64,000 nucleotides of DNA, from NCBI GenBank assembly GCA_026165385.1, contig GCA_026165385.1_4524.1; one strand, 5' to 3'. Below the pieces are notes generated by a model. The model ran no database searches, had not been told where the DNA came from, and was given only the letters and a program-made list of their open reading frames with translations. Both the position numbers and the translations under genes were made by a program. Shown piece after piece: positions 1 through 64,000 of the stretch. This DNA is from a phage. Within the stretch, counting starts at the first letter, position 1, and every line of letters begins with the position of its first letter.

Positions 1-137
1 ATATGCGTCTTGCATCAGAAGTATTCTCAAGAGAATTACAGGATATGAATGACGACTACGCCCCGGTTATATTTGTTGATTGTGCAAGTAATTCGGCAGA
101 ATATAATCCATCAGCACATGGCCTGTCAATGGTATAA
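1..137 (+). CDS. 17: 3' end of upstream gene, probably terminase large subunit (gene 17), partial
   Basis: Frame 3 is open from the window edge to TAA at 135-137; gene 17 precedes gene 18 in T4-type genomes. Identity is by synteny only. Confidence 0.45.
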   Translation, partial: MRLASEVFSRELQDMNDDYAPVIFVDCASNSAEYNPSAHGLSMV

Positions 138-140
138 ATA
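133..140 (+). promoter_or_regulatory. Late promoter TATAAATA for gene 18
   Basis: Exact TATAAATA about 28 nt upstream of the gene 18 ATG, overlapping the upstream stop codon. Confidence 0.7.
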
Positions 141-167
141 AAATAAAGCAAATTAAGAGGAATTAAA

Positions 168-2150
168 ATGGCACTTCTCTCTCCGGGCGTTGAGCTCAAA
201 GAAACTACTGTACAGAGTACGGTAGTTAATAACTCCACTGGTACTGCTGCCCTGGCTGGAAAATTCCAATGGGGACCGGCATTTCAGATTAAACAAATCA
301 CCGACGAAGTTGCGTTGGTTGATATGTTTGGTACTCCTAACACAGACACCGCAGATTATTTCATGTCTGCTATGAACTTCCTTCAATATGGTAATGACCT
401 TCGTGTTGTACGCGCTGTTGATCGTGATACTGCTAAGAACTCATCTCCTGTGGCAGGAAACATTAATTTTACTATTTCTTCGGCTGGCACCAACTACAGA
501 GTCGGTGATAAAGTTGTAGTTAAATATTCTACAGATATTATCGAACCGGACGGTGAAGTTACTTCAGTCGATTCTGACGGTAAAATTTTGAATATCTTTA
601 TTCCTTCAGGTAAAATTATCGCTAAAGCGAAAGAAATCGGCGAATATCCTGAATTAGGTTCAAACTGGACTGCCGAAATGTCTGGGTCTTCTTCTGGTCT
701 GTCTGCAGTAATTACTATTGATTCTGTTGTAATGGATTCTGGTATTCTGTTGACTGAAGTTGAAACTTCAGAAGAAGCTATTACTTCTCTAACTTTCCAA
801 GAATCTATTAAAAAATATGGCGTCCCAGGCGTAGTTGCTCTTTATCCTGGCGAACTTGGCGACCAGCTCGAAATTGAAATCGTATCTAAAGCAGACTATG
901 ACAAAGGTGCTTCGGCCCAGTTAAAAATTTATCCTGATGGTGGTACTCGTGCATCTACTGCTAAAGCAATCTTTGGGTATGGCCCACAGACTGATGACCA
1001 ATATGCAATTATCGTTCGTCGCAACGACGCGGTAGTCCAGAGCGTAGTTCTTTCTACTAAACGTGGTGAACGCGATATTTATGGTAGCAATATCTTCATT
1101 GATGATTTCTTTGCTAAAGGCGCAAGCAATTATATTTTCGCTACGGCACAAGGTTGGCCAAAAGGTTTCTCTGGCGTAATCAAACTGAATGGTGGCTTAT
1201 CATCTAATGAAACGGTTGAAGCCGGTGATTTAATGGAAGCTTGGGATTTGTTTGCTGACCGTGAATCGGTTAATGCACAGTTGTTTATTGCTGGTTCTTG
1301 TGCTGGTGAATCTTTAGAAGTTGCTTCTACAGTTCAGAAACATGTTGTAGCAATTGGTGATTCTCGTCAAGATTGCTTGGTTCTTTGCTCACCGCCACGT
1401 GCAACTATAGTCGGTATTCCTGTTAATCGTGCAGTTGATAATCTGGTTGATTGGCGTACAGCGTCAGGAACTTACACTGATAATAACTTTAATATAAGTT
1501 CTACTTATGCTGCTATTGATGGTAACTATAAATATCAATATGACAAATATAACGATGTGAATCGTTGGGTTCCATTAGCTGCTGATATCGCCGGTCTTTG
1601 TGCTCGAACAGACAATATTTCTCAGCCTTGGATGTCTCCAGCCGGTTATAACCGCGGACAAATTCTTAACGTTATTAAGCTTGCAATTGAAACTCGTCAA
1701 GCACAACGAGATCGTTTGTATCAGGAAGCTATTAACCCTGTTACTGGTACCGGTGGTGATGGATATGTTCTGTACGGTGATAAAACTGCCACTTCTGTTC
1801 CTTCGCCATTTGACCGTATTAACGTACGTCGTTTGTTTAACATGGTTAAAACGAACATTGGTTCAGCATCCAAATATCGCCTATTTGAATTGAACAACGC
1901 GTTTACCCGTTCTTCTTTCCGTACAGAGACTTCTCAATATCTACAGGGTATTAAAGCTCTTGGTGGTGTATATAACTTTAAAGTTGTTTGTGATACTACC
2001 AATAACACCCCAGCAGTTATCGACCGTAATGAATTTGTAGCTACTTTCTACTTACAACCTGCCCGCTCGATAAATTATATTACGTTGAACTTTGTAGCAA
2101 CAGCAACTGGCGCTGATTTCGACGAACTGATTGGTGCTGTAGGTGGCTAA
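168..2150 (+). CDS. 18: Tail sheath protein gp18
   Basis: 660 aa ORF; near-identical over its length to remembered T4 gp18 (MxLLSPGxELKETTVQSTVVNNSTGTAALAGKFQWGPAFQIKQ...), same size as T4 (659 aa). Confidence 0.97.
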   Translation: MALLSPGVELKETTVQSTVVNNSTGTAALAGKFQWGPAFQIKQITDEVALVDMFGTPNTDTADYFMSAMNFLQYGNDLRVVRAVDRDTAKNSSPVAGNINFTISSAGTNYRVGDKVVVKYSTDIIEPDGEVTSVDSDGKILNIFIPSGKIIAKAKEIGEYPELGSNWTAEMSGSSSGLSAVITIDSVVMDSGILLTEVETSEEAITSLTFQESIKKYGVPGVVALYPGELGDQLEIEIVSKADYDKGASAQLKIYPDGGTRASTAKAIFGYGPQTDDQYAIIVRRNDAVVQSVVLSTKRGERDIYGSNIFIDDFFAKGASNYIFATAQGWPKGFSGVIKLNGGLSSNETVEAGDLMEAWDLFADRESVNAQLFIAGSCAGESLEVASTVQKHVVAIGDSRQDCLVLCSPPRATIVGIPVNRAVDNLVDWRTASGTYTDNNFNISSTYAAIDGNYKYQYDKYNDVNRWVPLAADIAGLCARTDNISQPWMSPAGYNRGQILNVIKLAIETRQAQRDRLYQEAINPVTGTGGDGYVLYGDKTATSVPSPFDRINVRRLFNMVKTNIGSASKYRLFELNNAFTRSSFRTETSQYLQGIKALGGVYNFKVVCDTTNNTPAVIDRNEFVATFYLQPARSINYITLNFVATATGADFDELIGAVGG

Positions 2151-2163
2151 TAAGACGCCTGAT

Positions 2164-2181
2164 GGGCTATTTCGGTAGCCC
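2164..2181 (+). terminator. Hairpin downstream of gene 18
   Basis: GGGCTA-TTTCGG-TAGCCC stem-loop 14 nt after the gene 18 stop; no U-tract. Confidence 0.45.
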
Positions 2182-2182
2182 A

Positions 2183-2190
2183 TATAAATA
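2183..2190 (+). promoter_or_regulatory. Late promoter TATAAATA upstream of gene 19
   Basis: Exact TATAAATA within the conserved CATATAAATATAACTATA 18-mer. Confidence 0.65.
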
Positions 2191-2262
2191 TAACTATATC
2201 GTTTAAAATTAATTCTATGGGCATCTGGTTAATCCTAAGCCCATATTACTACAGAGGCTAAT

Positions 2263-2754
2263 ATGTTTGTAGATGACGTAACTCGTGCCTTCGAATCAGG
2301 TGATTTCGCTCGCCCTAACCTGTTCGAAGTAGAAATCTCTTATCTTGGGCAAAACTTTAGCTTCCAGTGTCGTGCTACGGCTCTTCCTGCTGCGATCGTT
2401 GAAAAGGTTCCTGTTTCTTATATGAACCGTAAAATTAACGTGGCTGGTGATCGTACATTCGATGATTGGACTATTACAGTAATGAACGATGATGCTCATA
2501 GCATTCGTCAGAAATTTGTTGATTGGCAAGGTATTGCAGCAGGACAAGGTAATGAAATTACCGGTGGTAAACCTGCTGAATATAAAAAGACTGCTATCGT
2601 TCGTCAATTTGCTCGTGATGCTAAAACGGTCACTAAAGAAGTTGAAATTGTCGGCTTGTGGCCTACTAACGTCGGTGAAGTATCTCTTGATTGGGATTCG
2701 AATAACGAGATTGAAACGTTCGAAGTAACTCTTGCTCTTGATTGGTGGGAATAA
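2263..2754 (+). CDS. 19: Tail tube protein gp19
   Basis: 163 aa; matches T4 gp19 (MFVDDVTRAFESGDFARPNLF...ALDWWE); follows gene 18. Confidence 0.96.
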   Translation: MFVDDVTRAFESGDFARPNLFEVEISYLGQNFSFQCRATALPAAIVEKVPVSYMNRKINVAGDRTFDDWTITVMNDDAHSIRQKFVDWQGIAAGQGNEITGGKPAEYKKTAIVRQFARDAKTVTKEVEIVGLWPTNVGEVSLDWDSNNEIETFEVTLALDWWE

Positions 2755-2760
2755 TCTGGT

Positions 2761-2776
2761 TGGGGAGAAATCCCCA
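2761..2776 (+). terminator. GNRA-loop hairpin downstream of gene 19
   Basis: TGGGGA-GAAA-TCCCCA 7 nt after the gene 19 stop. Confidence 0.45.
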
Positions 2777-2802
2777 GCTTCCCGTGATGACGGAGAAGTC
2801 CA

Positions 2803-2810
2803 TATAAATA
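2803..2810 (+). promoter_or_regulatory. Late promoter TATAAATA upstream of gene 20
   Basis: Exact TATAAATA within the same 18-mer as at 2181. Confidence 0.65.
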
Positions 2811-2838
2811 TAACTATAATTCCCATTCGGAGAATACA

Positions 2839-4410
2839 ATGAAATTTAATATCTTAAGTTTGTTTGCTCCATGGGCAAAAATGGACGAACGTGATTACAA
2901 AGACCAAGAAAAAGAAAATTTAGAATCTATCACCACACCAAAATTAGACGACGGCGCTAAAGAATACGAAGTATCTGAAAATGAAGCACAGCAAACATAT
3001 AATGCTATGTTTCAGAGAATGTTCGGTAGCCAAGAACCAGGGCTCAAATCAACGCGTGAATTAATCGATACGTATCGAAATTTGATGACGAACTATGAAG
3101 TGGATAATGCAGTCTCTGAAATAGTTTCCGATGCTATCGTATATGAAGATGATACAGAAGTCGTTTCTATAAATTTAGACAACACAAAATTTAGTCCAAA
3201 TATCAAATCAATGATGTTGGATGAATTTAACGAAGTGTTAAATCATTTATCTTTCCAACGTAAAGGTTCAGATCATTTTAGACGTTGGTATGTGGATTCT
3301 CGAATTTTCTTCCATAAAATTATTGACCCTAAACGCCCTAAAGAAGGTATTAAAGAGCTTCGTCGTTTAGACCCACGTCAAGTTCAATATGTCCGTGAAG
3401 TTATTACAACCACTGAAGCCGGTGTTAAAATAGTCAAGGGTTATAAAGAATATTTCATTTATGACACATCACACGAATCTTATGCTTGTGATGGTCGCAT
3501 ATATGAAGCTGGCACAAAAATAAAAATCCCTAAAGCCGCAATTGTTTATGCCCATTCTGGTTTAGTTGATTGTTGTGGTAAAAATATCATTGGTTATTTG
3601 CATCGGGCTATTAAGCCGGCGAACCAATTAAAACTTCTTGAAGATGCCGTCGTAATTTATCGTATTACTCGTGCTCCTGATCGTCGTGTATGGTACGTTG
3701 ATACAGGTAATATGCCTTCAAGAAAAGCAGCAGAACATATGCAACATGTTATGAATACGATGAAAAACCGTATTGCATATGATGCTACTACAGGCAAGAT
3801 TAAAAACCAGCAGCATATTATGTCGATGACCGAAGATTATTGGTTACAACGACGTGATGGTAAAGCAGTAACAGAAGTTGATACATTACCGGGTGCAGAT
3901 AATACTGGAAATATGGAAGATGTACGTTGGTTCCGTAATGCGCTTTATATGGCTTTACGTATTCCTATTACCCGTATTCCAAGTGACCAAGGTGGTATAC
4001 AGTTTGATGCTGGTACTTCTATTACACGAGATGAATTGTCGTTTGGTAAATTTATTCGTGAGCTGCAACATAAATTTGAAGAGATATTCCTAGACCCGCT
4101 TAAAACTAATTTAATTCTTAAAGGAATTATTACAGAAGACGAGTGGAATGATGAAATAAATAATATTAAGATAAAATTTCATCGGGATAGTTATTTCTCG
4201 GAATTAAAGGATGCTGAGATTCTGGAGCGTCGTATTAATATGCTTCAGATGGCCGAACCATTTATTGGTAAATATATTTCTCACAGAACAGCTATGAAAG
4301 ATATTCTTCAGATGTCTGATGAGGAAATTGAACAAGAGGCTAAGCAAATTGAAGAAGAGTCGAAAGAGGCTCGTTTCCAAGACCCCGACCAAGAACAAGA
4401 GGATTTTTAA
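2839..4410 (+). CDS. 20: Portal vertex protein gp20
   Basis: 523 aa; matches T4 gp20 end to end ([18 protein letters not shown]...[10 protein letters not shown]). Confidence 0.97.
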
Positions 4411-4646
4411 TGGACGATTTAATTCAAGCTATTAAATCAAACGACCTCGTTGCTACTCGAAAGTTTTTTGAAAGTGCAATGGCAGAAAAAATGGTTCGTT
4501 TGATTGAAGCACGCAAAGCAGAAATCGCTTCTCAATTTTTGATTGAAGGCGAAGAACCTGAAGAAGAAAAGAAAGCTAAAGCTTCGGAAGACGACGCTGA
4601 TGAAGGCGATGACGACGAAGACGAAGATGATGAGGACGATGAATAA
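4410..4646 (+). CDS. 67: Prohead core protein gp67-like, acidic C-terminus
   Basis: 78 aa, poly-Asp/Glu tail; position between 20 and 21 as in T4; start overlaps gene 20 stop. Confidence 0.8.
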
Positions 4647-5071
4647 TGTATCTTATCCCTGAATCTTATGAATTGGTACTCGAAAATGTCGAAGCACTTA
4701 TTCCTGAAGCACAGGGCCGAATCGATGCATTGTCTTCTGCTCTCGATATTGACGATATAAATACTATTATCGAGAACATGCTTGAAACTGAAACGGATTT
4801 AGCTGTTGCAATGGCTTCCATTATTAATGAAGAACAGTTAAATGAGTTTATCGTTAAACATGTTTCTTCTCGTGGTGAAGTCACCCGCACTAAAGACCGT
4901 AAAACTCGTGAACGTAACGCGTTCCAAACCACTGGTCTTTCTAAAGCAAAACGTAGACAAATCGCTCGTAAGGTCGTTAAAGCTAAAAAAGCTAACCCTT
5001 CAGGCCAAGTTAAAGGCTTGCGTAAGCGTAAAAAGGCTCTTAAACGTCGTAAAGCATTAGGATTAAGCTAA
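4646..5071 (+). CDS. 68: Prohead core protein gp68-like, basic C-terminus
   Basis: 141 aa; position and size as T4 gene 68; overlapping stop/start with neighbours. Confidence 0.8.
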
Positions 5072-5712
5072 TGAATAAACCCGAGTTACTTATTGAAACT
5101 TGGGGTCAACCCGGTGAGATTATTGATGGCGTTCCAATGTTGGAATCTCATGATGGAAAAGATTCTGGCTTAAAACCAGGGCTTTATATAGAAGGTATTT
5201 TTCTTCAGGCAGAGGTTGTTAACCGAAATAAACGTTTATATCCTAAACGCGTTTTGGAAAAAGCAGTAAGTGACTATATTAAAGAACAAGTCGCAACCAA
5301 ACAAGCCCTTGGAGAATTAAACCATCCACCTCGCGCAAATGTTGACCCTATGCAAGCCGCTATCATTATTGAAGATATGTGGTGGAAAGGAAACGATGTA
5401 TATGGACGCGCTAGAATTATTGAAGGCGACCATGGTCCCGGCGATAAATTAGCTGCTAATATACGAGCTGGTTGGATTCCAGGTGTTTCCTCTCGTGGTC
5501 TTGGTTCTTTAACCGACACCAATAAAGGGTACCGTATCGTGAACGAAGGATTTAAATTAACCGTCGGCGTAGATGCCGTATGGGGACCTTCTGCTCCAGA
5601 TGCTTGGGTTACTCCTAAACAAATATCAGAATCAGAAAATTCGGTGGAAATCACCAAAAACAGTGCTGATGAAGCATTTAAAGCTCTCGCAGAGAGTTTA
5701 AAAGCATTATAA
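5071..5712 (+). CDS. 21: Prohead core scaffold/protease gp21
   Basis: 213 aa; matches T4 gp21 (LLIETWGQPGEIIDGVPMLESHDGKD...). Confidence 0.95.
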   Translation: MNKPELLIETWGQPGEIIDGVPMLESHDGKDSGLKPGLYIEGIFLQAEVVNRNKRLYPKRVLEKAVSDYIKEQVATKQALGELNHPPRANVDPMQAAIIIEDMWWKGNDVYGRARIIEGDHGPGDKLAANIRAGWIPGVSSRGLGSLTDTNKGYRIVNEGFKLTVGVDAVWGPSAPDAWVTPKQISESENSVEITKNSADEAFKALAESLKAL

Positions 5713-5745
5713 ATAATAATGTAATCTAAACCACAGGACACTAAA

Positions 5746-6558
5746 ATGATCAAAGAACAACTTTTGAAAGAAGCTCAGAACATCGAGACTTCAGTTGCTC
5801 TTAATAGTGTTTTCGAATCAGTAGAACTGTCTCCGGACGTTAAAGCTAATTTCAGCACTGTATTCGAAGCCACCGTTAAGCAGGAAGCAGTCAAACTGGC
5901 TGAATCTCATATCAAAGCCATCGCCGAAAAAGCCGAAGAAGAAGTTGAAAAGGCTAAAGAAGATGCTGAAGAGAAAGCTGATAAAAAATTGGCTGAACAA
6001 GCTTCTAAATTCCTAGACCATCTTGCAAAAGAATGGCTCGCAGAAAACCAAATAGCAGTTGATAAAGGCATTAAAGCTGATTTGTTCGAATCCATGCTTG
6101 GTGGTCTGAAAGAACTGTTTGTTGAACATAACGTTGTTGTTCCAGAAGAATCTGTAGATGTTGTAGCAGAAATGGAAGAAGAGCTGGCCGAACATAAAGA
6201 AGAAACCGCTCGTTTGTTCGAAGAAGTTACCAAACGTGATGCATATATCAATTACGTTCAGCGTGAAACCGCTATTAATGAAAGCGTAAAAGACCTGACT
6301 GAATCTCAGAAAGAAAAAGTTATTGGCCTGGTTGAAGGTATGGATTATTCTGACGCATTTGGTACTAAGTTAACTGCTATTGTAGAAATGGTTAAAGGTT
6401 CTACTAAAGAAGAAGCCGCTATTACCGAAAGTATAAATACAGTTGACAATGACGCTGCCGGTCTTAATTTTGTTGCCGAAGCAGTTGACACTACCACAAC
6501 TCAGGTAGAACAGAATTCTAATGTAAGTTTATATGCGAAAGTCGCATCTCGTTTCTAA
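5746..6558 (+). CDS. 22: Prohead core scaffold protein gp22
   Basis: 270 aa, acidic and helical (EEEVEKAKEDAEEKADKK); position and size as T4 gp22 (269 aa). Confidence 0.9.
   Translation: MIKEQLLKEAQNIETSVALNSVFESVELSPDVKANFSTVFEATVKQEAVKLAESHIKAIAEKAEEEVEKAKEDAEEKADKKLAEQASKFLDHLAKEWLAENQIAVDKGIKADLFESMLGGLKELFVEHNVVVPEESVDVVAEMEEELAEHKEETARLFEEVTKRDAYINYVQRETAINESVKDLTESQKEKVIGLVEGMDYSDAFGTKLTAIVEMVKGSTKEEAAITESINTVDNDAAGLNFVAEAVDTTTTQVEQNSNVSLYAKVASRF
6432..6439 (+). promoter_or_regulatory. Late promoter TATAAATA for gene 23, inside the 3' end of gene 22
   Basis: Exact TATAAATA about 137 nt upstream of the gene 23 ATG; same arrangement as T4 P23. Confidence 0.65.
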
Positions 6559-6575
6559 TTTAAAGGTTAACACAA

Positions 6576-8144
6576 ATGACTACTATCAAAACTAAAGCTC
6601 AGCTCGTAGACAAATGGAAAGAACTGCTGGAAGGTGAAGGCCTGCCGGAAATCGCTAATAGCAAGCAGGCTATTATCGCTAAAATCTTCGAAAACCAGGA
6701 AAAAGATTTCGAAGTATCCCCTGAATATAAAGACGAGAAAATCGCTCAGGCATTTGGTTCTTTCTTGACCGAAGCTGAAATTGGTGGTGACCACGGTTAT
6801 AATGCTCAGAACATCGCAGCAGGTCAAACCTCTGGTGCAGTAACCCAGATTGGGCCAGCAGTTATGGGTATGGTTCGTCGTGCTATTCCTAATCTGATCG
6901 CTTTTGATATTTGTGGTGTTCAGCCTATGAACAGCCCAACCGGTCAGGTATTTGCTCTCCGTGCAGTATATGGTAAAGACCCTATCGCTGCTGGCGCTAA
7001 AGAAGCTTTCCATCCGATGTATGCCCCAGACGCGATGTTCTCTGGTCAGGGTGCTGCTAAGAAATTCCCAGCTCTGGCTGCTGACACTACTACTGTTGTA
7101 GGTGATATCTATACTCACTTCTTCCAGGAAACTGGTACTGTATATCTGCAAGCTTCTGCCGTCGTAACACTTGATTCTAGTGCAACTGATGCAGCTAAAT
7201 TAGATGCAGAAGTTAAGAAACAAATGGAAGCTGGTGCACTGGTAGAAATCGCTGAAGGTATGGCTACTTCTATCGCTGAACTTCAGGAAGGTTTCAACGG
7301 TTCTACCGATAACCCATGGAATGAAATGGGCTTCCGTATCGACAAACAAGTTATTGAAGCTAAATCTCGTCAGCTGAAAGCAGCTTACTCCATCGAATTG
7401 GCACAAGACCTCCGTGCAGTACACGGTATGGATGCTGATGCTGAACTGAGCGGTATTCTGGCTACAGAAATTATGCTAGAAATCAACCGTGAAGTTGTTG
7501 ATTGGATTAACTACTCTGCACAGGTTGGTAAATCTGGTATGACCCTGACTCCGGGTTCTAAAGCTGGTGTATTTGACTTCCAGGACCCGATTGATATCCG
7601 TGGTGCTCGTTGGGCCGGTGAAAGCTTTAAATCTCTGTTGTTCCAGATTGATAAAGAAGCAGTTGAAATTGCTCGTCAAACCGGTCGTGGTGAAGGTAAC
7701 TTCATTATCGCTTCCCGTAACGTAGTTAACGTACTGGCTTCAGTTGATACTGGTATTTCTTACGCTGCACAGGGTCTGGCTTCTGGTTTTAATACCGACA
7801 CTACTAAGTCCGTATTTGCCGGTGTACTCGGTGGTAAATACCGCGTATACATCGACCAGTATGCTAAACAGGATTACTTCACCGTTGGTTACAAAGGCGC
7901 TAACGAAATGGATGCAGGTATTTACTATGCTCCTTACGTTGCACTCACCCCACTGCGTGGTTCCGATCCTAAGAACTTCCAGCCGGTAATGGGCTTTAAA
8001 ACTCGTTACGGTATCGGTGTTAACCCGTTTGCTGAAAGTTCCCTACAGGCTCCAGGTGCTCGCATCCAGTCCGGTATGCCGTCTATCCTGAACAGCCTTG
8101 GTAAGAATGCTTACTTCCGCCGTGTATATGTAAAAGGCATCTAA
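6576..8144 (+). CDS. 23: Major capsid protein gp23
   Basis: 522 aa; matches T4 gp23 (T4 is 521 aa); highly expressed-type codon usage. Confidence 0.98.
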   Translation: MTTIKTKAQLVDKWKELLEGEGLPEIANSKQAIIAKIFENQEKDFEVSPEYKDEKIAQAFGSFLTEAEIGGDHGYNAQNIAAGQTSGAVTQIGPAVMGMVRRAIPNLIAFDICGVQPMNSPTGQVFALRAVYGKDPIAAGAKEAFHPMYAPDAMFSGQGAAKKFPALAADTTTVVGDIYTHFFQETGTVYLQASAVVTLDSSATDAAKLDAEVKKQMEAGALVEIAEGMATSIAELQEGFNGSTDNPWNEMGFRIDKQVIEAKSRQLKAAYSIELAQDLRAVHGMDADAELSGILATEIMLEINREVVDWINYSAQVGKSGMTLTPGSKAGVFDFQDPIDIRGARWAGESFKSLLFQIDKEAVEIARQTGRGEGNFIIASRNVVNVLASVDTGISYAAQGLASGFNTDTTKSVFAGVLGGKYRVYIDQYAKQDYFTVGYKGANEMDAGIYYAPYVALTPLRGSDPKNFQPVMGFKTRYGIGVNPFAESSLQAPGARIQSGMPSILNSLGKNAYFRRVYVKGI

Positions 8145-8168
8145 TCTTAATTGATTAAATCTTATTTT

Positions 8169-8186
8169 GGGAGACTTCGGTCTCCC
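8169..8186. terminator. UUCG-tetraloop terminator between convergent gene 23 and the 89 aa ORF
   Basis: GGGAGAC-TTCG-GTCTCCC followed by ATTTTTGGTTTT. Confidence 0.75.
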
Positions 8187-8196
8187 ATTTTTGGTT

Positions 8197-8466
8197 TTAT
8201 TTCTGTGCAATTTCGATGTAAGTTTTCAAAATATTTTGCCAATTAGGCATACCTTCTTGGACATATGCCGGAGAACCGTCTTTGTTTTTGAATGATGCAA
8301 GTTTATCAGTGGCCCAATAACCTTTAGCTCGAGCTTCAGAATCAACTTTCATCCATACTTTGTTGAAGGCATTACCATTAACTTTTGCACCATATTTTTC
8401 TACTAACTTAACTGCTTCAGCTTCCAGAACTTTTAAAGTATCTCGTAAGAAACGTGCTTTAGTCAT
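8197..8466 (-). CDS. Hypothetical 89 aa protein between genes 23 and 24
   Basis: ORF on the opposite strand to the flanking late genes; has its own GTTTAC/TACTAT early-type promoter and a Shine-Dalgarno sequence; occupies the slot where T4 carries segD. Confidence 0.5.
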   Translation of the reverse strand: MTKARFLRDTLKVLEAEAVKLVEKYGAKVNGNAFNKVWMKVDSEARAKGYWATDKLASFKNKDGSPAYVQEGMPNWQNILKTYIEIAQK

Positions 8467-8496
8467 TTTGTTTACTCCTCTGTAGTTGATAAGTCT

Positions 8497-8526
8497 ATAG
8501 TATCACATACCAAATACGTTGTAAAC
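8497..8526 (-). promoter_or_regulatory. Early-type promoter (GTTTAC-N18-TACTAT) for the 89 aa ORF
   Basis: Minus strand GTTTAC...TACTAT about 30 nt upstream of the ATG at 8466. Confidence 0.55.
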
Positions 8527-8532
8527 AATCTT

Positions 8533-8540
8533 TATAAATA
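8533..8540 (+). promoter_or_regulatory. Late promoter TATAAATA for gene 24
   Basis: Exact TATAAATA 28 nt upstream of the gene 24 ATG. Confidence 0.7.
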
Positions 8541-8567
8541 ATCTATATCACATAAGGAAAAAATGCA

Positions 8568-9851
8568 ATGAGTAAAATCCAAAAATTATTGCGTGAATCT
8601 ACAACGTCTACTAGCAACTCAATTGGTCGCCCAAATCTCGTTGCTTTGACTCGCGCTACGACTAAATTAATATATTCTGACATTGTAGCAACACAAAGAA
8701 CTAATCAACCTGTTGCTGCTTTTTATGGTATCAAATATCTTAACCCAGATAACGAATTCACATTTAAAACCGGTGCTACTTATGCAGGCGAAGTTGGATA
8801 TGTAGACCGAGAAAAAATTACTGAGCTCACAGAAGAATCAAAAGTCACACTAAATAAAGGTGATTTTTTCAAATATAATAATATCGTCTATAAAGTGTTA
8901 GAAGATACACCATTTGCAGATATTCAAGAAAGTGATCTAGAATTAGCTCTTCAGATTGCAGTCGTTCATTTAAAGGTACGGTTATTTTCAGATGCAGCGG
9001 TAACAAGCAAATTTGAAAGCTCTGATAGCGAAATTTCTGATGCAAGATTCCAGATTAATAAATGGCAAACTTCAGTCAAATCTCGTAAACTTAAAACTGG
9101 CCTCACGGTCGAATTAGCGCAAGATTTGGAAGCGAATGGATTTGATGCCCCTAACTTCTTAGAAGATTTGCTTGCTACTGAAATGGCAGATGAAATTAAT
9201 AAAGATATTCTTCAGTCTTTAATTACTGTATCGAAACGTTATAAAGTTACTGGAATTACTGACACCGGATTTATTGACTTGAGTTATGCATCAGCTCCAG
9301 AAGCAGGTCGTTCATTATATCGAATGGTGTGTGAAATGGTATCACACATTCAAAAAGAGACAACTTATACTGCAACGTTTTGTGTAGCCTCAGCTCGTGC
9401 AGCTGCTATTCTTGCTGCTTCTGGTTGGTTAAAACATAAGCCAGAAGATGACAAGTATCTTTCACAAAATGCTTATGGATTCTTGGCAAATGGATTACCT
9501 CTTTACTGCGATACCAACAGTCCGTTAGATTATGTTATTGTGGGTGTTGTAGAAAATATCGGCGAAAAAGAAATTGTAGGGTCCATCTTTTATGCTCCAT
9601 ACACTGAAGGAGTAGATTTAGATGACCCGGAACATGTTGGTGCTTTTAAAGTTGTAGTTGATCCAGAAAGCTTGCAACCGTCTATTGGATTATTGGTTAG
9701 ATATGCTTTATCGGCAAATCCTTACACTGTAGCAAAAGATGAAAAAGAAGCGAGAGTAATTGATGGCGGGGACATGGATAAAATGGCAGGACGTTCAGAC
9801 TTGTCTGTTTTACTCGGTGTTAAATTGCCTAAAATTATTATAGATGAATAA
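8568..9851 (+). CDS. 24: Capsid vertex protein gp24
   Basis: 427 aa (same as T4 gp24); gp23-like fold region visible (shared motifs with gp23); late promoter upstream. Confidence 0.95.
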   Translation: MSKIQKLLRESTTSTSNSIGRPNLVALTRATTKLIYSDIVATQRTNQPVAAFYGIKYLNPDNEFTFKTGATYAGEVGYVDREKITELTEESKVTLNKGDFFKYNNIVYKVLEDTPFADIQESDLELALQIAVVHLKVRLFSDAAVTSKFESSDSEISDARFQINKWQTSVKSRKLKTGLTVELAQDLEANGFDAPNFLEDLLATEMADEINKDILQSLITVSKRYKVTGITDTGFIDLSYASAPEAGRSLYRMVCEMVSHIQKETTYTATFCVASARAAAILAASGWLKHKPEDDKYLSQNAYGFLANGLPLYCDTNSPLDYVIVGVVENIGEKEIVGSIFYAPYTEGVDLDDPEHVGAFKVVVDPESLQPSIGLLVRYALSANPYTVAKDEKEARVIDGGDMDKMAGRSDLSVLLGVKLPKIIIDE

Positions 9852-9859
9852 ACGAAAAA

Positions 9860-9875
9860 GGGACCTTACGGTCCC
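9860..9875. terminator. Bidirectional terminator between convergent gene 24 and rnlB
   Basis: AAAAAGGGACC-TTAC-GGTCCCTTTTTTT: GC stem flanked by an A-run and a T-run. Confidence 0.8.
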
Positions 9876-9883
9876 TTTTTTTG

Positions 9884-10882
9884 TTATGATACTAATTCAA
9901 TCCATGCAGGACGCAGAACATCTTGCACCATTCGGACTAATTCTTTCTTAACAAGGTTCGGATTATCGGATGATGTTAATACAATACCTTCACGAGAAGT
10001 TTCTTCCAGAATATCTTGAACGGTCAATCCCATCACTTTGCCGAAATCTTTTGGCGTTACAGCCCCAATCTTAGAAATCACATTATTAACACGATTTAAT
10101 GTAACATAACAAGCTAGAACATCAAGCAAGTTTTTGTCAATTTCGGTTAATGGAACCTGAGTTTTAATAGGCTTATCAGACTTTTTCTTTTCACTGAATT
10201 TAGAGTTCTTGCACTTAATAGCTACACGAGTACCGTTTGGCAGCCATTTAGGGAAACAAGGCTTCAGAACATAACCTTCTGCCGTATTATCGCCAATAAC
10301 ATTAGCGTCAAATACACAATTATTTGCTTCTACAAGGTCTTCTGACGCAGTAGCATTATAAGCGGCTAAGACAGAATCAAGGTCATTTGGAATCATGATA
10401 AGAGCATCAAATGTGCCACGTCCAAGCATTGGTGCCATTTTAAAACCGAATTCATTACAGAAATCTTGCATTTCATAATCGGTCAAATACGTATTATCAC
10501 CACTTTCTGTATTGATAAGGATATCGAACACATAAAAATCTTTTTCACCGTAGTCAACACCTTTCTGGATTCCACCACCAGCGAATTCACCGAATACTTG
10601 ATATGATACGGCTCGAGCTGTGTACATGAATTCCTGAACGGCTTTAATAGCTTTATCATACTTCTTGAGTACGATTTCATAACCATAAAAATCTTCTGCT
10701 GGAAGAATAGGGCCTGTGCGCTTGGCGCATGTGACGTTGTCACGTTCAATTATTAACGAGAAGTTAGTCCCATGGATTTTCTCACGTGCTACCCAAACGC
10801 CAGTAGTCAAACCATTAGTGTAGAGTTTTTCAATAAACTTAGAGTTGTAGTGGTTTTCAAGACTGCTGTATTTCTTAAACAT
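9884..10882 (-). CDS. rnlB: RNA ligase 2 (Rnl2)
   Basis: 332 aa; matches T4 Rnl2 including the ligase KxHGxN motif (EKIHGTNFS). Confidence 0.95.
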
Positions 10883-10919
10883 AAATCACCATTATAAATA
10901 ATAATATCAAAATAATTAG

Positions 10920-10936
10920 CAGAGACTCTGTCTCTG
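10920..10936 (-). terminator. Hairpin downstream of the 24.x ORFs
   Basis: CAGAGAC-TCT-GTCTCTG stem-loop in the rnlB/24.x intergenic region. Confidence 0.4.
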
Positions 10937-11001
10937 ACCCGATGTTTAATTTGAATGGATAGAACCTAGATTCATTATACCATCAAAAAATGTAAAGCAT
11001 A

Positions 11002-11253
11002 TTAGAACTTGATTTCTATCCAATGACCATCACGCTGGTCGTGATTAATTTTATACTGAAAGCCATTATCACGTAACCACTGCCCGACTTGCTCAGTGAT
11101 AGTTAAATCATTCTTTGATGGATAGTACGTGAATTGTGTCTGGCCTTTATCAGCGGCTTTCTCTGCCATCACAGAGAAGTTAGTAATAAAATCACTCAAC
11201 AAATTAGCTTTAGTGGCCAGAGCCCTTTCTCTTAATTCCTGTGCAAAACTCAT
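11002..11253 (-). CDS. Hypothetical protein (24.2/24.3-like position)
   Basis: 83 aa ORF between rnlB and hoc, as for the T4 24.x genes. Confidence 0.5.
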   Translation of the reverse strand: MSFAQELRERALATKANLLSDFITNFSVMAEKAADKGQTQFTYYPSKNDLTITEQVGQWLRDNGFQYKINHDQRDGHWIEIKF

Positions 11254-11450
11254 TTCTTCACCTTTTTGTTAATAAAACGTTTACGGTATACGACTTTTTC
11301 TTTTGCTTTAAACTTTGACCGAGCTGTCTCGGCTTTAGTCCATAGTAATCCAACTTCTTTAGGTTGTAAACCAATTTTTTGAGCAATTTCTACGAATGAA
11401 AATCCCGCCTCATGTAATGTATAAACTTCAACTTCAGCTCTCATAATCAA
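11250..11450 (-). CDS. Small basic protein with helix-turn-helix-like segment
   Basis: 66 aa; segment GFSFVEIAQKIGLQPKEV resembles an HTH; basic C-terminus. Confidence 0.45.
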   Translation of the reverse strand: MIMRAEVEVYTLHEAGFSFVEIAQKIGLQPKEVGLLWTKAETARSKFKAKEKVVYRKRFINKKVKK

Positions 11451-11523
11451 TCCCGTATTATTTGGTTTGTGCCATTATATACATCAATCTCAAGATGTGT
11501 TTTGTATGCTTTAAAAACGAAGA

Positions 11524-11541
11524 AAGGGGCCGAAGCCCCTT
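11524..11541 (-). terminator. UUCG-tetraloop terminator downstream of hoc
   Basis: AAGGGGC-CGAA-GCCCCTT on plus (UUCG in the minus transcript), U-rich tract following on the minus strand. Confidence 0.7.
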
Positions 11542-11545
11542 ACGA

Positions 11546-12964
11546 TTATGGATACGTATAGATGATACCAGTTTCCAAAGCAGTTTTATGGATGATGTAT
11601 CCATTACGTGATTCTTGAACATCAACTTCTGGATAGTCTTTCATCATCTTCTGAAGAGTGTAACGATGCAGGTAGTATTTACTATCTGGATCTTCAGTTT
11701 TCCAATCTTTACCTTCTTCAGTCATTTTTTGGATTTCATCCATAACCCACCAACCACACCAGATGTAAGCTGAAGTACGATGTGGAAGAGGATGAACATA
11801 AGGTAGTTCACCTTCTGGTTCTGGAGCAACTTTATCAGTTACCTGAACTTGACCTTCTGCTGTAATAGTTTTGCTATCATAGTCATCTGCAGTAACGACG
11901 GCGGTCACTTCAATAGTTTGACTTCCAATAGATGAGGTATCAACGGTATAAACATTAGTTGACCCTTCTACAGGAGAAGAATCTTTCTTCCATGAATAAG
12001 TAATTTGTGCCTGTTCCGGTGCATCAGTGACATTAGCGGTAAATGTAGCTGAAGCATCTTGCTGAACGTTAATAGAAGGAGGAGTCAATGTAACCTGTGG
12101 ATTCATTTTCTTCTTATTAACCGTTAATGATACTTCATTCGAAGTAACTTCCTTTGCATCATAATCTGTCGCGGTTACTTGGGCTACACATTTAATTCTT
12201 TTTACACCACTTGTAGTTGGAGTATAGCTAAATGTAGATTTAGTTTCTCCACCAACCTGTGAATCATCTACATACCACTGATACGTAGCAGACGCTCCAG
12301 CCGGTTGAGAAGCTAAGGCAGCAGTAAATTGAACTGGGGTTCCAATTACTCCAGCTGAAGGACTATTGGGAGTTACTGCCAACGTAGTTGTCTGCGTCTT
12401 TTTATTAACAGTCAGTGACACTTCATTAGAAGTAACGCTTAGTGCGTCATAATCTGCTGCGGTTACTTGAGCCACACACTTAATTCTTTTTACCCCGCTT
12501 TCGGCAGGAGTGTAATTGAATGTAGCGTTAGTTGCTTCGCCCACAGGAGAACCGTCAACGTACCATTGATAAGTAGCGTTTGCGCCTGATGGCTGTGAAG
12601 CTAAAGCGGCAGTAAATTCAATAGCTGTTCCTATTACTCCAGCGCCAGGGCTATTAGGAGTTACAGCTAAGGTAGTCGTTTGTGTCTTGTTTTGAACTGT
12701 GATAGTTGTAGAAGCTTCTGCTGTTTCAGCTTCAGCTTCTGGAACTGTATTTGTTGCAACTACTTTAATAGTCTTTTGACCTGCAGGTCCTTTTAGTACA
12801 TAACTAAAAGTTGCTTCAGCTCCATCTTGCGGAACATCATCTACAGTCCAAGCATATGTAATAGTTCCACCTCCAGTTTCACCACTGGGAGTAGCAGTAA
12901 ACTGCTTAGTCTCATCTATAACTCCAGTAGGGGTTTTAGGAGTTATATCAACTGTAAAAGCCAT
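11546..12964 (-). CDS. hoc: Highly immunogenic outer capsid protein Hoc with an extra tandem Ig-like domain
   Basis: 472 aa; Ig-like repeats and C-terminal capsid-binding region; T4 Hoc is 376 aa; two ~95 aa units are near-identical. Confidence 0.85.
   Translation of the reverse strand: MAFTVDITPKTPTGVIDETKQFTATPSGETGGGTITYAWTVDDVPQDGAEATFSYVLKGPAGQKTIKVVATNTVPEAEAETAEASTTITVQNKTQTTTLAVTPNSPGAGVIGTAIEFTAALASQPSGANATYQWYVDGSPVGEATNATFNYTPAESGVKRIKCVAQVTAADYDALSVTSNEVSLTVNKKTQTTTLAVTPNSPSAGVIGTPVQFTAALASQPAGASATYQWYVDDSQVGGETKSTFSYTPTTSGVKRIKCVAQVTATDYDAKEVTSNEVSLTVNKKKMNPQVTLTPPSINVQQDASATFTANVTDAPEQAQITYSWKKDSSPVEGSTNVYTVDTSSIGSQTIEVTAVVTADDYDSKTITAEGQVQVTDKVAPEPEGELPYVHPLPHRTSAYIWCGWWVMDEIQKMTEEGKDWKTEDPDSKYYLHRYTLQKMMKDYPEVDVQESRNGYIIHKTALETGIIYTYP
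12119..12691 (-). repeat. Tandem duplication (2 x ~288 bp) inside hoc, encoding two near-identical Ig-like domains
   Basis: Protein units NKTQTTTLAVTPNSPGAGVIGT... and NKKTQTTTLAVTPNSPSAGVIGT... (~85% identical); the DNA units align at the same period. Confidence 0.8.
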
Positions 12965-12973
12965 AAGTTATCC

Positions 12974-13642
12974 TTATTTTAATGTTACGAAAGAAGAATT
13001 ACGAGTTTCACGAATTAGAACTGATCCATCGCGATTAATATAATAAATTAAGCTAAATAATGTTTGGTGAGCAGAAGCATGCACAAAACTGGTTGGGCGA
13101 GATTTCCAATCTGGAGTTTCGGCTATCCATTGATAAATCCACCAAGGAACAGTAACATATCCTGGGCCTTTGCCTAATTTAATGAGTGTAGGACTAAAAT
13201 TTTCAGGCAGAACAAAATTTACTTCTTTATTTACTTCTGGCTCAGGCTCTTTTTCAGATTCAACAACCTGAGTAATTGCTTCTTCGAATTTATCATGGTC
13301 GAATTCTTTTTCTTGTTCGACAACTTCTAATACTTCAACTTGTTCTGTTGGAGAATCAAACAACAGAATAGCTTCTTCTTTAACTTCTTCGTTGGTGAAA
13401 TTAACACCGTCCACATCATCTGCGGCAGTAATTAAATCAGTGATAGATAATCCATCAGTTTCAGGTAATGGTTCATCAGCCAGTGCGTTAAGAGCTTCTT
13501 CGATATCAATAACAATATTATCGAATGATTTTGATTTCTTAACACTAATGCCAAATTGTTCCGCGTATTCAAACAGTTTAGCTTTGGCTTCCTTTTTATC
13601 AGAAAGAGCACGTAACTCTTCAATATAGTCTTTATCGATCAT
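12974..13642 (-). CDS. inh: Inh-like protein (inhibitor of prohead protease), acidic
   Basis: 222 aa; position between hoc and uvsW and size as T4 inh (226 aa). Synteny-based. Confidence 0.5.
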   Translation of the reverse strand: MIDKDYIEELRALSDKKEAKAKLFEYAEQFGISVKKSKSFDNIVIDIEEALNALADEPLPETDGLSITDLITAADDVDGVNFTNEEVKEEAILLFDSPTEQVEVLEVVEQEKEFDHDKFEEAITQVVESEKEPEPEVNKEVNFVLPENFSPTLIKLGKGPGYVTVPWWIYQWIAETPDWKSRPTSFVHASAHQTLFSLIYYINRDGSVLIRETRNSSFVTLK

Positions 13643-13665
13643 GATATTTCCTCATTATAAATATA

Positions 13666-13673
13666 ACTATATT
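13666..13673 (+). promoter_or_regulatory. Late promoter TATAAATA for uvsW
   Basis: Exact TATAAATA about 20 nt upstream of the uvsW ATG, within the conserved 18-mer variant. Confidence 0.65.
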
Positions 13674-13692
13674 TATTACATGGTAATTTGAC

Positions 13693-15207
13693 ATGACTGA
13701 CATTAAAGTACATTTTTATGATTTTAGTCACGTGCGCATTGAATGCGACGAAAGTACGTTTTACGAACTTCGTGACTTTTTTAGCTTTGAAGCTGACGGG
13801 TATAAATTTAACCCAAAATATCGCTATGGGCAATGGGATGGTAGAATTCGACTTTTAGATTACAATCGTTTGTTACCATATGGACTTGTAGGACAAATAA
13901 AAAAGTTCTGTAACAATATGAGTTATTCTGTATGGATTGACCCTAAAATCTTTGAGACTGAAGACCTTACCAGGGAAGATTTTGACGCATGGCTTTCTAA
14001 ACAAGAAATTTATTCAGGCAACGCCAAAATCGAACCGCATTGGTATCAAAAAGATGCAGTATATGAAGGACTAGTTAATCGTCGTCGAATTTTAAACCTT
14101 CCGACATCAGCAGGTAAATCACTAATCCAAGCACTTTTAGCTCGGTATTATCTAGAGAACTATGAAGGTAAAATTCTCATTATCGTCCCTACAACAGCAT
14201 TGACAACCCAGATGGCTAATGATTTTGTTGATTATCGCTTGTTTAGTCATTCGATGATTAAGAAAATTGGCGGTGGTGCCGATAAAGCGGACAAATCTAA
14301 AAACGACGCTCCAATTATTGTTGGCACATGGCAAACAGTAGTTAAACAGCCTAAAGAATGGTTCTCTCAGTTCGGTATGATGATGAACGATGAATGCCAC
14401 TTAGCAACAGGCAAAAGTATTTCTTCAATCATCTCAGGATTAAATAATTGCATGTTTAAATTCGGTTTATCCGGCTCATTAAGAGACGGAAAAGCCAATG
14501 TAATGCAGTACGTAGGCATGTTCGGCGAAATCTTCCGTCCTGTTAGCACGTCTAAATTAATGGAAGATGGACAGGTAACTGAGCTTAAGATTAATAGTAT
14601 TTTCCTTCGTTATCCGGACGAATTCACCGTTAAATTAAAAGGTAAAACATACCAAGAAGAAGTTAAAATTATCACCGGACTAAAACGACGTACAAAGTGG
14701 ATTGCTCAACTTTCAGTCAAATTAGCTAAGAAAGACGAGAACGCCTTTGTAATGTTTAAACACGTTACGCACGGTAAAGAAATATTTGAAGCTATTAAAG
14801 AGCTTGGATACGAAAAAGTTTATTACGTATCAGGTGAAGTTGATACTGAAACACGTAACGCGCTTAAAGTCATGGCAGAAAATGGTAAAGGCATTATTAT
14901 TGTCGCATCATATGGAGTATTCTCTACTGGTATTTCAGTCAAGAATCTTCATCATGTTATTTTCGCCCATGGTGTTAAATCAAAAATTATCGTACTTCAA
15001 ACCGTAGGTCGCGTGCTTCGTAAGCATGGTTCTAAAGCTGTTGCTACAGTTTGGGATCTCATCGACGACGCAGGTGTAAAACCTAAATCATTAAATACTA
15101 AAAAGAAGTATACTCATCTTAATTACTTGTTAAAACACGGCATTGATCGTATCCAACGTTACGCTGATGAGAAATTTAACTATGTAATGAAAACAATTAA
15201 TTTATAA
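13693..15207 (+). CDS. uvsW: UvsW DNA/RNA helicase
   Basis: 504 aa; Walker A (PTSAGKS) and DECH box; size and position as T4 UvsW. Confidence 0.95.
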   Translation: MTDIKVHFYDFSHVRIECDESTFYELRDFFSFEADGYKFNPKYRYGQWDGRIRLLDYNRLLPYGLVGQIKKFCNNMSYSVWIDPKIFETEDLTREDFDAWLSKQEIYSGNAKIEPHWYQKDAVYEGLVNRRRILNLPTSAGKSLIQALLARYYLENYEGKILIIVPTTALTTQMANDFVDYRLFSHSMIKKIGGGADKADKSKNDAPIIVGTWQTVVKQPKEWFSQFGMMMNDECHLATGKSISSIISGLNNCMFKFGLSGSLRDGKANVMQYVGMFGEIFRPVSTSKLMEDGQVTELKINSIFLRYPDEFTVKLKGKTYQEEVKIITGLKRRTKWIAQLSVKLAKKDENAFVMFKHVTHGKEIFEAIKELGYEKVYYVSGEVDTETRNALKVMAENGKGIIIVASYGVFSTGISVKNLHHVIFAHGVKSKIIVLQTVGRVLRKHGSKAVATVWDLIDDAGVKPKSLNTKKKYTHLNYLLKHGIDRIQRYADEKFNYVMKTINL

Positions 15208-15222
15208 GGGCTTCGGCCCTTA
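15205..15222 (+). terminator. UUCG-tetraloop hairpin overlapping the uvsW stop codon
   Basis: TAAGGGC-TTCG-GCCCTTA followed directly by the uvsW.1 Shine-Dalgarno; no U-tract, so probably an RNA-stability or coupling element. Confidence 0.5.
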
Positions 15223-15232
15223 GGAGATAAAA

Positions 15233-15466
15233 ATGGTACTTGAATTTAAACAATTTTTATACGAAGCATCTATTGACGAATTCATGGGTAAAATTGCTAG
15301 TTGTCATACCTTAGAAGGGCTTGAAGAATTGGAAGCTTATTATAAGAAACGTATAAAAGAAACGGAATTAAAAGATACAGATGATATTTCTGTCAGGGAT
15401 GCCTTAGCAGGTAAGCGTGCCGAACTTGAAGGCGGCGATGATGAGGATGAGGAAGAAGACTTCTAA
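15233..15466 (+). CDS. uvsW.1: UvsW.1-like small acidic protein
   Basis: 77 aa immediately after uvsW with a Shine-Dalgarno sequence; acidic C-terminus. Confidence 0.7.
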   Translation: MVLEFKQFLYEASIDEFMGKIASCHTLEGLEELEAYYKKRIKETELKDTDDISVRDALAGKRAELEGGDDEDEEEDF

Positions 15467-15525
15467 TTAAAAAAAAGGCCCTTCCAAAAAGGTCGGGCCA
15501 AAAACCATAGGCAAAAAAGGTAACA

Positions 15526-15693
15526 CTATAGTAAAAGTTGGGTTTCGTTCAATTGCTCTTCTGAACTTTCTGAAACCGGCAATTGTTGGACATAATTATA
15601 ACAAGGACCAGGATGTGCTGGACCTTTGTCTGTTTCAACAACCAATGCAGAATCGATTGGAGTTTTACAGACAACACAAATCTTATCTGACAT
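15526..15693 (-). CDS. Small CxxC protein, 55 aa (absent from the supplied ORF track)
   Basis: Own translation of the minus strand: MSDKICVVCKTPIDSALVVETDKGPAHPGPCYNYVQQ...; strong Shine-Dalgarno (TAGGAGG) 6 nt upstream of ATG. Confidence 0.45.
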   Translation of the reverse strand: MSDKICVVCKTPIDSALVVETDKGPAHPGPCYNYVQQLPVSESSEEQLNETQLLL

Positions 15694-15725
15694 GATTGCC
15701 TCCTAAGTTGAAATTACATATCTAT

Positions 15726-15950
15726 TTATACCACTCTCATATGCATATCGATACCCATATCTTTAGAATAAAAATATTCATCAAGATATCCAGCAAATTT
15801 TCCTTTAATATAAAGGACATCTTCGCCACAAGGATGGTCTGTCAGAATACGAATATCCTGGCGACGTAGACGATACTTTTCCATTAAGAATTTAATTTCA
15901 GTTTCAAATTCTTCATCACTATTAAAGGCATCTTCAATTGAATAACGCAT
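15726..15950 (-). CDS. Hypothetical protein (uvsY.-1/-2 position)
   Basis: 74 aa ORF directly downstream of uvsY on the minus strand. Confidence 0.5.
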   Translation of the reverse strand: MRYSIEDAFNSDEEFETEIKFLMEKYRLRRQDIRILTDHPCGEDVLYIKGKFAGYLDEYFYSKDMGIDMHMRVV

Positions 15951-16363
15951 TATTGCCCCGCTTCAAATTCTCGCATGTCCTGGATATGTTTAAGTGCAAA
16001 ACTACGAGACTTGACTGCGTCAAGTGCACCACTACAGAACTCAAGTAAAATTCCCCAGTATTGTAAAGTAGTCTCTATTTTAAGCACATCTTTATCAGCA
16101 GCCAGGACAGTTTTCATTTCAGATTTCTCGTATCGGTCCATACTGAATTCATCACCATCACCTCGTCCCGAGTAGTAGTCTAATCTTGCTTTTAGAGCAG
16201 TTTTCTTCTGAGTCTCTATACGCAACATTTCTTTACGAATAAATGAGTGCTTACGTAGCCATTTGCTGTATAACTTAACATTATTCGCTGTCTCATATTG
16301 CAACTTTGTCGTATCAATAGCTAAGTCTGCGTCTAACTCTTCCTGTAAATCTTCCAGCTTCAT
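15950..16363 (-). CDS. uvsY: UvsY recombination mediator
   Basis: 137 aa from MKLEDLQEEL; matches T4 UvsY; the track ORF is over-extended upstream of the true start. Confidence 0.93.
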   Translation of the reverse strand: MKLEDLQEELDADLAIDTTKLQYETANNVKLYSKWLRKHSFIRKEMLRIETQKKTALKARLDYYSGRGDGDEFSMDRYEKSEMKTVLAADKDVLKIETTLQYWGILLEFCSGALDAVKSRSFALKHIQDMREFEAGQ

Positions 16364-16418
16364 AATATTCTCTCTTTTAACTAATAATCTCCCGGCTGTA
16401 TCGGAAGGACCTAAAACC

Positions 16419-16443
16419 ATTATACATAGGTTGCCTTGAAGCA
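16419..16443 (-). promoter_or_regulatory. MotA-dependent middle promoter for uvsY
   Basis: Minus strand reads aaTGCTTCA (MotA box), a 12-nt spacer, then TATAAT; sits between the gene 25 stop and the uvsY start. Confidence 0.65.
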
Positions 16444-16842
16444 TTACACTCTATTGCTTGATGCTAACTGAAGTTTGATTTGTTCGATATCATCAGGGTT
16501 ATCTACGACCGAAAATCTAATCTCTACTATAACTGTATAGTCATCATATACTGGCGTTACACTTACAGAAAGTTTGTCGATGCGTGGCTCATAGTTACGA
16601 ACAGCTGCCTGGATATTACGCTCAATCGTATCGGCTGTAAGTGGTGTCATGTTCTCGAAAAGTTCATCAACCAAATCGCATCCAAATTCAGGGTCGAAGG
16701 GGCGTGAGCCTTTTCTAGTTGTCACTATACCAAGAAGACTATTTTTAATAGAACGAAGTCCTACAGAACGAGCAACGTCCTTGTTCCAATCCATACGCAT
16801 TTCTGGGTCGATATCTGAATAAAGTTTATTGATATTAGACAT
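16444..16842 (-). CDS. 25: Baseplate wedge protein gp25
   Basis: 132 aa, same as T4 gp25; gene order 25-26 divergent from 51. Confidence 0.9.
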   Translation of the reverse strand: MSNINKLYSDIDPEMRMDWNKDVARSVGLRSIKNSLLGIVTTRKGSRPFDPEFGCDLVDELFENMTPLTADTIERNIQAAVRNYEPRIDKLSVSVTPVYDDYTVIVEIRFSVVDNPDDIEQIKLQLASSNRV

Positions 16843-17468
16843 TATAGTAACTCAAAGAATTCTTTGAGGCCTCGTATTGTGTGAACGTGTGACGCCCCAC
16901 ATTTGGGACATTTAATAGGGGTTGCCAGATAAATTGATGGCGATACCAAAAGATTTTTAATATTGATCATGTCATCTTCTGTTATAAGGCCGTAAAGGTC
17001 GTTTATTTCTGCTTCAGTTAAATCTTCAACAGGGATGGACTCTCCATTGACAAAAACAGCCTCAATACATGAAGCAATCATTAATGCGATATTTTTATCA
17101 TCAAATAATTTAGGTTGACGGAACTTAATTTTAATACCACTAAACGAATACCAGGGATCGGCCTGTTCATCTAATTGAGTGTGCAATAAATTCATATAGA
17201 CTTGAAATGAATGCCCACAGGAACAATTCCAGGTGTGTTCTTGATTCACTTCACCTAACGAATGTGCCCACAGATTTACCAACAATAACTCGGCTTCTTG
17301 TTTAGTCAAGTTTTTAGCATTAGAGCAATTAGTGATAATATTGTTCACTGCTGATTCAATAGTACCGGTAGCCCGCGCACCTATGAGTCCTAAATATTCT
17401 TTTAAAGTAAAGGCTCTACAATTCACTTCTTTATCGCCTAAACGTACTGTAAACGTATATTTGTACAT
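16842..17468 (-). CDS. 26: Baseplate hub protein gp26
   Basis: 208 aa as T4 gp26; divergent late promoter shared with gene 51. Confidence 0.85.
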   Translation of the reverse strand: MYKYTFTVRLGDKEVNCRAFTLKEYLGLIGARATGTIESAVNNIITNCSNAKNLTKQEAELLLVNLWAHSLGEVNQEHTWNCSCGHSFQVYMNLLHTQLDEQADPWYSFSGIKIKFRQPKLFDDKNIALMIASCIEAVFVNGESIPVEDLTEAEINDLYGLITEDDMINIKNLLVSPSIYLATPIKCPKCGASHVHTIRGLKEFFELL

Positions 17469-17486
17469 GTTAACTCCTTTATTGTG

Positions 17487-17494
17487 TATTTATA
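17487..17494 (-). promoter_or_regulatory. Late promoter (TATAAATA on minus strand) for gene 26
   Basis: Plus-strand TATTTATA is the reverse complement of TATAAATA; overlaps the gene 51 promoter in the palindrome GTATTTATAAATAAT. Confidence 0.6.
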
Positions 17495-17498
17495 AATA
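17491..17498 (+). promoter_or_regulatory. Late promoter TATAAATA for gene 51
   Basis: Exact TATAAATA 18 nt upstream of the gene 51 ATG. Confidence 0.7.
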
Positions 17499-17515
17499 AT
17501 AGAAAAGGAGTAATT

Positions 17516-18268
17516 ATGGCTAATATAATTCGTTGTAAATTACCGGATGGTGTTCATCGTTTCAAGCCGTTCACCGTGGCGGATTATAGAGACTTTTTAC
17601 TAGTTAGAAATGATATCGAACATCGTTCACCACAAGAACAAAAAGAAATAATTGCCGATCTGATTGATGATTATTTTGGCGAGTACCCTAAAACATGGCA
17701 ACCATTTATATTCCTGCAAGTTTTTGCAGGCTCTATAGGCAAAACAAAAGTTCCCGTTATTTTCACTTGCCCTAAATGCTCTAAAGAAAAAACTGCACCA
17801 TTTGAGATATATCAAAAAGAACTAGTCGAACCTGAACTTGATGTTGCTGGTATAAAAATACGTTTTTCTTTCCCTGAAAAGTTTTATGATAACAAGGCAT
17901 TAATGATAAGTGAAAACATAAAAGAAATATATTATAATGGTGAATGGTATCCATGGAATGATTTGACTGAAGAGAACCAAATCCAAGTAATAGAAGCAAT
18001 AGACATTGACTCGCTCGAGAAGGTTATTGCTTCTATGAACCCTATTAATTTGACCCTTAGATTAGGTTGTTGTGAACGTCATGTTAAAACATATACCGAT
18101 ATTTTAGAGGTTTTTAAATTGTTAGTTAACCCTGATGAGATTTTTACATTCTATCAGATAAACCATTCACTAGTAAAGAGTCAATACACATTGGATTCTA
18201 TTATGCAAATGATTCCTGTTGAACGTGGTATTGCTTTAACATTAGTAGAAAAGGACCATAAAAAATGA
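17516..18268 (+). CDS. 51: Baseplate hub assembly protein gp51
   Basis: 250 aa (T4 249 aa); late promoter TATAAATA upstream. Confidence 0.85.
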
Positions 18269-19437
18269 CAGTATTCCAACGTCCAGGATATCCTAACTTA
18301 AGCGTTAAATTATATCAAGATTATTCGGCTTGGCAAGAAAATAGATACGTTGAACTCGCAGCAACAATAACAACTTTAACCATGCGAGATTCGCTATATG
18401 GAAGAAATGAAGGGATTCTTCAATTTTATGACACTAAAAACATCCACACTAAAATGGATGGTAGACAGATAGTCCAAATCTCTGTTTCAAATTCAAACAC
18501 ACCTCTCCAAGTTAGAACTCGAATTTACGGATGTAGACATTATTCTGTGTCTGTGGACTCAAAAGGTGACAATATTATTGCAATTGAGCTTGGAACAATA
18601 CATTCTATAGAGAACCTTAAATTTGGGCGACCATTCTTCCCAGACGCAGGAGAATCTATACGTGAAATGTTAGGTGTCATATATAAAGACCGTACGTTAA
18701 TTACTCCGCCAATAAACACTATTAATGCTTATGTTCCTGATATTCCTTGGACAAGCACATTTGATGATTATTTGGCATATGTCAGAGAATTAGGACTTGC
18801 TACAGCGAGTGATAAGTTCGTATTCGTATGGCAAGATATTTTAGGCGTAAACATGATTGACTACGATACTCTTATTGGACAGGAAGGCATTAAGATGATT
18901 GTAGGCGAGCCAAATACCGTAGGTCAGTATATTCAAGAGCTTGAGTATCCATTAGTATGGGATTTCACCTGGATGACTAAAGCTAACCAATTTACAAGAG
19001 ACCCTATTAAAAACGCCACGATATTCGCCCATTCATTTTTAGATACATCTATTCCGGTTATTGTTACAGGCGATGGTGATAATGCTATTGTTGTGTCAAG
19101 ATCTGGTGGATATTCCGAAATGACCTATCGTAATGGATTTGAAGAAGCAAGTCGTCTTCAGACAATGGCTCAATATGACGGATATGCTAAATGCACTACT
19201 ACAGGTAATTTTAACATAACGCCTGCTACTAAAATTATATTTGTCGACCAAAAGAACCAATTCAAATCCGAATTTTACGTAGATGAAGTTATTCATGAGT
19301 TGTCAAATAACAACTCACAAACTCATCTGTACATGTTTACCAACTCAATGGTGTTAGAACCTGTTAACCCAGTTAAGGTTAAAAATGAACTTAAATCTGA
19401 TTCTACCTCTAAAGAAAATAATTCTACCGCAGTCTAA
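18265..19437 (+). CDS. 27: Baseplate hub protein gp27
   Basis: 390 aa (T4 391 aa); overlaps gene 51 stop. Confidence 0.9.
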
Positions 19438-19918
19438 TAAAAAGGTAATGATTCCTAAATTAGGGCTCAAACATTATAATCTTTTAAAGGACGTTAAAGG
19501 TCCTGACGAAAACATGAAAATCTTAGCTGATTCTATTTGTAAAAATATGAGTCCGGCAGATTTTGATTTTGCATGTCTACACATATTGGAATTTAATAAC
19601 AAACTTAAGTCTGAAGTTGAAAAAGACGGATTCACATATAAGCTAGATGACGTCTATGTATGCCAACGAACAGAATTCCAATTCCAAGGCAATACTTTTT
19701 ATTTTAGACCTCCAGGCAAATTTGAACAATTCGCTACAATCAGTGAAATGCTATCAAATTGCTTAATAAAAGTTAATGACGAAGAGAAAGAAATTTCTTT
19801 CCTTGAGATGCCTGCTTTTGTAATCAAATGGGCAGAAGACCTTTCGACAACTATTGCTATTCCAGGCCCTAATGGTCCTATTAAGGGTATAGCAGAAATT
19901 ATTGGATTGCTTGAATGA
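19385..19918 (+). CDS. 28: Baseplate hub distal subunit gp28
   Basis: 177 aa; matches T4 gp28 ([39 protein letters not shown]...). Confidence 0.9.
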
Positions 19919-21687
19919 AACCTGAAGAAATGAAATCCATGCGTAGAAATAAGGTCATTGCCGATAATAAACCACAAAAAGTAGCTGCAACAGCAGCTAC
20001 CGATTCATTAGAAGCATTGAATGACATTTCATCAAAACTAGACGATGTCCAAGCCGCGTCTGAACTCACATCACAAAGTGTAGAAGATAAAGGCAATGGA
20101 ATTATTGAATCAATTGGAGACTTAAAGAATTCGACAGATAATACTGCTGAAGGCACAGAGCTTATCGCAGAAGTTATTGAAAAACAAACTGAAGTCACTA
20201 AAAGTATAAACGAAGTTTCTAGTGCAATAAGCTCTAAGTTAGACCGATTAGCTACATTATTAGAGCAAAAATTACAAACATCTACCGCTATTCAAAATAC
20301 AGGAGGCACCTCTCTTGAAGTAATTGAGAACGCTATACCTGTTAAAGTGGTTGAGAATGAAACTTCTGATGAGTTGTTTAAAGCATTACCTACACCTGAA
20401 AAGATTGATAATAAGCCAGACGAAGATTTCTTCCCAGCCCCGGTTCAAGAAAGTGCTAATTCTACTTCCGATTCTAAAGGCGGAATTAGCTTTAAATTGA
20501 GCGATAAAATTGCAATGCTCACCAAAACAGTTCAAACCGGGTTTAATAAATCAATATCAATTTCAGACAGAATTGCTGGAATGCTTTTCAAATACACTAT
20601 AACGGCTGCTATTGAAGCAGCAAAAATGGCTGCGCTTATTCTTGGTATTGTTATCGGTATTGATTTATTGATAGTCCATTTCAAATATTGGACAGACAAA
20701 TTCACTTCTGCCTGGGATTTATTTGATGAAAACTTTACTAAATTCTCCGATGAAGCTAAAGAGTGGGGTAAATTCTTAAGTGATATATTCACTTCTATTG
20801 ACTCGATAAAACAATTGTGGGAAGCTGGAGACTGGGGTGGTTTAACCGTTGCTATTGTCAAAGGTGTAGGAACAGCATTAATGAACTTAGGTGAACTAAT
20901 TCAATTAGGAATGGCTAAACTCTCCGCGTCTATATTGCGTGCTATAGGTTTTGGTGATACCGCAGACGAAATAGAAGGACGTGCTTTAGAAGGATTCCAA
21001 GAAACTACTGGGAACAAATTAAAGAAAGAAGACCAAGAGAAAGTCGCTAAATATCAAATGAAACGTGACGATGGGGAATTAGGAACCGTTTCTAAAGGTC
21101 TTGATATGTTACAACGCGGCAAAACATTCGTTACTAACTGGGTTCGTGGTAATGACAATAAAGAAGAGTTTAGTACAAGTGATGAGCGCGCTGCGGAATC
21201 AGCAAAATTAAAAGAGTTACCTGAAGAGGAACGTAAAGAGGCGTACATAAAAGCGAATGAAACTCGTGCTGCACTAGTTAGATTTGAGGATTATATCGAT
21301 AAAATCGATATGACTAATCCGGAAAATGCTAAAAACGTCGAGAAGTCTTATGCTGATTTAAGTAAACTTATTAAAGACCCTGAACTTAATAAAACTCCTG
21401 TTGTTAAAAAGGAAATAGATGCTAGATTTGAAAAGCTAAATAATAAAATGGCTGAAGCCAAAAAGGCCCAGACAACAGTTAAGCCTGAATCTTCATCTAA
21501 ATCTCCGGAAGCAAAACAAGTTCAGTCAATAGAGAAAGGACGTGCTTCTGAATCTAAACAACAGCAACCGGTAGCGGCGATTAGTAACACAAATAATGTC
21601 GTCAAAAAGAATACCGTAGTCCAGAATATGACCCCTGTAACAAGTACAACGGCTCCTGGAATTTTCCATGCCACCGGTGTTAATTAA
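19915..21687 (+). CDS. 29: Baseplate hub/tail length determinator gp29
   Basis: 590 aa, same as T4 gp29; position. Confidence 0.9.
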   Translation: MKPEEMKSMRRNKVIADNKPQKVAATAATDSLEALNDISSKLDDVQAASELTSQSVEDKGNGIIESIGDLKNSTDNTAEGTELIAEVIEKQTEVTKSINEVSSAISSKLDRLATLLEQKLQTSTAIQNTGGTSLEVIENAIPVKVVENETSDELFKALPTPEKIDNKPDEDFFPAPVQESANSTSDSKGGISFKLSDKIAMLTKTVQTGFNKSISISDRIAGMLFKYTITAAIEAAKMAALILGIVIGIDLLIVHFKYWTDKFTSAWDLFDENFTKFSDEAKEWGKFLSDIFTSIDSIKQLWEAGDWGGLTVAIVKGVGTALMNLGELIQLGMAKLSASILRAIGFGDTADEIEGRALEGFQETTGNKLKKEDQEKVAKYQMKRDDGELGTVSKGLDMLQRGKTFVTNWVRGNDNKEEFSTSDERAAESAKLKELPEEERKEAYIKANETRAALVRFEDYIDKIDMTNPENAKNVEKSYADLSKLIKDPELNKTPVVKKEIDARFEKLNNKMAEAKKAQTTVKPESSSKSPEAKQVQSIEKGRASESKQQQPVAAISNTNNVVKKNTVVQNMTPVTSTTAPGIFHATGVN

Positions 21688-21698
21688 GGATTATTATT

Positions 21699-22808
21699 AT
21701 GATTAGTGTAAAAGAAATAGTAGTAGATGCAAAGGATTTAAATAAAGCGATACCAGTCTCAGAAAGTGCTGGGCAAAGCACTAAAACCGAAACAACTACT
21801 AAAACTTATGTTGCTCAATTTCCTACAGGAAGAGCAGCCGGAAATGACTCCACAGGAGACTTCCAGGTAACAGACCTTTATAAGAATGGATTATTATTTA
21901 CCGCGTACAATATGTCTGCACGCGATTCAGGATCCCTCAGGAATTTACGTCCAGCATACGCCGGGACTTCATCTAACGGTATCATATCAGATTTAACTGA
22001 TAATGTGAAAGATGCAGTGACTAAATTCTCTAATGGGTTGCTTCCTGCTGGAGCTAATAAATCTACCATAAATAAAACTCCTGTTGCTAATATACTTTTG
22101 CCGCGTTCCAAATCTGACGTTGATACAACTTCACATCGTTTTAATGATATCGGTGATAGCCTTATTACTAAAGGTGGAGGTACTGCTACAGGTGTTTTAA
22201 GTAACATTGCCTCTACGGCAGTTTTTGGCGCATTAGATTCTATTACTCAAGGGCTTATGGCTGATAATAACGAACAGATTTATACGACTTCTCGTAGTAT
22301 GTATGGTGGTGCTGAGAACCGTACTAAAGTCTTTACATGGGATTTAACTCCACGTTCAACTGAAGACCTTATGGCTATTATAAACATTTACCAGTATTTT
22401 AACTATTTCTCATATGGTGAGACCGGTAAATCACAATACGCCCAAGAGATTAAAAGTTATTTAGATGAATGGTACCGTTCAACGTTTATTGAGCCTATGA
22501 CGCCAGACGATGCAGTAAAAAATAAGACATTGTTTGAAAAGATTACTGCGTCATTAACAAATGTATTAGTTGTAAGCAACCCTACAATTTGGATGGTTAA
22601 AAACTTTGGACACACATCTAAATTTGACGGGTTAACTGATGTATTTGGCCCATGCCAAATTCAAAGCGTACGTTTTGATAAAACTCCAAATGGACAATTT
22701 AATGGTCTTGCTGTTGCTCCTAACTTACCGTCAACATTTACGTTAGAGATAACAATGCGAGAAATTATTACATTAAACCGTTCTTCACTTTATGCGGGGA
22801 CTTTCTAA
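21699..22808 (+). CDS. 48: Baseplate tail tube cap gp48
   Basis: 369 aa (T4 364); position after gene 29. Confidence 0.88.
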   Translation: MISVKEIVVDAKDLNKAIPVSESAGQSTKTETTTKTYVAQFPTGRAAGNDSTGDFQVTDLYKNGLLFTAYNMSARDSGSLRNLRPAYAGTSSNGIISDLTDNVKDAVTKFSNGLLPAGANKSTINKTPVANILLPRSKSDVDTTSHRFNDIGDSLITKGGGTATGVLSNIASTAVFGALDSITQGLMADNNEQIYTTSRSMYGGAENRTKVFTWDLTPRSTEDLMAIINIYQYFNYFSYGETGKSQYAQEIKSYLDEWYRSTFIEPMTPDDAVKNKTLFEKITASLTNVLVVSNPTIWMVKNFGHTSKFDGLTDVFGPCQIQSVRFDKTPNGQFNGLAVAPNLPSTFTLEITMREIITLNRSSLYAGTF

Positions 22809-23770
22809 TGTACTCTTTAGAAGAATTTAATAACCAAGCTATAAATGCAGATTTCCAACGAAACAATATGTTTAGTTGTGTATTTGCTACTACACCATCA
22901 ACCAAATCGTCTTCACTAATTTCGTCAATTGGTAGTTTTGCTTATAATAACTTAGGGTTGGATTCTGATTGGTTAGGATTAACTCAAGGTGATATCAATC
23001 AGGGCGTAACAACCCTGATTACAGCAGGAACACAGAAATTAATTCGAAAATCAGGTGTAAGTAAATATCTGATTGGAGCAATGAGTCAACGTACGGTACA
23101 AAGCTTGTTAGGTGAGTTCACAGTAGGAGCTTATCTGATAGACTTCTTCAATATGGCATATAATAATACAGGTTTAATGATTTATTCCGTAAAAATGCCT
23201 GAGAACCGATTATCTTATGAAACGGATTTCAACTATAACTCCCCGAACATCCGAATTACCGGCCGAGAAATGGACCCGTTAGTAATAAGCTTTAGAATGG
23301 ATTCCGAAGCATCTAACTTTAGAGCAATGCAGGACTGGGTAAACTCGGTCCAAGACCCTGTAACAGGTCTTCGCGCTTTACCACAAGACGTCGAAGCAGA
23401 TATTCAGGTTAATTTACATGCGCGAAATGGTTTACCACATACCGCTGTCATGTTCACTGGATGTATTCCTGTTAGTGTCTCTTCTCCTGAGTTAACGTAT
23501 GATGGTGATAATCAGATAACAGTTTTTGACGTAACATTTGCTTATCGCGTTATGCAATCAGGTGCTGTAAATAGACAGGCTGCTTTAGAATGGCTGGAAT
23601 CAGGACTTATTAGTAGTGTTTCAGGAATGTTTGGAAATAATCAGAATGATTCTGGGCTAGGAAGTGCAGTATCAAGACTTTCTAGATTAGGTGGGACTGC
23701 TGGAGGTGTGTCTAATATAAACACATTGACAGGTGTGGTGAATTCTGCGTCAAGAGTTTTAGGACTATAA
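22808..23770 (+). CDS. 54: Baseplate tail tube initiator gp54
   Basis: 320 aa as T4 gp54; position. Confidence 0.9.
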   Translation: MYSLEEFNNQAINADFQRNNMFSCVFATTPSTKSSSLISSIGSFAYNNLGLDSDWLGLTQGDINQGVTTLITAGTQKLIRKSGVSKYLIGAMSQRTVQSLLGEFTVGAYLIDFFNMAYNNTGLMIYSVKMPENRLSYETDFNYNSPNIRITGREMDPLVISFRMDSEASNFRAMQDWVNSVQDPVTGLRALPQDVEADIQVNLHARNGLPHTAVMFTGCIPVSVSSPELTYDGDNQITVFDVTFAYRVMQSGAVNRQAALEWLESGLISSVSGMFGNNQNDSGLGSAVSRLSRLGGTAGGVSNINTLTGVVNSASRVLGL

Positions 23771-23775
23771 GAAAA

Positions 23776-23792
23776 GGGAGACAACGTCTCCC
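23776..23792. terminator. Hairpin between convergent gene 54 and ORF 23802..24095
   Basis: GGGAGAC-AAC-GTCTCCC followed by TTTAG. Confidence 0.65.
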
Positions 23793-23801
23793 TTTAGTGG
23801 T

Positions 23802-24095
23802 TTATTTACGGAATGAAAGGAATGCTGGTGCTCGGAACGGAGTATCATCTTTAGAGTATTTAACTAATACGACCATTGGTACCTCTGTTTCTAAATGACC
23901 TGTCACTACACCGATAAAAATTTGATCAGTGTGCTCAGGATCACGAAAGTTTTTAAGAGGTTCCATAGCAATATGGAATGCACCTGGGAATACTCGATTC
24001 AATTCGTCAATCACAGCTTCGTTAAAAGCATCATCCGCTGGGATAGCATCTTCAACTACTAGTTCTTGACCATTAAAGCGAAGCATAGATTTCAT
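23802..24095 (-). CDS. Hypothetical protein (alt.-1/-2 position)
   Basis: Start taken at MKSMLRF, which has a Shine-Dalgarno and an early promoter upstream; the longer track ORF (to 24167) would run into the promoter. Confidence 0.5.
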   Translation of the reverse strand: MKSMLRFNGQELVVEDAIPADDAFNEAVIDELNRVFPGAFHIAMEPLKNFRDPEHTDQIFIGVVTGHLETEVPMVVLVKYSKDDTPFRAPAFLSFRK

Positions 24096-24124
24096 AACGT
24101 TTTCCTCATGTTGTTGATGGGATG

Positions 24125-24154
24125 ATAGTATCACACATCCATGTGTTTGTAAAC
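24125..24154 (-). promoter_or_regulatory. Early-type promoter (GTTTAC-N18-TACTAT) upstream of ORF 23802..24095
   Basis: Minus-strand motif abutting the alt stop codon. Confidence 0.55.
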
Positions 24155-26241
24155 TATCCTTGGACAAATTTAAACGGAACTGATTCCAAATCCATTAAAG
24201 ATGCTAACAATTTCAATCCTTTAGGAGCACTAGTTTTTTCTACAAATGAGGAGAACGATACCGGCTCATCTGATTCGATTTCACCCGTCATAGCAACCAC
24301 CTCGCCTGTTTCCATGAGAACATCACCATCATAAATGACAGCTTCGTCCAACTGGTCCGAGGACATAACTTCAGCTTGAATAAATTTAATGTTAGATTCT
24401 AAACCTGCACCAGTGTCAGATGACGCATCTGTAATTTTATTTATCTGCAAGAGAATGCCTCTAGGCAAAATAATTTCTTGCTCATTAGGGTGATTACTCA
24501 ACTGTCCCGGATAAATCACGTTAACTTTATGAGCGCCATCAATAGCCCATCCAACGTTAACACGGATTTGTTCTGGCGCATGCATAGCTGTTCTTACTTG
24601 ACTAGGAGAAATAGTAACACCTTCGTCGTTATTGTCAATGTTAAGCTCTTTGCGAACTTCTTCAGGAGCAAGTCCAAGGGCAACGTTCTCTTTAAACCCG
24701 CCGAAAATAATAGGAGCTAGTGAAGTGGAAACATAGTTTCTGAAGTAGAATACCTTATTTTTAACCATTGCTTCGTAAATAGGCATTCTGATAGACTGAG
24801 CTCTATATAATGTTAGTCCTTCAGGTAAACGGTCTCCATTTAAAAACGCCGAATCAAGACCATCAATAGCGCGTTTAACTTCATCTTCATCTGCAACATC
24901 ATAAAAATCCGGTTTATAACGGCCTAACAACATATTATTGATATCGGTATACGCAGAAGAGGCATATTCGCGAATAGCTCGTTTTTCAGCAACAGAGTAT
25001 TGTTTAGGGTCCCGATTCATTGTTATATTAAAGGTGCCTCTAGCCGATTCTCGTGCATAAGTATACATCACATTAGACAAGAACGCTGATTTACGTTGTT
25101 TCCAAGTTTTTTCAGATACTTCAGCTAAAACGTCGTCAGCCAGTTGGAAATTATCACGTCTAAAATCTTCAAACCATTCGTCTTTAATAGAGTCTGCAAT
25201 TTCATTTGCAGCTTCAACAAAAGCAGCTAATGCTTTAACAGATGTTGTTTTTTCAGTTTTAATTTTCTTAGCAAACTTTTCTAAAGTTGGCTTAATAACA
25301 CTACCATAAGAAACTTCATCAGCAAATCTAAAGGATTCATCAATACGATTATAAATCTTATTTTCAATATCAGCAACTAAAGTGCCTTTTGCTGTGGACG
25401 ATGCTTGGGCTAGTACGATTTCATATGCTTCGGGAAGTAATTCGGCTGTAGCTGGGCCACTAACTTCTTTAGCAGAATTTTCATATTTCTGGAATAACTC
25501 ACCTTCTTGGCGGTCAGCTTCTAAAGATTGACTTGCTGCAATAGCACGACGAGAAATTTTAGTACGAGCAATAACAGGCTTATCTTTACGTTTTTCTTCT
25601 ACATCAGCAATAGAACCAGCGATGGCCGTTTCTTTGGTGACCTTTTCGCCAGTCTTTTTACTCACATAAACTTCGCCAACATCAGAATCTACTTTCGTGT
25701 ACAACTCTGTGTTAATGTTAGGGATGCCTTTAATATCTTCAATGTTGGCATTTTTACGAACCATCATCACATAGGTGTGTTTACCTGTGAATTGATACAT
25801 TGCCGACAATACTTTAAAACGACCACCGGTTTTAGTAGAAACTAGACGAGCAAGAAGAGTTTGAAGTTGTTGTCCACGTCCTTTCAATTTCTTGGTAGGG
25901 AATCGGAACAGAACCGCATCCATACGAAGAGCTTTAACCTGTTCATATACTGTATTGAAAATGGTGTTGATTGCATCAATAGGAGCAGGACCAAGGCCAT
26001 TTTTTAATTCAGCGAGATTACCCTTTTCAGACAGACTCATAATAACAACATGAGCGTATTTATCGCCAAGTTTAACTTGTTTTACAGCATCGCCTTCAGA
26101 AAGGTAAGAGAATAAGCGAACTACAATATTTGTATCAACATCACCAATTTTCCAGACTTGTGGAACTTTAGCTTTAGGGTTCAAATTGACGACAGGAAGA
26201 CTGCCTTCAGATTCAAACACTTCATTTAATTGTTCAGACAT
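24154..26241 (-). CDS. alt: Alt ADP-ribosyltransferase
   Basis: 695 aa (T4 Alt 682 aa); position between gene 54 and gene 30; similarity to remembered T4 Alt. Confidence 0.88.
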   Translation of the reverse strand: MSEQLNEVFESEGSLPVVNLNPKAKVPQVWKIGDVDTNIVVRLFSYLSEGDAVKQVKLGDKYAHVVIMSLSEKGNLAELKNGLGPAPIDAINTIFNTVYEQVKALRMDAVLFRFPTKKLKGRGQQLQTLLARLVSTKTGGRFKVLSAMYQFTGKHTYVMMVRKNANIEDIKGIPNINTELYTKVDSDVGEVYVSKKTGEKVTKETAIAGSIADVEEKRKDKPVIARTKISRRAIAASQSLEADRQEGELFQKYENSAKEVSGPATAELLPEAYEIVLAQASSTAKGTLVADIENKIYNRIDESFRFADEVSYGSVIKPTLEKFAKKIKTEKTTSVKALAAFVEAANEIADSIKDEWFEDFRRDNFQLADDVLAEVSEKTWKQRKSAFLSNVMYTYARESARGTFNITMNRDPKQYSVAEKRAIREYASSAYTDINNMLLGRYKPDFYDVADEDEVKRAIDGLDSAFLNGDRLPEGLTLYRAQSIRMPIYEAMVKNKVFYFRNYVSTSLAPIIFGGFKENVALGLAPEEVRKELNIDNNDEGVTISPSQVRTAMHAPEQIRVNVGWAIDGAHKVNVIYPGQLSNHPNEQEIILPRGILLQINKITDASSDTGAGLESNIKFIQAEVMSSDQLDEAVIYDGDVLMETGEVVAMTGEIESDEPVSFSSFVEKTSAPKGLKLLASLMDLESVPFKFVQG

Positions 26242-26281
26242 AGTGTTTTCCTTTTAGTAATATCTAATATTTATGCCAGAA

Positions 26282-26299
26282 AAGAGCCCGAAGGCTCTT
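26282..26299 (-). terminator. UUCG-tetraloop hairpin upstream of alt, downstream of the 69 aa ORF
   Basis: AAGAGCC-CGAA-GGCTCTT on plus. Confidence 0.55.
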
Positions 26300-26507
26300 A
26301 ATCCACAATCGGAAGCAAAGTACGATAAACTTCAAAATTAGGGCCTTTTTCATACCCATTAACGTTATCTACGAAAACCCGATACGAATTTTCATTAGGA
26401 AAATCTAATATAATCTGAGAGCAAGAGGTGGAAACATCTCCACCATCCTTCTTAGCTACAATAACTGTTTCTAAATAAGCTTTCATTATAAACCTGTCTG
26501 GGACCAC
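26298..26507 (-). CDS. Hypothetical small protein (alt.1 position)
   Basis: 69 aa ORF between ligase and alt; overlaps the ligase 3' end, so the true start may be internal. Confidence 0.4.
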   Translation of the reverse strand: MVPDRFIMKAYLETVIVAKKDGGDVSTSCSQIILDFPNENSYRVFVDNVNGYEKGPNFEVYRTLLPIVD

Positions 26508-27979
26508 GGTCCAAATACGTCTTCAAATGAATCCGCTTCTGTTTTATCAAAACGGAACCCTTTAATAATTGGAAGGAAAATACCTACAGTACCTTCACGG
26601 CCTTTAGAATGAACCCAACCATTGCATTCACAATCAGCAATACGTCCAATCAATTTACCTTCACGAGCTTCGGTCATTAATCGTTCACGGTCTAAATCAT
26701 GACGCTCGTCTAAAGGAATAAGAACCTTTACACCATCAACTGTTTTATGAGTTGTATCTTTAAACCCTGAACCACAATCGGTTGTAATACGACGACAACG
26801 TGATATGAGTTCGACACCACCTAATTTGTTAGGGTCTTTAGAGTGTTCATAGTATCCTACAACTTCTAAAGCGATATCAATAACTTCTTTAAATTTAATT
26901 AGGTTCTTAGAGCGTTTGTTTTCCCAATATGAATCACGGTTTTTAAGGATAATACCTTCAAGACCTTGGTCAACATATTTTTTATAAACCACTTTAGCTT
27001 CGTCAAGATTACGAACTAACTGATTTTCAATTGGCTCAATTCGCTTAAAGCCTTCAGCCATATTTTCAAGAGCAGCAAAACGAACATCGTATTTCTGACC
27101 TTTAATTTTGCCATCAGAATAGACTTCATCTAAAGGAACATAGTCCCAGGCTTGAAGAACCATACCTTCCGCTTCTTTAGGAGAAATAGTCCCTTGAAGA
27201 GATTTATTTGCTAAACCATTTGAAGTGCTACGGTCTGCAACCTGTACTTCTTCGGATTCTTCATTATCACCAAATAAGAACGACAGGTCATTTCCTGAGC
27301 TCGCAGCCTTTTTAATATCAAATGAATGGTAAACTAATTCACCGTCGATTAAAACCCCATTAGGGTGTCTTTCACGAGCTTCTTTAGTCATTTCCATTAG
27401 TTCATCCGCTAATAGAGTAAGACCATGGTATTCATTACCAGCACGAGAAAAGAATTGAACACCATCATCGCGAACTTCAGCGAAACAACGAGCACCATCG
27501 GCTTTTAATTGAGCAAATGCAGGCCATTTAATATTTTTAGTAATCAATTTCTCATCATATGCAGATGCTAACATCTGTGGTTGCAATTGAATAAGTCCAG
27601 GCCACACCTTATTCGCGATAGACACTGAAGCACCTACTTCAAGGTCGCGCATCATTACACGACGAAGGACTTCTACATCATCAGGTTTACCATCAGCGAT
27701 ATAACCCATGAGCTCTTTAATTGCAGCATTACCAGTGAGTTTACGAGTGGCTAATGTGAACTCAATAAAATCCAACATGTCATCTAATTCAAGAAGACCA
27801 TACGCTTGGGACCTTTCACCTGGTCCTGGCCATTTCTTAATATAATACTGGATACCACGTGCATATGTTAAACGATACACACGTTCAAGTAATTTGTTGT
27901 CCTTATTTTTCTTAAGGATTTCTTGTTTTGTTTTAGTAGAACCGATCGCAGCTATTTGGTTTAAAATATCTAAAATCAT
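26486..27979 (-). CDS. 30: ATP-dependent DNA ligase gp30
   Basis: 497 aa; matches T4 DNA ligase (MILxILNxIA...KADGARCFAEV...EGIILKN...). Confidence 0.97.
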   Translation of the reverse strand: MILDILNQIAAIGSTKTKQEILKKNKDNKLLERVYRLTYARGIQYYIKKWPGPGERSQAYGLLELDDMLDFIEFTLATRKLTGNAAIKELMGYIADGKPDDVEVLRRVMMRDLEVGASVSIANKVWPGLIQLQPQMLASAYDEKLITKNIKWPAFAQLKADGARCFAEVRDDGVQFFSRAGNEYHGLTLLADELMEMTKEARERHPNGVLIDGELVYHSFDIKKAASSGNDLSFLFGDNEESEEVQVADRSTSNGLANKSLQGTISPKEAEGMVLQAWDYVPLDEVYSDGKIKGQKYDVRFAALENMAEGFKRIEPIENQLVRNLDEAKVVYKKYVDQGLEGIILKNRDSYWENKRSKNLIKFKEVIDIALEVVGYYEHSKDPNKLGGVELISRCRRITTDCGSGFKDTTHKTVDGVKVLIPLDERHDLDRERLMTEAREGKLIGRIADCECNGWVHSKGREGTVGIFLPIIKGFRFDKTEADSFEDVFGPWSQTGL

Positions 27980-28245
27980 TTGATGTCCTCGATTTTGGTT
28001 ACGGTTCTATTATAAGCCACTTCATCTAGAAGCGATTTCAGCGTTTTCTGATAAGTGGTAATCCATTTACCAAGCCCTTCAACGTAGTATTCTGAAATGT
28101 AGATGAACCCTTGTTCAACACACTCTTTAAATATTTCTGCGTCTTTTACTGAACGAAACAATGGCCGGTCTCGAAAGAACATGTTAACGTGACCGTAGTC
28201 ACGTGTGGTATTTTTGCCATCTGTAATATCATGAACTACAAACAT
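27976..28245 (-). CDS. Hypothetical protein (30.1 position)
   Basis: 89 aa ORF, start overlapping the ligase stop. Confidence 0.5.
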   Translation of the reverse strand: MFVVHDITDGKNTTRDYGHVNMFFRDRPLFRSVKDAEIFKECVEQGFIYISEYYVEGLGKWITTYQKTLKSLLDEVAYNRTVTKIEDIK

Positions 28246-28254
28246 AATTAACCC

Positions 28255-29079
28255 TTAACAATTTATAGACCAAGTCCATTTAGACGAATCTAAAGGAAAG
28301 TTTTGAATCGTCCACCACGGCTGCATATCAGTTGGTCCTGGGGTTCGCCAGGTATATGGAGTACGTGTTGTCGAGGGGCCACCAATTTGATTAGGCCATG
28401 CGCCTGGACTTGTTGCACCAGATTCTTTAAGCAAATCAGCCAATCGTTTTAAAAGGTCTTCACGATCTGAATCTGAATTATGCCCAGGTGGAACCAAACG
28501 AGATTCAATATCATCCCACGTGTGTACACGTTGTGCAGTGCGAGGAATATCATCACGTTCACCACGAGCCAACCAATAAATCGGTACATTGAGAATTTCT
28601 GCCGCATGGTCACAGTGATGAGCTAAATCGTCAACGTAACAAATCACGTTATATTTTGTTTTAGCTAGTTCAAATAATTGTTCCTTTGAAGAATCATGTC
28701 CACACATCATTACTTCAGAAAAGGCGCCTGGGAACAAAGCATTCAAATTAAATTGTCTATTCAATCGAGCATCAATTGAATCACCTAGCGCCGTCACGGC
28801 TACAAAATTATAGTCTTCTTTTAGTTTATTGATAACTCGAAGAGCATCCGAATAAGGCGCTAAGTAACGAATAAAATCAGAGCGATTATATTTTTCTATT
28901 AATTGTTTACCAAGGTTATCGTCGGTATTGAATAGTTTACCAGGAGAAATAAATTTTTCATCCTGAATCATTTTTAAAATATGTTCTAATGGAAGATTAT
29001 ATTTTTGGGCAAAATAAGGAAGTCCAGATTGCCAGCTTAAACATACACCATCAATATCAGTCAAAATAGTAGGCTTCAT
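28255..29079 (-). CDS. HAD-like hydrolase-fold protein (30.2 position)
   Basis: 274 aa; N-terminal LTDIDGV motif like HAD motif I; Pro/Thr/Trp-rich C-terminal tail. Confidence 0.55.
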   Translation of the reverse strand: MKPTILTDIDGVCLSWQSGLPYFAQKYNLPLEHILKMIQDEKFISPGKLFNTDDNLGKQLIEKYNRSDFIRYLAPYSDALRVINKLKEDYNFVAVTALGDSIDARLNRQFNLNALFPGAFSEVMMCGHDSSKEQLFELAKTKYNVICYVDDLAHHCDHAAEILNVPIYWLARGERDDIPRTAQRVHTWDDIESRLVPPGHNSDSDREDLLKRLADLLKESGATSPGAWPNQIGGPSTTRTPYTWRTPGPTDMQPWWTIQNFPLDSSKWTWSINC

Positions 29080-29543
29080 AAAGAGTCTCTTAATAGGTTT
29101 AACACATCAATAAATTCAGCTTCAGTTAGTATTGTATCATCTTTTGTTAGACCACTAGCCATGCTGTGCTTCAAAATTTTTCCTTTAGAGGCTTGTAAGG
29201 CATCACGAAACCCCTTGTTTTGGATCGCGGCTTCAAAATATGCATTTGTGTATAATTCTTTCCACGCTTCGGAGTATCTTGAAAATGGAACTCCTAACCA
29301 GAAGAGAGTCCCACGGTCCTGAGCTCTTGCATAAGACCTTCCAGCTTGCTGTGCAGCCAATCCATACAACCCAAATATACGTCTTTGTTGTTCAACATTT
29401 TTCACCTTACATCCTTGGAGAAATCCTTCAAGACCTCCGAATTGAATACCATCCATAACAAAAGGCCATTGAGCAAAGTTACTTAATGCACATGACGGCC
29501 ACTTGAAATTACTTCTTATTTCTAATTCAGACATCTTTAACAC
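29076..29543 (-). CDS. NADAR (YbiA-like) domain protein, 30.3 homologue
   Basis: 155 aa; NADAR-family motifs (FxxxSNF, GxxFxxxEQ-like); T4 gp30.3 belongs to this family. Confidence 0.7.
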   Translation of the reverse strand: MLKMSELEIRSNFKWPSCALSNFAQWPFVMDGIQFGGLEGFLQGCKVKNVEQQRRIFGLYGLAAQQAGRSYARAQDRGTLFWLGVPFSRYSEAWKELYTNAYFEAAIQNKGFRDALQASKGKILKHSMASGLTKDDTILTEAEFIDVLNLLRDSL

Positions 29544-29745
29544 TTATAATTTCAACATCAGCCCAATGACCGTATCCAGGTATACGGTCTTCGATAGATA
29601 AATTTCCATCATTTTTAGGCATTTTAATTGACGTAACGTATGGTTCTAAACGGTTTTCTGCATAATATGGAAAAACGTCAGTCACACGATAAGTAACTTC
29701 GATCATTTCTGTACCAAACAATTTCTGCATCAGTTTCTTAAACAT
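29527..29745 (-). CDS. Hypothetical protein
   Basis: 72 aa ORF in the 30.x early cluster. Confidence 0.45.
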   Translation of the reverse strand: MFKKLMQKLFGTEMIEVTYRVTDVFPYYAENRLEPYVTSIKMPKNDGNLSIEDRIPGYGHWADVEIISVKDV

Positions 29746-29746
29746 A

Positions 29747-29941
29747 TTATCCTCGCTTTAAACATTTGATTACAGACAGTTCTTGGCTCATGCGGACGTC
29801 TTCAGTTCCATCAACCCACAGGACTGCATAGGCTTCTTTAATTACATTACCGTTAATTTTAAAAGCAGGTAAAACCTTTGAAATCATTCCGGGGATACCT
29901 ATACCTTTTAACTGGACAGTTTGTGATAAGAATAGTTGCAT
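29747..29941 (-). CDS. Hypothetical protein
   Basis: 64 aa ORF in the 30.x early cluster. Confidence 0.45.
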   Translation of the reverse strand: MQLFLSQTVQLKGIGIPGMISKVLPAFKINGNVIKEAYAVLWVDGTEDVRMSQELSVIKCLKRG

Positions 29942-30228
29942 TAGAACCTCATCTGAAATCCGTGTGATTTAACATTACCGCCATAGATGTCAGAGGTATT
30001 GACTTCACGTGCGGCGCTAGGGTCGATGTTAATATCATGGTTGAGCTTAGTGATTGCTAGGGTGTCACGACCATTGACTGTACGGAATTCTACTGGACAA
30101 ACCACATCAGCATAAGCCTTAATGGATTCACGAGTGGGCTGTTTGTCGGCAGGAACATCTTTACCTGCTTTAGAGAAAACAACTTCACAGAAATTTTTAC
30201 GAGTATCGAAATAAGTGGTCATAAACAT
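29941..30228 (-). CDS. Hypothetical protein
   Basis: Start placed at MFMTTYF with GAGGA 7 nt upstream; the longer track ORF (to 30261) would include the terminator hairpin. Confidence 0.5.
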   Translation of the reverse strand: MFMTTYFDTRKNFCEVVFSKAGKDVPADKQPTRESIKAYADVVCPVEFRTVNGRDTLAITKLNHDINIDPSAAREVNTSDIYGGNVKSHGFQMRF

Positions 30229-30242
30229 AATATTTTCCTCAA

Positions 30243-30260
30243 TGGAGGCCGAAGCCTCCA
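30243..30260 (-). terminator. UUCG-tetraloop terminator between ORFs 30270..30635 and 29941..30228
   Basis: TGGAGGC-CGAA-GCCTCCA flanked by a T-run. Confidence 0.65.
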
Positions 30261-30269
30261 TTTTTAAGA

Positions 30270-30635
30270 TTAGATATCGAATTCGTTCAGAACTACATCA
30301 AAGATTGCTTCCAGGTGTTCAGGTTTAGCTCGGTTACTCAGGATATGACGAATCCAAGTTTTAACCAGAAGTTTACGATTAACACCATTCCAGCAAGGAT
30401 GAGTACCTAAATCACGTTGACGGAAATCGTCATCTAATGCAATTTTGAAGTTGGAACCTTCCATCGTGATTGAAACCGTGATGCCATTTTCAAATCGCAT
30501 ATAAACGTAATTAGGAGTCATATACTGCTCAATTTCACATACTGAACCATTTTTATGCTTCCACAAACAAACCGTATCGATAGAACCAGCGATACCGTTA
30601 GAAACGTATTTGCGTTCGAAGTTGGTGTAGTTCAT
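30270..30635 (-). CDS. Hypothetical protein
   Basis: Start placed at MNYTNFERKY with GGAGA Shine-Dalgarno and an early promoter upstream. Confidence 0.5.
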   Translation of the reverse strand: MNYTNFERKYVSNGIAGSIDTVCLWKHKNGSVCEIEQYMTPNYVYMRFENGITVSITMEGSNFKIALDDDFRQRDLGTHPCWNGVNRKLLVKTWIRHILSNRAKPEHLEAIFDVVLNEFDI

Positions 30636-30676
30636 TTTATTCTCCAGATGTTTAAGTTGTTTGTTGGTACAGGTAT

Positions 30677-30705
30677 ATAATAACATATCCTGTACCAAAG
30701 TAAAC
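30677..30705 (-). promoter_or_regulatory. Early-type promoter (GTTTAC-N17-TATTAT) upstream of ORF 30270..30635
   Basis: Minus-strand motif; the -10 is flanked by an 8-bp inverted repeat GGTACAGG/CCTGTACC. Confidence 0.5.
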
Positions 30706-30708
30706 ATT

Positions 30709-31080
30709 TTATTTGATTTTTGTCCACTTAGCTGAATCAATAACACCTTTTGCTTTAATCTTCTCGATTAATGACTCTGCGCGATTTCTGGCATTTTCGT
30801 ACCATACAACATCTTCAGAGTAACCAGTTTCTTCATCTTCATAAGTTTTAGAACGAATACAGCCATAAACTGTAGAATTCAGACGGTAAATTTCACCAGT
30901 GAAAAAGTTTTCGATTTCGATATGATAACAAAAATCGTCTGAAGGGCCATCAGGAGTTGTACAATAAACCACATCACCTTGAACTGAACGAACCATCCAC
31001 TGTAACTCGTTAACAACTTGAGATTTATATCCATCATGGTCACGGCATTTAATTGTAGCATTTAAATTGATAATGTTCAT
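30709..31080 (-). CDS. Hypothetical protein
   Basis: 123 aa ORF with Shine-Dalgarno (GGAGAATAAA) and an early promoter upstream. Confidence 0.5.
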   Translation of the reverse strand: MNIINLNATIKCRDHDGYKSQVVNELQWMVRSVQGDVVYCTTPDGPSDDFCYHIEIENFFTGEIYRLNSTVYGCIRSKTYEDEETGYSEDVVWYENARNRAESLIEKIKAKGVIDSAKWTKIK

Positions 31081-31121
31081 TTTATTCTCCGGCTGTTTTA
31101 TTGATTAGATGGTACAAGTCT

Positions 31122-31150
31122 ATAGTAACACATCCTACAGGAGAGTAAAC
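31122..31150 (-). promoter_or_regulatory. Early-type promoter (GTTTAC-N17-TACTAT) upstream of ORF 30709..31080
   Basis: Minus-strand motif. Confidence 0.55.
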
Positions 31151-31186
31151 ATCTTTTTAAACTTTTTCTGCCCTAAACGCACAAAA

Positions 31187-31204
31187 GGGAGACCGAAGTC
31201 TCCC
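31187..31204 (-). terminator. UUCG-tetraloop terminator downstream of the 59 aa basic ORF
   Basis: GGGAGAC-CGAA-GTCTCCC; the same 18-mer as at 45949 and the reverse complement of 8169. Confidence 0.7.
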
Positions 31205-31209
31205 TAAAA

Positions 31210-31389
31210 TTATGCAACAACCTTTCCAAAACGAGAAGCATCATCTCGAAGAACTGCACGTGCTCTGCGCATGATCTTCTCAACTGTTTGATTAATACGA
31301 GAGTTCGACCCACGCTTGTATCCAGCGCGTTTAGAGGTACCATCAACTTTCTTTTCAACTGCTTTCTTTGCTTTAGCTTGTTTTGCCAT
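31210..31389 (-). CDS. Small lysine-rich basic protein, 59 aa (absent from the ORF track; 30.9 position)
   Basis: Own translation: MAKQAKAKKAVEKKVDGTSKRAGYKRGSNSRINQTVEKIMRRARAVLRDDASRFGKVVA; followed by a UUCG hairpin terminator. Confidence 0.45.
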   Translation of the reverse strand: MAKQAKAKKAVEKKVDGTSKRAGYKRGSNSRINQTVEKIMRRARAVLRDDASRFGKVVA

Positions 31390-31684
31390 TATAAATTCTC
31401 TTTAAATGAAAATGCAGGACTTATTGACATTGCCTGCGCAAGCCCTCAACGGGAACATAGGTTTTGGATATTTAACGACAGGATAACCATAAACCTCGTC
31501 ATCATACCAACCACGACTTAGACAGATAACCTTTTTCTGACGCGTGATAGTACAAAATACATTCAAGAGGTACACCGTAAAACTGCCGGGGTCTTAAAAC
31601 TATAATGATTCGCAAATCATTAATCAGACAGTTCGACGGCTCCTCGATTTTCTAGCCGCACTAAGGTAGCGAATCACCTAAAAC

Positions 31685-31933
31685 TTATTTAAGGGTAATA
31701 ACAAAATGACGTACTGCTTTACGAGCTGCAGAAGCCAAAGGCTTAGCATATTTCAGTTCATCTTTTGCTTCCAGTTCAGAGGCCAAAGCTGCCTGTACCG
31801 GGTTCAGATGTTTGAAATAACGCAAGATTTCCAGTGCTTCGGCTTCAACATCAATCGACGCGCCGTAGTTTTCGTGACCGTTATTCCATGCGTTTCGTTG
31901 CAGTTCAAGAGCGTGTTGTAATTGTTTAATCAT
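31685..31933 (-). CDS. rIII: Probable rIII lysis-inhibition accessory protein
   Basis: 82 aa ORF immediately downstream of gene 31 as in T4; size matches T4 rIII (82 aa). Confidence 0.6.
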   Translation of the reverse strand: MIKQLQHALELQRNAWNNGHENYGASIDVEAEALEILRYFKHLNPVQAALASELEAKDELKYAKPLASAARKAVRHFVITLK

Positions 31934-32049
31934 TTTAAATTCTCAATTCGAGATAATATTTAGTAGCCACGTTCGTCTGAATTTCACCTTCTTTCGACAG
32001 GTCTCTCAGTTGTAGGCTACCGCTTAGAAGAGTGTTCTCTTCATATAGT

Positions 32050-32057
32050 TATTTATA
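32050..32057 (-). promoter_or_regulatory. Possible late promoter (minus strand) upstream of rIII
   Basis: Plus-strand TATTTATA immediately after the gene 31 stop. Confidence 0.4.
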
Positions 32058-32390
32058 TCACTTATAAAGACACGGAATAGCTTTATAGTGGCATGTTACG
32101 AATTTCTGTTTAATTTCTTTAGGTTGTTTAAGTCCCAAAGCCACAAATGGATGTGGAACATTTCGAATTTGTCCAACTGGTAGTGGAGTCAAATCACCGA
32201 CTTCAACAAAACCTTCAGGAACATCAGGACCTACAGAATGAACTACACATAGTTCAGGAACTTCACCTTGAACACGTTTACCAATCACAAGTCCTGATTC
32301 GGTAACTTCTTCATCACCTGCTTGAGCGGGTTCAGAAACCAGAATGACATATTCACCAACAGCACGAATTGGGAGTTGTACTTCAGACAT
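32058..32390 (-). CDS. 31: Co-chaperonin gp31 (GroES analogue)
   Basis: 110 aa; near-identical to T4 gp31 ([30 protein letters not shown]...[11 protein letters not shown]). Confidence 0.95.
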
Positions 32391-32447
32391 CTTATTTCCT
32401 TGTTGTTTGACGATAGATTAATAATACCATACTATTCGTAAAGCATA

Positions 32448-32756
32448 TTACATAAGAAGCAAACGTTCTACCGGAGTACCGTCAACCGAAATTACTTTAT
32501 CAAGGCGGAAAGAACGCCACTGACCTAACTTGGTATCGAATGCTCGAACTGATTCACGAGGTTCAGAACGAACTTCTGTTGCTGGATTTCTATTTTCATA
32601 TTTGACTTCAAGTTCATCACGGGAGGCAAACATCGTACGAACATCACCGTTAGCCTTTTCAAATACAACACAATGAACGCCTACAGACAGAATAGTTTTA
32701 ATACGTTCACGAAGAACCATAGTTTCTTGTTCAGTTAAAATCATATTATTCACCAC
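32448..32756 (-). CDS. Hypothetical protein (31.1/31.2 position)
   Basis: 102 aa ORF between cd and gene 31. Confidence 0.5.
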   Translation of the reverse strand: MVNNMILTEQETMVLRERIKTILSVGVHCVVFEKANGDVRTMFASRDELEVKYENRNPATEVRSEPRESVRAFDTKLGQWRSFRLDKVISVDGTPVERLLLM

Positions 32757-33327
32757 AAAAGTTTCGAATTTGTTCCCAATTCAGAGAACGAAGATTATTA
32801 CGAGAGTACTGAATTACTTCAATACCAGCTTGTTTAAGAATGTCTGTCCAATTTTCAGGAGACCGGTCATATAATTCTGCATATACAACCTTTTTAATGC
32901 CTGACTGTGTGATAGCTTTAGTGCAATCAGGACACGGAGAAAGCGTAGTATATAACGTAGCACCTTCAATAGAATTACCTTTACGAGCTGCAAACAAAAT
33001 TGCATTCAATTCCGCATGGATTTCGTTATTAGCAGACCATGCACTATGAGCGGCCCGATGTTCTTTAGCCAAAACAAAATTATCTGCCCGGCCAAATGCT
33101 GTAGTGCCTTCTTTATGCCCAGCAACGATGACCGGGCTTGGTTTATTCTTCAACCAACCTTGTTCGGTAGCATGGTCACAACAGTTTGTACCACCTGAAG
33201 GAGACCCGTTATAACCCGTAGAGATAATGCGCCCATCTTTTTCAATGACGGCACCAACTTTCCATGAACAACATTTTGATTCTTGAGAAATCAGATATGC
33301 AATCTGAAGGTATGTGCTAGCTTTCAT
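32746..33327 (-). CDS. cd: dCMP deaminase
   Basis: 193 aa (same as T4 Cd); zinc-binding HAE...PCxxC deaminase motifs (HAELNAI, SPCPDC). Confidence 0.95.
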   Translation of the reverse strand: MKASTYLQIAYLISQESKCCSWKVGAVIEKDGRIISTGYNGSPSGGTNCCDHATEQGWLKNKPSPVIVAGHKEGTTAFGRADNFVLAKEHRAAHSAWSANNEIHAELNAILFAARKGNSIEGATLYTTLSPCPDCTKAITQSGIKKVVYAELYDRSPENWTDILKQAGIEVIQYSRNNLRSLNWEQIRNFCGE

Positions 33328-34319
33328 TATTGAACCTTATTAATATAAGTTAACAGCTCTTTAGTTTGTTCCCAACTGATGCACGCATCGGTAACGGAAA
33401 CGCCATAGGACATATTATCAGAAATTTTTTGATTTCCTTCATGTAGGAACGATTCTATCATAATTCCTTTGACCAAATCATTCGCTGCTAAATTTTTACC
33501 AATACCAATTTGATTGCTATAATGCCCAGCAGCGTTTGCATGGCTACAGTCAACCATTACATAATGATTCAGACCTACTGCCCTTGCTTTGTTAGAAGCT
33601 TCTTGAATATCAGAAGAATGATAGTTCGGGCCGTTGGTCCCGCCACGCAATACGATATGCGTATTCTGATTACCTTCAGCTTCAACAATGCCTACAGTAC
33701 CATCGACGTCCATACCCATATACCGATGAGGCCAGGCGGCACTATACATCGCGTCTGTAGCTACTTTAATAGAACCATTGGTTGCGTTCTTGAAGCCTAC
33801 GCACATCGGTAGACCTGAAGCAATTTCACGATGTGTCTGACTTTCAGTCGTACGGGCACCAATAGCAACCCATGAGAAAATACCAGAAAGATACTTAATC
33901 GTGAATGGGTCTAATACTTCAGTTGCTAATGGAAGTCCCATACGTAGAAGTTTACGACACAATGTTCGTGCAACTATAAGACCGTGGTTCATATCAAAAC
34001 TTCCATCAAGATATGGATCATTTACAAGACCTTTCCAACCTACGGTAGTTCGAGGCTTTTCAAAATAAACGCGCATCACTAACAGAACATTAGGAAGACG
34101 AGTTTGAAGTTCAGCCAGACGTTTGCCGTATTCAACAGCAGCAATAGGGTCATGAATTGAACAAGGACCTACAACAATAAGTTTGCGTGGGTCTTCACCG
34201 TTCATAATCGAATTAACTTGTTCGCGATGAGAAGCAACTTGTGATGCGTAAGCTTCCGACAAAGGAATAATCTCAGCCAGTTCTTTTGGAGAAATAAGTT
34301 TTCCGACGACAGGTAACAT
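33327..34319 (-). CDS. Class I DAHP synthase (phospho-2-dehydro-3-deoxyheptonate aldolase, AroG/AroF/AroH type)
   Basis: 330 aa; aligns by eye to E. coli AroG along its length (VVGPCSIHD, MRVYFEKPRTTVGWKGL, WVAIGARTTESQ, DCSHAN, GVSVTDACISWE); stop overlaps cd start (TAATG). Confidence 0.88.
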   Translation of the reverse strand: MLPVVGKLISPKELAEIIPLSEAYASQVASHREQVNSIMNGEDPRKLIVVGPCSIHDPIAAVEYGKRLAELQTRLPNVLLVMRVYFEKPRTTVGWKGLVNDPYLDGSFDMNHGLIVARTLCRKLLRMGLPLATEVLDPFTIKYLSGIFSWVAIGARTTESQTHREIASGLPMCVGFKNATNGSIKVATDAMYSAAWPHRYMGMDVDGTVGIVEAEGNQNTHIVLRGGTNGPNYHSSDIQEASNKARAVGLNHYVMVDCSHANAAGHYSNQIGIGKNLAANDLVKGIMIESFLHEGNQKISDNMSYGVSVTDACISWEQTKELLTYINKVQ

Positions 34320-34439
34320 AACAATCCTTAGGAAATATAAATAGATTCTGATTCAACAATACCTTTAACCGGATTAGACAGGCTAAGTTGGTAGTGCTCA
34401 GATTTATGACCATTCTCTATAGTAATGAGATAGCTCTCA

Positions 34440-34676
34440 TTATAGTGTTCCATATACTCGAGTTGCTTCAACTAAACCGTCACTGCCTAATTTAAGGCTA
34501 GTAATCTGGTCACCATCTTTAGGATTAACGATTATGAGAAAAGAACGTGGAGATTCTTGAATAACTCGTAATGTTGCATCCTGGAAACGTTCAGACACTT
34601 TATTGATGAGTGCTTGAGCAAATTCTTTTACTTTAATCTGAAATTCGTGTACTGTAATTGGATTTTCACTTAGCAT
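34440..34676 (-). CDS. Hypothetical protein
   Basis: 78 aa ORF with an early promoter (GTTTAC-N18-TACTAT) and Shine-Dalgarno upstream. Confidence 0.5.
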   Translation of the reverse strand: MLSENPITVHEFQIKVKEFAQALINKVSERFQDATLRVIQESPRSFLIIVNPKDGDQITSLKLGSDGLVEATRVYGTL

Positions 34677-34705
34677 TTCGATTTCCTCATTGTATTGGTA
34701 GAGTT

Positions 34706-34735
34706 ATAGTATCACAACTCCACCATGTTGTAAAC
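34706..34735 (-). promoter_or_regulatory. Early-type promoter (GTTTAC-N18-TACTAT) upstream of ORF 34440..34676
   Basis: Minus-strand motif. Confidence 0.55.
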
Positions 34736-34737
34736 CA

Positions 34738-35013
34738 TTAAATTGCTTTGCATTCAATTTTTTGTGTACCGAAATTGATATCACATTGGATAACTAAATC
34801 GCCGTCAAGATCAAATACCACTATGACGTGTGCAGACCCAGGGAGAAGAGTAATAGCAATAGAATCTACTTGGTCCGGGAGCAAAGCATTGAGTACATGA
34901 GTTAGTTGAGCATGAACTCTGAGTTCGGCTGCATTATCAAGCACTTCAAACATATTATTAGCAATAATCTGACTGAAGACTACCTTTACAATTTCAGAAT
35001 AAGTTGGGAACAT
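34738..35013 (-). CDS. Hypothetical protein
   Basis: 91 aa ORF in the cd-pseT interval. Confidence 0.45.
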   Translation of the reverse strand: MFPTYSEIVKVVFSQIIANNMFEVLDNAAELRVHAQLTHVLNALLPDQVDSIAITLLPGSAHVIVVFDLDGDLVIQCDINFGTQKIECKAI

Positions 35014-35020
35014 AATTACC

Positions 35021-35245
35021 TCAGTGCACAGTATTTACTTTAACTCGAACAACAAATCGCTCGGTTGGTTCGCCTACAGGAACAAACTCTACATGATACT
35101 CGCCTTTGTATCGAGTATTCAGGTCATTACGAATTCCGGCGAGTTTGTTGATTAATGTAGGACTCATACTAAGTCCCACTAGTTTACGAAGCATTTTGTA
35201 TGCTTCATCTTCGATTTCATGATGTTTATCGTACATAGTTTTCAT
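35021..35245 (-). CDS. Hypothetical protein
   Basis: 74 aa ORF in the cd-pseT interval. Confidence 0.45.
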   Translation of the reverse strand: MKTMYDKHHEIEDEAYKMLRKLVGLSMSPTLINKLAGIRNDLNTRYKGEYHVEFVPVGEPTERFVVRVKVNTVH

Positions 35246-35416
35246 TTAACCATTCAATTGCCTGGTCGACGTTATCAAATATACCACCGTCCAAACGTTC
35301 TTCATGCTCATAGTCCAGCACATCAATACCGAACTGTCCATTTACTAAAGGCCAGGCTACAAACAAATATTCTTTATGCCGTTCAATGGCCTCGATCACT
35401 TCGTATAATCGTTTCA

Positions 35417-35417
<1 letters not shown>
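35226..35417 (-). CDS. Hypothetical acidic protein
   Basis: 63 aa ORF directly downstream of pseT. Confidence 0.45.
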
Positions 35418-36503
<1,086 letters not shown>

Positions 36504-36504
<1 letters not shown>

Positions 36505-36803
36505 TATTTTATTCCTAAGAAAGTTTCAAGAATACGAATGTTATGCTCGCGTCGGTCTTTATTAATTTCAGCAACGTTTTTATTAATTGACGTACTTCTA
36601 ACGTTTGAAGAAATAAATTTAATCATATGACTTTTGAGTTGTTGCAAATCCAACCCTTTTTCTTTAGCAGCTTTACGAAGAGCTTTACCTGCTTCATCTA
36701 GTGCCTTTGCTGCATCTTTGTCATAATTGCCAAGTGTCATTCCACGGCAGATATCAATATACTCATCAGACCGTTTGATGTAATTCTCTAGTAACGTTTT
36801 CAT
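36504..36803 (-). CDS. Hypothetical protein
   Basis: 99 aa ORF in the pseT.x cluster. Confidence 0.5.
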
Positions 36804-36860
36804 TTAGATTTCCTCAGTTATCCATAGGAGCATTATACTCTGCTCCCGAGAGTTTGTAAA

Positions 36861-37085
36861 CTATTTTACTAAAGATTCAATATACTCATGAAGAGCTTTA
36901 GTCGCTACTGCCCACTTATTCTGATATTCATTTTTCAGATTAGCACGAGACTGAACTAACAAGCGGTCATTAGTCGGAGGCAAAGATTCTAATCGTTGAA
37001 TCTGGCGTCCATAAATCATAGCCGCCATTTCAGATTCATAGATAAGCCCTTTAATGTATTCATGCTGTTCTTTAGTCATTGGCAT
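36861..37085 (-). CDS. Hypothetical protein
   Basis: 74 aa ORF in the pseT.x cluster. Confidence 0.5.
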   Translation of the reverse strand: MPMTKEQHEYIKGLIYESEMAAMIYGRQIQRLESLPPTNDRLLVQSRANLKNEYQNKWAVATKALHEYIESLVK

Positions 37086-37366
37086 TTTTCCTCTTTTAAA
37101 CCACTACGATAATAACATAACATAGTCTTCTGGTCATGTATATATCTTTTTACGTCGTTTAACCAGATACGAAATTCTTGAGAGTCTTCAAATGGCATTC
37201 CAACCCACGGATTACCATCAATAACCTTTACTTGCCATTTCTGGTTGTATTCGGAAATAGGCGTAGGCCATGAAGGATGTAAAGTTTCTTTAGGGCTTAC
37301 TGGCACATCCTGAGTACATCCAACTAGGAGACCAATAGATAATACAGCCACAGTTAATTTAATCAT
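37076..37366 (-). CDS. Outer-membrane spanin (Rz1-like lipoprotein)
   Basis: 96 aa; signal peptide plus lipobox (LLVGC); directly downstream of and overlapping a TMD/coiled-coil protein; T4 spanins lie in the pseT.2/pseT.3 position. Confidence 0.65.
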   Translation of the reverse strand: MIKLTVAVLSIGLLVGCTQDVPVSPKETLHPSWPTPISEYNQKWQVKVIDGNPWVGMPFEDSQEFRIWLNDVKRYIHDQKTMLCYYRSGLKEEKCQ

Positions 37367-37719
37367 TCTGAGAGCTTCCTGAGGTCTTCTGCAAAGGAAT
37401 CGAAGGACCTGTTGATTTGTTTTTCGACCAATCCTGGCTTACTTGCCACCACGTTCTTCTTCTTCGAATCCTTACGGAGCTTTTCATTTTCAGCCTTAAG
37501 TTGGTCAACTAAAACACGGTTCTTATAAGTCATTTCTTCGATTGACTGATATTGAATCTTGAAGTCGTCTAATACTTTAGCATTGTTTTTAGCAGTCTCT
37601 TTAACAGAAGCCAATTCAGTATTCAGCGAATCGACTTTATGGTTCAGAAATGCTATTGTTACAGTAGCAACAACTGCAAAAGCTGCCACTACAATATATG
37701 ATGCATTTACTTTAAGCAT
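37363..37719 (-). CDS. Inner-membrane spanin (Rz-like)
   Basis: 118 aa; N-terminal hydrophobic helix (YIVVAAFAVVATVTIAF) followed by a charged coiled-coil region; paired with the lipoprotein ORF. Confidence 0.65.
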   Translation of the reverse strand: MLKVNASYIVVAAFAVVATVTIAFLNHKVDSLNTELASVKETAKNNAKVLDDFKIQYQSIEEMTYKNRVLVDQLKAENEKLRKDSKKKNVVASKPGLVEKQINRSFDSFAEDLRKLSE

Positions 37720-38207
37720 GTTTGAATAATCTCAATGATTTCGTCTCGGGATAATCCATTGATAAGAACTGTTTTAGGCCCATCAGTTTGGATTTTGTAG
37801 GTCTCAAACATTACACACAACTCTTCTGCTGTATGATATGGACTTGAGATTCCGAGGCGGTTGAATTTGTCGGTAAGAGGGTCGCAAATGATGTAGAATT
37901 TTATACCCGCGATATGTACGTTAGGTTGACTAATATTAACGAACACATTAGCGTCGTATTTAGTTAAATTGTTTTGAAGAAATTCTACCATAGCATTAAC
38001 TGCTTCCGGCATTGCTTCACGTTTCTCTTCAGCGTATCGGGTGGAATATTCCTTTTGCTTTAACTTCTTTTTAGCATTTTTCGCTAGAGTAGTACGAAGG
38101 TCTGTAAGATAACCAACTGCACGGCCTTTCTTAAAGACCCGGATTCCATCTGTAGAATCACCAAATGCCGCCACAACCATATCGTTAGTAATCAATTGCA
38201 TATTCAT
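37707..38207 (-). CDS. alc: Alc (host transcription unfolding/termination protein)-like
   Basis: 166 aa (T4 Alc 167 aa); position between the pseT cluster and rnlA; early promoter upstream. Confidence 0.7.
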   Translation of the reverse strand: MNMQLITNDMVVAAFGDSTDGIRVFKKGRAVGYLTDLRTTLAKNAKKKLKQKEYSTRYAEEKREAMPEAVNAMVEFLQNNLTKYDANVFVNISQPNVHIAGIKFYIICDPLTDKFNRLGISSPYHTAEELCVMFETYKIQTDGPKTVLINGLSRDEIIEIIQTCLK

Positions 38208-38237
38208 AATTTTCTCCTCGTGTTGTTGATAAAAGCC

Positions 38238-38267
38238 ATAGTAACACCTTCCTTGGTGTTTGTAAAC
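38238..38267 (-). promoter_or_regulatory. Early-type promoter (GTTTAC-N18-TACTAT) upstream of alc
   Basis: Minus-strand motif abutting the rnlA stop. Confidence 0.55.
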
Positions 38268-38269
38268 CG

Positions 38270-39403
<1,134 letters not shown>

Positions 39404-39449
39404 TCAGTTAGTTTTTTTAAATTGTACCACAATCCTTGTGGTGTGTAAA

Positions 39450-39860
39450 CTACTTTTTCTTATGTTGGATATTCCAAGGCGGGTTGAACTTTTTGATAAA
39501 AAGTGGTTCTTCAAGGTCCATTGTTGCGATGGTCATTGAACCAAGTTCGTTGGTGACTGAAAGGTCAAAACATTGGCGGGCCCAGAATTCAACCTTTTTG
39601 CCTTGCATTAAGGCATCCAAAATCATAAGTGATTTTCTTGAATCTGAAGTCTGGTCTTTTCGATTTATGGCTGTTCGATAATAGTTAATGCGTTTCTTTA
39701 AATTCTTGGTTTTACCAATATACACAAGTTCGTCATCTATAGCAATAGCGTATATGACATTTTTCTTATTAGGGACATCGACTGTTTTAATTGTTGCATC
39801 TTCTAATAGCTCCAATTCTGTATATTTAATAAAGGAATATTCGGCGGCAATATCTTTCAT
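39450..39860 (-). CDS. denA: Endonuclease II (GIY-YIG family)
   Basis: 136 aa (same as T4 DenA); GIY-YIG-like segment (VIYAIAIDDELVYIGKTKNLKKR). Confidence 0.85.
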   Translation of the reverse strand: MKDIAAEYSFIKYTELELLEDATIKTVDVPNKKNVIYAIAIDDELVYIGKTKNLKKRINYYRTAINRKDQTSDSRKSLMILDALMQGKKVEFWARQCFDLSVTNELGSMTIATMDLEEPLFIKKFNPPWNIQHKKK

Positions 39861-39868
39861 AATAAAGT

Positions 39869-39882
39869 GGGACCGAAGTCCC
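39869..39882 (-). terminator. UUCG-tetraloop hairpin downstream of nrdB
   Basis: GGGAC-CGAA-GTCCC between the nrdB stop and the denA start. Confidence 0.6.
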
Positions 39883-39886
39883 GTCC

Positions 39887-41065
39887 TTAGAAATATTTTT
39901 TGTATGAATTGATTACATTTTGGTCTACATCATTATCAATTTGTGCGACAAGATAAGAACTGATTTCAACTTCCTGAGGAGCTGCTTGAACTAAATCGGA
40001 GTTCAGATATTCACGAATCCATGGAATAGGATGGCGAGTTGATACGTCTTTAAGTGGACAAGGTAGACCACAACTACGCATACGAGATACAGTAAGGTAA
40101 TCCACAAATTCGCTTAGAATTTTAACATTTAGCCCTGGCAGAGCACCATCTTTAAACAAGTGTTCAGCCCATTCTTTTTCTTGAGCATTAACTTCCATAA
40201 AGATATCAACGGCTTCTTTCTCACATTCTTTTGTGATCTGAACCCACTCATCACCATCTTCACCGTCTTGTAAAGCACGAATAATATATTGAGTGCCTTT
40301 AAGGTGAAGCTGTTCATCACGTGCGATGAACTTCATAATCTTCGCATTACCTTCCATAATTTCCATATTTTTATGGAAGTTGAAAGTACAAGCAAAAGAT
40401 ACATAAAAACGAATAGCTTCCAAGGCGTTAATAACATGCAGGCAGAGATAAAGAGATTTCATTAGCTCACGCTTCCAATATGTCTCATGCTCAATAGCAT
40501 CTTCAATAACGTCTTCGTCTGCATTAATTTCTTTTTGGTATTCGATATCAGCTTTAGCATTTTCCCAATAACGAGTTTTAACTAAGACATCGTCGTAATA
40601 ACGTCCGATAGATTCAGCACGTTTCATAATAGCTTCGTCTAATACAATTTCATCAAATACCTTCGATGGATCGGTATAAAGATTTCGCATGATATGAGTA
40701 TATGAACGGGAGTGAATAGTTTCACTGAAAGTCCATGTAGCAACCCATGTATCTAATGAAGGGTCTGAAAGCAATGACATAAGTACCGCAGATGGTGCCC
40801 TGCCTTGGATAGAATCTAATAATGATTGATACTTAAGGTTGTTGGTAAAGATATTCTGTTGGAACTGAGGAAGCTTATTGAACTGGGCTGAATCCAGCAT
40901 CAGGTTTACTTCTTCTGGCCGCCAAAAGAACGAGAGTTGCTTTTCGATAAGCTCTTCAAAAACTTTATGACGTTGGATATCGTAACGTGCAAGACCAAGA
41001 CCAGAACCAAAGAACATCGGTTCATTCAAAACATCGACTTGTTGTGTATTAAAAACTGTACTCAT
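39887..41065 (-). CDS. nrdB: Ribonucleotide reductase small subunit, intron-less
   Basis: 392 aa; class Ia R2 di-iron motifs; continuous reading frame. Confidence 0.95.
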   Translation of the reverse strand: MSTVFNTQQVDVLNEPMFFGSGLGLARYDIQRHKVFEELIEKQLSFFWRPEEVNLMLDSAQFNKLPQFQQNIFTNNLKYQSLLDSIQGRAPSAVLMSLLSDPSLDTWVATWTFSETIHSRSYTHIMRNLYTDPSKVFDEIVLDEAIMKRAESIGRYYDDVLVKTRYWENAKADIEYQKEINADEDVIEDAIEHETYWKRELMKSLYLCLHVINALEAIRFYVSFACTFNFHKNMEIMEGNAKIMKFIARDEQLHLKGTQYIIRALQDGEDGDEWVQITKECEKEAVDIFMEVNAQEKEWAEHLFKDGALPGLNVKILSEFVDYLTVSRMRSCGLPCPLKDVSTRHPIPWIREYLNSDLVQAAPQEVEISSYLVAQIDNDVDQNVINSYKKYF

Positions 41066-41120
41066 TATATTTTCTCACTTAGTTATTAACTCATCCATGA
41101 GTAAATTATAATCAAAAGAC

Positions 41121-43376
41121 TTAAAGCTTACAAGCAGAACAATCTTCAGCTTTAGGTGTTTCTAATTCATAGTCATCTGTACCTGACCCATCACGAGTGT
41201 TATGATAGTAGAGATTTTTTCCGCCAAAGTACCAGAAGTAAAGCAGATCGTCAAGCATTACTGACATTGGCACTTTACCTTTCTCAAATACTGCAGGGTC
41301 ATAGTAAGTATTAGCAGAAGCAGATTGGCACACCCATTTCAACATGATAGCAACTTGGGTCAAATAAGGTTTATTACCTTTCTTAGCAAGTTTCCACGCA
41401 TAGTCGTAAAGACTCATGTTATGTTCGATATTAGGAACAACCTGTCGGAAGTTGCCTTCTTTAGATTCTTTAATACTTACTGGGCCGCGTGGGGGCTCAA
41501 TCCCATTTGTAGAGTTCGATACTTGGCTGCTTGACTCACAAGGCATGAGTGCAGACAACGTTGAGTTACGAATTCCATGCTCTTTGAGTTCAGCTCGAAG
41601 TTCTTCCCAGTCGCAGACGTAGTTCGGGGCTGCGATTTGGTCAATCTTTTTATTGTACCAGTCGATAGGTAATTCGCCTCTAGACCATTTAGTGTCTGAA
41701 TAATACTCGCAAGGTCCTTTTTCTTTGGCGAGTTTGATTGATGCTTTGATAAGGCCATATTGCAATCTCTCAAACAATTCATGAGTCAAATCGTTAGCGT
41801 CTTCATATGAAGCAAAGTTAGAAGCTAACCATGCAGCATAGTTCGTCACACCGACACCGAGATTTCGACGCTTTTTAGCTTTTAAAGCTTCTGGAACCGG
41901 ATAATCTTGATAGTCTAACAGGTTATCAAGTGCACGTACTTGTACTTCAGCAAGTTCATTAATTTTATCTTGGTCTTGCCAATCAAATTTATCTAATACA
42001 AAAGCAGATAATGTGCATAAACCGATTTCAGCATCAGGACCATTCACATCATTAGTTGGAATAGCGATTTCACAACATAAGTTACTCTGACGAATTGGAG
42101 CTTTTTCACGAATAAATGGAGTGTAGTTATTCGTGTTATCGACAAACTGTGGATAAATTCGAGCAGTACCAGAACGTTCAGTCATGAACAATTCAAAGAG
42201 TTCTAGTGCTTTGATTCTTTTCTTTCTGATTGTTGGGTCTTTTTCAGCTTTCTCATAAAGCTCACGGAATTTATCTTGATCTTCAAAGAACGAGTAGTAT
42301 AGTTCGCCTGACATTTCGTGAGGGCTAAATAAAGTAATATAATCATTTTTACCAAGGCGTTCCATCATAAGGTCATTAATTTGAATTCCGTAGTCCATAT
42401 GTCGAATACGGTTTTCATCCACGCCTTTGTTATTTTTTAGAACTAATAGGTTCTCTACTTCTAAGTGCCACATCGGATAATACGCTGTAGCAGCACCACC
42501 ACGAATACCACCTTGAGAACAAGATTTTACTGCAGTTTGGAAATGTTTCCAGAATGGAATAACACCTGTATGTCGAACTTCACCCATACCGATCTTAGAA
42601 CCTTCTGCACGAAGCATGCCAACGTTGATACCGATACCAGCTCGTTTAGAAATATATTCAATAATTGACGCCGAAGTTTTGTTAATAGATTTTAACGAAT
42701 CACCTGCTTCAATAACTACACAACTAGAGAACTGGCGAGTTGGAGTACGAGCACCTGCCATAATTGGGGTTGGCAATGAAACTTGATGAGTAGAAACAGC
42801 ATCATAAAAACGAATAATATGTTTCAAACGGTCATGAGTTTCGTCTTGATGTAAGGCCATACCAATAGCCATGATAGCAAATTGGGGAGTTTCATAAATC
42901 TTACCAGTTGTTTTATCTTTAACCAGATATTTTTCTTTAAGCTGCATAGCACCAGCATAAGTCAGGTCAAAATCTCGCTCATGTTTAATCCGAGAATCAA
43001 GATAAATGATTTCTTCTGCAGAATATCTAGACAACAACTCAGGATCGTATTTGCCTTCATTAACACAGTAAGAAATATGGTCGATAAAAGCAGGCGGTTC
43101 AAACTGCCCATATACATCTTTACGAAGTGCAAACATTAATCCTTTAGCAGCAACATATTGATAGTCAGGTTCTTCGACAGAAATCGAGTTAGCTGCAACT
43201 TTAATACAAATCTTCTGAATATCTTTGGTGCTCATCCCATCGACAAGATGGGTCTTAATTTCTTCGTACAATTCATATGGGTCGATTTGTGTTCCTTCAC
43301 ATTGCCAAGTTAAGACTTGAATAATTTTCTGTGCATCAAAATTTTGGGATACACCACTGCTCTTAGTTACTTGCAT
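41121..43376 (-). CDS. nrdA: Ribonucleotide reductase large subunit
   Basis: 751 aa; class Ia R1 motifs including the C-terminal Cys pair (CSACKL). Confidence 0.97.
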   Translation of the reverse strand: MQVTKSSGVSQNFDAQKIIQVLTWQCEGTQIDPYELYEEIKTHLVDGMSTKDIQKICIKVAANSISVEEPDYQYVAAKGLMFALRKDVYGQFEPPAFIDHISYCVNEGKYDPELLSRYSAEEIIYLDSRIKHERDFDLTYAGAMQLKEKYLVKDKTTGKIYETPQFAIMAIGMALHQDETHDRLKHIIRFYDAVSTHQVSLPTPIMAGARTPTRQFSSCVVIEAGDSLKSINKTSASIIEYISKRAGIGINVGMLRAEGSKIGMGEVRHTGVIPFWKHFQTAVKSCSQGGIRGGAATAYYPMWHLEVENLLVLKNNKGVDENRIRHMDYGIQINDLMMERLGKNDYITLFSPHEMSGELYYSFFEDQDKFRELYEKAEKDPTIRKKRIKALELFELFMTERSGTARIYPQFVDNTNNYTPFIREKAPIRQSNLCCEIAIPTNDVNGPDAEIGLCTLSAFVLDKFDWQDQDKINELAEVQVRALDNLLDYQDYPVPEALKAKKRRNLGVGVTNYAAWLASNFASYEDANDLTHELFERLQYGLIKASIKLAKEKGPCEYYSDTKWSRGELPIDWYNKKIDQIAAPNYVCDWEELRAELKEHGIRNSTLSALMPCESSSQVSNSTNGIEPPRGPVSIKESKEGNFRQVVPNIEHNMSLYDYAWKLAKKGNKPYLTQVAIMLKWVCQSASANTYYDPAVFEKGKVPMSVMLDDLLYFWYFGGKNLYYHNTRDGSGTDDYELETPKAEDCSACKL

Positions 43377-43464
43377 TATATTCCTCAGTATAGGTTGATA
43401 GACATTACTCCAAACGGGATAGTATTTATCCCGTTAATTTATTATACACTTTTAAACTGAAGCG

Positions 43465-43719
43465 TTAATTATTCTTAGCAATAATTTCTTTGTATTCTTT
43501 AGGAGTCAAGACTGTGATATCGAAATAAACCATTGGTTCTTTTTCCATACCGTAACCACCACAAAATTCACGATATTCATAAATTCGTTCATGTGAATAA
43601 CAAACGAATCGTTCACCTTTAACTGTGATTTCACTATTTGGTGAAGGGATATCTAGTTCGGTAGGATTTTTCATTTCAAAAATTGTGGTGCCATATGAAT
43701 TAATAAAACGTAAAATCAT
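43465..43719 (-). CDS. Hypothetical protein (nrdA.1 position)
   Basis: 84 aa ORF between td and nrdA. Confidence 0.5.
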   Translation of the reverse strand: MILRFINSYGTTIFEMKNPTELDIPSPNSEITVKGERFVCYSHERIYEYREFCGGYGMEKEPMVYFDITVLTPKEYKEIIAKNN

Positions 43720-43720
43720 T

Positions 43721-44581
43721 TTATACCGCCATTTTAGCTTTGATAACTGGATGTGATTCGTAATTTTTAAGAACGAAATCAGAATGTGTCATTGTTCCGG
43801 TAACCCAGTCCATTTGGATTTTTGTAGGCCAATTCTCAAAATTACTAGGCCAATTAATTTCAAGAGAACATAACTCTTTAGGTTCACGACTAAGAACTTC
43901 TTTGCATTGTTCTACATGATTGCTGTAGATATGAGTGTTGCCGCCTGAGAACACTAAATCACCTGGGATAAGGTTACACATCTTCGCTACAATATGCGCC
44001 AAGGCGGCGTACGAGGCAATGTTGAACGGCAGGCCCAAGAAAACATCTACACTGCGTTGATACCATTGTAAATCAAGATGTCCATTACGCACATTAAATT
44101 GATAGAACATATGACAAGGAGGAAGAGCCATTTGGTCAATTTCGGCAGGGTTCCATGCAGAAACTATTTGTCGACGATCATTAGGAAGAGCTTTAATACG
44201 GTCGATAGTTTTGACCAATTGGTCTACACCACCGAAATCACGCCATTGTTTACCATATATAGGACCAAGTTCACCACTATGATAACCAAGGTCTTTTGCC
44301 TGATTTTCATAGTTGTCATCCCAAATAGTTTTGCCTTCAATTAGACTACCATGAGTACGAATACGCAAATCATTAACATTGGTAGAACCAGACATGAACC
44401 ACAGTAGTTCGGCAATACAAGCTTTCCATGCTAATTTCTTAGTTGTTACCGCAGGGAATCCTTTAGTTAGATCCCAACGTAATTTAGTTCCGAACAGGGC
44501 AATAGTGCCGGTACCTGTACGGTCGTCTGTTTCGTAACCATTTTCTAGGATATCATTAATCAGGTATTGGTATTGTTTCAT
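43721..44581 (-). CDS. td: Thymidylate synthase, intron-less
   Basis: 286 aa; matches T4 TS (same length) including the active-site PPCH motif; no intron interruption. Confidence 0.97.
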   Translation of the reverse strand: MKQYQYLINDILENGYETDDRTGTGTIALFGTKLRWDLTKGFPAVTTKKLAWKACIAELLWFMSGSTNVNDLRIRTHGSLIEGKTIWDDNYENQAKDLGYHSGELGPIYGKQWRDFGGVDQLVKTIDRIKALPNDRRQIVSAWNPAEIDQMALPPCHMFYQFNVRNGHLDLQWYQRSVDVFLGLPFNIASYAALAHIVAKMCNLIPGDLVFSGGNTHIYSNHVEQCKEVLSREPKELCSLEINWPSNFENWPTKIQMDWVTGTMTHSDFVLKNYESHPVIKAKMAV

Positions 44582-45165
44582 TTATATACACTCTCAGTAA
44601 TTTCGGTGAGTTCATCGATTCTGTAGTAATGAGATTCTACCATAGAACGTTGAAGCATAATATCTTGGACGAAATCTTTATCAAGTTGAACATCGGAATT
44701 AACACGACATTTCTTAATGATTTTAGTCATCACGATTTCATCGGCATAAGGCAGTGCTTGTTTAAGTAGAGCAGGACCGCCGATAACAGATACATTAACA
44801 TGTTCAGTAGAAAGTTTAAACGGTACATCAGTTGCAGGGCTAAACAGGTTAATTTCACCACCTGTTACCAAGGTAATAAATTCAGATTGGGTGATATAGA
44901 ACCGTGCAAGTTCATCAGTTTTAGTCCTAGGCAGTTTTCTGGCCATATCAGTGACAACCACATGAGTACGATCTGGTAGTAGACGAGGTAATGATGCAAA
45001 AGTCTTAGCACCCATAACCATTACAGTGTTTTTAGTGCGAGCAACAAAGTTACTCATATCTTGTTTGATATGCTTCCATGGAAGTCCATCACCTAATCCA
45101 AAAGCATATTCAAGTTTATCATCAACTGTTTTAGACGGTGCGCATGCGAATACTAATTTAAGCAT
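44578..45165 (-). CDS. frd: Dihydrofolate reductase
   Basis: 195 aa (T4 Frd 193 aa); position downstream of td with overlapping stop/start. Confidence 0.9.
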   Translation of the reverse strand: MLKLVFACAPSKTVDDKLEYAFGLGDGLPWKHIKQDMSNFVARTKNTVMVMGAKTFASLPRLLPDRTHVVVTDMARKLPRTKTDELARFYITQSEFITLVTGGEINLFSPATDVPFKLSTEHVNVSVIGGPALLKQALPYADEIVMTKIIKKCRVNSDVQLDKDFVQDIMLQRSMVESHYYRIDELTEITESVYK

Positions 45166-45167
45166 TT

Positions 45168-45416
45168 TTATTTCCTCAGATTTTTCTTAACAACTTTCCA
45201 ATCAGCTTTAAACGATTCAACATCAGAGTGGTGAATCCAGAATCCTGCGCTTTCACCATCTTCGTAGAGTGGACATCCATCACATTCTTCGTTCCAACCC
45301 ATTTCACGTAAAGCTTCTTCAGCTTGTTCAAGGAGTTCAGCGTCTTTACCAACGATGTTGAAGTACCATTTACCTTTAACTTCAGAATCGTTAATGCTTT
45401 GGCGTTGTAATCTCAT
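45168..45416 (-). CDS. Hypothetical protein (frd.1 position)
   Basis: 82 aa ORF with an early promoter and Shine-Dalgarno upstream. Confidence 0.5.
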   Translation of the reverse strand: MRLQRQSINDSEVKGKWYFNIVGKDAELLEQAEEALREMGWNEECDGCPLYEDGESAGFWIHHSDVESFKADWKVVKKNLRK

Positions 45417-45442
45417 TTTATTCTCCTCTTGATGATAGGACT

Positions 45443-45472
45443 ACTATAACATAGCCCTATCATGGTGTAAAC
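45443..45472 (-). promoter_or_regulatory. Early-type promoter (GTTTAC-N18-TATAGT) upstream of ORF 45168..45416
   Basis: Minus-strand motif. Confidence 0.5.
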
Positions 45473-45858
45473 TACTTTTTAAAAGTTTTTTGTAAAAGTT
45501 CAATGATTTCATCGACGTTGGTTTTATCTACAACACAATGAATTTTTGTTACACCCAAATCTATACCTTCGTTAACCTGTTGAGGTTTTTCTAATGTTAC
45601 CTCGGTAAAGTATTTGAATTCTTCAGAATAAATCTCAAAATACGTCTCAAGTGGTCCACCTGCGCTGTATTCAGTGCCGTCTTCCATAGTTACACGTACC
45701 ACACATTCACCGGCGCAATCGTCACTTTCTATTTCGTTGACAACAAAACTAGGTCCGTGCTTCTCTATTAATTTTAGCATCATTGCGTTGCAACGGCATT
45801 CGTTGGCAAAGTCATTTTTAGATAAAGGGTTAATGATGTACGTTTTTCCGACTTCCAT
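45472..45858 (-). CDS. Hypothetical protein (frd.2 position)
   Basis: 128 aa ORF with an early promoter and Shine-Dalgarno upstream. Confidence 0.5.
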   Translation of the reverse strand: MEVGKTYIINPLSKNDFANECRCNAMMLKLIEKHGPSFVVNEIESDDCAGECVVRVTMEDGTEYSAGGPLETYFEIYSEEFKYFTEVTLEKPQQVNEGIDLGVTKIHCVVDKTNVDEIIELLQKTFKK

Positions 45859-45888
45859 TTTGATTTCCTCGTTTGTTTTGATAGGTCT

Positions 45889-45917
45889 ATAATATCATAC
45901 CTAGAGAAGAAGTAAAC
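45889..45917 (-). promoter_or_regulatory. Early-type promoter (GTTTAC-N17-TATTAT) upstream of ORF 45472..45858
   Basis: Minus-strand motif; shares the GATATTATAGACCTATCAAAACAAA leader with the motA promoters. Confidence 0.55.
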
Positions 45918-45948
45918 AACTTTTTTGGCAATTTACAGATACTCAAAA

Positions 45949-45966
45949 GGGAGACCGAAGTCTCCC
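45949..45966 (-). terminator. UUCG-tetraloop terminator downstream of gene 32
   Basis: GGGAGAC-CGAA-GTCTCCC 7 nt after the gene 32 stop. Confidence 0.7.
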
Positions 45967-45972
45967 AATTTA

Positions 45973-46875
45973 TTATAGACCAGCTAACAGGTCATCGAGG
46001 TCGCCATCATCAGAGGATGAGGTAGAGCTCATGAAGTCATCTTCAGTTTTTGCAGAACTAAAGGCTTCCATGTCTTTATCAAAATCGTCAAGGTCAGAAG
46101 CAACTTTATCTGCAACAGAAGCTGCTGCGGCTGCTGCACCACCAAGAGCGGCAGTACCAAGAACCTTAGCGAAAGATTCATTTAATTTTTCAAAGGATTT
46201 GAACTGGTCTTTAGCCGTCAAAGTAGTAAGGTCTACCATCTGGTCATATAGTTCTTTCTGGAATGCTTCGTCATTAATACGAGGAATTTCAGATTGACCC
46301 AAGAATTTAGATTCGTCATAGTTGCTAAAACCGGAAACCTGCTTAGCTTTCAGAACGAAGTTAGCACCTTCAAATGGGCAAGTAACATCAACTGGAGTTT
46401 CACCCATTTCGGTATCAACTGCAATCATTGCATTGATTTTGTCCCAAATCTTTTTACCGAAACGATATTTAAATACTTTACCTTCGTTATCTGGAGCTTG
46501 AGGGTCTTTAACAACCAGAATATTGGCCCAATAAGAGGTTTTACGTTTCAGTTGAGAATATTCAGCTTTGTTGGTATTGTACAGGTCATTTTTACTAATG
46601 TACTGACATACAGGACAAGAGTCGTAATCACCATGTGTAGAAGAGCAATTTTCAATATACCATTTACCATTTTTCTTGAAACCGTGGTTAACAAGAATTG
46701 CAAATGGTAGTGCATCATCAGTTTTTGCTGGCAAGAAACGAATTACCGCTTGACCATTACCGGATGCATCTAGCTTCAGCTTCCATTCGCCTTTATCTTC
46801 TGAAGAGAAACCTTTGTTACCATTCAGTTTAGCCATTTGAGCAGCGAGGTCAGCAGTAGATTTACGTTTAAACAT
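45973..46875 (-). CDS. 32: Single-stranded DNA-binding protein gp32
   Basis: 300 aa; matches T4 gp32 ([36 protein letters not shown]...), acidic C-terminus. Confidence 0.97.
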
Positions 46876-46960
46876 GGATTATTACCTTTTATTTAGATTA
46901 TTTAATTTATTTACTTACAGTTGGTTGCTACGACACTTATACCTCGTAGCTGGTATGATT
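46876..46960 (-). promoter_or_regulatory. Gene 32 mRNA leader: probable translational operator (hairpin plus unstructured UUAAA-rich tract)
   Basis: Hairpin GCUACG...CGUAGC at 46927-46950, then an A/U-rich tract with repeated UUAAA/UAAAU next to the start codon; T4 gp32 autoregulates through such a leader. Confidence 0.5.
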
Positions 46961-46968
46961 TATTTATA
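46961..46968 (-). promoter_or_regulatory. Late promoter (minus strand) for gene 32
   Basis: Plus-strand TATTTATA about 90 nt upstream of the gene 32 start, 5' of the leader hairpin. Confidence 0.6.
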
Positions 46969-46997
46969 AAGTAATTTTAACACACAAGAAATAAAGC

Positions 46998-47651
46998 TTA
47001 ATACTTACATGATTTGATTGTTTCTATGAACAATTTCTTAGCAGCATTTCCATCGATTTGAAGTATTTTTCGATATGCCTTTAATTTGGTAGAATAATTT
47101 TGCCAGACTAAATTGTCAGTAAGTTCATCATGCTTATCTATAATATTCAAGAATGAATCCAACAACAAGAAGGTTTCAAACGAAATTATATTGCTTTGTA
47201 GCAATTTAAATATGTAGCTCGACTGAACTTTATTATTATAATCAAATATCTCTTGAAGCGCACTAACTTCCACTTTCTTACTGAAATAGTAGATGTTACG
47301 CACATCTTCAGCAAACGTCTCCTTGGCTTGTTTGAGACGTCCAATATATTCCCTATAGAAAACTAATGCATCAGCGTCTGATATCTCACCAATCCATGCA
47401 TCTTGGTTAGCAACTAAGTTACTGATGAATATCAAAGTGAGTTCCTTTAACTTATATTTCTCTGCTAGTTTCTCAAAGAAATATTTATCTCGGCGTTTTT
47501 GATACGCATTATCCGAAACACGCATGCACCAGTTATATTTGATTACGTCATACCGACCATTAAAATGTTGTTTGCACATCAAGTATAGTTTGTATACCGA
47601 TTTTCCATTAATATAACGTTCTCCGTCAGGAGGCATGCGTATTTTAATCAT
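46998..47651 (-). CDS. 59: Helicase loader gp59
   Basis: 217 aa, same as T4 gp59; position between 32 and 33. Confidence 0.9.
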   Translation of the reverse strand: MIKIRMPPDGERYINGKSVYKLYLMCKQHFNGRYDVIKYNWCMRVSDNAYQKRRDKYFFEKLAEKYKLKELTLIFISNLVANQDAWIGEISDADALVFYREYIGRLKQAKETFAEDVRNIYYFSKKVEVSALQEIFDYNNKVQSSYIFKLLQSNIISFETFLLLDSFLNIIDKHDELTDNLVWQNYSTKLKAYRKILQIDGNAAKKLFIETIKSCKY

Positions 47652-47986
47652 AATAAGAAATCTAACGTATTAGTTTTTTCACCACGAGCAACTGATGGGC
47701 GAAGCATGTTTTCGTCAATTGCTTCGCTTGTAATTTTTTCAACAATTCCTGTAGGAATAAATTTAGCAAATTGTGTTTCTGGAATAGAATTTTCTTCCAA
47801 GAAAGCAGTTGTTGCTTCTAAATAAGACATACCAAATTGTTCAACCATGGATTCGATAATGAATCCGTTTTCTTGTCGGTCAAGCAATTTAGCGATATCA
47901 TCTTTATCATGTTTTACTGCTAATTCTTGTTCAGATAAACCGGCCTCATCAACCGGTTTAATATCACTTAGTGAAAACTGTGTCAT
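47648..47986 (-). CDS. 33: Late transcription co-activator gp33
   Basis: 112 aa; matches T4 gp33 (MTQFSLxDIxPVDExGLSE...KTNTLDFLL). Confidence 0.93.
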   Translation of the reverse strand: MTQFSLSDIKPVDEAGLSEQELAVKHDKDDIAKLLDRQENGFIIESMVEQFGMSYLEATTAFLEENSIPETQFAKFIPTGIVEKITSEAIDENMLRPSVARGEKTNTLDFLL

Positions 47987-48233
47987 AAAGCTCGACTACC
48001 TCTTCGTTTTCAGCTTCAAATTGGTCACGAGCGTCTTTATGATAAAGAGCCAACAAACGATTAAACATTTTTCCATCTACGCCAAGCTCTTCTTTAGCGC
48101 GAGTACGAATGTCTTTAATCAGTTCATTATAACCAGAAATTTTAAGTTTGTTATCGGAAGCTTCCTTGACTAGTTTAGCCAGTTCTTCACCATGCACATC
48201 TTGATTAAATTCAACTGCTTCTTTCTTAGCCAT
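47964..48233 (-). CDS. dsbA: dsDNA-binding protein DsbA
   Basis: 89 aa from MAKKE with GAGGT Shine-Dalgarno; matches T4 DsbA; the track ORF starts 18 nt too far upstream. Confidence 0.9.
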   Translation of the reverse strand: MAKKEAVEFNQDVHGEELAKLVKEASDNKLKISGYNELIKDIRTRAKEELGVDGKMFNRLLALYHKDARDQFEAENEEVVELYDTVFTK

Positions 48234-48240
48234 GTTTACC

Positions 48241-49158
48241 TCAGAATTCATTAATTACACTTGTTAATTTAGAAAGACCAGATTTTACAAAGTATGAATA
48301 AATCTTGCCTTTAGGTTGTGGTTTATATGAGTTATAATACTCTATAATGGTTGAAGCAATATTATCAGGGATATAATCAAAATCAATGAGAACCAAATTT
48401 TCTTGATACCGTTTATATTCTTCTGCACTTAATAATACTTCAGCTTGAGAACGGTCGTTAGCAATTGCTTCAATAATTGATGTTTTCATGCTTGGAGTTC
48501 GTTCACCATCAACTCTGGTAAACCAGAAGTCGCCACGAACTCGAACAGATGCAACACCATCCTTACGGTCACCTTTAAGAATTTTAGTCATGCAATCAAT
48601 TTCAGCAGAACCGTTCTTAATTTTAACCCATTTTTTCTGTGGTGGGGACCACTGTTTAACGTTAGGATATTTGTGTAATTGTGTAAAGTCACCATCTGAT
48701 GCAACAATACACACCTTATGACCAGCTAATGACAAATATTTAGTTAATACACCGATATGGTCATCCGCTTCATATTTGTCAATATCCATTACAACGTATG
48801 GCATATATTTCTTAATCTCATCAACGACTTGATGAAGTGCAGTAAAATATCCTTCCCAATCCCACTTTGAAGCTTCACGATCAGTTTTACGATTTTTCTT
48901 GTAATAGTAAGCAAAGTCACGTCGCCAATAACCTGAAGTAGCATTATCCATACACAATACAAATTTTGTATAGCCTTGCTTACGGAACATCACTACGTTT
49001 TTACGAATTGAATTCAAGACTACATGACGAACCATCGGAACAGTAATTTTATCACCATCTTCAAAGTTGTTTAATGCAGCTGCCAATGCAATGTTACTAA
49101 AGTCTGCAAGCGCAACACCTTCTTTGTAATCTTCATCCAACATCATTTCTAAATCCAT
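48241..49158 (-). CDS. rnh: RNase H (5'-3' exonuclease/flap endonuclease)
   Basis: 305 aa, same as T4 RNase H; position. Confidence 0.93.
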   Translation of the reverse strand: MDLEMMLDEDYKEGVALADFSNIALAAALNNFEDGDKITVPMVRHVVLNSIRKNVVMFRKQGYTKFVLCMDNATSGYWRRDFAYYYKKNRKTDREASKWDWEGYFTALHQVVDEIKKYMPYVVMDIDKYEADDHIGVLTKYLSLAGHKVCIVASDGDFTQLHKYPNVKQWSPPQKKWVKIKNGSAEIDCMTKILKGDRKDGVASVRVRGDFWFTRVDGERTPSMKTSIIEAIANDRSQAEVLLSAEEYKRYQENLVLIDFDYIPDNIASTIIEYYNSYKPQPKGKIYSYFVKSGLSKLTSVINEF

Positions 49159-49191
49159 ATGAACCTCTTGTTCAGTTAGTCAACTTAGACC

Positions 49192-49221
49192 ATAGTAACA
49201 TACTAGTTTGAAAGCGTAAAT
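49192..49221 (-). promoter_or_regulatory. Possible early promoter (ATTTAC-N18-TACTAT) upstream of rnh
   Basis: Minus-strand motif in the rnh/gene 34 divergent intergenic region; -35 deviates by one base. Confidence 0.4.
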
Positions 49222-49236
49222 AGTCTTTTACTCGTT

Positions 49237-49244
49237 TATAAATA
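49237..49244 (+). promoter_or_regulatory. Late promoter TATAAATA for gene 34
   Basis: Exact TATAAATA about 35 nt upstream of the gene 34 ATG. Confidence 0.7.
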
Positions 49245-49278
49245 GTAAAATAGAACACATAATGATAAGAGGACTACC

Positions 49279-52200
49279 ATGGTTGACATCAAACGTAAGT
49301 TCAGGGCCGAAGACGGTCTTGACGCAGGCGGTGATAAGATAGTTAACGTTGCGCTTGCTGACCGCACAGTTGGCACCGATGGCGTGAACGTTGACTTTTT
49401 GGTGCAAGAAAACACCGTACAGAATTATGACGATACGCGCGCGTATACAAAAGATTTTATTGTTCTTTATGATAATCGTTTTTATCAAGCTTTAAGTGAT
49501 ATTCCAGCTCCGGCAGGCCCTTTCTCTTTGGCTAAATGGAAGGCAACTCGTACAGATGCAGAATGGATTACAGTTCAAGGCGGAGATTTCCAATTATCAG
49601 TAGGTAACTCTATTGCGGTTGATACTTCAGCTGGCACTGATATTAATTTCACTTTGCCTCAAAATCCTTTAGATGGCGATACAGTTATTTTGTCTGATAT
49701 TGGTGGTAGAGTAGGCTATGTAAAAGTTCAAATTACTGCAGAGGCTCAAAGTATTGTAAACTTTAGAGGACAACAGGTTCGTTCAGTTTTAATGACGCAC
49801 CCAAAATCTAAAATGGTCTTCATTTTTAGCAACCGCCTATGGCAAATGTATGTTTCTGATTACGAACGTAATGCAGTCACAGTAACTCCTGCTACGCCGT
49901 ATCAGGCGCAACCTAATGATTTTATCATTCGACGTTTTACATCAGCCGCTCCTATTAATATTACATTGCCTCGTAATGCTAATAATGGCGATATTATTAA
50001 TTTAGTGGATTTAGACAAATTAAACCCATTATATCACACAATTGTCAAAACTTACGATGAAACAACTTCTATACGAGAAGCTGGTGTTCATGTAGCAGAA
50101 GGACGTAATACTGCGGAAGCATTCTTTGTTTATGATTCTGCAAATAGTTTATGGCGTGTTTGGGAAGGTGACCAGAAATCTCGTTTACGTATAGTTCGTA
50201 ATGATACTGATTTACGCCCTAATGAAGAAGTTCTTGTTTTTGGAACTAATAATGATACAATCTCGACGGTAAATCTTACTTTGCCTACAGATATTTTGTC
50301 TGGCGATACTGTTAAAATATCGTTGAATTATATGCGTAAAGGGCAAACTGTAAAAATTAAAGCTGCTGAAGGCGATACAATTGCTAGCAGTATTTCTTTA
50401 TTACAGTTCCCAAAACGTTCGGAGTATCCACCTGATGCACAATGGGTTTCTGTTAGTGAGCTGGAATTTAATGGTGATACTTCGTATGTACCTGTACTTG
50501 AGTTAGCTTATATAGAAGATTATTCATCTGAAACAAAATATTGGGTAGTTCAACAAAACACCGTAACCGTCGAACGAGTCGATGCATCGAGCAATACAAC
50601 TCGAGCTCGTTTAGGTGTTATTGCTCTTGCTTCTCAAGCGCAAGCAAATGTCGATTTAGAAAATGCTCCTGGTAAAGAACTGGCTATTACTCCGGAAACA
50701 TTAGCAAATCGTACAGCAACTGAAACTCGTCGTGGTATTGCTCGTATTGCAACAACTGCACAAGTTAACCAGAATACCGATTTTGCATTCCAAGACGACT
50801 TGATTATTTCTCCTAAGAAATTGAACGAACGTACAGCAACTGAAACCCGTAGAGGTGTTGCTGAAGTTGCAACTCAGGCTGAAACTAATGCTGGCACAGA
50901 TGATACCACTATTATTACTCCTAAGAAATTGGATGCCCGTCAAGGTTCTGAAGTTTTATCTGGTATTGTAAAATACACATCTACGACTGGTACTACAGCT
51001 GCTACTATTCGTGGTAATGCTGGGACTAACGTTTATAACAAAGCCGTAGATAATTTAACTATTTCTCCAAAGGCTCTTGACCAGTATAAAGCTACCCCTA
51101 CTCAGCAGGGTGCAGTAATTCTTGCTATTGAAAGCGAAGTTATCGCTGGCGAATCACAAGCTGGTTGGGCTAATGCTGTAGTGACCCCTGAAACTCTGCA
51201 TAAGAAAACTTCTACTGATGGACGTATTGGTTTAATTGAAATTGCTACGCAAGCAGAAACTAACACTGGAACTGATTATACTAGAGCAGTAACGCCTAAG
51301 ACGTTAAATGATAGGAAAGCTACGGAAGGATTATCTGGCATAGCCGAAATTGCTACGCAAGTTGAATTTGATACTGGAACTGACGATACTCGTATCTCGT
51401 CTCCACTGAAAATTAAAACTCATTTTGATTCTTCTGACCGTACCAGTGTTAATTCTGATTCCGGACTTATTGAAGAAGGAACCTTGTGGAACCATTATAC
51501 TCTTGATATTTCTAAAGCAAATGAAACACAACGTGGTACACTTCGAGTAGCGACCCAGGCAGAATCTAATGCAGGAACTTTAGATGATGTTCTTATTACT
51601 CCTAAAAAGCTTTTAGGGACTAAGTCCACTGAAACATCTGAAGGCGTAATTAAGGTTGCTACTCAGGCTGAAACTGTAACAGGAACTTCTGCTAATACTG
51701 CTGTATCACCTAAGAATTTAAAATGGATTGTTCAATCAGAACCGTCATGGACTGCTACTACGGCAATTCGTGGATTCGTTAAAACTTCATCTGGTTCTAT
51801 TACATTTGTCGGCGACGATACTCAGGGTAATACCCAGGATTTGAATCTTTATGAGAAAAATAGCTATGCGGTGTCGCCATATGAATTAAACCGTGTACTT
51901 GCTAACTACTTACCGTTGAAAGCTAAAGCAGCTGATAGTAATTTGTTAGATGGTCTAGATTCTCTTCAGTTCATCCGTAGAGACATCGACCAGACGGTTA
52001 ATGGTTCTTTAAGTCTTACTAAACAGACCAACCTGAGTGCTCCTTTAGTATCTACAAGCACTGCTTCTTTTGGTTCCGAAGCATCTGTTACTCGTAGATT
52101 AACTCTTAATGACTCTAGCGGTTCCGAAATAGTTTTCACTAAAGGAACCCAATCTCTTAGTAATAAAGAGAATTTCGTTGTTAGAGCATGGGGTAATAGC

Positions 52201-53112
52201 GCTACAGATGGTGCCCGTGATACAGTATTTGAAGCGGGTGACGAAACCGGATACCATTTCTATTCTCAGCGCGCTGCTGATAATAGAGTATCATTTAATA
52301 TTAATGGAACACTTTATTCAACAGGTATTGTTTCTACAAATGGATTAAATGTTACAGGTGTTTCTACCTTTACAGGGCCTATTAGTGCTACAGGCGAAAT
52401 TGTTTCTAGTTCTCCTATTGCATTCAGAGCTATTAACGGTAACTATGGTGTTATGCTTTATAATGCTGGTAACAGTTCTTATATTGCATTAACTAACTCA
52501 GGTGACCAGACCGGGACGTTTAATAACTTACGCCCGATCACGATTAACAATGCCACGGGATTAGTTCGTCTTGACAACGGTGTTCAAATCACAAGTGGTG
52601 CAACGATAACTACCGGTGGGTTAACTGTAAATAACAGGATTATTTCTAACGGCGTTAAAACTGCCACGGTTTATACAGATAAACCAACAGCTTCTACTGT
52701 AGGTTTTTGGTCTATTGACATTAACGATTCTGCTGTATATAGCCAATTCCCTGGATACTGGACGCGTGATAACAAAGGTAACCGTGACCAAGAAATTAAA
52801 TATCCTGGTACTTTGACTCAATTTGGTAATAGCTTAGATTCGCTTTATCAGGATTGGATTTGTTATCCTACAGGTGCAAATGGCGGTAGTATTCGTTATA
52901 CTCGTACCTGGCAGAAAAATAAAGATGCTTGGACTTCATTTGCAATGGTATTTGATAGTGGCAACCCACCTTCACCTAGCGATGTCGGTGCTATCCCATC
53001 TGATAATGCTGTTATTGGAAACCTTACTGTTCGAGACTTCTTACAATTAGGAAATGTGAGAATTGTTCCAGACCCGGTTAACAAAACAGTTAAATTTATA
53101 TGGGTTGAATAA
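49279..53112 (+). CDS. 34: Long tail fibre proximal subunit gp34
   Basis: 1277 aa; matches T4 gp34 (1289 aa) from start through the C-terminal ...VPDPVNKTVKFxWVE. Confidence 0.97.
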   Translation: MVDIKRKFRAEDGLDAGGDKIVNVALADRTVGTDGVNVDFLVQENTVQNYDDTRAYTKDFIVLYDNRFYQALSDIPAPAGPFSLAKWKATRTDAEWITVQGGDFQLSVGNSIAVDTSAGTDINFTLPQNPLDGDTVILSDIGGRVGYVKVQITAEAQSIVNFRGQQVRSVLMTHPKSKMVFIFSNRLWQMYVSDYERNAVTVTPATPYQAQPNDFIIRRFTSAAPINITLPRNANNGDIINLVDLDKLNPLYHTIVKTYDETTSIREAGVHVAEGRNTAEAFFVYDSANSLWRVWEGDQKSRLRIVRNDTDLRPNEEVLVFGTNNDTISTVNLTLPTDILSGDTVKISLNYMRKGQTVKIKAAEGDTIASSISLLQFPKRSEYPPDAQWVSVSELEFNGDTSYVPVLELAYIEDYSSETKYWVVQQNTVTVERVDASSNTTRARLGVIALASQAQANVDLENAPGKELAITPETLANRTATETRRGIARIATTAQVNQNTDFAFQDDLIISPKKLNERTATETRRGVAEVATQAETNAGTDDTTIITPKKLDARQGSEVLSGIVKYTSTTGTTAATIRGNAGTNVYNKAVDNLTISPKALDQYKATPTQQGAVILAIESEVIAGESQAGWANAVVTPETLHKKTSTDGRIGLIEIATQAETNTGTDYTRAVTPKTLNDRKATEGLSGIAEIATQVEFDTGTDDTRISSPLKIKTHFDSSDRTSVNSDSGLIEEGTLWNHYTLDISKANETQRGTLRVATQAESNAGTLDDVLITPKKLLGTKSTETSEGVIKVATQAETVTGTSANTAVSPKNLKWIVQSEPSWTATTAIRGFVKTSSGSITFVGDDTQGNTQDLNLYEKNSYAVSPYELNRVLANYLPLKAKAADSNLLDGLDSLQFIRRDIDQTVNGSLSLTKQTNLSAPLVSTSTASFGSEASVTRRLTLNDSSGSEIVFTKGTQSLSNKENFVVRAWGNSATDGARDTVFEAGDETGYHFYSQRAADNRVSFNINGTLYSTGIVSTNGLNVTGVSTFTGPISATGEIVSSSPIAFRAINGNYGVMLYNAGNSSYIALTNSGDQTGTFNNLRPITINNATGLVRLDNGVQITSGATITTGGLTVNNRIISNGVKTATVYTDKPTASTVGFWSIDINDSAVYSQFPGYWTRDNKGNRDQEIKYPGTLTQFGNSLDSLYQDWICYPTGANGGSIRYTRTWQKNKDAWTSFAMVFDSGNPPSPSDVGAIPSDNAVIGNLTVRDFLQLGNVRIVPDPVNKTVKFIWVE

Positions 53113-53120
53113 GAGGTTAT

Positions 53121-54245
53121 ATGGAAAAATTTATGGCAAGGTTTGGACAGGGATACGTCCAAACGCCGTTTTTATCGGAAAGCAATTCAGTTAGATTTAA
53201 GCTAAGTATAGCGGGTTCATGCCCGCTTTCAACAACTAATCCGTATATTTTGTTCCAAAACGAGCCTTTAGGGTTGCAGTCTTTTGGTATTGGACTAAAT
53301 GTTAGGGTGATAAATCCGGAAAATGGAACTATAGTTGATAGTAAATTATACAATTTTGCGCCTACAAATAATGCAACTTCAGCTGCATTTATTTCGTTTG
53401 TTAATACATACGCGGATAATTTCATTTTCGCATTTATTTCTAATAACAAATTTAATTTGCCACCGGAAATAATTGAATGGTTTAAAGCTGCTGGGAGTTC
53501 AGTTATACCGTCAATTGAAGTTGCTAGTCTTGTTGATATTTCATATTCAGCGTTTTATGTTTCAGGTAAAAATACTATTGCATTAGAACACATAAAATAC
53601 AGTAATAAGAAAACAATTTCTGATTACGCAACTCCATTAGATATTGTATATGACTCTATTGCTGATATAGGTGCTACCGGCTATCCTAGACGTACATATG
53701 AAGCTCTAGAAACGTTTTTATCTCCTGTTGGAGGAACTAACAATGAAATAAAAAGGATGCCTACGTCATCCCTTGTTACTCCTATCGCAAACTATGGATT
53801 AAAGCCTACAGATTTTCTTTATTTGAAATTTCAATTAACGGCTGATGAAGAATTATTAGAGGAAGGAACCACAAGACTTTCAATTCGTTTCTTTAAGTCT
53901 CCATCTAGCTCTCCTATATCATCTAAAGATATAAACTTTGATGGAATTGCCGGGGAGTGGAAGCTATATGAAGAATACGTTGAAATACCAGCTGAAGCTG
54001 ACGGCTTTACAGTATATTGTTACCGTACGGCCTCAGTCGGTCAAGGTGGACTAAGAAATGTTATTTTCACTGAAGTATCATGTAACGGAAGTATAGCAAA
54101 ACCCGCTGAGTTTGGTATAAACGGTATTCGTGTTAATTACATTGATGAATCATTAACCGGTAATGATATAATGGACTTGCCTACTCAGTTATCTAACGAC
54201 ACAGGTAAGGTATTTGGGCAGGAATTTAAAGAGTACACAGAATAA
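53121..54245 (+). CDS. 35: Long tail fibre hinge connector gp35
   Basis: 374 aa (T4 372 aa); position between 34 and 36. Confidence 0.9.
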   Translation: MEKFMARFGQGYVQTPFLSESNSVRFKLSIAGSCPLSTTNPYILFQNEPLGLQSFGIGLNVRVINPENGTIVDSKLYNFAPTNNATSAAFISFVNTYADNFIFAFISNNKFNLPPEIIEWFKAAGSSVIPSIEVASLVDISYSAFYVSGKNTIALEHIKYSNKKTISDYATPLDIVYDSIADIGATGYPRRTYEALETFLSPVGGTNNEIKRMPTSSLVTPIANYGLKPTDFLYLKFQLTADEELLEEGTTRLSIRFFKSPSSSPISSKDINFDGIAGEWKLYEEYVEIPAEADGFTVYCYRTASVGQGGLRNVIFTEVSCNGSIAKPAEFGINGIRVNYIDESLTGNDIMDLPTQLSNDTGKVFGQEFKEYTE

Positions 54246-54246
54246 A

Positions 54247-54262
54247 GGAGACTTCGGTCTCC
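54247..54262 (+). terminator. UUCG-tetraloop terminator downstream of gene 35
   Basis: AGGAGAC-TTCG-GTCTCC followed by TTTT. Confidence 0.7.
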
Positions 54263-54270
54263 TTTTCGCG

Positions 54271-54278
54271 TATAAATA
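54271..54278 (+). promoter_or_regulatory. Late promoter TATAAATA for gene 36
   Basis: Exact TATAAATA about 27 nt upstream of the gene 36 ATG, just after the gene 35 terminator hairpin. Confidence 0.7.
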
Positions 54279-54304
54279 CTTTAATATTAATAAGGAGACA
54301 CGAA

Positions 54305-54961
54305 ATGGCCGATTTAAAAGCCGGAAGTACAGTTGGTGGTTCCGTCATATGGCATCAAGGCAATTTTCCTTTAATGCCAGCTGGCGACGACATCCTATAT
54401 AAAACATTTAAATTATACACCGAATATAACAAGCCAAAAGCGGCTGATAACGATTTCGTATCTAAAGCAAATGGTGGGACATATCTCAAAAAGGTAATCT
54501 TTAACGAAGGTATTGCAGTCAAAACAGCAGATGACCAAACGAATGGCATTTTTTCTGGCGGTGGTGACGCCGCGACATTCGACCAAACAAACATGGATAT
54601 TGTTTCGTGGTATGGTATTGGGTTTAAATCATCTCAAGGTACAGGTGAAAGAACTGTTGTAATTGATACTCGCACCGGTAATATAAGTTCTAAAGGCGTT
54701 ATTGAAGCATCTCAATTCAGAGCCACAACGTTAGCACCTTTAAATAATTATGACCTTACTCGCAAAGATTATGTTGATAGTCAAATAAATACAGTTAATG
54801 CTAATGCAAACAGTCGTGTACTCCGTTCAGGAGATACGATGACCGGCGCGCTAACCGCCCCAAACTTTTTCTCACAGAATCCTGCATCTCAACCCTCGCA
54901 TGTTCCACGATTTGACCAAATTGTTATTAAGGATTCTGTTCAAGATTTCGGCTATTATTAA
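54305..54961 (+). CDS. 36: Long tail fibre distal connector gp36
   Basis: 218 aa; matches T4 gp36 at both N- and C-termini (MADLKxGST...SVQDFGYY). Confidence 0.95.
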   Translation: MADLKAGSTVGGSVIWHQGNFPLMPAGDDILYKTFKLYTEYNKPKAADNDFVSKANGGTYLKKVIFNEGIAVKTADDQTNGIFSGGGDAATFDQTNMDIVSWYGIGFKSSQGTGERTVVIDTRTGNISSKGVIEASQFRATTLAPLNNYDLTRKDYVDSQINTVNANANSRVLRSGDTMTGALTAPNFFSQNPASQPSHVPRFDQIVIKDSVQDFGYY

Positions 54962-54969
54962 GAGGACTT

Positions 54970-57900
54970 ATGGCTACTTTAAAACAAATACAATTTAAAA
55001 GAAGCAAAACTGCAGGAGCACGTCCTGCCGCTTCAGTATTAGCCGAAGGTGAATTGGCTATAAACTTAAAAGACCGTGTACTTTTTACTAAAGATGACCA
55101 AGGAAATATTATTGATCTGGGTTTTGCTAAAGGCGGTAGTATTGACGGGAATGTTATTCATACAGGTAATTATAACCAAACCGGCGATTATACTTTAAAT
55201 GGCACCTTCACTCAGACAGGTAATTTTAATTTAACTGGTATTGCTCGAGTAACTCGTGATATTATTGCCGCTGGGCAGATTATGACTGAAGGCGGTGAAC
55301 TTATTACAAAAAGTTCAGGTACAGCACATGTTCGTTTTTTCGATGGCAATAGCCGCGAACGTGGAATCATTTATGCCCCGGCTAATGATGGATTAACTAC
55401 ACAAGTACTTAATATCAGGGTTCAAGACTACGCCGCTGGTAGCGAAAGCACTTATGCATTTTCAGGCAATGGACAATTTACTTCACCTGAAGTATCGGCA
55501 TGGAAATCTATGTCAACTCCTCAGATTTTGACTGACAAAGTCATTACAGACGGGAAGAAGGCTGGTGATTATGACATCTATTCATTAGCAAATAATAATT
55601 CTAACACAGATAAAAATAATTTACGTGTCGTACGTACCGACCCGGCGGCCGCAATGCTCCATGAAATTTGTGAAAACAACGGCATCAGTTGGTATTCTGG
55701 TTCAACCCCTACTGATTATATGTTATCTTTTGCTTATTCCGGCGGTTTTCAAGCAGGCCATTCGATTGCAGTAGGTATGGAATCAGGGCCTATGACATAT
55801 TCAACCTTAGGTAAAGGTTCTATTGTTCTTGGGGATAATGATACTGGATTTAAATGGCATCAAGACGGATATTATTTCAGTGTTAATAATGGAACAAAAA
55901 CGTTTTTATTTGGTCCTAGCGAAACAACTAGCCTAAGAAAATTTGTAGCCGGATATTCTACTAATGGAACCGATTTAACTACTCCTCCAACTGAAAACTA
56001 TGCTCTTGCTACTGTTGTGACATATCACGATAATAACGCGTTTGGAGATGGTCAGACTCTTTTGGGATATTATCAAGGCGGTAATTATCATCACTATTTC
56101 CGTGGTAAGGGTACCACAAACATTAATACTCACGGCGGTTTGTTGGTTACTCCTGGTAATATTGATGTTATCGGCGGTTCTGTTAATATAGATGGTAGAA
56201 ATAATTCTTCTACACTAATGTTTAGAGGCAACACAACAGGATACAGCTCGGTTGATAATATGGATATTAAAGTTTGGGGTAATACGTTTGTTGATCCAAG
56301 CGGAGGTATCCGTAAAAACATTATGGAAATTTCTGATGCAACTAGCTGGATGAGCTATATTCAAAGACTTACTACTGGCGAAGTAGAAATGAACGTTAAT
56401 GGTTCATTTGAATCATCTGGTGTTACTGCTGGAGATAGAGGAGTTCACACAACAGGTGAAATTTCATCTGGAGCAGTGAATGCTCTTCGTATTTGGAACG
56501 CAGATTATGGAGCCATTTTTAGGCGTTCAGAAGGTAGTCTTCATATTATTCCTACTGCTTATGGCGAAGGCAAAGATGGCGATATTGGTCCACTTCGCCC
56601 GTTTAGTATGGCTTTAGATACTGGTAAAGTTACTATTCCAGATTTACAATCAAGTTACAATACGTTCGCAGCAAACGGCTATATTAAATTTGTTGGTCAT
56701 GGCGCTGGCGCAGGTGGATATGATATTCAATATGCCCAAGCGGCTCCTATTTTCCAGGAAATTGATGATGATGCTGTAAGCAAATATTATCCTATTGTTA
56801 AACAGAAGTTTTTAAATGGTAAAGCCGTTTGGTCTTTAGGTACTGAAATTAATTCAGGTACATTTGTTTTACACCATATCAAAGAAGATGGATCACAAGG
56901 ACATACATCTCGTTTTAATCAAGACGGCACGGTTAATTTCCCTGATAATGTTCAGGTTGGTGGTGGTGAAGCTACTATTGCTCGCAACGGTAACATCTGG
57001 TCTGATATCTGGAAATCGTTTACTTCAGCAGGAGACACCACAAATATTCGCGATGCAATAGCCACCCGTGTTTCTAAAGAAGGCGACACGATGACCGGCA
57101 CTCTTTGGATTAATAAAGATGCTGCTGGAATAGTTCTTAATCCTCCTTTGGCCAGTGATTCATCATTTATTCGTTCCGATACGGCCGGGGTCAATAATTG
57201 GTATATTGGTAAAGGCGGTGCCGACAATGGTCTAGGTTTTTACAGTTATGTTACACAAGGCGGTATATATATAACAAATAACGGAGAAATATCACTTTCT
57301 CCTCAAGGCCAAGGAACATTTAATTTTAATAGAGACCGCCTCCATATAAACGGTACACAATGGACCGCACACCAGGGAGGTGGTTGGGGAAATCAATGGA
57401 ATCAAGAAGCACCGGTATTTGTAGATTTTGGTAATGTTGGTAATGATAGTTATTATCCTATTATTAAAGGAAAATCCGGTATTACTAATGAAGGATACAT
57501 ATCTGGTGTAGATTTTGGTATGCGACGCATTACTAATACATGGGCACAAGGTATTATTCGTGTGGGTAATCAGGAAAACGGTTACGACCCACAAGCTGTA
57601 TATGAATTCCATCATAACGGTACTTTTTATGCTCCAAGCTTACTTAAGAGCAGTAGAGTATCAGCTGGTGGTGGTGACCCTGCATGGGGCGGGCCGTGTA
57701 TTGTACTTGGAGATAACGATACCGGTTTGCTTTGGGAAAACGATGGTATTTTCAACGCATATGCAAACGGCCAAGGTGTGTTTAGTTTTAGACCTGGTTT
57801 AGCTCAGACATTCGGTGATGTTAACTTCCACTGTAATGCAGGTATGTATGTTCGTGATAACATTGATGTTAACGACGTTTATATTCGTTCTGATATTCGT

Positions 57901-58209
57901 TGTAAGTCGGAAATTAAGCTTATTAAGAACGCTCAAGAGAAATCTAAACTATTGGGCGGTTATACTTATCTGCTTAAAAACTCTGTTACAGACGAAGTTA
58001 AACCGTCTGCAGGTTTGATTGCTCAGGAAGTTCAAGAAGTATTGCCTGAACTTGTTTCTGAAGATAAAGAGACCGGCTTACTTCGTTTAAACTATAACGG
58101 TATTATCGGTTTAAATACCGCTACTATCAACGAGCATACTGACGAAATCAAGGAATTGAAATCTGAAATTGCTGAATTGAAAGCATTAATTAAATCATTG
58201 ATAAAATAA
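54970..58209 (+). CDS. 37: Long tail fibre distal subunit gp37 with C-terminal intramolecular-chaperone-like domain
   Basis: 1079 aa; N-terminus matches T4 gp37 (MATLKQIQFKRSKTAGARPAASVLAEGELAINLKD); C-terminal ~105 aa has an SDIRCKSE motif and coiled-coil end typical of S74-type chaperone domains. Confidence 0.92.
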   Translation: MATLKQIQFKRSKTAGARPAASVLAEGELAINLKDRVLFTKDDQGNIIDLGFAKGGSIDGNVIHTGNYNQTGDYTLNGTFTQTGNFNLTGIARVTRDIIAAGQIMTEGGELITKSSGTAHVRFFDGNSRERGIIYAPANDGLTTQVLNIRVQDYAAGSESTYAFSGNGQFTSPEVSAWKSMSTPQILTDKVITDGKKAGDYDIYSLANNNSNTDKNNLRVVRTDPAAAMLHEICENNGISWYSGSTPTDYMLSFAYSGGFQAGHSIAVGMESGPMTYSTLGKGSIVLGDNDTGFKWHQDGYYFSVNNGTKTFLFGPSETTSLRKFVAGYSTNGTDLTTPPTENYALATVVTYHDNNAFGDGQTLLGYYQGGNYHHYFRGKGTTNINTHGGLLVTPGNIDVIGGSVNIDGRNNSSTLMFRGNTTGYSSVDNMDIKVWGNTFVDPSGGIRKNIMEISDATSWMSYIQRLTTGEVEMNVNGSFESSGVTAGDRGVHTTGEISSGAVNALRIWNADYGAIFRRSEGSLHIIPTAYGEGKDGDIGPLRPFSMALDTGKVTIPDLQSSYNTFAANGYIKFVGHGAGAGGYDIQYAQAAPIFQEIDDDAVSKYYPIVKQKFLNGKAVWSLGTEINSGTFVLHHIKEDGSQGHTSRFNQDGTVNFPDNVQVGGGEATIARNGNIWSDIWKSFTSAGDTTNIRDAIATRVSKEGDTMTGTLWINKDAAGIVLNPPLASDSSFIRSDTAGVNNWYIGKGGADNGLGFYSYVTQGGIYITNNGEISLSPQGQGTFNFNRDRLHINGTQWTAHQGGGWGNQWNQEAPVFVDFGNVGNDSYYPIIKGKSGITNEGYISGVDFGMRRITNTWAQGIIRVGNQENGYDPQAVYEFHHNGTFYAPSLLKSSRVSAGGGDPAWGGPCIVLGDNDTGLLWENDGIFNAYANGQGVFSFRPGLAQTFGDVNFHCNAGMYVRDNIDVNDVYIRSDIRCKSEIKLIKNAQEKSKLLGGYTYLLKNSVTDEVKPSAGLIAQEVQEVLPELVSEDKETGLLRLNYNGIIGLNTATINEHTDEIKELKSEIAELKALIKSLIK

Positions 58210-58214
58210 TAAAA

Positions 58215-58228
58215 GGGCCTTCGGGCCC
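58215..58228 (+). terminator. UUCG-tetraloop hairpin between genes 37 and 38
   Basis: GGGCC-TTCG-GGCCC right after the gene 37 stop and before the gene 38 Shine-Dalgarno; no U-tract. Confidence 0.5.
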
Positions 58229-58239
58229 TGGAGGTTTAT

Positions 58240-59019
58240 ATGGCAGTAGTAGGAATCCCTGGTTGGATTGGGACCTCAGCCGTTGCTGAAACAGGTCAAA
58301 GATGGATGACGGCTGCTTCAAGGGAACTTCGTTTAGGAAACCCTTCATGGATGTCCCAATTCGCGGGCCGTTCAAGAGAAATAATTCATACACTTGGTGC
58401 AGACCATAACTTTAACGGACAATGGTTCCGTGACCGTTGCTTTGAAGCTGGCGGCGCTCCTATAGTGTTTAATATCACCGGAAATTTGGTATCATATAGT
58501 AAAGATGTTCCATTATTCTTTATGTATGGCGATACGCCAAATGAATATGTTACTTTGAATATTCATGGTGGGGTTCATATGTGGGGACGAGGTGGTAACG
58601 GTACTGTAAACGGAAACCCAGGCACAAATGGCGGTGATGTAATCCAAAATGATATCGGCGGAAGACTTCGTATTTGGAACTATGGCGTTATTGCATCAGG
58701 CGGTGGTGGTGGTGGTGCAGTGTCATTACAGAATAGCTGGGCGCCAAATGCTACAGCAGGTGGCGGTGGCGGCAGACCATTTGGCCTCGGCGGAGGCGGC
58801 GTTAATTGGCCGGGTGGTAATGCTAGTTATGACGCCCCGGGAGGCGCCGGTTACACTTCCCAATTCGGCGGTGGTAATGGTGGTGATGCTGGAGGTCGGG
58901 GCGGAGATGGATGGGGTAATCACTTATCTAGATCCGGCGGTGGTGCTCCTGGCAGAGCAGTATTCGGAAGTTCACCGTCATGGGGTGCTACAGGCACAAT
59001 CTACGGCTCCTGGATTTAA
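58240..59019 (+). CDS. 38: Tail fibre adhesin gp38 (T2-type, glycine-rich motifs)
   Basis: 259 aa; several poly-glycine motifs ([39 protein letters not shown]) separated by short variable segments. Confidence 0.85.
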
Positions 59020-59037
59020 ACGATAATACCTCTCAAT

Positions 59038-59045
59038 TATAAATA
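59038..59045 (+). promoter_or_regulatory. Late promoter TATAAATA for holin gene t
   Basis: Exact TATAAATA about 20 nt upstream of the t ATG at 59065. Confidence 0.65.
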
Positions 59046-59064
59046 TTGATAAATGGGAGGTAAT

Positions 59065-59724
59065 ATGGCAGCACCAAAAGTATCATTTTCGCCTAGTGAT
59101 ATTTTATTTGGGTTGCTAGACCGCATTTTCAAAGATAACGCCTCTGGAAATATTCTTATTTCAAGAGTTGCTGTTGTAGTTCTTTTGTTCCTAATGGCAC
59201 TAATATGGTACAAAGGGAATATTTTTATGGATTATTACGTGAGGTCGAAATATGATACTTACACAGAAGTAATTCAAAAAGAAAGAAATACACGATTTGA
59301 ATCTGCGGCTTTAGAACAACTACAAATAGTCCACGTCACATCAAGGGCGGATTTTAGTTCGGTGTATTCTTTCAGACCTAAAAATCTAAATTATTTCGTC
59401 GACCTTATTGCGTATGAAGGTAAGTTACCTAGCACAGTAACTGAAAAATCTATGGGAGGATTTCCTGTTGATAAAACGACAGCAGAATATTCGGTCCATT
59501 TAAGTGGACTTCACTTTACTTCTAAAACAGATTTTGCTTTCTTACCTACAAAATCAAAAACTCCGGAACTGGCGTATATGTATAGTTGTCCTTACTTCAA
59601 TTTGGATAACATATATGCTGGAACTGTTTCTATGTATTGGTATAAGGGGTCGGATGTGTTAAATGAAGAACGCTTGGCTGCAATATGCAACCAAGCAGCA
59701 AGGATATTAGGGCGGGCTAAATAA
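59065..59724 (+). CDS. t: Holin T
   Basis: Start at MAAPKVSFSPSDILFG with GGGAGG Shine-Dalgarno; matches T4 holin T (218 aa); one N-terminal transmembrane segment. Confidence 0.95.
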   Translation: MAAPKVSFSPSDILFGLLDRIFKDNASGNILISRVAVVVLLFLMALIWYKGNIFMDYYVRSKYDTYTEVIQKERNTRFESAALEQLQIVHVTSRADFSSVYSFRPKNLNYFVDLIAYEGKLPSTVTEKSMGGFPVDKTTAEYSVHLSGLHFTSKTDFAFLPTKSKTPELAYMYSCPYFNLDNIYAGTVSMYWYKGSDVLNEERLAAICNQAARILGRAK

Positions 59725-59997
59725 TTAGTTGTTAGAATACATCGTCAAATGGCGATAAATATTTTCAAAACCTTCATTGAATTCACTAATCAGTGTTTTC
59801 TTTTCTTCGGCAGTTAAATTTGTAATTAGTTTTCTGAACGAATTCTGATTTAGCTGCCGACCATCTTTTTTAATTCCAATCTCATTCAAGAATCCGATGA
59901 AATTTGCTCGGTCTTCAACAATATCTTCCCTCGAGAATTTAATCAAAATAGAAGCAACCGTAATAATTTCACGTACAATTTCAATATCTTTATTCAT
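59725..59997 (-). CDS. asiA: Anti-sigma-70 protein AsiA
   Basis: 90 aa; matches T4 AsiA (MNKxIxxVREIITVASILIKFSREDIVE...). Confidence 0.95.
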   Translation of the reverse strand: MNKDIEIVREIITVASILIKFSREDIVEDRANFIGFLNEIGIKKDGRQLNQNSFRKLITNLTAEEKKTLISEFNEGFENIYRHLTMYSNN

Positions 59998-60043
59998 AAC
60001 GTTTTATTCATTCCATTTGGTTGATATGAGTATAGTACCATTA

Positions 60044-60259
60044 TCAGTGTTGATTGTAAACAGCTTTTTCTACACTTTTAACGTAATCAGTGTAGTCTTC
60101 CTGTTCATACGAGTGTAAGGCCAAGAACGTGGCTAATAGTTCATTATAGACTAAAGCCTCACGCTCACGTTCTGCCTCTACTACGTTCTGTAGATTATGG
60201 CTCATATCATTCCTTATAACTATCAATGTAGTCCTGTATGTCAAAGAATGACATTTCAT
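60044..60259 (-). CDS. Hypothetical protein
   Basis: 71 aa ORF; the true start may be internal (MSHNLQ). Confidence 0.4.
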   Translation of the reverse strand: MKCHSLTYRTTLIVIRNDMSHNLQNVVEAEREREALVYNELLATFLALHSYEQEDYTDYVKSVEKAVYNQH

Positions 60260-60494
60260 ATTCTAGGACATTAAGAGCCCGTTCTTCAGTATAGTCAGAA
60301 CCAAATACGATAGTGATTTCACCAGGCTTCATGTGATTGAAATCGACACTAAAAGGAATACGAGAACATACTTCGTCTGCCATATCTACAACAACACTAC
60401 GATACACTTCTCGGTTAACCTGATAAAGCTCTGCAAGTTCTTCACATCGAATAACAAGTTCAGTGGCAGGATTTTCTTTGATTTTAGTAAGCAT
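60207..60494 (-). CDS. Small acidic protein, possible Arn (anti-restriction nuclease) homologue
   Basis: 95 aa, acidic; position near asiA like T4 arn (92 aa). Sequence identity was not verified. Confidence 0.35.
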   Translation of the reverse strand: MLTKIKENPATELVIRCEELAELYQVNREVYRSVVVDMADEVCSRIPFSVDFNHMKPGEITIVFGSDYTEERALNVLEYEMSFFDIQDYIDSYKE

Positions 60495-60568
60495 AGTCTT
60501 TACCCTTATGTTTTTGTTTGCGTTTAGATTGAAGTTCTGATTTCTTCTTATCCTTATGGACAGAAGCC

Positions 60569-60796
60569 TTATTGAAATCGTGTTTTGCTACAAGATTGTT
60601 CATAATGATTTATAACCTCATTTAAACATTTATCGGTAAAAGAAAACTTTTTAGCCACAGAACATTCGATGATGTGTTCTTTCAAATCTTTAGAGTCAGT
60701 ATAACCCATCTCAGTAATAAAGCGGCGAATTAAAGCTTTATTCTTATCATTAACAGAATTAAAATAATCTGCTTTAGAATCAATTATTCTCATCAT
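60569..60796 (-). CDS. Hypothetical protein
   Basis: 75 aa ORF in the asiA-motA interval. Confidence 0.45.
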   Translation of the reverse strand: MMRIIDSKADYFNSVNDKNKALIRRFITEMGYTDSKDLKEHIIECSVAKKFSFTDKCLNEVINHYEQSCSKTRFQ

Positions 60797-61061
60797 CTAA
60801 TTTCCTTAATTGATATTGCAACGAGCTAATAATTTCTTCGTTCATTTTAATATACATGTCACGCAAGAAAGGTTTTAACCCTTCACGAATAATTGCTAAT
60901 GTATCACCTTTACATAAATTAACCAAATAAGGATGATCTAAAGCATCCCAACCAGGCTGATTAGCATACATACCATAGTTTTCTTCCATCATATGATTAA
61001 GACGTTTGATATGATTAATGTGAGCTTCAATAGCATCAATCTGGAGTTGTTTAAGATTCAT
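60780..61061 (-). CDS. Hypothetical protein
   Basis: 93 aa ORF in the asiA-motA interval. Confidence 0.45.
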   Translation of the reverse strand: MNLKQLQIDAIEAHINHIKRLNHMMEENYGMYANQPGWDALDHPYLVNLCKGDTLAIIREGLKPFLRDMYIKMNEEIISSLQYQLRKLDDENN

Positions 61062-61522
61062 TAGTAAAGGTCCTCAGAGTAAAGTTCTTTTTCATTACCA
61101 CCACGTTCAATACGTACTTGTCCAGCGTAAGTTGCAATAATCATTGCTTCTTCACGTGTCCAATAATTACTATATTGGTCAATAAACCCTTGGTCATCAT
61201 CACAAACTTGTTGAGTAACTAATTGAGGTTTAACTACATCTAAAACTTCTGCCATATCTTTAGAATAATGACGAGCACCTGGAATAATAAGAGTTCGTCC
61301 ATCTTTTAATTTAAACCGGTTGGCTGCGCAGACAATTCGTCGTTGATACTTTTGGTTTTCATCCCAATACAGAGTCTGCCAACAGATTTCAGGAACTTCA
61401 TCTAAAACATTTTGTTCTGTATATTCACCGCCGTAAGAAGCTAATTTAGCAGCCAGACTTTCCGGAGTCTCACGCGACAAAGCTTTATCTAACAGAGCTA
61501 AACGTTCTTTAAAAGTTTTCAT
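61061..61522 (-). CDS. Hypothetical protein
   Basis: 153 aa ORF, stop/start overlaps with neighbours. Confidence 0.5.
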
Positions 61523-61848
61523 TTAAACCATTCCTTAATACGTTGCCAAATAGATTTTTGTGCTTGTTTATTTACACCAATCGAACGAATAACTGGTTGT
61601 GACTGCTGATATTCTTTATAATCTTCTTTATAGATTTCGTAAGCTGCATCAACAAATGAACTGATCGCTGCCATGTAGTTTTTACGAAGGCCAAATGGCG
61701 CGTCATTATTTTCACGAATAACCGTATATTGGCCTGCTTTAATCTTTACAATTGTCCCTAAATAAGCCCCGTGGTACCAAATATCCCATCCTTCCTGAGT
61801 AGGTTCTGCACATTTACGAAGTTCGTTAATAATATTCAGCTTATTCAT
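61519..61848 (-). CDS. Hypothetical protein (motA.1 position)
   Basis: 109 aa ORF directly downstream of motA. Confidence 0.5.
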
Positions 61849-61858
61849 TATGTATTCC

Positions 61859-62491
61859 TCACAGTACGTTAGTTACAAGGGTAATGATTTCTTTGGACAC
61901 ATTAGGGAAGTCAATGTAAGTATATTTACCACCGATCTTAATCTTAACATCATTTTCAAGAGAAGTAAACAGCTTTGATTCAGTTTCTGACATGTTGTAT
62001 GCAAAGATTCTAAGAGAACCATCTCGACGAATTTCAATTTGGCGAATACCTAGAACTCGTTTTGCAAATCGAACTTCCAAGTTACTACGGTTTTCACCAA
62101 TTTCTTTAACTTCGACTTTATCTTTAATATTTTCAAAAACAAAGTTTGCCAGTTCATGCATTTCAGGAGTAACTCCACGTGCTTTTCTGGTGTTACGTTT
62201 CTGAAGAAGTTCTGGAGCATTTTCTTGGGCAAAGAGGTCTGCAGCTTTTTGGATAATATCCATTGCTTCGCCTGTTGCTACAAGTCCATCACCGGATTTT
62301 TCGACTAAACCTTTCTTAATCAATACACCAATGTTAGAGTTAACAACTGATGCATTGTATTCTGCTTCCAGAGCTTCACGGACATTGGCAGCAGTGGTGA
62401 AGTTGTTCTTAATGATATAAACCATTATTGTGGCAGTTTTTTCATTCAGAGCGTTTTCAGAAGCTTTGATGATGTAAGTAACTTTAGACAT
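61859..62491 (-). CDS. motA: Middle-transcription activator MotA
   Basis: 210 aa; matches T4 MotA (MSKVTYIIKAS...NSNIGVLIKKGLVEKSGDGL...). Confidence 0.93.
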   Translation of the reverse strand: MSKVTYIIKASENALNEKTATIMVYIIKNNFTTAANVREALEAEYNASVVNSNIGVLIKKGLVEKSGDGLVATGEAMDIIQKAADLFAQENAPELLQKRNTRKARGVTPEMHELANFVFENIKDKVEVKEIGENRSNLEVRFAKRVLGIRQIEIRRDGSLRIFAYNMSETESKLFTSLENDVKIKIGGKYTYIDFPNVSKEIITLVTNVL

Positions 62492-62550
62492 TTTATTTCT
62501 CCAATTTGGTTGTTTTGTTTTGATAGGTCTATAATATCATGTTTGAAGCA
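62483..62550 (-). repeat. 68-bp direct repeat, copy A (motA promoter, leader and first codons)
   Basis: Identical to 62805..62872; includes the ATG and first three codons of motA. Confidence 0.85.
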
Positions 62551-62559
62551 AAAGTAAAC
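62531..62559 (-). promoter_or_regulatory. Early/middle promoter upstream of motA (GTTTAC, TGCTTCA, TATTAT)
   Basis: Minus strand GTTTACtttTGCTTCAaacatgatatTATTAT; part of the duplicated cassette. Confidence 0.55.
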
Positions 62560-62597
62560 TTTATTTTGGGCTCTTTTTCCAAAAGCCCTGGTAAAAT

Positions 62598-62813
62598 TTA
62601 CAAACTCATTTCTTTAATAAGGTCAATAAGTTTTGCCTTTTTAGAACGAAGCTTTTCTAAACGATGTCCATTTGAACCGCGAACCACTAAAGAATTGATT
62701 TCAACTTCTAAGAAATTTAATTCTTCAACAAGTGCTTTACGGGGAGCATTCATACCAGGTTTAACTTTACCGAAACGAGTAGTTGTGTTTTGGGTTAATT
62801 TCATTTTAGACAT
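62598..62813 (-). CDS. Hypothetical basic protein (52.1 position)
   Basis: 71 aa ORF; shares promoter, leader and first three codons (MSK) with motA through a duplicated cassette. Confidence 0.5.
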   Translation of the reverse strand: MSKMKLTQNTTTRFGKVKPGMNAPRKALVEELNFLEVEINSLVVRGSNGHRLEKLRSKKAKLIDLIKEMSL

Positions 62814-62872
62814 TTTATTTCTCCAATTTGGTTGTTTTGTTTTGATAGGTCTATAATATCATGTTTGAAGCA
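62805..62872 (-). repeat. 68-bp direct repeat, copy B (52.1-like ORF promoter, leader and first codons)
   Basis: Identical to 62483..62550; a shorter 26-bp core recurs at 45873..45898. Confidence 0.85.
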
Positions 62873-62881
62873 CGTGTAAAC
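62853..62881 (-). promoter_or_regulatory. Early/middle promoter upstream of the 52.1-like ORF (duplicate of the motA promoter)
   Basis: Minus strand GTTTACacgTGCTTCAaacatgatatTATTAT; second copy of the cassette. Confidence 0.55.
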
Positions 62882-62906
62882 TGTTTTGTGAGAAAAATGC
62901 ACAAAA

Positions 62907-62922
62907 GGGAGCCGAAGCTCCC
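62907..62922 (-). terminator. UUCG-tetraloop terminator downstream of gene 52
   Basis: GGGAGC-CGAA-GCTCCC with a U-rich tract following on the minus strand. Confidence 0.65.
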
Positions 62923-62998
62923 TAATCATGTTTGCCCAACCAATATAGCCAAATCACTAGTGCAGCTATTGCACCGAGAAATCCTAAGGCTAGGGCAC

Positions 62999-64000
62999 TC
63001 AAAGTGCCTCCAAGTCTTTAGTGTACTCTGTCACAACATCAGTAGACTTCCAATACTCATTTTCTTCTTTCTTAGCTTTAGCTTCTTCTGCTAGTTTACG
63101 TGCTTCGTCGGAAGTGATATGGAAGATGTTAAGACCTACCAGTTTATCGACATGTTCTTTATACATTTCGATTTGTGCTAGCTCTTCAGTCAAAGCTTTA
63201 CGAGTCTTGCCCTGAATCACAATTTCACCGTTGATAACTTTTTTGATGAAGTGTGCCTTAGCAAAAGCAAGTTTAAATGCTTTTTCAGATTCAAGGATTT
63301 TGTTGTCAATACGTTTCTGAACGTAAGTCTTACGGACTTCAACAAAATCTTTGATTAAGTCCACTACGTTATCGTAGACAGCTAATTTACCCTTTTCATT
63401 AATCACTGTGATGTTTTGTGAACGACGTTCGATGAGACTAAAATCTTTCATGATTTTTTCATGACGTAGCTCTTCATCATCAGGAAGCGAGTACTCTTTA
63501 CGGAACTTCACCTTAAACCCAAAGCCGTGTTCACCACAATCATCTTCCCATGAGATTAGACCTTTGTCTTCTAACGGGTCAAGAACCTTACTCACATACG
63601 TTTCACGGTCGAATTTATATGGGATTTCAGTTATCTGCATTTGAGTGCGAGATGTGAACTTATATGTTCCGTGAATCTCATAACGCCCATCAACTTCATG
63701 TACTTCACCACGGAATTCCGGGAATTCAACTTTTGGCTTAGTGACATTTTTACCTTGAAGAGCTTGTAATACAGCCTTTTTGACTGATTTAAAACTATGA
63801 GGCAGAATATTTGTTGCGTAACCGGTTGCAATACCAGAGACGCCATTCAAAAGAACTGTCGGAATAATAGGAAGATAGAATTTTGGTGGAATATGTTCTT
63901 TATCTTCATGAGCTGGAGCATATTCAGTATCTTTATATACGTTATAGAAATTTTTACTTACACGAGCAAAAATATAACGAGATGCTGCAGCTTTTTGGAC
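62999..64000 (-). CDS. 52: DNA topoisomerase II medium subunit gp52 (GyrA-like), 3' portion; 5' end beyond window
   Basis: Frame stays open upstream of the track's TTG start to the window edge; own translation gives KFYLPIIPTVLLNGVSGIATGYATN, a GyrA/ParC-type motif. Confidence 0.85.
   Translation of the reverse strand, partial: VQKAAASRYIFARVSKNFYNVYKDTEYAPAHEDKEHIPPKFYLPIIPTVLLNGVSGIATGYATNILPHSFKSVKKAVLQALQGKNVTKPKVEFPEFRGEVHEVDGRYEIHGTYKFTSRTQMQITEIPYKFDRETYVSKVLDPLEDKGLISWEDDCGEHGFGFKVKFRKEYSLPDDEELRHEKIMKDFSLIERRSQNITVINEKGKLAVYDNVVDLIKDFVEVRKTYVQKRIDNKILESEKAFKLAFAKAHFIKKVINGEIVIQGKTRKALTEELAQIEMYKEHVDKLVGLNIFHITSDEARKLAEEAKAKKEENEYWKSTDVVTEYTKDLEAL

What the first reader, a model, noticed from the sequence alone, without database searches (positions are those of the whole stretch)
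8169..62922. Family of GC-clamped UUCG-tetraloop hairpins oriented with transcription at gene ends
At least ten intergenic hairpins share a GC-rich stem of 5-7 bp and a tetraloop that reads UUCG in the transcript of the gene immediately upstream, on whichever strand that gene lies (8169, 11524, 15205, 26282, 30243, 31187, 39869, 45949, 54247, 58215, 62907). Three are the identical 18-mer GGGAGACCGAAGTCTCCC or its complement. Some are followed by U-tracts and look like intrinsic terminators; others sit between a stop codon and the next Shine-Dalgarno with no U-tract, suggesting RNA-stability or translational-coupling roles.
Basis: seen in the sequence. Interest (0 to 1): 0.5.

Follow-up and report, generated by a model that had tools for sequence, protein, structure and literature searches.

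The report
Classic T4-type UUCG hairpins at gene ends
The window comes from a T4-like coliphage, and the flagged elements are the well-known, very stable C(UUCG)G RNA hairpins that such phages place between genes as terminators and ribosome-binding-site scaffolds; they are real, but already described.

Summary
All 11 hairpins exist at the stated coordinates, and a 12th with a U.G closing pair lies at 2162-2183. I found 12 TTCG/CGAA-loop hairpins of at least 5 bp, against 0.58 expected by chance. All are intergenic or overlap a stop codon, and all read UUCG in the transcript of the local gene.

The window is a Mosigvirus, an RB69-like T4-type phage, spanning genes 18 to 52. In a 98%-identical complete genome, 24 of 24 such hairpins are in the sense orientation. 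T4 shows the same pattern.

At orthologous sites in other T4-like phages the stems differ by compensated changes. The loop stays UUCG or is replaced by other stable RNA tetraloops (UACG, GCAA, GAAA). Selection therefore acts on RNA stability, not on a DNA or protein-binding motif.

The hairpins fall into functional groups:
- Five carry U-tracts and are intrinsic terminators. Three of these are PeSL terminator plus early-promoter cassettes.
- Three abut late promoters.
- Three sit directly 5' of a Shine-Dalgarno sequence.
- One, at nrdB-denA, lies between the Shine-Dalgarno sequence and the AUG, a "split RBS" like T4 genes 38 and 25.

This is the phenomenon in which the cUUCGg tetraloop was discovered (Tuerk et al. 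1988), and the sense-strand bias in T4 is already published. It is already known and of low interest.

The parts
2162..2183 (+). AUGGGCUAU-UUCG-GUAGCCCAU hairpin with a U.G closing pair, between gene 18 and gene 19. Its 3' arm overlaps the late promoter TATAAATA (2183-2190).
   Evidence: T4 has the same arrangement with a compensated stem (GGCCUGU-UUCG-GCAGGCC, then TATAAATA).
8168..8187 (+). Gene 23 (major capsid protein) intrinsic terminator: UGGGAGAC-UUCG-GUCUCCCA followed by UUUUUGGUUUU. It lies 23 nt after the stop codon, where gp23 converges with a minus-strand ORF.
   Evidence: z = -4.5. A hairpin plus U-tract is present after gp23 in 63 of 63 IMG/VR T4-like loci; the loop is UUCG in 34, UACG in 7, GCAA in 6 and GAAA in 3. 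T4 has AGGGAACC-UUCG-GGUUCCCU.
11524..11541 (-). hoc terminator: AAGGGGC-UUCG-GCCCCUU followed by UCUUCGUUUUU, 4 nt after the stop codon.
   Evidence: The hairpin after T4 hoc is identical.
15205..15222 (+). UAAGGGC-UUCG-GCCCUUA hairpin whose first three bases are the uvsW stop codon. The Shine-Dalgarno GGAG (15223-15226) follows immediately, then the AUG of the next gene at 15233. There is no U-tract.
   Evidence: Among the uvsW loci examined it is present only in the two nearest relatives; other T4-like phages have overlapping or tightly spaced stop and start codons instead.
26282..26299 (-). AAGAGCC-UUCG-GGCUCUU hairpin overlapping the stop codon of the alt.1 homologue. It is followed by UUUUCU and a late-promoter-like CATAAATA (26275-26268) upstream of alt.
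   Evidence: T4 has AUUAAAGGCC-UUCG-GGCCUUUAAU at the same junction.
30241..30262 (-). AAUGGAGGC-UUCG-GCCUCCAUU hairpin between the 30.7 and 30.6 homologues. The Shine-Dalgarno GAGG (30240-30237) follows immediately, and there is no U-tract.
   Evidence: (z = -3.2). T4 has GAGGGGC-UUCA-GCCCCUU followed by the same GAGGAAAAUAUUAUG.
31122..31205 (-). PeSL-type cassette. It comprises the hairpin AGGGAGAC-UUCG-GUCUCCCU (31205-31186), UUUUGUG, and an early promoter GTTTAC (31150-31145), 17 nt, TACTAT (31127-31122).
   Evidence: T4 has AGGACUCC-UUCG-GGAGUCCU after gene 30.9.
39858..39889 (-). nrdB-denA junction with a split ribosome-binding site. UAAGGA (the nrdB stop codon plus the Shine-Dalgarno sequence, 39889-39884) is followed by C, then GGGAC-UUCG-GUCCC (39882-39869), then ACUUUAUU, then AUG (39860-39858). 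The Shine-Dalgarno sequence is 23 nt from the AUG in linear sequence and 9 nt if the hairpin forms.
   Evidence: Covariation in 15 distinct sequences: 93% of cells paired, 3 pairs with changes on both sides, 0 of 500 shuffles as good. The loop is GCAA in T4 and GCAA or GUAA in some other relatives.
45889..45966 (-). Gene 32 terminator within a PeSL cassette. It comprises GGGAGAC-UUCG-GUCUCCC (45966-45949), UUUUGAG, and an early promoter TTTACT, 16 nt, TG-TATTAT (45916-45889).
   Evidence: A hairpin plus U-tract follows gp32 in relatives; the loop is UUCG in 26 of 75 loci.
54244..54278 (+). AAAGGAGAC-UUCG-GUCUCCUUU overlapping the gene 35 stop codon, followed by UUUUCG and then the late promoter TATAAATA (54271-54278) for gene 36.
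   Evidence: (z = -3.6). T4 has a C(UUCG)G hairpin with one internal mismatch, then a U-tract and TATAAATA, at the same junction.
58214..58242 (+). AGGGCC-UUCG-GGCCCU between gene 37 and gene 38. The Shine-Dalgarno GGAGG (58230-58234) follows, with the AUG at 58240. There is no U-tract.
   Evidence: T4 has GGAG, then GGGC-UUCG-GCCC, then AUG at the 37/38 junction, which is the published split RBS (PMC3014915). ChristianSchoenbein has a GGGGG/CCCCC hairpin with a different loop there.
62853..62923 (-). PeSL cassette after gene 52. It comprises AGGGAGC-UUCG-GCUCCCU (62923-62906), UUUUGUGCAUUUUU, and an early promoter TTTACA, 16 nt, TG-TATTAT (62880-62853).
   Evidence: The promoter and leader are duplicated as an 86-nt direct repeat flanking an inserted 71-aa ORF.

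Best explanation
These are the classical C(UUCG)G-tetraloop RNA hairpins of T4-type phage mRNAs. They act in the transcript, which is why the asymmetric loop always reads UUCG on the coding strand. The UUCG loop closed by C-G adds unusual stability and nucleates folding quickly, so a short 5-9 bp G+C stem in an A+T-rich genome (37-40% G+C) forms reliably during transcription.

The same structural module is used in several contexts.

1. With a 3' U-tract it is the hairpin of an intrinsic (Rho-independent) terminator or attenuator. These lie at the ends of gp23, hoc, the 30.9 homologue, gp32 and gp52. Weaker, probably leaky versions follow the alt.1 homologue and gp35.
2. Three of those terminators are the stem-loop half of PeSL cassettes. 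A PeSL cassette is a terminator followed about 30 nt later by a T4 early promoter (GTTTAC, 16-17 nt, TAnTAT). It insulates early transcription units, and its repeated sequence can mediate cassette insertion.
3. Three hairpins sit immediately upstream of late promoters, at the 18/19, alt.1/alt and 35/36 junctions. They probably attenuate read-through and mark the 3' end of the upstream message.
4. Without a U-tract the hairpin shapes the translation-initiation region of the next gene. In three cases it lies directly 5' of the Shine-Dalgarno sequence (after uvsW, at 30.7/30.6 and at 37/38). There it may keep the Shine-Dalgarno sequence single-stranded and may block 3'-to-5' exonucleases. At nrdB/denA it lies between the Shine-Dalgarno sequence and the AUG, shortening a 23-nt spacing to about 9 nt, as in the published split RBS of T4 genes 38 and 25.

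Shown here: existence, enrichment, strand bias, position, conservation with compensated stems, and loop swapping among stable RNA tetraloops. Inferred: actual termination, RNA stabilisation, and the effect on translation.
For: Identity of the window: 95-98% identical to Mosigvirus genomes, with gene order 18 to 52.

Enrichment and strand bias: 12 observed against 0.58 expected. Of 15 sense CTTCGG hexamers, 11 are in hairpins; of 14 antisense hexamers, none is. In phage ChristianSchoenbein, 24 of 24 hairpins are sense and 20 are intergenic with a C-G closing pair. About 17 are sense in T4, including the gene 60 bypass loop.

RNA-level selection: after gp23, 63 of 63 loci have a hairpin plus U-tract. 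Many different, fully compensated stems occur, and 50 of the 63 loops are UNCG or GNRA. The pattern after gp32 is similar. The nrdB-denA hairpin covaries and swaps UUCG for GCAA or GUAA. The wac/13, 37/38, 30.7/30.6 and 18/19 junctions in T4 carry compensated or loop-swapped versions.

Folding: every hairpin is in the minimum-energy and centroid structures of its transcript context.

PeSL architecture: shared hairpin, U-tract, GTTTAC and TAnTAT elements, plus an 86-nt repeat flanking an inserted ORF.

The exact 18-mer is a generic phage terminator. Of 81 occurrences in 80 diverse IMG/VR loci, 75 lie within 120 nt downstream of a long open frame on the UUCG strand, 23 of them between convergent frames; only 1 follows an antisense frame alone. 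Seventy have at least 5 T in the next 8 nt.

Literature: UUCG was found in T4 mRNA and is extraordinarily stable (PMC4371310). CUUCGG hairpins are abundant in T4 intergenic regions (PMC8948821 citing Tuerk 1988). In T4, sense-strand CTTCGG has a hairpin context and antisense CTTCGG does not (PMC7165471). PeSL stem-loops terminate transcription in reporter assays (PMC2839356; PMC4122927). The split RBS of genes 38 and 25 is reviewed in PMC3014915.
Against: There are no transcript 3'-end, half-life or translation data for this phage, so every functional assignment rests on sequence and on analogy to T4 and RB49.

The simple terminator scan is noisy, with 55 hits in total against about 41 expected. 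It also flags some of the hairpins on the antisense strand, because A-rich 5' flanks read as T-rich on the other strand.

U-tracts at 31186 and 62906 are interrupted (UUUUGUG), so termination may be partial.

The uvsW hairpin is confined to the nearest relatives, so it is not an essential conserved element.

The energy z-scores of several 56-nt contexts are modest, between -0.3 and -2. The shuffles keep the G+C-rich bases, so this is partly expected.
Confidence: 0.9

Rival explanations
1. The elements act at the DNA level, as palindromic protein-binding or recombination sites or as cruciforms, for example as PeSL recombination hot spots. On this view the RNA hairpin is incidental.
For: PeSL cassettes are proposed recombination substrates (PMC2839356; PMC4122927). 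A cassette insertion flanked by 86-nt repeats lies next to the 62906 hairpin. Identical 18-mers occur at three loci.
Against: A DNA palindrome has no reason to keep its asymmetric loop in one orientation relative to transcription, yet 12 of 12 here and 24 of 24 genome-wide do so. Orthologous loops change to other stable RNA tetraloops on the sense strand. The 86-nt repeat that flanks the insertion covers the promoter and leader, not the hairpin.
Confidence: 0.04
2. The elements are a dispersed repeat family related by descent, like bacterial REP or MITE elements, that spread by copying. This would explain the identical 18-mers.
For: There are three identical 18-mers plus one near-copy. The stem GGGAGAC/GUCUCCC recurs, also with a different loop, at 23773. 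The three PeSL sites share about 80 nt of flanking similarity.
Against: Outside the three PeSL sites the flanks are unrelated. The hairpins occupy orthologous junctions in T4 and many other phages with different stems, so they are old, in-place elements. The same 18-mer recurs as a terminator in more than 120 unrelated viral contigs, which points to convergence on a favourable design.
Confidence: 0.04
3. The hairpins without a U-tract are mainly barriers to 3'-to-5' exonucleases and processing boundaries. They would stabilise the upstream cistron's mRNA segment and have no role in translation of the downstream gene.
For: They sit 0-7 nt after stop codons. Stable 3' hairpins protect bacterial mRNAs from PNPase and RNase II (established knowledge). 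T4 mRNAs are heavily processed (PMC3014915).
Against: At nrdB/denA the only Shine-Dalgarno sequence lies upstream of the hairpin, and this architecture is conserved, which ties the hairpin to initiation. At 15205, 30241 and 58214 the Shine-Dalgarno sequence starts at the first base after the stem, a precise juxtaposition. The two roles are not mutually exclusive.
Confidence: 0.3
4. The hairpins are operators for a sequence-specific RNA-binding protein, such as RegA, gp32, gp43 or a RegB cofactor, that recognises the UUCG loop.
For: Several stems contain GGAG, the RegB cleavage motif, and some hairpins abut Shine-Dalgarno sequences.
Against: The loop is interchangeable with GCAA, GUAA, GAAA and UACG at orthologous sites. 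The published view is that no proteins bind the cUUCGg loop (PMC4371310). The known T4 gp43 operator has a UAAC loop (PMC3014915).
Confidence: 0.02

Closest known systems
CUUCGG hairpins of bacteriophage T4 mRNA (Tuerk et al. 1988, PNAS 85:1364)
   Same: The motif is the same, C(UUCG)G on a short G+C stem. So are the phage group, the intercistronic location and the restriction to the sense strand. Several sites are orthologous to T4 hairpins: after 23, hoc, alt.1 and 30.9, and at 37/38 and 18/19.
   Different: Only the genome differs (a Mosigvirus rather than T4) and the particular set of junctions. gp32, gp52, nrdB/denA and uvsW carry UUCG here, whereas T4 has other loops or no hairpin at those sites.
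Intrinsic (Rho-independent) terminators of E. coli and its phages
   Same: A G+C-rich hairpin is followed by a U-tract just after a stop codon. Stable tetraloops are favoured. Five sites fit this fully.
   Different: Three sites (15205, 30241, 58214) lack the U-tract and cannot be canonical terminators. At 39869 the U-rich tail is the spacer before the denA AUG. Two other sites have short U-runs.
PeSL (promoter-early stem-loop) cassettes of T4-like phages (Arbiol et al. 2010; Comeau et al. 2014)
   Same: A stem-loop terminator, an A/T-rich spacer, an early promoter of the TTTACW-N16-17-TAYWAT type, a Shine-Dalgarno sequence and a start codon. The cassette is repeated with sequence similarity, and one copy is adjacent to a cassette indel.
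   Different: This applies to only 3 of the 12 hairpins. Promoter and terminator activity were not assayed here.
Split (structure-bridged) ribosome-binding sites of T4 genes 38 and 25 (Nivinskas and colleagues; reviewed in PMC3014915)
   Same: At nrdB/denA the Shine-Dalgarno sequence is 23 nt from the AUG. An intervening stable hairpin reduces this to about 9 nt, compared with 22 to 5 nt for gene 38 and 27 to 11 nt for gene 25. The arrangement is conserved with covariation.
   Different: It is a different gene. I found no publication describing it for denA. In this window the gene 38 hairpin lies 5' of the Shine-Dalgarno sequence rather than between it and the AUG.
Bacterial REP/BIME intergenic palindromes
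   Same: Short G+C-rich intergenic palindromes that can stabilise upstream mRNA.
   Different: REP elements are a sequence family spread by descent and are bound by specific proteins. The hairpins here share only a design, have unrelated flanks, and are conserved in place.

Membership tests
T4-type CUUCGG mRNA hairpins (Tuerk 1988) | UUCG tetraloop closed by a C-G pair on a Watson-Crick stem | tested here: met
   Eleven of the 12 intergenic hairpins meet this; the one at 2162-2183 has a U.G closing pair.
T4-type CUUCGG mRNA hairpins (Tuerk 1988) | Located predominantly in intercistronic regions of a T4-type phage genome | tested here: met
   The window is a Mosigvirus. All 12 hairpins are intergenic or overlap a stop codon, in the 5.3% of the window that is non-coding.
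T4-type CUUCGG mRNA hairpins (Tuerk 1988) | Hairpin context only when CUUCGG is on the sense (mRNA) strand | tested here: met
   Eleven of 15 sense hexamers are in hairpins, against 0 of 14 antisense. In the relative's genome 24 of 24 are sense. This matches PMC7165471.
T4-type CUUCGG mRNA hairpins (Tuerk 1988) | Exceptional thermodynamic stability of the RNA hairpin (melting behaviour, reverse-transcriptase stops) | not testable with these tools
   Only nearest-neighbour predictions are available: -7.5 to -14.4 kcal/mol for the isolated hairpins.
Intrinsic (Rho-independent) terminator | G+C-rich hairpin immediately followed by a U-rich tract (about 5 or more U within 8 nt) | tested here: met
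   Met at 8168, 11524 and 45949. Met at 31186 and 62906 if the terminal A-U or U-A pair is counted as tail. Weak at 26282 and 54244. Not met at 15205, 30241 and 58214. At 39869 the U-rich tail is the spacer before the AUG.
Intrinsic (Rho-independent) terminator | Transcript 3' ends map to the U-tract | not testable with these tools
   No RNA data are available, and no T4-group 3'-end map was found in the searchable literature.
Intrinsic (Rho-independent) terminator | Structure conserved at the orthologous gene end in relatives, with compensatory stem changes | tested here: met
   After gp23, 63 of 63 loci. After gp32, the close relatives listed carry a G+C hairpin followed by a U-run.
PeSL cassette | Stem-loop followed by a sigma-70-type early promoter (TTTACW, N16-17, TAYWAT), a Shine-Dalgarno sequence and a start codon | tested here: met
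   Met at 31186, 45949 and 62906 only.
PeSL cassette | Association with insertion or deletion of small ORFs between close relatives | tested here: met
   A 322-bp insertion carrying a 71-aa ORF, flanked by an 86-nt direct repeat of the promoter and leader, is absent from ChristianSchoenbein. Shown for one cassette only.
PeSL cassette | Demonstrated promoter and terminator activity | not testable with these tools
   Shown for RB49 and phi1 PeSLs in the literature, not for these.
Split (structure-bridged) RBS, as in T4 genes 38 and 25 | Shine-Dalgarno sequence too far from the AUG in linear sequence, with no alternative Shine-Dalgarno sequence nearer the AUG | tested here: met
   At denA, UAAGGA lies 23 nt upstream, and the 8 nt before the AUG are ACUUUAUU.
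Split (structure-bridged) RBS, as in T4 genes 38 and 25 | Intervening stable hairpin that restores a functional spacing and is conserved with covariation | tested here: met
   The spacing becomes about 9 nt. In 15 distinct sequences 93% of cells are paired, 3 pairs change on both sides, and 0 of 500 shuffles do as well.
Split (structure-bridged) RBS, as in T4 genes 38 and 25 | Translation depends on the hairpin (mutational test) | not testable with these tools
   This needs reporter fusions or toeprinting.

The most novel reading that the evidence does not exclude
The nrdB-denA junction is a third, previously undescribed, conserved 'split' ribosome-binding site of the T-even phages. The Shine-Dalgarno sequence overlaps the nrdB stop codon, and a stable tetraloop hairpin (UUCG, GCAA or GUAA) brings it within reach of the denA AUG. 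Endonuclease II synthesis would then depend on the hairpin folding after nrdB translation terminates. It would also follow that the RefSeq T4 denA start codon is mis-annotated.
Probability: 0.35. Interest if true: 0.3.

Novelty: already known. Interest (0 to 1): 0.1.

Why it matters
It matters little as a discovery. This is the system in which the cUUCGg tetraloop was first recognised, and the sense-strand bias, the terminator role, the PeSL cassettes and the split RBS are all published for T4-type phages. Its practical value lies in annotation. In Mosigvirus genomes these hairpins mark the ends of transcription units, early-promoter cassettes and true start codons such as that of denA. They also give a ready set of compact natural terminators. 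The conserved arrangement at denA, with the hairpin between the Shine-Dalgarno sequence and the AUG, is a small, testable addition to the list of structure-bridged initiation sites.

Tried and rejected
- Rfam gave no family at gathering threshold anywhere in the window, so no curated RNA family covers these hairpins.
- The consensus terminator scan was too noisy to classify sites. Hit counts were close to those of the shuffles, and some hairpins were called on the antisense strand. I relied on explicit tail inspection and comparative data instead.
- My first dinucleotide-shuffle script timed out. I replaced it with first-order Markov simulations.
- Tuerk et al. 1988 could not be retrieved by PubMed id or PMC id. 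It is cited through papers that describe it.
- Literature searches for a genome-wide 3'-end map of T4-type phages and for a described denA split RBS found nothing usable.
- The uvsW hairpin is not a conserved element. It is present only in the two nearest relatives.
- The three identical 18-mers do not mark one repeated mobile element. Flank alignment shows similarity only among the three PeSL sites, and the 18-mer is a common terminator in unrelated viral contigs.

Full report
**What the window is.** Megablast of 40000-48000 finds 156 phage records that cover most of the query. The best is Escherichia phage ChristianSchoenbein (MZ501056, genus Mosigvirus, Tevenvirinae) at 97.7% identity. I transferred its annotation by tblastn, which gave a collinear gene map. 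The map runs from gene 18 (tail sheath) through genes 19-24, hoc, uvsW, the baseplate genes, alt, gene 30, the 30.x genes, pseT, rnlA, denA, nrdB/A, td, frd, gene 32, genes 59 and 33, rnh, tail-fibre genes 34-38, t, asiA and motA to gene 52. G+C content is 35-43%.

**Checking the observation.** All eleven coordinates hold perfect hairpins with a TTCG or CGAA tetraloop, a C-G closing pair and stems of 5-9 bp.
- The 18-mer occurs exactly three times, plus a 2-mismatch copy at 54246. No shuffle contained any copy.
- Hairpins with this loop and a stem of at least 5 bp number 12, against a mean of 0.58 and a maximum of 4 in 200 Markov simulations.
- The extra hairpin in that count is an A-U-closed one inside a gene, at 28279-28294.
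- In that scan UUCG was the loop of 12 of 22 stable intergenic hairpin sites. The others carry GAAA, UUAC/GUAA, AAC/GUU and longer loops.
- All 12 lie in the 5.3% of the window that is non-coding, or overlap a stop codon. Each reads UUCG in the transcript of the gene immediately upstream.
- Counting hexamers, 11 of 15 sense-strand CTTCGG are in hairpins and 0 of 14 antisense ones are (Fisher p = 5e-5).
- Folded as RNA in 56-59-nt contexts, every hairpin appears in both the minimum-energy and the centroid structure.

In 166 of the 169 kb of ChristianSchoenbein there are 24 such hairpins. By the deposited annotation all 24 are sense-oriented, and 20 are intergenic with C-G closure. The exact 18-mer occurs four times, twice on each strand, each time co-oriented with the local genes. 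T4 itself (NC_000866) has about 17 C(UUCG)G hairpins, all sense-oriented, including the known loop in the gene 60 bypass region.

**Evidence that selection acts on the RNA.**
- Downstream of gp23, 63 of 63 IMG/VR T4-like loci have a G+C hairpin plus U-tract within about 10-70 nt of the stop codon.
- Those loci use many different, fully compensated stems, such as GGGAGAC, GGGAACC, GGGACC, GGAGCC, GGCAACC and GGGGAAGUC.
- Their loops are UUCG in 34, UACG in 7, GCAA in 6 and GAAA in 3, so 50 of 63 are UNCG or GNRA.
- Downstream of gp32 the loop is UUCG in 26 of 75 loci.
- T4 carries compensated or loop-swapped versions at the 18/19, 23, hoc, alt.1, 30.9, 30.7/30.6 (UUCA), 35/36, 37/38 and wac/13 (GCAA) junctions.
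- A DNA palindrome or a loop-specific protein site would not behave this way. A requirement for a fast-folding, very stable RNA hairpin would.

**Functional classes, from sequence (and as cited).**

(a) U-tract terminators.
- 8168, after gp23: UUUUUGGUUUU.
- 11524, after hoc: UCUUCGUUUUU.
- 31186, 45949 and 62906: UUUUGNG.

(b) PeSL cassettes. The last three terminators share a further architecture: the hairpin, an A-rich spacer, GTTTAC, 16-17 nt, and (TG)TAnTAT. This is the promoter-early stem-loop (PeSL) cassette described for T4-like phages. Its stem-loops terminate transcription in reporter assays (PMC2839356; PMC4122927).

The 62906 cassette shows the proposed PeSL behaviour directly. Relative to ChristianSchoenbein, the window has a 322-bp insertion carrying a 71-aa ORF (phrog_6200, function unknown). 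The insertion is flanked by an 86-nt, 93%-identical direct repeat of the motA promoter, leader and first codons.

(c) Hairpins next to late promoters. Three are followed at once by a late promoter: TATAAATA at 2183-2190 and at 54271-54278, and CATAAATA at 26275-26268.

(d) Hairpins without a U-tract.
- At 15205, 30241 and 58214 a Shine-Dalgarno sequence (GGAG, GAGG, GGAGG) begins at the first base after the stem.
- At 39869 the only Shine-Dalgarno sequence, UAAGGA, overlaps the nrdB stop codon and lies upstream of the hairpin. Only ACUUUAUU separates the hairpin from the denA AUG.
- That arrangement is present in T4, with a GCAA loop, and in about 25 other T4-like loci.
- The helix covaries: 93% of cells are paired, 3 pairs change on both sides, and 0 of 500 shuffles do as well.
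- The linear spacing of 23 nt shrinks to about 9 nt if the hairpin forms. This parallels the published split RBS of T4 gene 38 (22 to 5 nt) and gene 25 (27 to 11 nt) (PMC3014915).
- The uvsW hairpin, by contrast, is confined to the nearest relatives.

**Is the 18-mer special?** No. An exact-match scan of IMG/VR hit its limit at 120 contigs from diverse environments. In the 80 loci returned there are 81 occurrences.
- 75 lie within 120 nt downstream of a long open frame on the UUCG strand; 23 of these sit between convergent frames.
- One follows only an antisense frame, and five follow none.
- 70 have at least 5 T in the next 8 nt.

It is a generic, repeatedly evolved phage terminator. Within this genome, identity among copies may also reflect exchange between PeSL cassettes, but I did not test that.

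[quoted passage not shown] 1988, as described in PMC4371310). Such hairpins are described as 'especially abundant in T4 phages', predominantly intergenic (PMC8948821). A 2020 paper from the Gold laboratory reports that sense-strand CTTCGG in T4 has a hairpin context more than half the time, and antisense CTTCGG never does (PMC7165471). My counts reproduce that result in this window. The finding is therefore a correct rediscovery of a textbook feature in a close relative of T4.

**Limits.** No transcript data exist for this phage in my tools, so termination, stabilisation and translational effects are all inferred. The consensus terminator scan was too noisy to be informative. Rfam has no family for these hairpins.

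**Verdict.** The feature is already known, and interest is low (0.1). The one item that may be new is the conserved hairpin between the Shine-Dalgarno sequence and the AUG at nrdB/denA.

Noticed in passing
window 62483-62568 and 62805-62890 (repeat); ORF 62598-62813 (-): An 86-nt direct repeat (93% identical) of the motA early promoter, 5' leader and first codons flanks a 71-aa ORF (phrog_6200, function unknown). The ORF is absent from the 98%-identical phage ChristianSchoenbein. This is a clean example of a PeSL-type cassette insertion between gene 52 and motA.
   Followed up: partly
window 39858-39889 (-); L007 37923-37970 (-) in T4: A conserved arrangement at nrdB/denA places the hairpin between the Shine-Dalgarno sequence and the AUG, and the Shine-Dalgarno sequence overlaps the nrdB stop codon. 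The RefSeq T4 record starts denA at 137951, inside or upstream of this hairpin. The conserved AUGAAA lies about 26 nt downstream, so the T4 start is probably mis-annotated.
   Followed up: partly
window 9854-9881 and 23773-23795: Bidirectional terminators lie between convergent genes. At gp24/rnlB the hairpin is AAAAAGGGACC-UUAC/GUAA-GGUCCCUUUUU, with U-tracts both ways and a GNRA loop on the minus strand. At gp54/alt.-3 it is AAAGGGAGAC-AAC/GUU-GUCUCCCUUU, reusing the GGGAGAC stem with a triloop.
   Followed up: no
L003 about 24364-24383 (ChristianSchoenbein gene 40) and L005 22329-22348 (T4 gene 40): A C(UUCG)G hairpin lies inside the coding sequence of gene 40, about 50 nt after its start and just after the uvsX stop codon. 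It is conserved between T4 (UCCCCCUC/GAGGGGGA) and the Mosigvirus (UCCCCUUC/GAAGGGGA) with a compensated pair, and has no U-tract. Its function is unknown.
   Followed up: no
window 28279-28294 (-): An A-U-closed UUCG hairpin (UUUAGA-UUCG-UCUAAA) lies inside the 3' end of the 30.2 homologue's coding sequence. It is also present in ChristianSchoenbein. It is weak and may be due to chance.
   Followed up: no
window 8168-8187, 23773-23795, 30241-30262, 31186-31205, 45949-45966, 54244-54265, 62906-62923: Seven hairpins have GGAG, the RegB endoribonuclease target and Shine-Dalgarno core, buried in the 5' arm of the stem (GGGAGAC, GGGAGC, UGGAGGC). I did not examine whether sequestering GGAG matters or whether this is just a purine-rich stem bias.
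   Followed up: no
window 34696-34725 (-) and 45432-45463 (-): Two longer A+U-richer intergenic hairpins of 13 bp (loops AUAC and GUUAUA) lie upstream of early genes and overlap predicted early promoters (TTTACA, 17 nt, TACTAT at 34734-34706; TTTACA, 17 nt, TATAGT at 45471-45443). They may be 5'-leader structures rather than terminators.
   Followed up: no

Follow-up and report, generated by a model that had tools for sequence, protein, structure and literature searches.

A conserved 89-residue gene behind a predicted early promoter between capsid genes 23 and 24 of Mosigvirus phages

Introduction

In the phage genome analysed here, a short open reading frame (ORF) lies between two late capsid genes and on the opposite strand from both. 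Its position raises the question of whether it is a gene at all, when it would be expressed, and what its product might do in the infected cell. The stretch of DNA that was analysed, referred to below as the window, is 64,000 nucleotides of one strand of contig GCA_026165385.1_4524.1. A first-pass annotation of the window had been made from the sequence alone, and its claims are taken up below where the results bear on them.

Results

Genomic setting and the 23–24 slot

The window belongs to an RB69-like T-even (T4-family) phage of the genus Mosigvirus. Positions 7300–9400 are 100% identical to Escherichia phage ChristianSchoenbein, and approximately 120 Mosigvirus records align to positions 7900–8800 over at least 80% of that length. 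The gene order in this region is gp21, gp22, gp23, the 89-aa ORF, gp24 and rnlB. The gp23 (6576–8144) and gp24 (8568–9851) genes are on the plus strand. The ORF (8197–8466) and rnlB (9884–10882) are on the minus strand, with the ORF antisense to the late capsid genes that flank it. The first-pass annotation had placed a minus-strand ORF of 89 aa in the 23–24 slot, and it is recovered at exactly the same coordinates.

Among T-even phages the 23–24 slot is polymorphic. It is empty, contains segD alone, contains the ORF alone, or contains both the ORF and segD. In most Tequatroviruses the slot is empty; for example, RB14 has an 82-nt spacer. In T4, as the first-pass annotation had it, and in some other phages, the slot contains segD on the minus strand. 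The Mosigviruses carry the 89-aa ORF family, and the Dhakaviruses and Gapriverviruses carry a diverged allele of the ORF that adjoins a tandem gp24 duplication. The comparison of this interval across T-even phages, which the first-pass annotation had proposed as a check, finds the ORF in the same slot and on the same strand in all three of these genera. The approximately 120 Mosigvirus records, together with JS98, VR20 and LHE83 (the Dhakavirus and Gaprivervirus genomes examined), carry the ORF without any endonuclease. The ORF had also been described as inserted between the major capsid and vertex genes. This location is correct, and the direction of change is not assignable in a slot that is polymorphic.

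Two further features of this region were observed. The tandem duplication of gene 24 (24a and 24b) beside the slot is present in Dhakavirus, Gaprivervirus and related metagenomic T-even phages (L002 1–2399, L003 1–2394, L012 337–2901 and L014 338–2897), and the window contains a single gene 24. In Erwinia phage Gravdalen (Winklervirus; L009 2399–3143), the 23–24 slot contains a homing endonuclease and a 30-aa annotated ORF that overlaps its start, and a DprA-like gene is present between gene 24 and rnlB. The Gravdalen arrangement is further evidence that the 23–24–rnlB region is an insertion hotspot.

The ORF is a conserved protein-coding gene

The ORF starts with ATG, runs for 89 codons and stops at TAA. 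A Shine-Dalgarno sequence, GAGGAG (8480–8475, minus strand), is located 8 nt upstream of the ATG and is kept in RB69, LF82-3 and JS98. The translated ORF matches the PHROG 6003 HMM over its full length (E 2.1e-45; residues 1–89 against profile positions 1–90 of 90). In JS98 (Dhakavirus) and VR20 (Gaprivervirus), the slot is filled by homologues of 88–93 aa with 30–38% identity, again on the antisense strand. Two metagenomic T-even contigs contain homologues in the same slot that are 61% and 34% identical. In codon-level comparisons, dN/dS is 0.125 between JS98 and LF82-3, 0.158 between the window and the family member P0006, and 0.09 between JS98 and VR20. Six residues (K3, F6, G31, N32, N35 and Q70) are invariant across three phage lineages. 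The identical protein is present on 262 contigs, on every one of which it is named "hypothetical protein", and the gene is annotated in about 240 phage records.

The ORF is a real, protein-coding and conserved gene under purifying selection. It is small and has no known domain, and the RB69 reference annotation contains only two fragments of it, as might be expected of a chance ORF without a product. The comparative data refute this reading and leave it practically no probability. A chance ORF would not account for dN/dS of 0.09–0.16, for an exact protein on so many contigs, or for orthologues that keep their length and position at 30–38% identity, and it sits poorly with a strong ribosome binding site, a promoter and a confident predicted fold. 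The first-pass annotation had allowed that the ORF would be a random one if it were not conserved in close relatives; instead, orthologues occupy the same slot in three genera.

The gene is not a new find. Public records already list it, along with its family and the predicted early promoter, as features that have yet to be characterised. It carries a "hypothetical" annotation in hundreds of phage genomes and is therefore an ordinary gene, not a surprising one. The lack of an assigned function, as given in the first-pass annotation, agrees with all sources, which name the product "hypothetical protein", and with PHROG 6003, to which no function is assigned.

Orthologues and distant members of the family

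The members of PHROG 6003 include JS98 orf173, VR7 gp190 and VR20 gp246, RB69ORF188c together with RB69ORF189c, and ABPH49 AXN57849. Like these, the window ORF gives a full-length match (E 2e-45 to 1e-14 across members), falls in the range of 84–93 aa and is basic. An NGN..N motif is common to the members and is relaxed to HGN in one of them (P0023). The T-even members also share the slot and the strand. The window ORF is the Mosigvirus allele, 30–38% identical to the Dhakavirus and Gaprivervirus alleles, and does not differ from them in kind.

More distant members (P0009, P0016, P0021 and P0023) match PHROG 6003 with E values of 2.5e-49 to 1.4e-14. One distant member, with approximately 35% identity, is found in Acinetobacter phage ABPH49 (Vequintavirinae) and another at a similar identity in a contig related to ABPH49. 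Each of these two is surrounded by many small genes on its own strand, in a long array. A third (approximately 35%), from a siphovirus-like contig, has the tail genes on one side and the replication genes on the other. The gene has moved horizontally into unrelated phages.

Just downstream of one distant member, a stretch of approximately 80 nt (L006 6657–6737) has 89% identity to unannotated DNA of Erwinia Felix-O1-like phages. This stretch may be a tRNA or other small RNA gene.

A predicted early promoter upstream of the ORF

A predicted T4-type early (sigma-70) promoter is located upstream of the ORF on the minus strand (8526–8497). It consists of a –35 element GTTTAC (8526–8521) and a –10 element TACTAT (8502–8497), with TG at 8505–8504. 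Taken as TTTACA-17-TACTAT, the two elements are 17 nt apart, and the –10 element is TG-extended (TGaTACTAT). The promoter ends 31 nt upstream of the ORF ATG, and transcription would be expected to start near 8490 on the minus strand.

Over the 64 kb of the window, GTTTAC-N17-19-TANNNT is found 16 times where 3.0 occurrences are expected, a 5-fold enrichment, and none of 100 shuffles reaches 16. All 16 are on the minus strand, as are the early genes, and several have the extended form GTTTACAA...GTGATACTAT in common. Examples of such early-promoter-like motifs are found at 11342–11371, 24125–24154, 34706–34735 and 38238–38267. In RB69, the orthologous site is a predicted early promoter, Pe:109605, with a score of 29.9 (published in 2006). 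An early promoter is also annotated here in GenBank record OL960576. The GTTTAC/TACTAT promoter that the first-pass annotation assigned to the ORF is thus borne out as a sequence feature, both by its enrichment and by its RB69 counterpart.

The late promoter of gene 24, TATAAATA (8533–8540, plus strand), is annotated in OL960576 and corresponds to RB69 Pl:109573. The two promoters stand back-to-back, with 7 nt between the late promoter and the early –35 element, and the late promoter serves gene 24 and not the ORF. The late TATAAATA motifs in the window have the reverse strand bias, with 15 on the plus strand and four on the minus strand.

No transcriptome for any Mosigvirus was found in the literature. 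Expression of the ORF probably begins in the first few minutes after infection, an assignment made because of its promoter class and, indirectly, because T4 segD lies behind a colinear promoter. That the ORF is a real gene and also has an early-class promoter is, taken jointly, highly probable.

Upstream of T4 segD, a sigma-70-like promoter, ATTTACA-17-TGaTATTAT, is found on the minus strand in a segment (NC_000866 107233–107322) that is colinear with window positions 8467–8567. As in the window, it is back-to-back with the gene 24 late promoter. In T4 omics data, segD is classed as "early-RNA_middle-Protein" and its protein is detected. A review from 2010 found no identifiable segD promoter and guessed that its transcripts would be vanishingly rare.

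The UUCG hairpin downstream of the ORF is the terminator of gene 23

A hairpin, GGGAGAC-TTCG-GTCTCCC, is located at 8169–8186 and is followed on the plus strand by the T-run tail TTTTTGGTTT. In the terminator scan, it scores as an intrinsic terminator on the plus strand only. Read on the ORF strand, the loop is CGAA, the tail is AAAAUAAGAUUU without a U-tract, and the fold is –13.5 kcal/mol. The same UUCG hairpin follows gene 23 in T4 and in RB14, where the slot is empty. For RB69, the TransTerm prediction of Nolan et al. places the hairpin on the plus strand only.

The plus-strand-only U-run, the presence of the hairpin beside an empty slot in RB14 and the plus-strand-only TransTerm prediction identify the hairpin as the terminator of gene 23. 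This is not congruent with the first-pass annotation, in which the UUCG terminator was the ORF's own. An intrinsic terminator for the ORF would have a GC-rich hairpin and a U-tract on the transcribed strand, and the hairpin has no U-tract on that strand. For the ORF transcript it could serve as a weak terminator or stabilise the 3' end, but no more than that. No other minus-strand terminator was found by the scan in 7800–8900, so read-through into antisense gene 23 is plausible. VR20 differs in that a T-tail is present on the ORF strand too, and read-through is therefore not a conserved feature.

Divergence, cassette exchange and decay

Between the window and JS98, amino acid identity is 34% for the ORF compared with 84% for gp23 and 71% for gp24. 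The flanking genes have thus changed far more slowly than the ORF.

LF82-3 (PV660447; L008 2346–3432) matches the window at 96–100% identity throughout gp23 and over the greater part of gp24. The slot between them contains a JS98-type allele of the ORF (90–93% nucleotide identity to JS98), followed by a SegD-like GIY-YIG endonuclease that has 57% amino acid identity to T4 SegD. A single promoter precedes both the ORF and the endonuclease. The upstream breakpoint of this cassette is at the GAGGAG ribosome binding site, and the gene 23 hairpin marks the other. In 31 phage records there is an endonuclease with at least 95% identity to that of LF82-3. The LF82-3 locus is a clean cassette replacement, of the kind that homing-associated co-conversion would give. 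The first-pass annotation considered the ORF to be a different gene in place of segD. For LF82-3-type Mosigviruses this does not hold, since they carry both genes behind one promoter. Apart from this point and the terminator, that annotation is by and large correct.

In the RB69 reference (NC_004928 109210–109632; L005 6211–6633), a +1 insertion and a –1 deletion disrupt the ORF, and a cluster of substitutions surrounds the first indel. The annotation accordingly lists two short genes, RB69ORF189c (29 aa) and RB69ORF188c (41 aa). The break is the result of either laboratory-strain decay or old sequencing errors. Truncated copies are also present in phage mogra and a few other entries. The gene is dispensable and accessory, since most Tequatroviruses do not contain it and RB69, mogra and others contain broken copies.

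Properties and predicted fold of the protein

The product is a soluble, cytoplasmic protein of approximately 10 kDa and is basic (pI 9.6). Every full-length family member computed has a pI of 8.0–9.8, and in nearly all of them it is about 9.6. The AlphaFold2 model has a pLDDT of 88.5 and a pTM of 0.76, from an alignment of only 15 sequences. In this model, a helix at residues 3–25 and a helix at 31–48 are followed by a beta-hairpin (56–60/66–70) and a C-terminal helix (76–88).

Sequence, profile and structure searches found no homologue or structural relative of known function, and searches of Pfam, NCBIfam, PADLOC and the PDB found no catalytic or other known domain. The structure prediction and remote-homology search suggested by the first-pass annotation therefore give a confident model and no relative of known function. 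NCBIfam and PADLOC returned noise only. The profile search of PDB sequences gave no match below E 0.025, and no fold relatives outside the family were detectable in the PDB or BFVD. In window positions 7900–8800, nothing in Rfam reached the gathering score. A context search of IMG/VR and JGI metagenomes returned T-even genomes only. No literature was found that names RB69ORF188c/189c, VR7ORF190c, the JS98 locus tag or phrog_6003.

Several candidate assignments were rejected. Membership in DUF4859 was rejected at 17.9 bits compared with the Pfam cut-off of 22.6 bits, with matches from only three near-identical members of 15. The ORF is not a SegD-like protein, as it has no GIY-YIG Pfam match and only the sub-threshold DUF4859 match. 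SegD has 223 aa, and a protein of 89 aa could not accommodate both its GIY-YIG catalytic domain and its DNA-binding region. The top Foldseek matches in the PDB include the winged helices of DnaD-N, ORC2 and Cdt1 and small transcription factors. The resemblance is remote and does not amount to a significant superposition on winged-helix domains, and a winged-helix DNA-binding fold was not assigned.

When 1.84 billion representative proteins were searched exhaustively with the HMM, 10 matches were returned, and the true family is a handful of clusters. Three matches fell outside the family, and all three were rejected. Two of them (P0022 and P0024) are giant Big_2 or filamin Ig-repeat proteins whose scores are sums of eight and 11 weak repeat stretches. 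Ig-like domains are all-beta and are therefore incompatible with the mostly helical model of the ORF protein. The third, P0020, is an assembly chimera. P0006 (90 aa; L012 3001–3273) has the JGI name "NADPH-dependent curcumin reductase CurA". A length of 90 aa is incompatible with this name, which is treated as a mis-annotation.

Discussion

A proposed role for the ORF

The explanation that best accounts for the locus, and to which we give about an even chance as a whole, is that the ORF is an accessory, non-essential gene of the T-even gene pool whose product acts on the host. Within minutes of infection, unmodified host RNA polymerase would transcribe it from its own T4-type early promoter. 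The transcript would be translated from the strong Shine-Dalgarno sequence. Without a canonical intrinsic terminator, the transcript would end or be trimmed at the gene 23 hairpin, or would continue antisense into gene 23 until stopped by Rho. The product is predicted to be a compact helix-helix-beta-hairpin-helix protein of 10 kDa, basic and cytoplasmic. Most probably it would act through stoichiometric binding to a single host macromolecule, in host takeover or counter-defence, and would matter on some hosts only.

We infer the expression timing, the binding mode and the target class. Binding to a host factor is suggested by the early promoter, the strong ribosome binding site, the small, basic and non-catalytic product, and a gene that is dispensable, patchy and horizontally moved, and that diverges fast between lineages while purifying selection acts within them. 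Small T-even early accessory proteins usually bind one host component. The role is argued from the class of gene and not from the protein; by this analogy we put it a little short of even.

Examples of the class in question are the early proteins of Mosigvirus AV110, including Emp/Gp94, and the T4 proteins Alc, AsiA, Arn and Dmd. Like the ORF product, these proteins are no larger than about 10 kDa and are encoded behind sigma-70-type early promoters, and they are non-essential, patchily distributed and fast-evolving. Unlike them, the ORF stands alone in the late structural block and not in an early gene cluster, and it has no homology to any of them. The AV110 early proteins were screened for host inhibition, with candidates chosen by similarity to T4 early proteins. 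The ORF has no T4 homologue and was therefore not in that screen.

In a narrower version, the product acts early against a strain-specific component of E. coli, in counter-defence or host takeover, and its fold has no detectable relative in the PDB or BFVD outside its own family. We regard this as possible but rather doubtful. It would explain the presence of two alleles with 34% identity in nearly identical Mosigvirus backbones, the jumps into Vequintavirinae-like and siphovirus genomes, and the decay in laboratory strains.

Alternative explanations

The product could instead bind DNA or RNA and regulate phage genes, for example capsid gene expression or early transcripts. The pI of about 9.6 in nearly all members fits this reading equally well, and the predicted topology recalls a winged helix, remotely only in the Foldseek comparison with the PDB. 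The position between genes 23 and 24 is also fixed in three genera, and retention of this exact slot could point to a connection with the capsid genes and not with the host. We consider a regulatory nucleic-acid binder unlikely. An RNA-level role would make the reading frame secondary, with an antisense "anti-late" transcript over the 3' end of gene 23 as the functional element. The lack of a U-tract terminator on the ORF strand, and of any other minus-strand terminator in 7800–8900, would permit such a transcript, and anti-late RNA is a classical observation in T4. However, an RNA-only role cannot explain selection on the protein sequence, with invariant residues and a length kept at 30% identity, and in VR20 the ORF strand does have a full terminator with a T-tail. 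An RNA-level element is accordingly very improbable.

In another alternative, the ORF is a part or a passenger of the homing-endonuclease cassette and is kept by travelling with segD-like genes. In T4 the slot holds segD itself, behind a promoter region colinear with that of the ORF. In LF82-3-type phages, the ORF and the endonuclease form one promoter-to-hairpin cassette that is swapped as a unit between flanks of 96–100% identity. The ORF and T4 segD share the slot, the antisense strand, the colinear promoter and the gene 23 UUCG hairpin downstream. They differ in length (89 and 223 aa) and in that SegD is a free-standing GIY-YIG homing endonuclease, and there is no sequence or domain similarity between them. 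The many Mosigvirus records, JS98, VR20 and LHE83 that carry the ORF without an endonuclease argue against a passenger, as do the purifying selection on the protein and the lack of an endonuclease beside the distant relatives. We hold the passenger reading to be improbable, and an early accessory gene with a host-directed product remains the explanation that we prefer.

Significance

As it stands, the ORF is one more annotated "hypothetical protein" among many small T-even early genes, and its significance is limited. The colinear promoter suggests a route by which T4 segD is expressed early, despite the review that found no promoter for it. The two diverged alleles, in cassettes with or without a SegD-like endonuclease, offer a neat case in nature of homing-associated allele replacement at a site between capsid genes. 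The ORF, a single gene with a single promoter, is also a clean stand-alone candidate for anti-defence and host-takeover screens, and it is one that screens based on T4 homology miss.

Follow-up and report, generated by a model that had tools for sequence, protein, structure and literature searches.

[quoted passage not shown] The T4 protein (NP_049793.1; PDB 5VF3 and 8T1X, among others) is described in PMC10385173 as a fiber of roughly 180 angstroms composed of four domains. Through Hoc, phages adhere to mucus and to fucosylated glycans, and Hoc is also the main display scaffold of T4-based vaccines and vectors; fiber length and domain valency are thus of both biological and technical relevance. 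The number of domains varies widely in the family (PMC13435897). The 650 Hoc homologs analyzed by Fokine et al. [quoted passage not shown] In Jiaodavirus phages, the fourth Ig domain of a 468-aa Hoc has been ascribed to duplication, and a 373-aa deletion variant with three Ig domains has been reported (PMC9960720).

The closest described system is the hoc gene of the Tequatrovirus RB30 (AY101183.1, AAM52483.1), a 1419-nt coding sequence specifying 472 aa in the layout D1-A-B-D3-C. Five domain regions are listed in the GenBank record, along with a repeat_region and the remark that the additional immunoglobulin-like domain arose from an intragenic repeat. Literature searches on the RB30 hoc repeat led only to the SegE context, and no paper on the 472-aa allele of E. 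coli phages was found, the GenBank annotation being the only source.

Identity and domain organization of hoc in the window

We analyzed a 64,000-nucleotide stretch of phage DNA (contig GCA_026165385.1_4524.1), hereafter the window. A single open reading frame of 472 codons plus stop, with an intact frame, spans positions 11546-12964 on the minus strand. Its product matched PHROG 1149 ('Hoc-like head decoration', E=5e-138, profile match) and, in a phmmer search, the PDB chains of T4 Hoc (5vf3_Z, E=1.9e-223). Comparison of open reading frames with annotations revealed the same gene order, gp24 - rnlB - 24.2 - 24.3 - hoc - inh - uvsW, in the window, T4, and phage ChristianSchoenbein. On the basis of the PHROG, Pfam, and T4 Hoc PDB matches and of synteny with T4, the open reading frame is hoc. 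Over its first 25 kb, the window shares 99.1% identity with ChristianSchoenbein (Mosigvirus phapec2) and about 97.7% with moskry and mar005p1, and the best 25-kb matches are Mosigvirus phapec2 and mar005p1 phages. The exact Hoc of the window is already public as protein cluster P0009, which comprises 72 member sequences.

The gene inh, encoding the prohead protease inhibitor, is located directly upstream from hoc, and the 9-nt gap between the two genes contains an AAGGA ribosome-binding site ahead of the hoc ATG. No exact match to the T4 late-promoter motif TATAAATA was found on the minus strand upstream from hoc and inh; the sole match in the inh-uvsW gap, at 13656-13663, is on the plus strand and directed toward uvsW. 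Given the 9-nt gap, hoc is probably transcribed by read-through from inh. Over the whole window and both strands, the TATAAATA core occurs 19 times (14 on the plus strand), compared to 7.3 occurrences expected from shuffled sequences, and none of the 100 shuffles reached 19. ARAGORN detected no tRNA gene between positions 1 and 64000.

The phmmer alignment paired residues 1-113 of T4 Hoc with residues 1-113 of the window protein, and T4 residues 93-376 with residues 189-472. Pfam PKD/Ig_2 matches were obtained inside both of the repeat units designated A and B in Table 1. The AlphaFold2 model (mean pLDDT of 82.7) displays four beta-sandwich domains over residues 1-376, with pLDDT values mostly between 80 and 95, followed by a C-terminal domain predicted with low confidence (pLDDT of 33-65). 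The domain boundaries of the model, near residues 92/93, 188/189, 284/285, and 376/377, coincide with the unit boundaries, and the register of the repeat is therefore the register of the domains: in the model, one repeat unit is one whole Ig-like domain. Foldseek returned strings of Ig domains as top matches, including Dscam, Sidekick, ICAM-5, and the bacterial ice adhesin MpIBP.

Table 1. Positions of the features of the hoc region in the window.
Feature	Position	Strand	Remarks
C-terminal capsid-binding domain	11549..11836	-	aa 377-472; PHROG 21694 at aa 408-472, E=1.4e-41; near-identical to T4 Hoc aa 281-376
Ig-like domain 3 (D3)	11837..12112	-	aa 285-376; Pfam Ig_3/I-set at aa 289-373; model strands E290-376; D342 equivalent to T4 D246
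Repeat unit B	12113..12400	-	aa 189-284; ortholog of T4 Hoc domain 2
11-nt tract CAAGTAACCGC in unit B	12171..12181	-	partner tract in the single-breakpoint model
Repeat unit A	12401..12688	-	aa 93-188; 'extra' Ig-like domain relative to T4; DNA group A
11-nt tract CAAGTAACCGC in unit A	12459..12469	-	identical in unit B; crossover site of the ChristianSchoenbein 288-nt deletion
Ig-like domain 1 (D1)	12689..12964	-	aa 1-92; E29 and G33 present; aligns to T4 Hoc aa 1-113; model strands E4-91
inh (prohead protease inhibitor)	12974..13642	-	directly upstream of hoc, 9-nt gap; gene order as in T4 and ChristianSchoenbein

T4 hoc occupies the same locus, and D1, unit B, D3, and the capsid-binding domain can be aligned over their whole length between T4 and the window (dS of 0.24-0.43). 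In contrast to the window protein, T4 Hoc contains 376 aa (1131 nt) and three Ig-like domains, and is devoid of an A-type unit. The difference of 96 aa corresponds to exactly one unit, as the initial annotation had proposed from the lengths of the two proteins. RB30 Hoc has the layout and length of the window protein, to which it is 92% identical at the protein level and 90% at the DNA level; about 8% of the residues differ, and RB30 belongs to Tequatrovirus, the window being Mosigvirus-like. Unit by unit, RB30 A is 86.5% identical to window A and RB30 B is 90.3% identical to window B, compared to 75.7% between RB30 A and B. A repeat_region is also marked inside hoc in the moskry record. We are confident that hoc in the window belongs to a T4-like phage of the Mosigvirus type and has the common, 'RB30-type' allelic form, in which the D1, A, B, and D3 Ig-like domains precede the conserved capsid-binding domain, the corresponding T4 series being D1, B, and D3.

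Age and distribution of the two repeat units

Tandem Repeats Finder detected a 288-nt period present in 2.0 copies at 12109-12688 (75% matches, 0% indels, score of 654), and a repeat search of the window retrieved the pair 12109-12396 / 12397-12684 (75% identical). Units A and B share 78 of their 96 residues (81%) and 74.7% of their nucleotides, 73 of the 288 positions being different. Since all other in-frame 288-nt segments of hoc are at most 41% identical to unit A (mean of 30%), the A-B repeat is far above chance. The remaining pairs of Ig domains of the protein have about 20 to 26 residues in common out of 90. These data bear out the tandemly duplicated Ig-like domain reported in the initial annotation, in the form of two head-to-tail 288-nt units of one Ig-like domain each, as well as the suggested periodicity of about 288 bp. 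The interval that had been assigned to the repeat, 12119-12691, was right overall, although the repeat starts about 10 nt earlier. The two units are more diverged than had been estimated, since the proteins had been regarded as near-identical and DNA identity had been put at about 85%.

Identity between units A and B amounts to 86, 90, and 48% at codon positions 1, 2, and 3, respectively, and synonymous divergence is saturated (dS of 1.68, dN of 0.12, omega of 0.07). Comparison of the rest of hoc between the window and T4 led to dS values of 0.33-0.43, which places the split between A and B well before the divergence of T4 hoc and window hoc. Relative to the single unit of T4, dS is 0.24 for unit B, which is 91% identical to it at the nucleotide level, and 1.11 for unit A. 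Judged from these substitution rates, units A and B are shown to be ancient paralogs of 'domain 2', both under strong purifying selection.

A pairwise nucleotide matrix with clustering separated the units of various phages into two DNA groups, with 84-99% identity within groups and 75-81% between groups. Group A consists of unit 1 from the window, from the Mosigvirus moskry, from the Tequatrovirus-type phages teqskov and ESh33, and from P0020 and P0005; group B consists of the second and third units and the single T4 unit. Unit A of the window has 84-97% identity with its group A counterparts in moskry, teqskov, ESh33, P0020, and P0005, compared to 75-78% with B-type units and the T4 unit. Clustering was based on whole-unit nucleotides, which gave a cleaner separation than the 18 residues that differ between A and B in the window; these marker residues form mosaic patterns across alleles, and tree-like histories are accordingly an approximation. 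At the level of DNA groups, the A-B arrangement is shown to be common, unit by unit, to Mosigvirus and Tequatrovirus phages.

Megablast matched 685 phage records with whole hoc, 234 with unit A, and 554 with unit B, and a full 1416-nt match is estimated to occur in roughly 200 records from evenly spaced rows of the tblastn ranking. The two-unit hoc is an old, common, and already annotated allele and not a peculiarity of the window genome. The Hocs of ES21 (471 aa) and fHe-Yen9-01 (470 aa) belong to the same 472-aa length class, with a weak internal repeat (34 of 90 residues) or no close one.

Domain gain is not confined to this repeat. The Hocs of the Jiaodavirus Klebsiella phages KP1 and Kpn6N (468 aa) contain, like the window protein, four Ig-like domains and a capsid-binding domain, and that of Kpn5N has 373 aa. 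KP1 Hoc and the window Hoc share only about 50% identity. Its repeat (KP1 locus 301-1707) has a period of 94 aa (residues 186-279 / 280-373, 75 of 94 residues and 78% of nucleotides identical) and involves the Ig domain adjoining the capsid-binding domain. Because a different domain is repeated, the KP1 duplication is independent from that of the window, and domain gain is therefore recurrent in the Hoc family. The Hoc of Serratia phage Muldoon (1174 aa) has the same C-terminal capsid-binding domain but differs by its distant sequence and its far larger number of Ig-like domains, 10 in all (PMC10385173). A search for the C-terminal domain among 1.84 billion cluster representatives retrieved 136 clusters, in which the domain is nearly always C-terminal. 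Their lengths fall on a ladder with steps of about 93 aa, equivalent to between roughly 1 and 15 Ig-like domains, and nine clusters have the size expected for four.

Loss and probable gain of Hoc domains by recombination

Among the best 120 protein clusters, 79 have a length of 376 aa, 29 of 472 aa, and 7 of 568 aa. Judged by this ladder, unit number is shown to move in steps of 96 aa. In ChristianSchoenbein (MZ501056.1), hoc (2501-3631 of the locus, 376 aa) is the window hoc minus 288 nt, in frame. A model with a single breakpoint, at nucleotides 495-506 of the gene, accounts for the ChristianSchoenbein gene with 3 mismatches in 1131 nt relative to the window, and the corresponding protein clusters, P0061 for ChristianSchoenbein and P0009 for the window, differ by 0 aa in this model. 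The breakpoint coincides with an 11-nt tract that is identical in the two units (Table 1). The single unit of ChristianSchoenbein has the head of window unit A and the tail of window unit B. Since it is a chimera of the two units, the one-unit hoc of ChristianSchoenbein is most parsimoniously the derived form, generated by a deletion, and not the ancestor of the two-unit form by insertion. T4 is known to mutate by deletion between short direct repeats, as in the classical rII deletions.

An independent pair of genes led to the same picture. Cluster P0065, which occurs on six metagenome contigs, differs from the hoc of Shigella phage ESh33 by 1 mismatch in 1131 nt under the breakpoint model, with the crossover in a different tract, of 14 nt, at nucleotides 354-368. 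The two pairs of nearly identical genes show, at the DNA level, that crossing over in register between two units deletes one domain exactly, because the register of the repeat coincides with that of the domains.

The 568-aa Hocs (e.g. Escherichia phages UGKSEcP1, P0001, and P0005) belong to the same family, locus, and A/B groups as the window protein but contain three units, A-B-B', and five Ig-like domains. In P0005, B has 99% identity with unit 2 of P0020, B' has 90% identity with both unit 2 of ESh33 and the T4 unit, and identity between B and B' is 81%. Because B and B' are only 81% alike, this make-up points to gain by recombination between alleles rather than by duplication within one genome. 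Units would be gained by out-of-register recombination between diverged alleles during co-infection. Comparison of the 472-aa P0020 with the 568-aa P0005 as a clean recent event was rejected: a single breakpoint leaves 5 mismatches between the proteins, but 30 mismatches in 1419 nt. No description of the 376/472/568 ladder or of its breakpoints in E. coli T-even phages was found in the literature. The present analysis adds DNA-level evidence for the repeated loss, and probable gain, of whole Hoc domains by recombination, including in the closest sequenced relative of the window.

A homing endonuclease gene may be relevant to these exchanges. In T4 and in the P0020-carrying locus, segE is located between inh and uvsW; it is absent from the window, where the gap (13643-13692) is 50 nt in length. 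SegE cleaves the inh-uvsW intergenic region of RB30 and RB52, both devoid of segE, and homing co-converts flanking sequence (PMC2330249). In mixed infections, a SegE double-strand break about 0.7 kb from hoc could promote exchange of hoc alleles and out-of-register repair. An extended scenario, which we regard as speculative and unlikely, is that the hoc array is a recombination-driven contingency locus: one-, two-, and three-unit alleles would interconvert often in natural co-infections through short-tract crossovers and out-of-register exchange, perhaps stimulated by SegE, and fiber length or valency would be selected by the niche, for example the type of mucus. In this scenario, the saturated synonymous divergence between A and B could itself be favoured, since it would slow the loss of the extra domain.

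The origin of the A-B pair itself admits an alternative to duplication, which we consider possible but doubtful. The array could be the out-of-register fusion, in a co-infected cell, of single-unit A-type and B-type alleles that had already diverged, in which case the A/B divergence would be allelic and the present structure would be unchanged. The A-B-B' make-up of P0005, with B and B' from different B lineages, indicates that an inter-allelic mechanism operates at hoc, and SegE cleavage beside hoc promotes co-conversion of the flanks in T4 x RB30 mixed infections (PMC2330249). Single-unit Hocs with a B-type unit (T4) and with a largely A-type unit both exist, the marker pattern of P0090 being that of the first unit of P0014. 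However, A-type single-unit alleles are equally explained as deletions with a breakpoint near the end of the unit, as in P0116 versus P0016 (aa 174-190). Furthermore, separate lineages predict dS values above 1 for the D1 and D3 flanks, whereas values of 0.33-0.43 were obtained between T4 and the window, although recombination could have homogenized the flanks.

Returning to A and B as ancient paralogs, a recent duplication specific to the lineage of the window phage is highly improbable. The closest sequenced genome, ChristianSchoenbein, does have one unit only, as such an event would predict; but that unit is the A-head/B-tail chimera and hence derived, A and B each have orthologs in other genera (84-98% identity), and the units are 48% identical at third codon positions, with a dS of about 1.7. 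The initial annotation had raised the concern that the repeat might be an assembly artefact, i.e. the spurious expansion of a single-copy domain. This concern can be set aside with virtual certainty, since assemblers would not confuse units with 73 differences in 288 nt, hoc has an intact reading frame, an identical public protein has 72 member sequences, and the architecture is common to roughly 200 independent phage records, including the Sanger-era single-gene record of RB30. Finally, the presence of two similar repeats in a surface-exposed ligand-binding protein recalls the template and variable repeats of a diversity-generating retroelement, a reading that was rejected as having next to no likelihood: the mismatches, sorted by the base present in unit A (A 20, C 20, G 18, T 15), are not adenine-specific and gather at third codon positions, and both repeats are translated in one open reading frame.

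Fiber length, glycan contacts, and hoc records

The near-identity of the C-terminal domain to that of T4 suggests the same placement on the capsid for the window Hoc. By analogy with the T4 fiber, the extra domain should lengthen the fiber by about 45 angstroms, i.e. by about a quarter. Hoc binds fucosylated glycans, and the single substitution D246N alters mucus retention (bioRxiv 10.1101/2021.05.11.443681). Contact with MUC2 involves S183-L184-T185 in domain 2 of PNJ-9 Hoc and E29 and G33 in domain 1 of PNJ-6 Hoc (PMC11853027). In the window protein, the sequence SLT is present at residues 183-185 and again at 279-281, E29 and G33 are present, and D342 is the equivalent of T4 D246. The extra domain would therefore supply a second copy of the S-L-T motif that acts as a MUC2/fucose contact in PNJ-9, with the reservation that PNJ-9 hoc is 65% identical to T4 hoc at the nucleotide level and specifies three domains (PMC11853027), so that the S-L-T site may not transfer to the window Hoc.

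The structural interpretation given in the initial annotation, including the domain prediction that it called for, is supported by the sequence comparisons, by the Pfam matches in both units, and by the four beta-sandwich domains of the model. As did that annotation, we infer that a longer fiber would modify adhesion. A reasonable expectation is that a longer fiber with doubled domain-2 valency would have more reach or more avidity in weak binding to glycans or surfaces, attachment to the capsid being unaffected. The extra domain is a long-known and common natural allele that, alone, adds no new biology, and the three-Ig Hoc of T4 is one among several natural lengths. The window phage and ChristianSchoenbein form a natural near-isogenic pair, one domain apart, which provides material for testing the effect of fiber length.

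Two-unit Hocs appear under various names in P0009, P0013, and other records, namely 'PKD domain-containing protein [Escherichia coli]', 'endonuclease [Shigella sonnei]', 'capsid and scaffold protein', 'capsid whiskers protein', and 'hypothetical protein', and some are filed under bacteria; under labels like 'PKD domain protein', 'capsid and scaffold protein', and 'endonuclease', the genes are no longer recognizable as hoc. T4-type hoc sequence (86-94% identity) was also found under the names Staphylococcus phage SAJK-IND (32 kb), Pseudomonas phage PsgM02F, and Proteus phage Isf-Pm2, for which the host labels or the records may be wrong owing to contamination or mislabelling. In Yersinia phage PST (KF208315.1), the hoc coding sequence is annotated only from locus position 691 though the match spans 1420 nt. 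In FriedrichMiescher, hoc is entered as 'Hoc part 1 / part 2', and 172859UKE1 and NHEP10 each have two coding sequences under the hoc match. In these split or truncated records, either hoc, as a dispensable gene, has undergone frameshifts or the sequences contain errors.

Follow-up and report, generated by a model that had tools for sequence, protein, structure and literature searches.

A short gene in the early 30.x cluster of a T4-like phage raises the question of whether it encodes an enzyme that strips ADP-ribose from guanine in DNA, and whether the phage that carries it would withstand host toxins of the DarT type. The window analyzed is a single stretch of phage DNA of 64,000 nucleotides. 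Work published between 2023 and 2025 has already established the function of the gene, its catalytic residues and a natural loss-of-function allele, and nothing on the mechanism is new here.

Gene 30.3 and its surroundings

An ORF of 155 codons spans exactly 29076..29543 in the ORF listing of the window, at the coordinates of the original prediction; it lies on the minus strand, which the prediction did not give, and the real gene is better taken as slightly shorter. The figure of 155 amino acids counts from the furthest-upstream GTG (29543), a codon that is not conserved, with T4 having GCA in its place, and the annotated start of the T4, RB69 and Bas46 orthologues is an ATG matching window position 29534. 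The gene, adfN (the gene 30.3 orthologue), is therefore best placed at 29076..29534 (-), encoding 152 amino acids; the upstream extension of the mechanical ORF (29535..29543, minus strand) lies within the 3' end of gene 30.4 and probably contributes nothing to the adfN product. The adfN ATG overlaps the stop codon of the gene 30.4 homologue (ATGTCTGA), which occupies 29527..29745 (-), encodes 72 amino acids, matches phrog_2042 and has 51% identity to T4 gp30.4, and the two genes are therefore probably translationally coupled. At the other end, the adfN stop codon is overlapped by the ATG of the gene 30.2 homologue (ATGA), a 274-amino acid ORF at 28255..29079 (-) that matches phrog_420 and has 66% identity to T4 gp30.2. 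Such overlapping starts and stops are the packing typical of the T4 early polycistronic cluster. Consensus scans of 27900-32100 returned 11 promoter-like sites versus 12.6 expected and 1 terminator-like site versus 2.5 expected, none above chance, so that the expression assumed for adfN, which would be early and within the polycistronic 30.x cluster, rests on synteny with T4.

The protein matches Pfam PF08010 (Phage_30_3) with E=3e-68 and 228.4 bits against a gathering cutoff of 36, over profile positions 1-138/138, and also matches phrog_652. It is identical to T4 gp30.3 (NP_049816) at 147/152 residues (97%), without gaps, and shares 98% of its residues with the Bas46 orthologue. Its neighbours match those of T4 in order and strand (30.4-30.3-30.2), and AdfN(T4) has the same length, start and stop and the same place, flanked by 30.4 and 30.2 downstream of the ligase cluster. 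The 1511 phage records with a homologue belong mostly to Straboviridae infecting many hosts, and phages of Sinorhizobium, Ralstonia and Brevundimonas stand out as outliers; the dN/dS values for the gene (0.05 versus T4, 0.06 versus Bas46) indicate strong purifying selection. The PF08010 match, the breadth of the family and the low dN/dS together mark the gene as more than a chance ORF. Judged from its sequence, the gene is orthologous to T4 30.3 (adfN, for anti-DarT factor NADAR) and intact, and its product can be described as a putative full-length 152-amino acid phage-type NADAR DNA ADP-ribosylglycohydrolase with E36, K43, H123 and a C-terminal helix (138-151). In the closest public genomes the orthologue is labelled "hypothetical protein"; naming it adfN, which can be done with confidence, is a gain for annotation.

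Escherichia phage ChristianSchoenbein (Bas46), a Mosigvirus, shares 98.5% identity with the 3-kb neighbourhood of the gene, and the window between 23501 and 29750 has 96.6% nucleotide identity to RB69, placing the phage in the RB69 lineage. T4 gene order is kept from gene 54 to gene 52. Comparison with T4 located alt (24157-26235, minus strand), ligase gene 30 (26489-27979), pseT (35420-36316, minus strand) and rnlA (38273-39394, minus strand), and also 30.1-30.9, rIII, 31, cd, alc, denA and nrdA in the region. The original prediction had listed alt, pseT, rnlA and a possible arn as neighbours of the gene; the first three are present on the same strand as adfN, but arn could not be confirmed, as T4 Arn found no match by tblastn against the whole window. 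An ORF at 60207-60494 (-), in the arn-syntenic position downstream of asiA and about 31 kb from adfN, has 21% identity over 38 amino acids to T4 Arn, with E=0.008 in a single pairwise comparison, and neither this ORF nor the others between asiA and motA (six ORFs) matched Pfam. The other anti-DarT factors, AdfA (61.2) and AdfM (tk.4), are not encoded in the window. Upstream of gene 30.4 lies a gene 30.5 homologue (29747-29941, minus strand; 64 amino acids) that matches phrog_1690 and has 67% identity to T4 gp30.5; in RB69 the alignment is gapped here and no such gene is annotated.

NADAR fold and catalytic residues

Assignment to the NADAR superfamily had been proposed from hallmarks seen in the window sequence, with a direct NADAR/DUF1768 HMM search as the suggested check. 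That search was negative: PF08719 (NADAR/DUF1768) has no direct match to the window sequence even at E<=10, and neither NCBIfam nor a single-sequence phmmer search of the PDB returned anything for the protein. The lack of a direct PF08719 match arises because Pfam keeps the gp30.3 proteins in a separate family, PF08010, and it is no evidence against homology. Among members of PF08010, 9/59 match PF08719 on their own (best E=1.5e-7), and several proteins of the gp30.3 family are named "YbiA (DUF1768 family)" by JGI. A profile built from 60 family members matches E. coli YbiA (PDB 2b3w) with E=0.0013 over the catalytic motif, aligning LSNFAQWPFVMDG......EGFLQGCK of the phage family with FSNFAAWPIKVDG......EHYFQAQK of YbiA; the motif SNFA-WP...DG......E-F-Q--K is thus aligned with the E. 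coli protein, and E36 corresponds to the Glu of the YbiA motif. The three-dimensional fold of YbiA and other NADARs is also found in the predicted structure of the window protein, a high-confidence AlphaFold model made with a 59-sequence alignment (an alignment-free model, with pLDDT 40.3, was discarded). By transitive HMM matches, the YbiA profile and the predicted fold, the gp30.3 proteins, that of T4 included, are assigned to the NADAR superfamily, and the original reading of NADAR hallmarks is upheld on this broader footing.

The predicted catalytic residues E36, K43 and H123 are invariant in 60/60 aligned family members, down to 35% identity. E36 and K43 are the residues that were mutated in AdfN(T4) (PMC11825919), and they stand seven residues apart, the same spacing as E88/K95 of the E. 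coli C7 NADAR (PMC11543638). H123 ends the last predicted beta-strand (120-123 in the model), where published comparisons place His in phage NADARs, Glu in YbiA and Asp in DarG1 (PMC11125620, PMC11543638). An intact C-terminal helix, lost in RB69, is needed for full anti-DarTG1 activity (PMC11825919); residues 138-152 are present in the window protein, identical to T4 and predicted to form the terminal helix, with no frameshift in the gene.

Probable reversal of DarT1 modification and the state of the allele

Schuller et al. (2023, PMC11543638) reported that NADARs reverse guanine ADP-ribosylation by DarT1 and remarked on the His variant in phage NADARs, and T4 gp30.3 was found in vitro to hydrolyse G-ADPr and not T-ADPr (Toxins 2024, PMC11125620). 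With chimeras of T2/T4 and RB69, Johannesman et al. (Nat Commun 2025, PMC11825919) traced DarTG1 resistance to the 3' portion of 30.3, which they renamed adfN; T4 and T2 phages deleted for it form no plaques on DarTG1 hosts, and ectopic adfN(T4) fully rescues RB69 on DarTG1. In the same study, AdfN(T4) carrying E36A, K43A or an RB69-like truncation rescued RB69 only partially, purified wild-type AdfN cleared ADP-ribose from DNA while purified E36A failed, and AdfN did not counter DarTG2 and was fully effective only in T-even infections (PMC11825919). Independent transposon sequencing of T4 (2025 HIDEN-SEQ preprint) found 30.3/adfN conditionally essential on DarTG1, and a 2026 publication (PMC12945103) again has the T4 NADAR removing G-ADPr, with a summary table in which NADAR and YbiA-type NADARs are the only entries that reverse C-ADPr. 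The predicted removal of ADP-ribose from guanine in DNA by gp30.3 is therefore what assays of the T4 protein have shown (PMC11825919, PMC11125620), and the wider claim that it counters DarT-type toxins holds for DarT1 (guanine), through the published T4/T2 deletions and RB69 rescue, but not for DarT2 (thymine). In the methods of PMC11125620 the T4 gp30.3 construct is given as "residues 1-208", yet gp30.3 has 152 amino acids and 208 is the length of T4 gp61.2/AdfA; this may be a typographical error or a different construct.

Very probably, then, the window gene encodes a bare-core NADAR hydrolase that reverses the DarT1 guanine-N2-ADP-ribose modification on phage DNA during infection. A host carrying DarTG1 would release the DarT1 toxin during infection, the toxin would ADP-ribosylate guanines in phage DNA and block its replication, and AdfN, as a small single-domain hydrolase of the NADAR fold, would cleave the guanine-N2-ADP-ribose bond and restore replication. 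Cleavage would use the E36/K43 pair together with the phage-specific H123 in the last beta-strand, and AdfN would act as an "orphan antitoxin", by enzymatic reversal of the modification and not by binding of the toxin. The basis for this here is orthology, intactness, the NADAR fold, the catalytic residues and purifying selection, with the function taken from the 97%-identical T4 protein and the phenotype from 98%-identical Bas46. Bas35-Bas47 are all DarTG1-resistant (PMC11825919). The two most closely related to RB69 and to the window, Bas46 and Bas47, have AdfA in its inactive R164 form (PMC11825919), so that their resistance is ascribed to full-length AdfN. By analogy, the window allele would be active and the phage DarTG1-resistant.

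RB69, whose allele is naturally truncated and poorly active, brings in an alternative, that the window allele is inactive or attenuated like that of RB69 through substitutions, notably S57Y, leaving the phage DarTG1-sensitive despite a full-length ORF. RB69 belongs to the same genus, its gp30.3 gene (NP_861905) is the closest nucleotide sequence across most of the gene, and the proteins are 97% identical over residues 1-137; the window comes from a lineage in which a defective allele is known. The defect in RB69 comes from an extra T (ACTAACTTGAAG versus ACTAACTGAAG), by which the frame is shifted, the protein ends at 137 and the helix 138-151 is lost; the window allele is without this extra T and its frame runs intact through the full 152 amino acids to the stop codon of T4. 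Five substitutions distinguish it from the T4 protein (R11K, S57Y, P89E, V120I and I125M), all at variable positions, and every invariant position of the family is kept. The one most open to suspicion is Y57 (TCT -> TAT, codon at 29364-29366 on the minus strand), which is unique among the 60 aligned gp30.3-family proteins and directly precedes the invariant G58 at the start of helix 58-66. The position is not catalytic, however, and is a tolerant one, with mostly V, S or I, and also A, H, T and F, among homologues. Truncated and fused gp30.3 variants in public phage genomes lend the alternative some further plausibility, but the low dN/dS speaks for a lineage under purifying selection and the protein is modelled with high confidence as folded. 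An attenuated allele is accordingly very unlikely, and from the intact allele one would predict that this phage, although RB69-like, escapes DarTG1, as RB69 does not.

A role as a YbiA-type N-glycosidase acting on small molecules, be it reactive intermediates of the riboflavin pathway or some other nucleotide metabolite, and serving phage nucleotide metabolism rather than counter-defence, is likewise very unlikely, given that the last-strand residue is His and not the Glu of YbiA (PMC11125620), that the T4 orthologue has both a DarTG1 genetic phenotype and DNA de-ADP-ribosylation activity, and that YbiA itself removes G-ADPr in vitro (PMC11125620). E. coli YbiA (PDB 2b3w) and a Phytophthora NADAR (PDB 8bau), which have 18-20% identity to the window protein and Glu at the position of H123, are not phage counter-defence proteins, YbiA having its role as an N-glycosidase of riboflavin intermediates.

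The DNA-directed hydrolase favored here also differs from the DarG1 antitoxins. The NADARs of E. coli C7 and G. lovleyi (PDB 8bat) have 13% identity to the window protein, Asp in place of His in the last strand, and extra N-terminal elements that the phage protein, as a bare core, lacks (PMC12945103). DarG1 pairs with a toxin gene, whereas the phage gene stands beside none: no ART toxin is encoded next to adfN, its neighbours being the 30.4 and 30.2 homologues, and the T4 protein gives no protection of uninfected cells from DarT1. By its gene context, adfN encodes an antitoxin-like enzyme that is an "orphan", outside any toxin-antitoxin pair.

Possible partners, sequence exchange and variants of the gene

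The action of AdfN in vivo has an unexplained requirement beyond simple hydrolysis. This follows from the failure of AdfN(T4) in uninfected E. coli, which it does not rescue from DarT1 in either of two studies (PMC11125620, PMC11825919), and from its barely rescuing T5 or Bas25 (PMC11825919). Since AdfN is fully effective only in T-even infection, a phage-encoded partner is conceivable, and gp30.2 or gp30.4 would be the candidates, processing the released ADP-ribose or targeting AdfN to replicating phage DNA. The idea is improbable as it stands, deriving from the overlapping start and stop codons and from linkage of 30.2 and 30.3 in some phages. The gp30.2 homologue starts MKPTILTDIDGV, which is motif I of the HAD superfamily (DIDGV; DxDGV), and has sub-threshold HAD matches to TIGR01428 (E=0.095) and to the 5'(3')-deoxyribonucleotidase 2jao (E=0.82). 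Gene 30.2 is found no more than about 1 kb from 30.3 in T4-like phages of Acinetobacter, Klebsiella and Aeromonas, but the linkage is absent in KVP40-like, phiM9 and RSP15 phages. With only the DxDGV motif, non-significant HAD matches and a linkage that is not universal, gp30.2 was not adopted as a functional partner in the mechanism.

At the nucleotide level, adfN forms an island of likeness to T4 in a Mosigvirus background. Over 28950-29550 its identity to T4 is 87-96%, with flanks at 45-80%, and the ligase, 30.1, 30.2, 30.4, 30.5 and 30.8 proteins are only 38-67% identical to those of T4. Similar islands of T4 identity occur at 30.7, 30.9, rIII and gene 31. With dS=0.47 and the dN/dS of 0.05 against T4, strong constraint on the protein would account for the adfN island better than a very recent horizontal transfer; the mosaic distribution of SNPs across the window, RB69, Bas46 and T4 suggests recombination within the gene.

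A further ORF annotated in T4 inside gene 30.3, 30.3' (75 amino acids, in another frame), corresponds to window positions 29171-29398 (-). Codon 35 of this frame is a stop in the window, RB69 and Bas46; 30.3' lacks conservation in Mosigvirus and is perhaps not a genuine gene. Among public T4-like genomes, shortened forms of gp30.3 occur in phage SV76 (109 amino acids) and UGJNEcP4 (91 amino acids), and others carry gp30.3 fused with PF11097 or with the 30.8 domain PF06019. It seems, then, that RB69 is not the only phage in which adfN has been naturally lost or rearranged.
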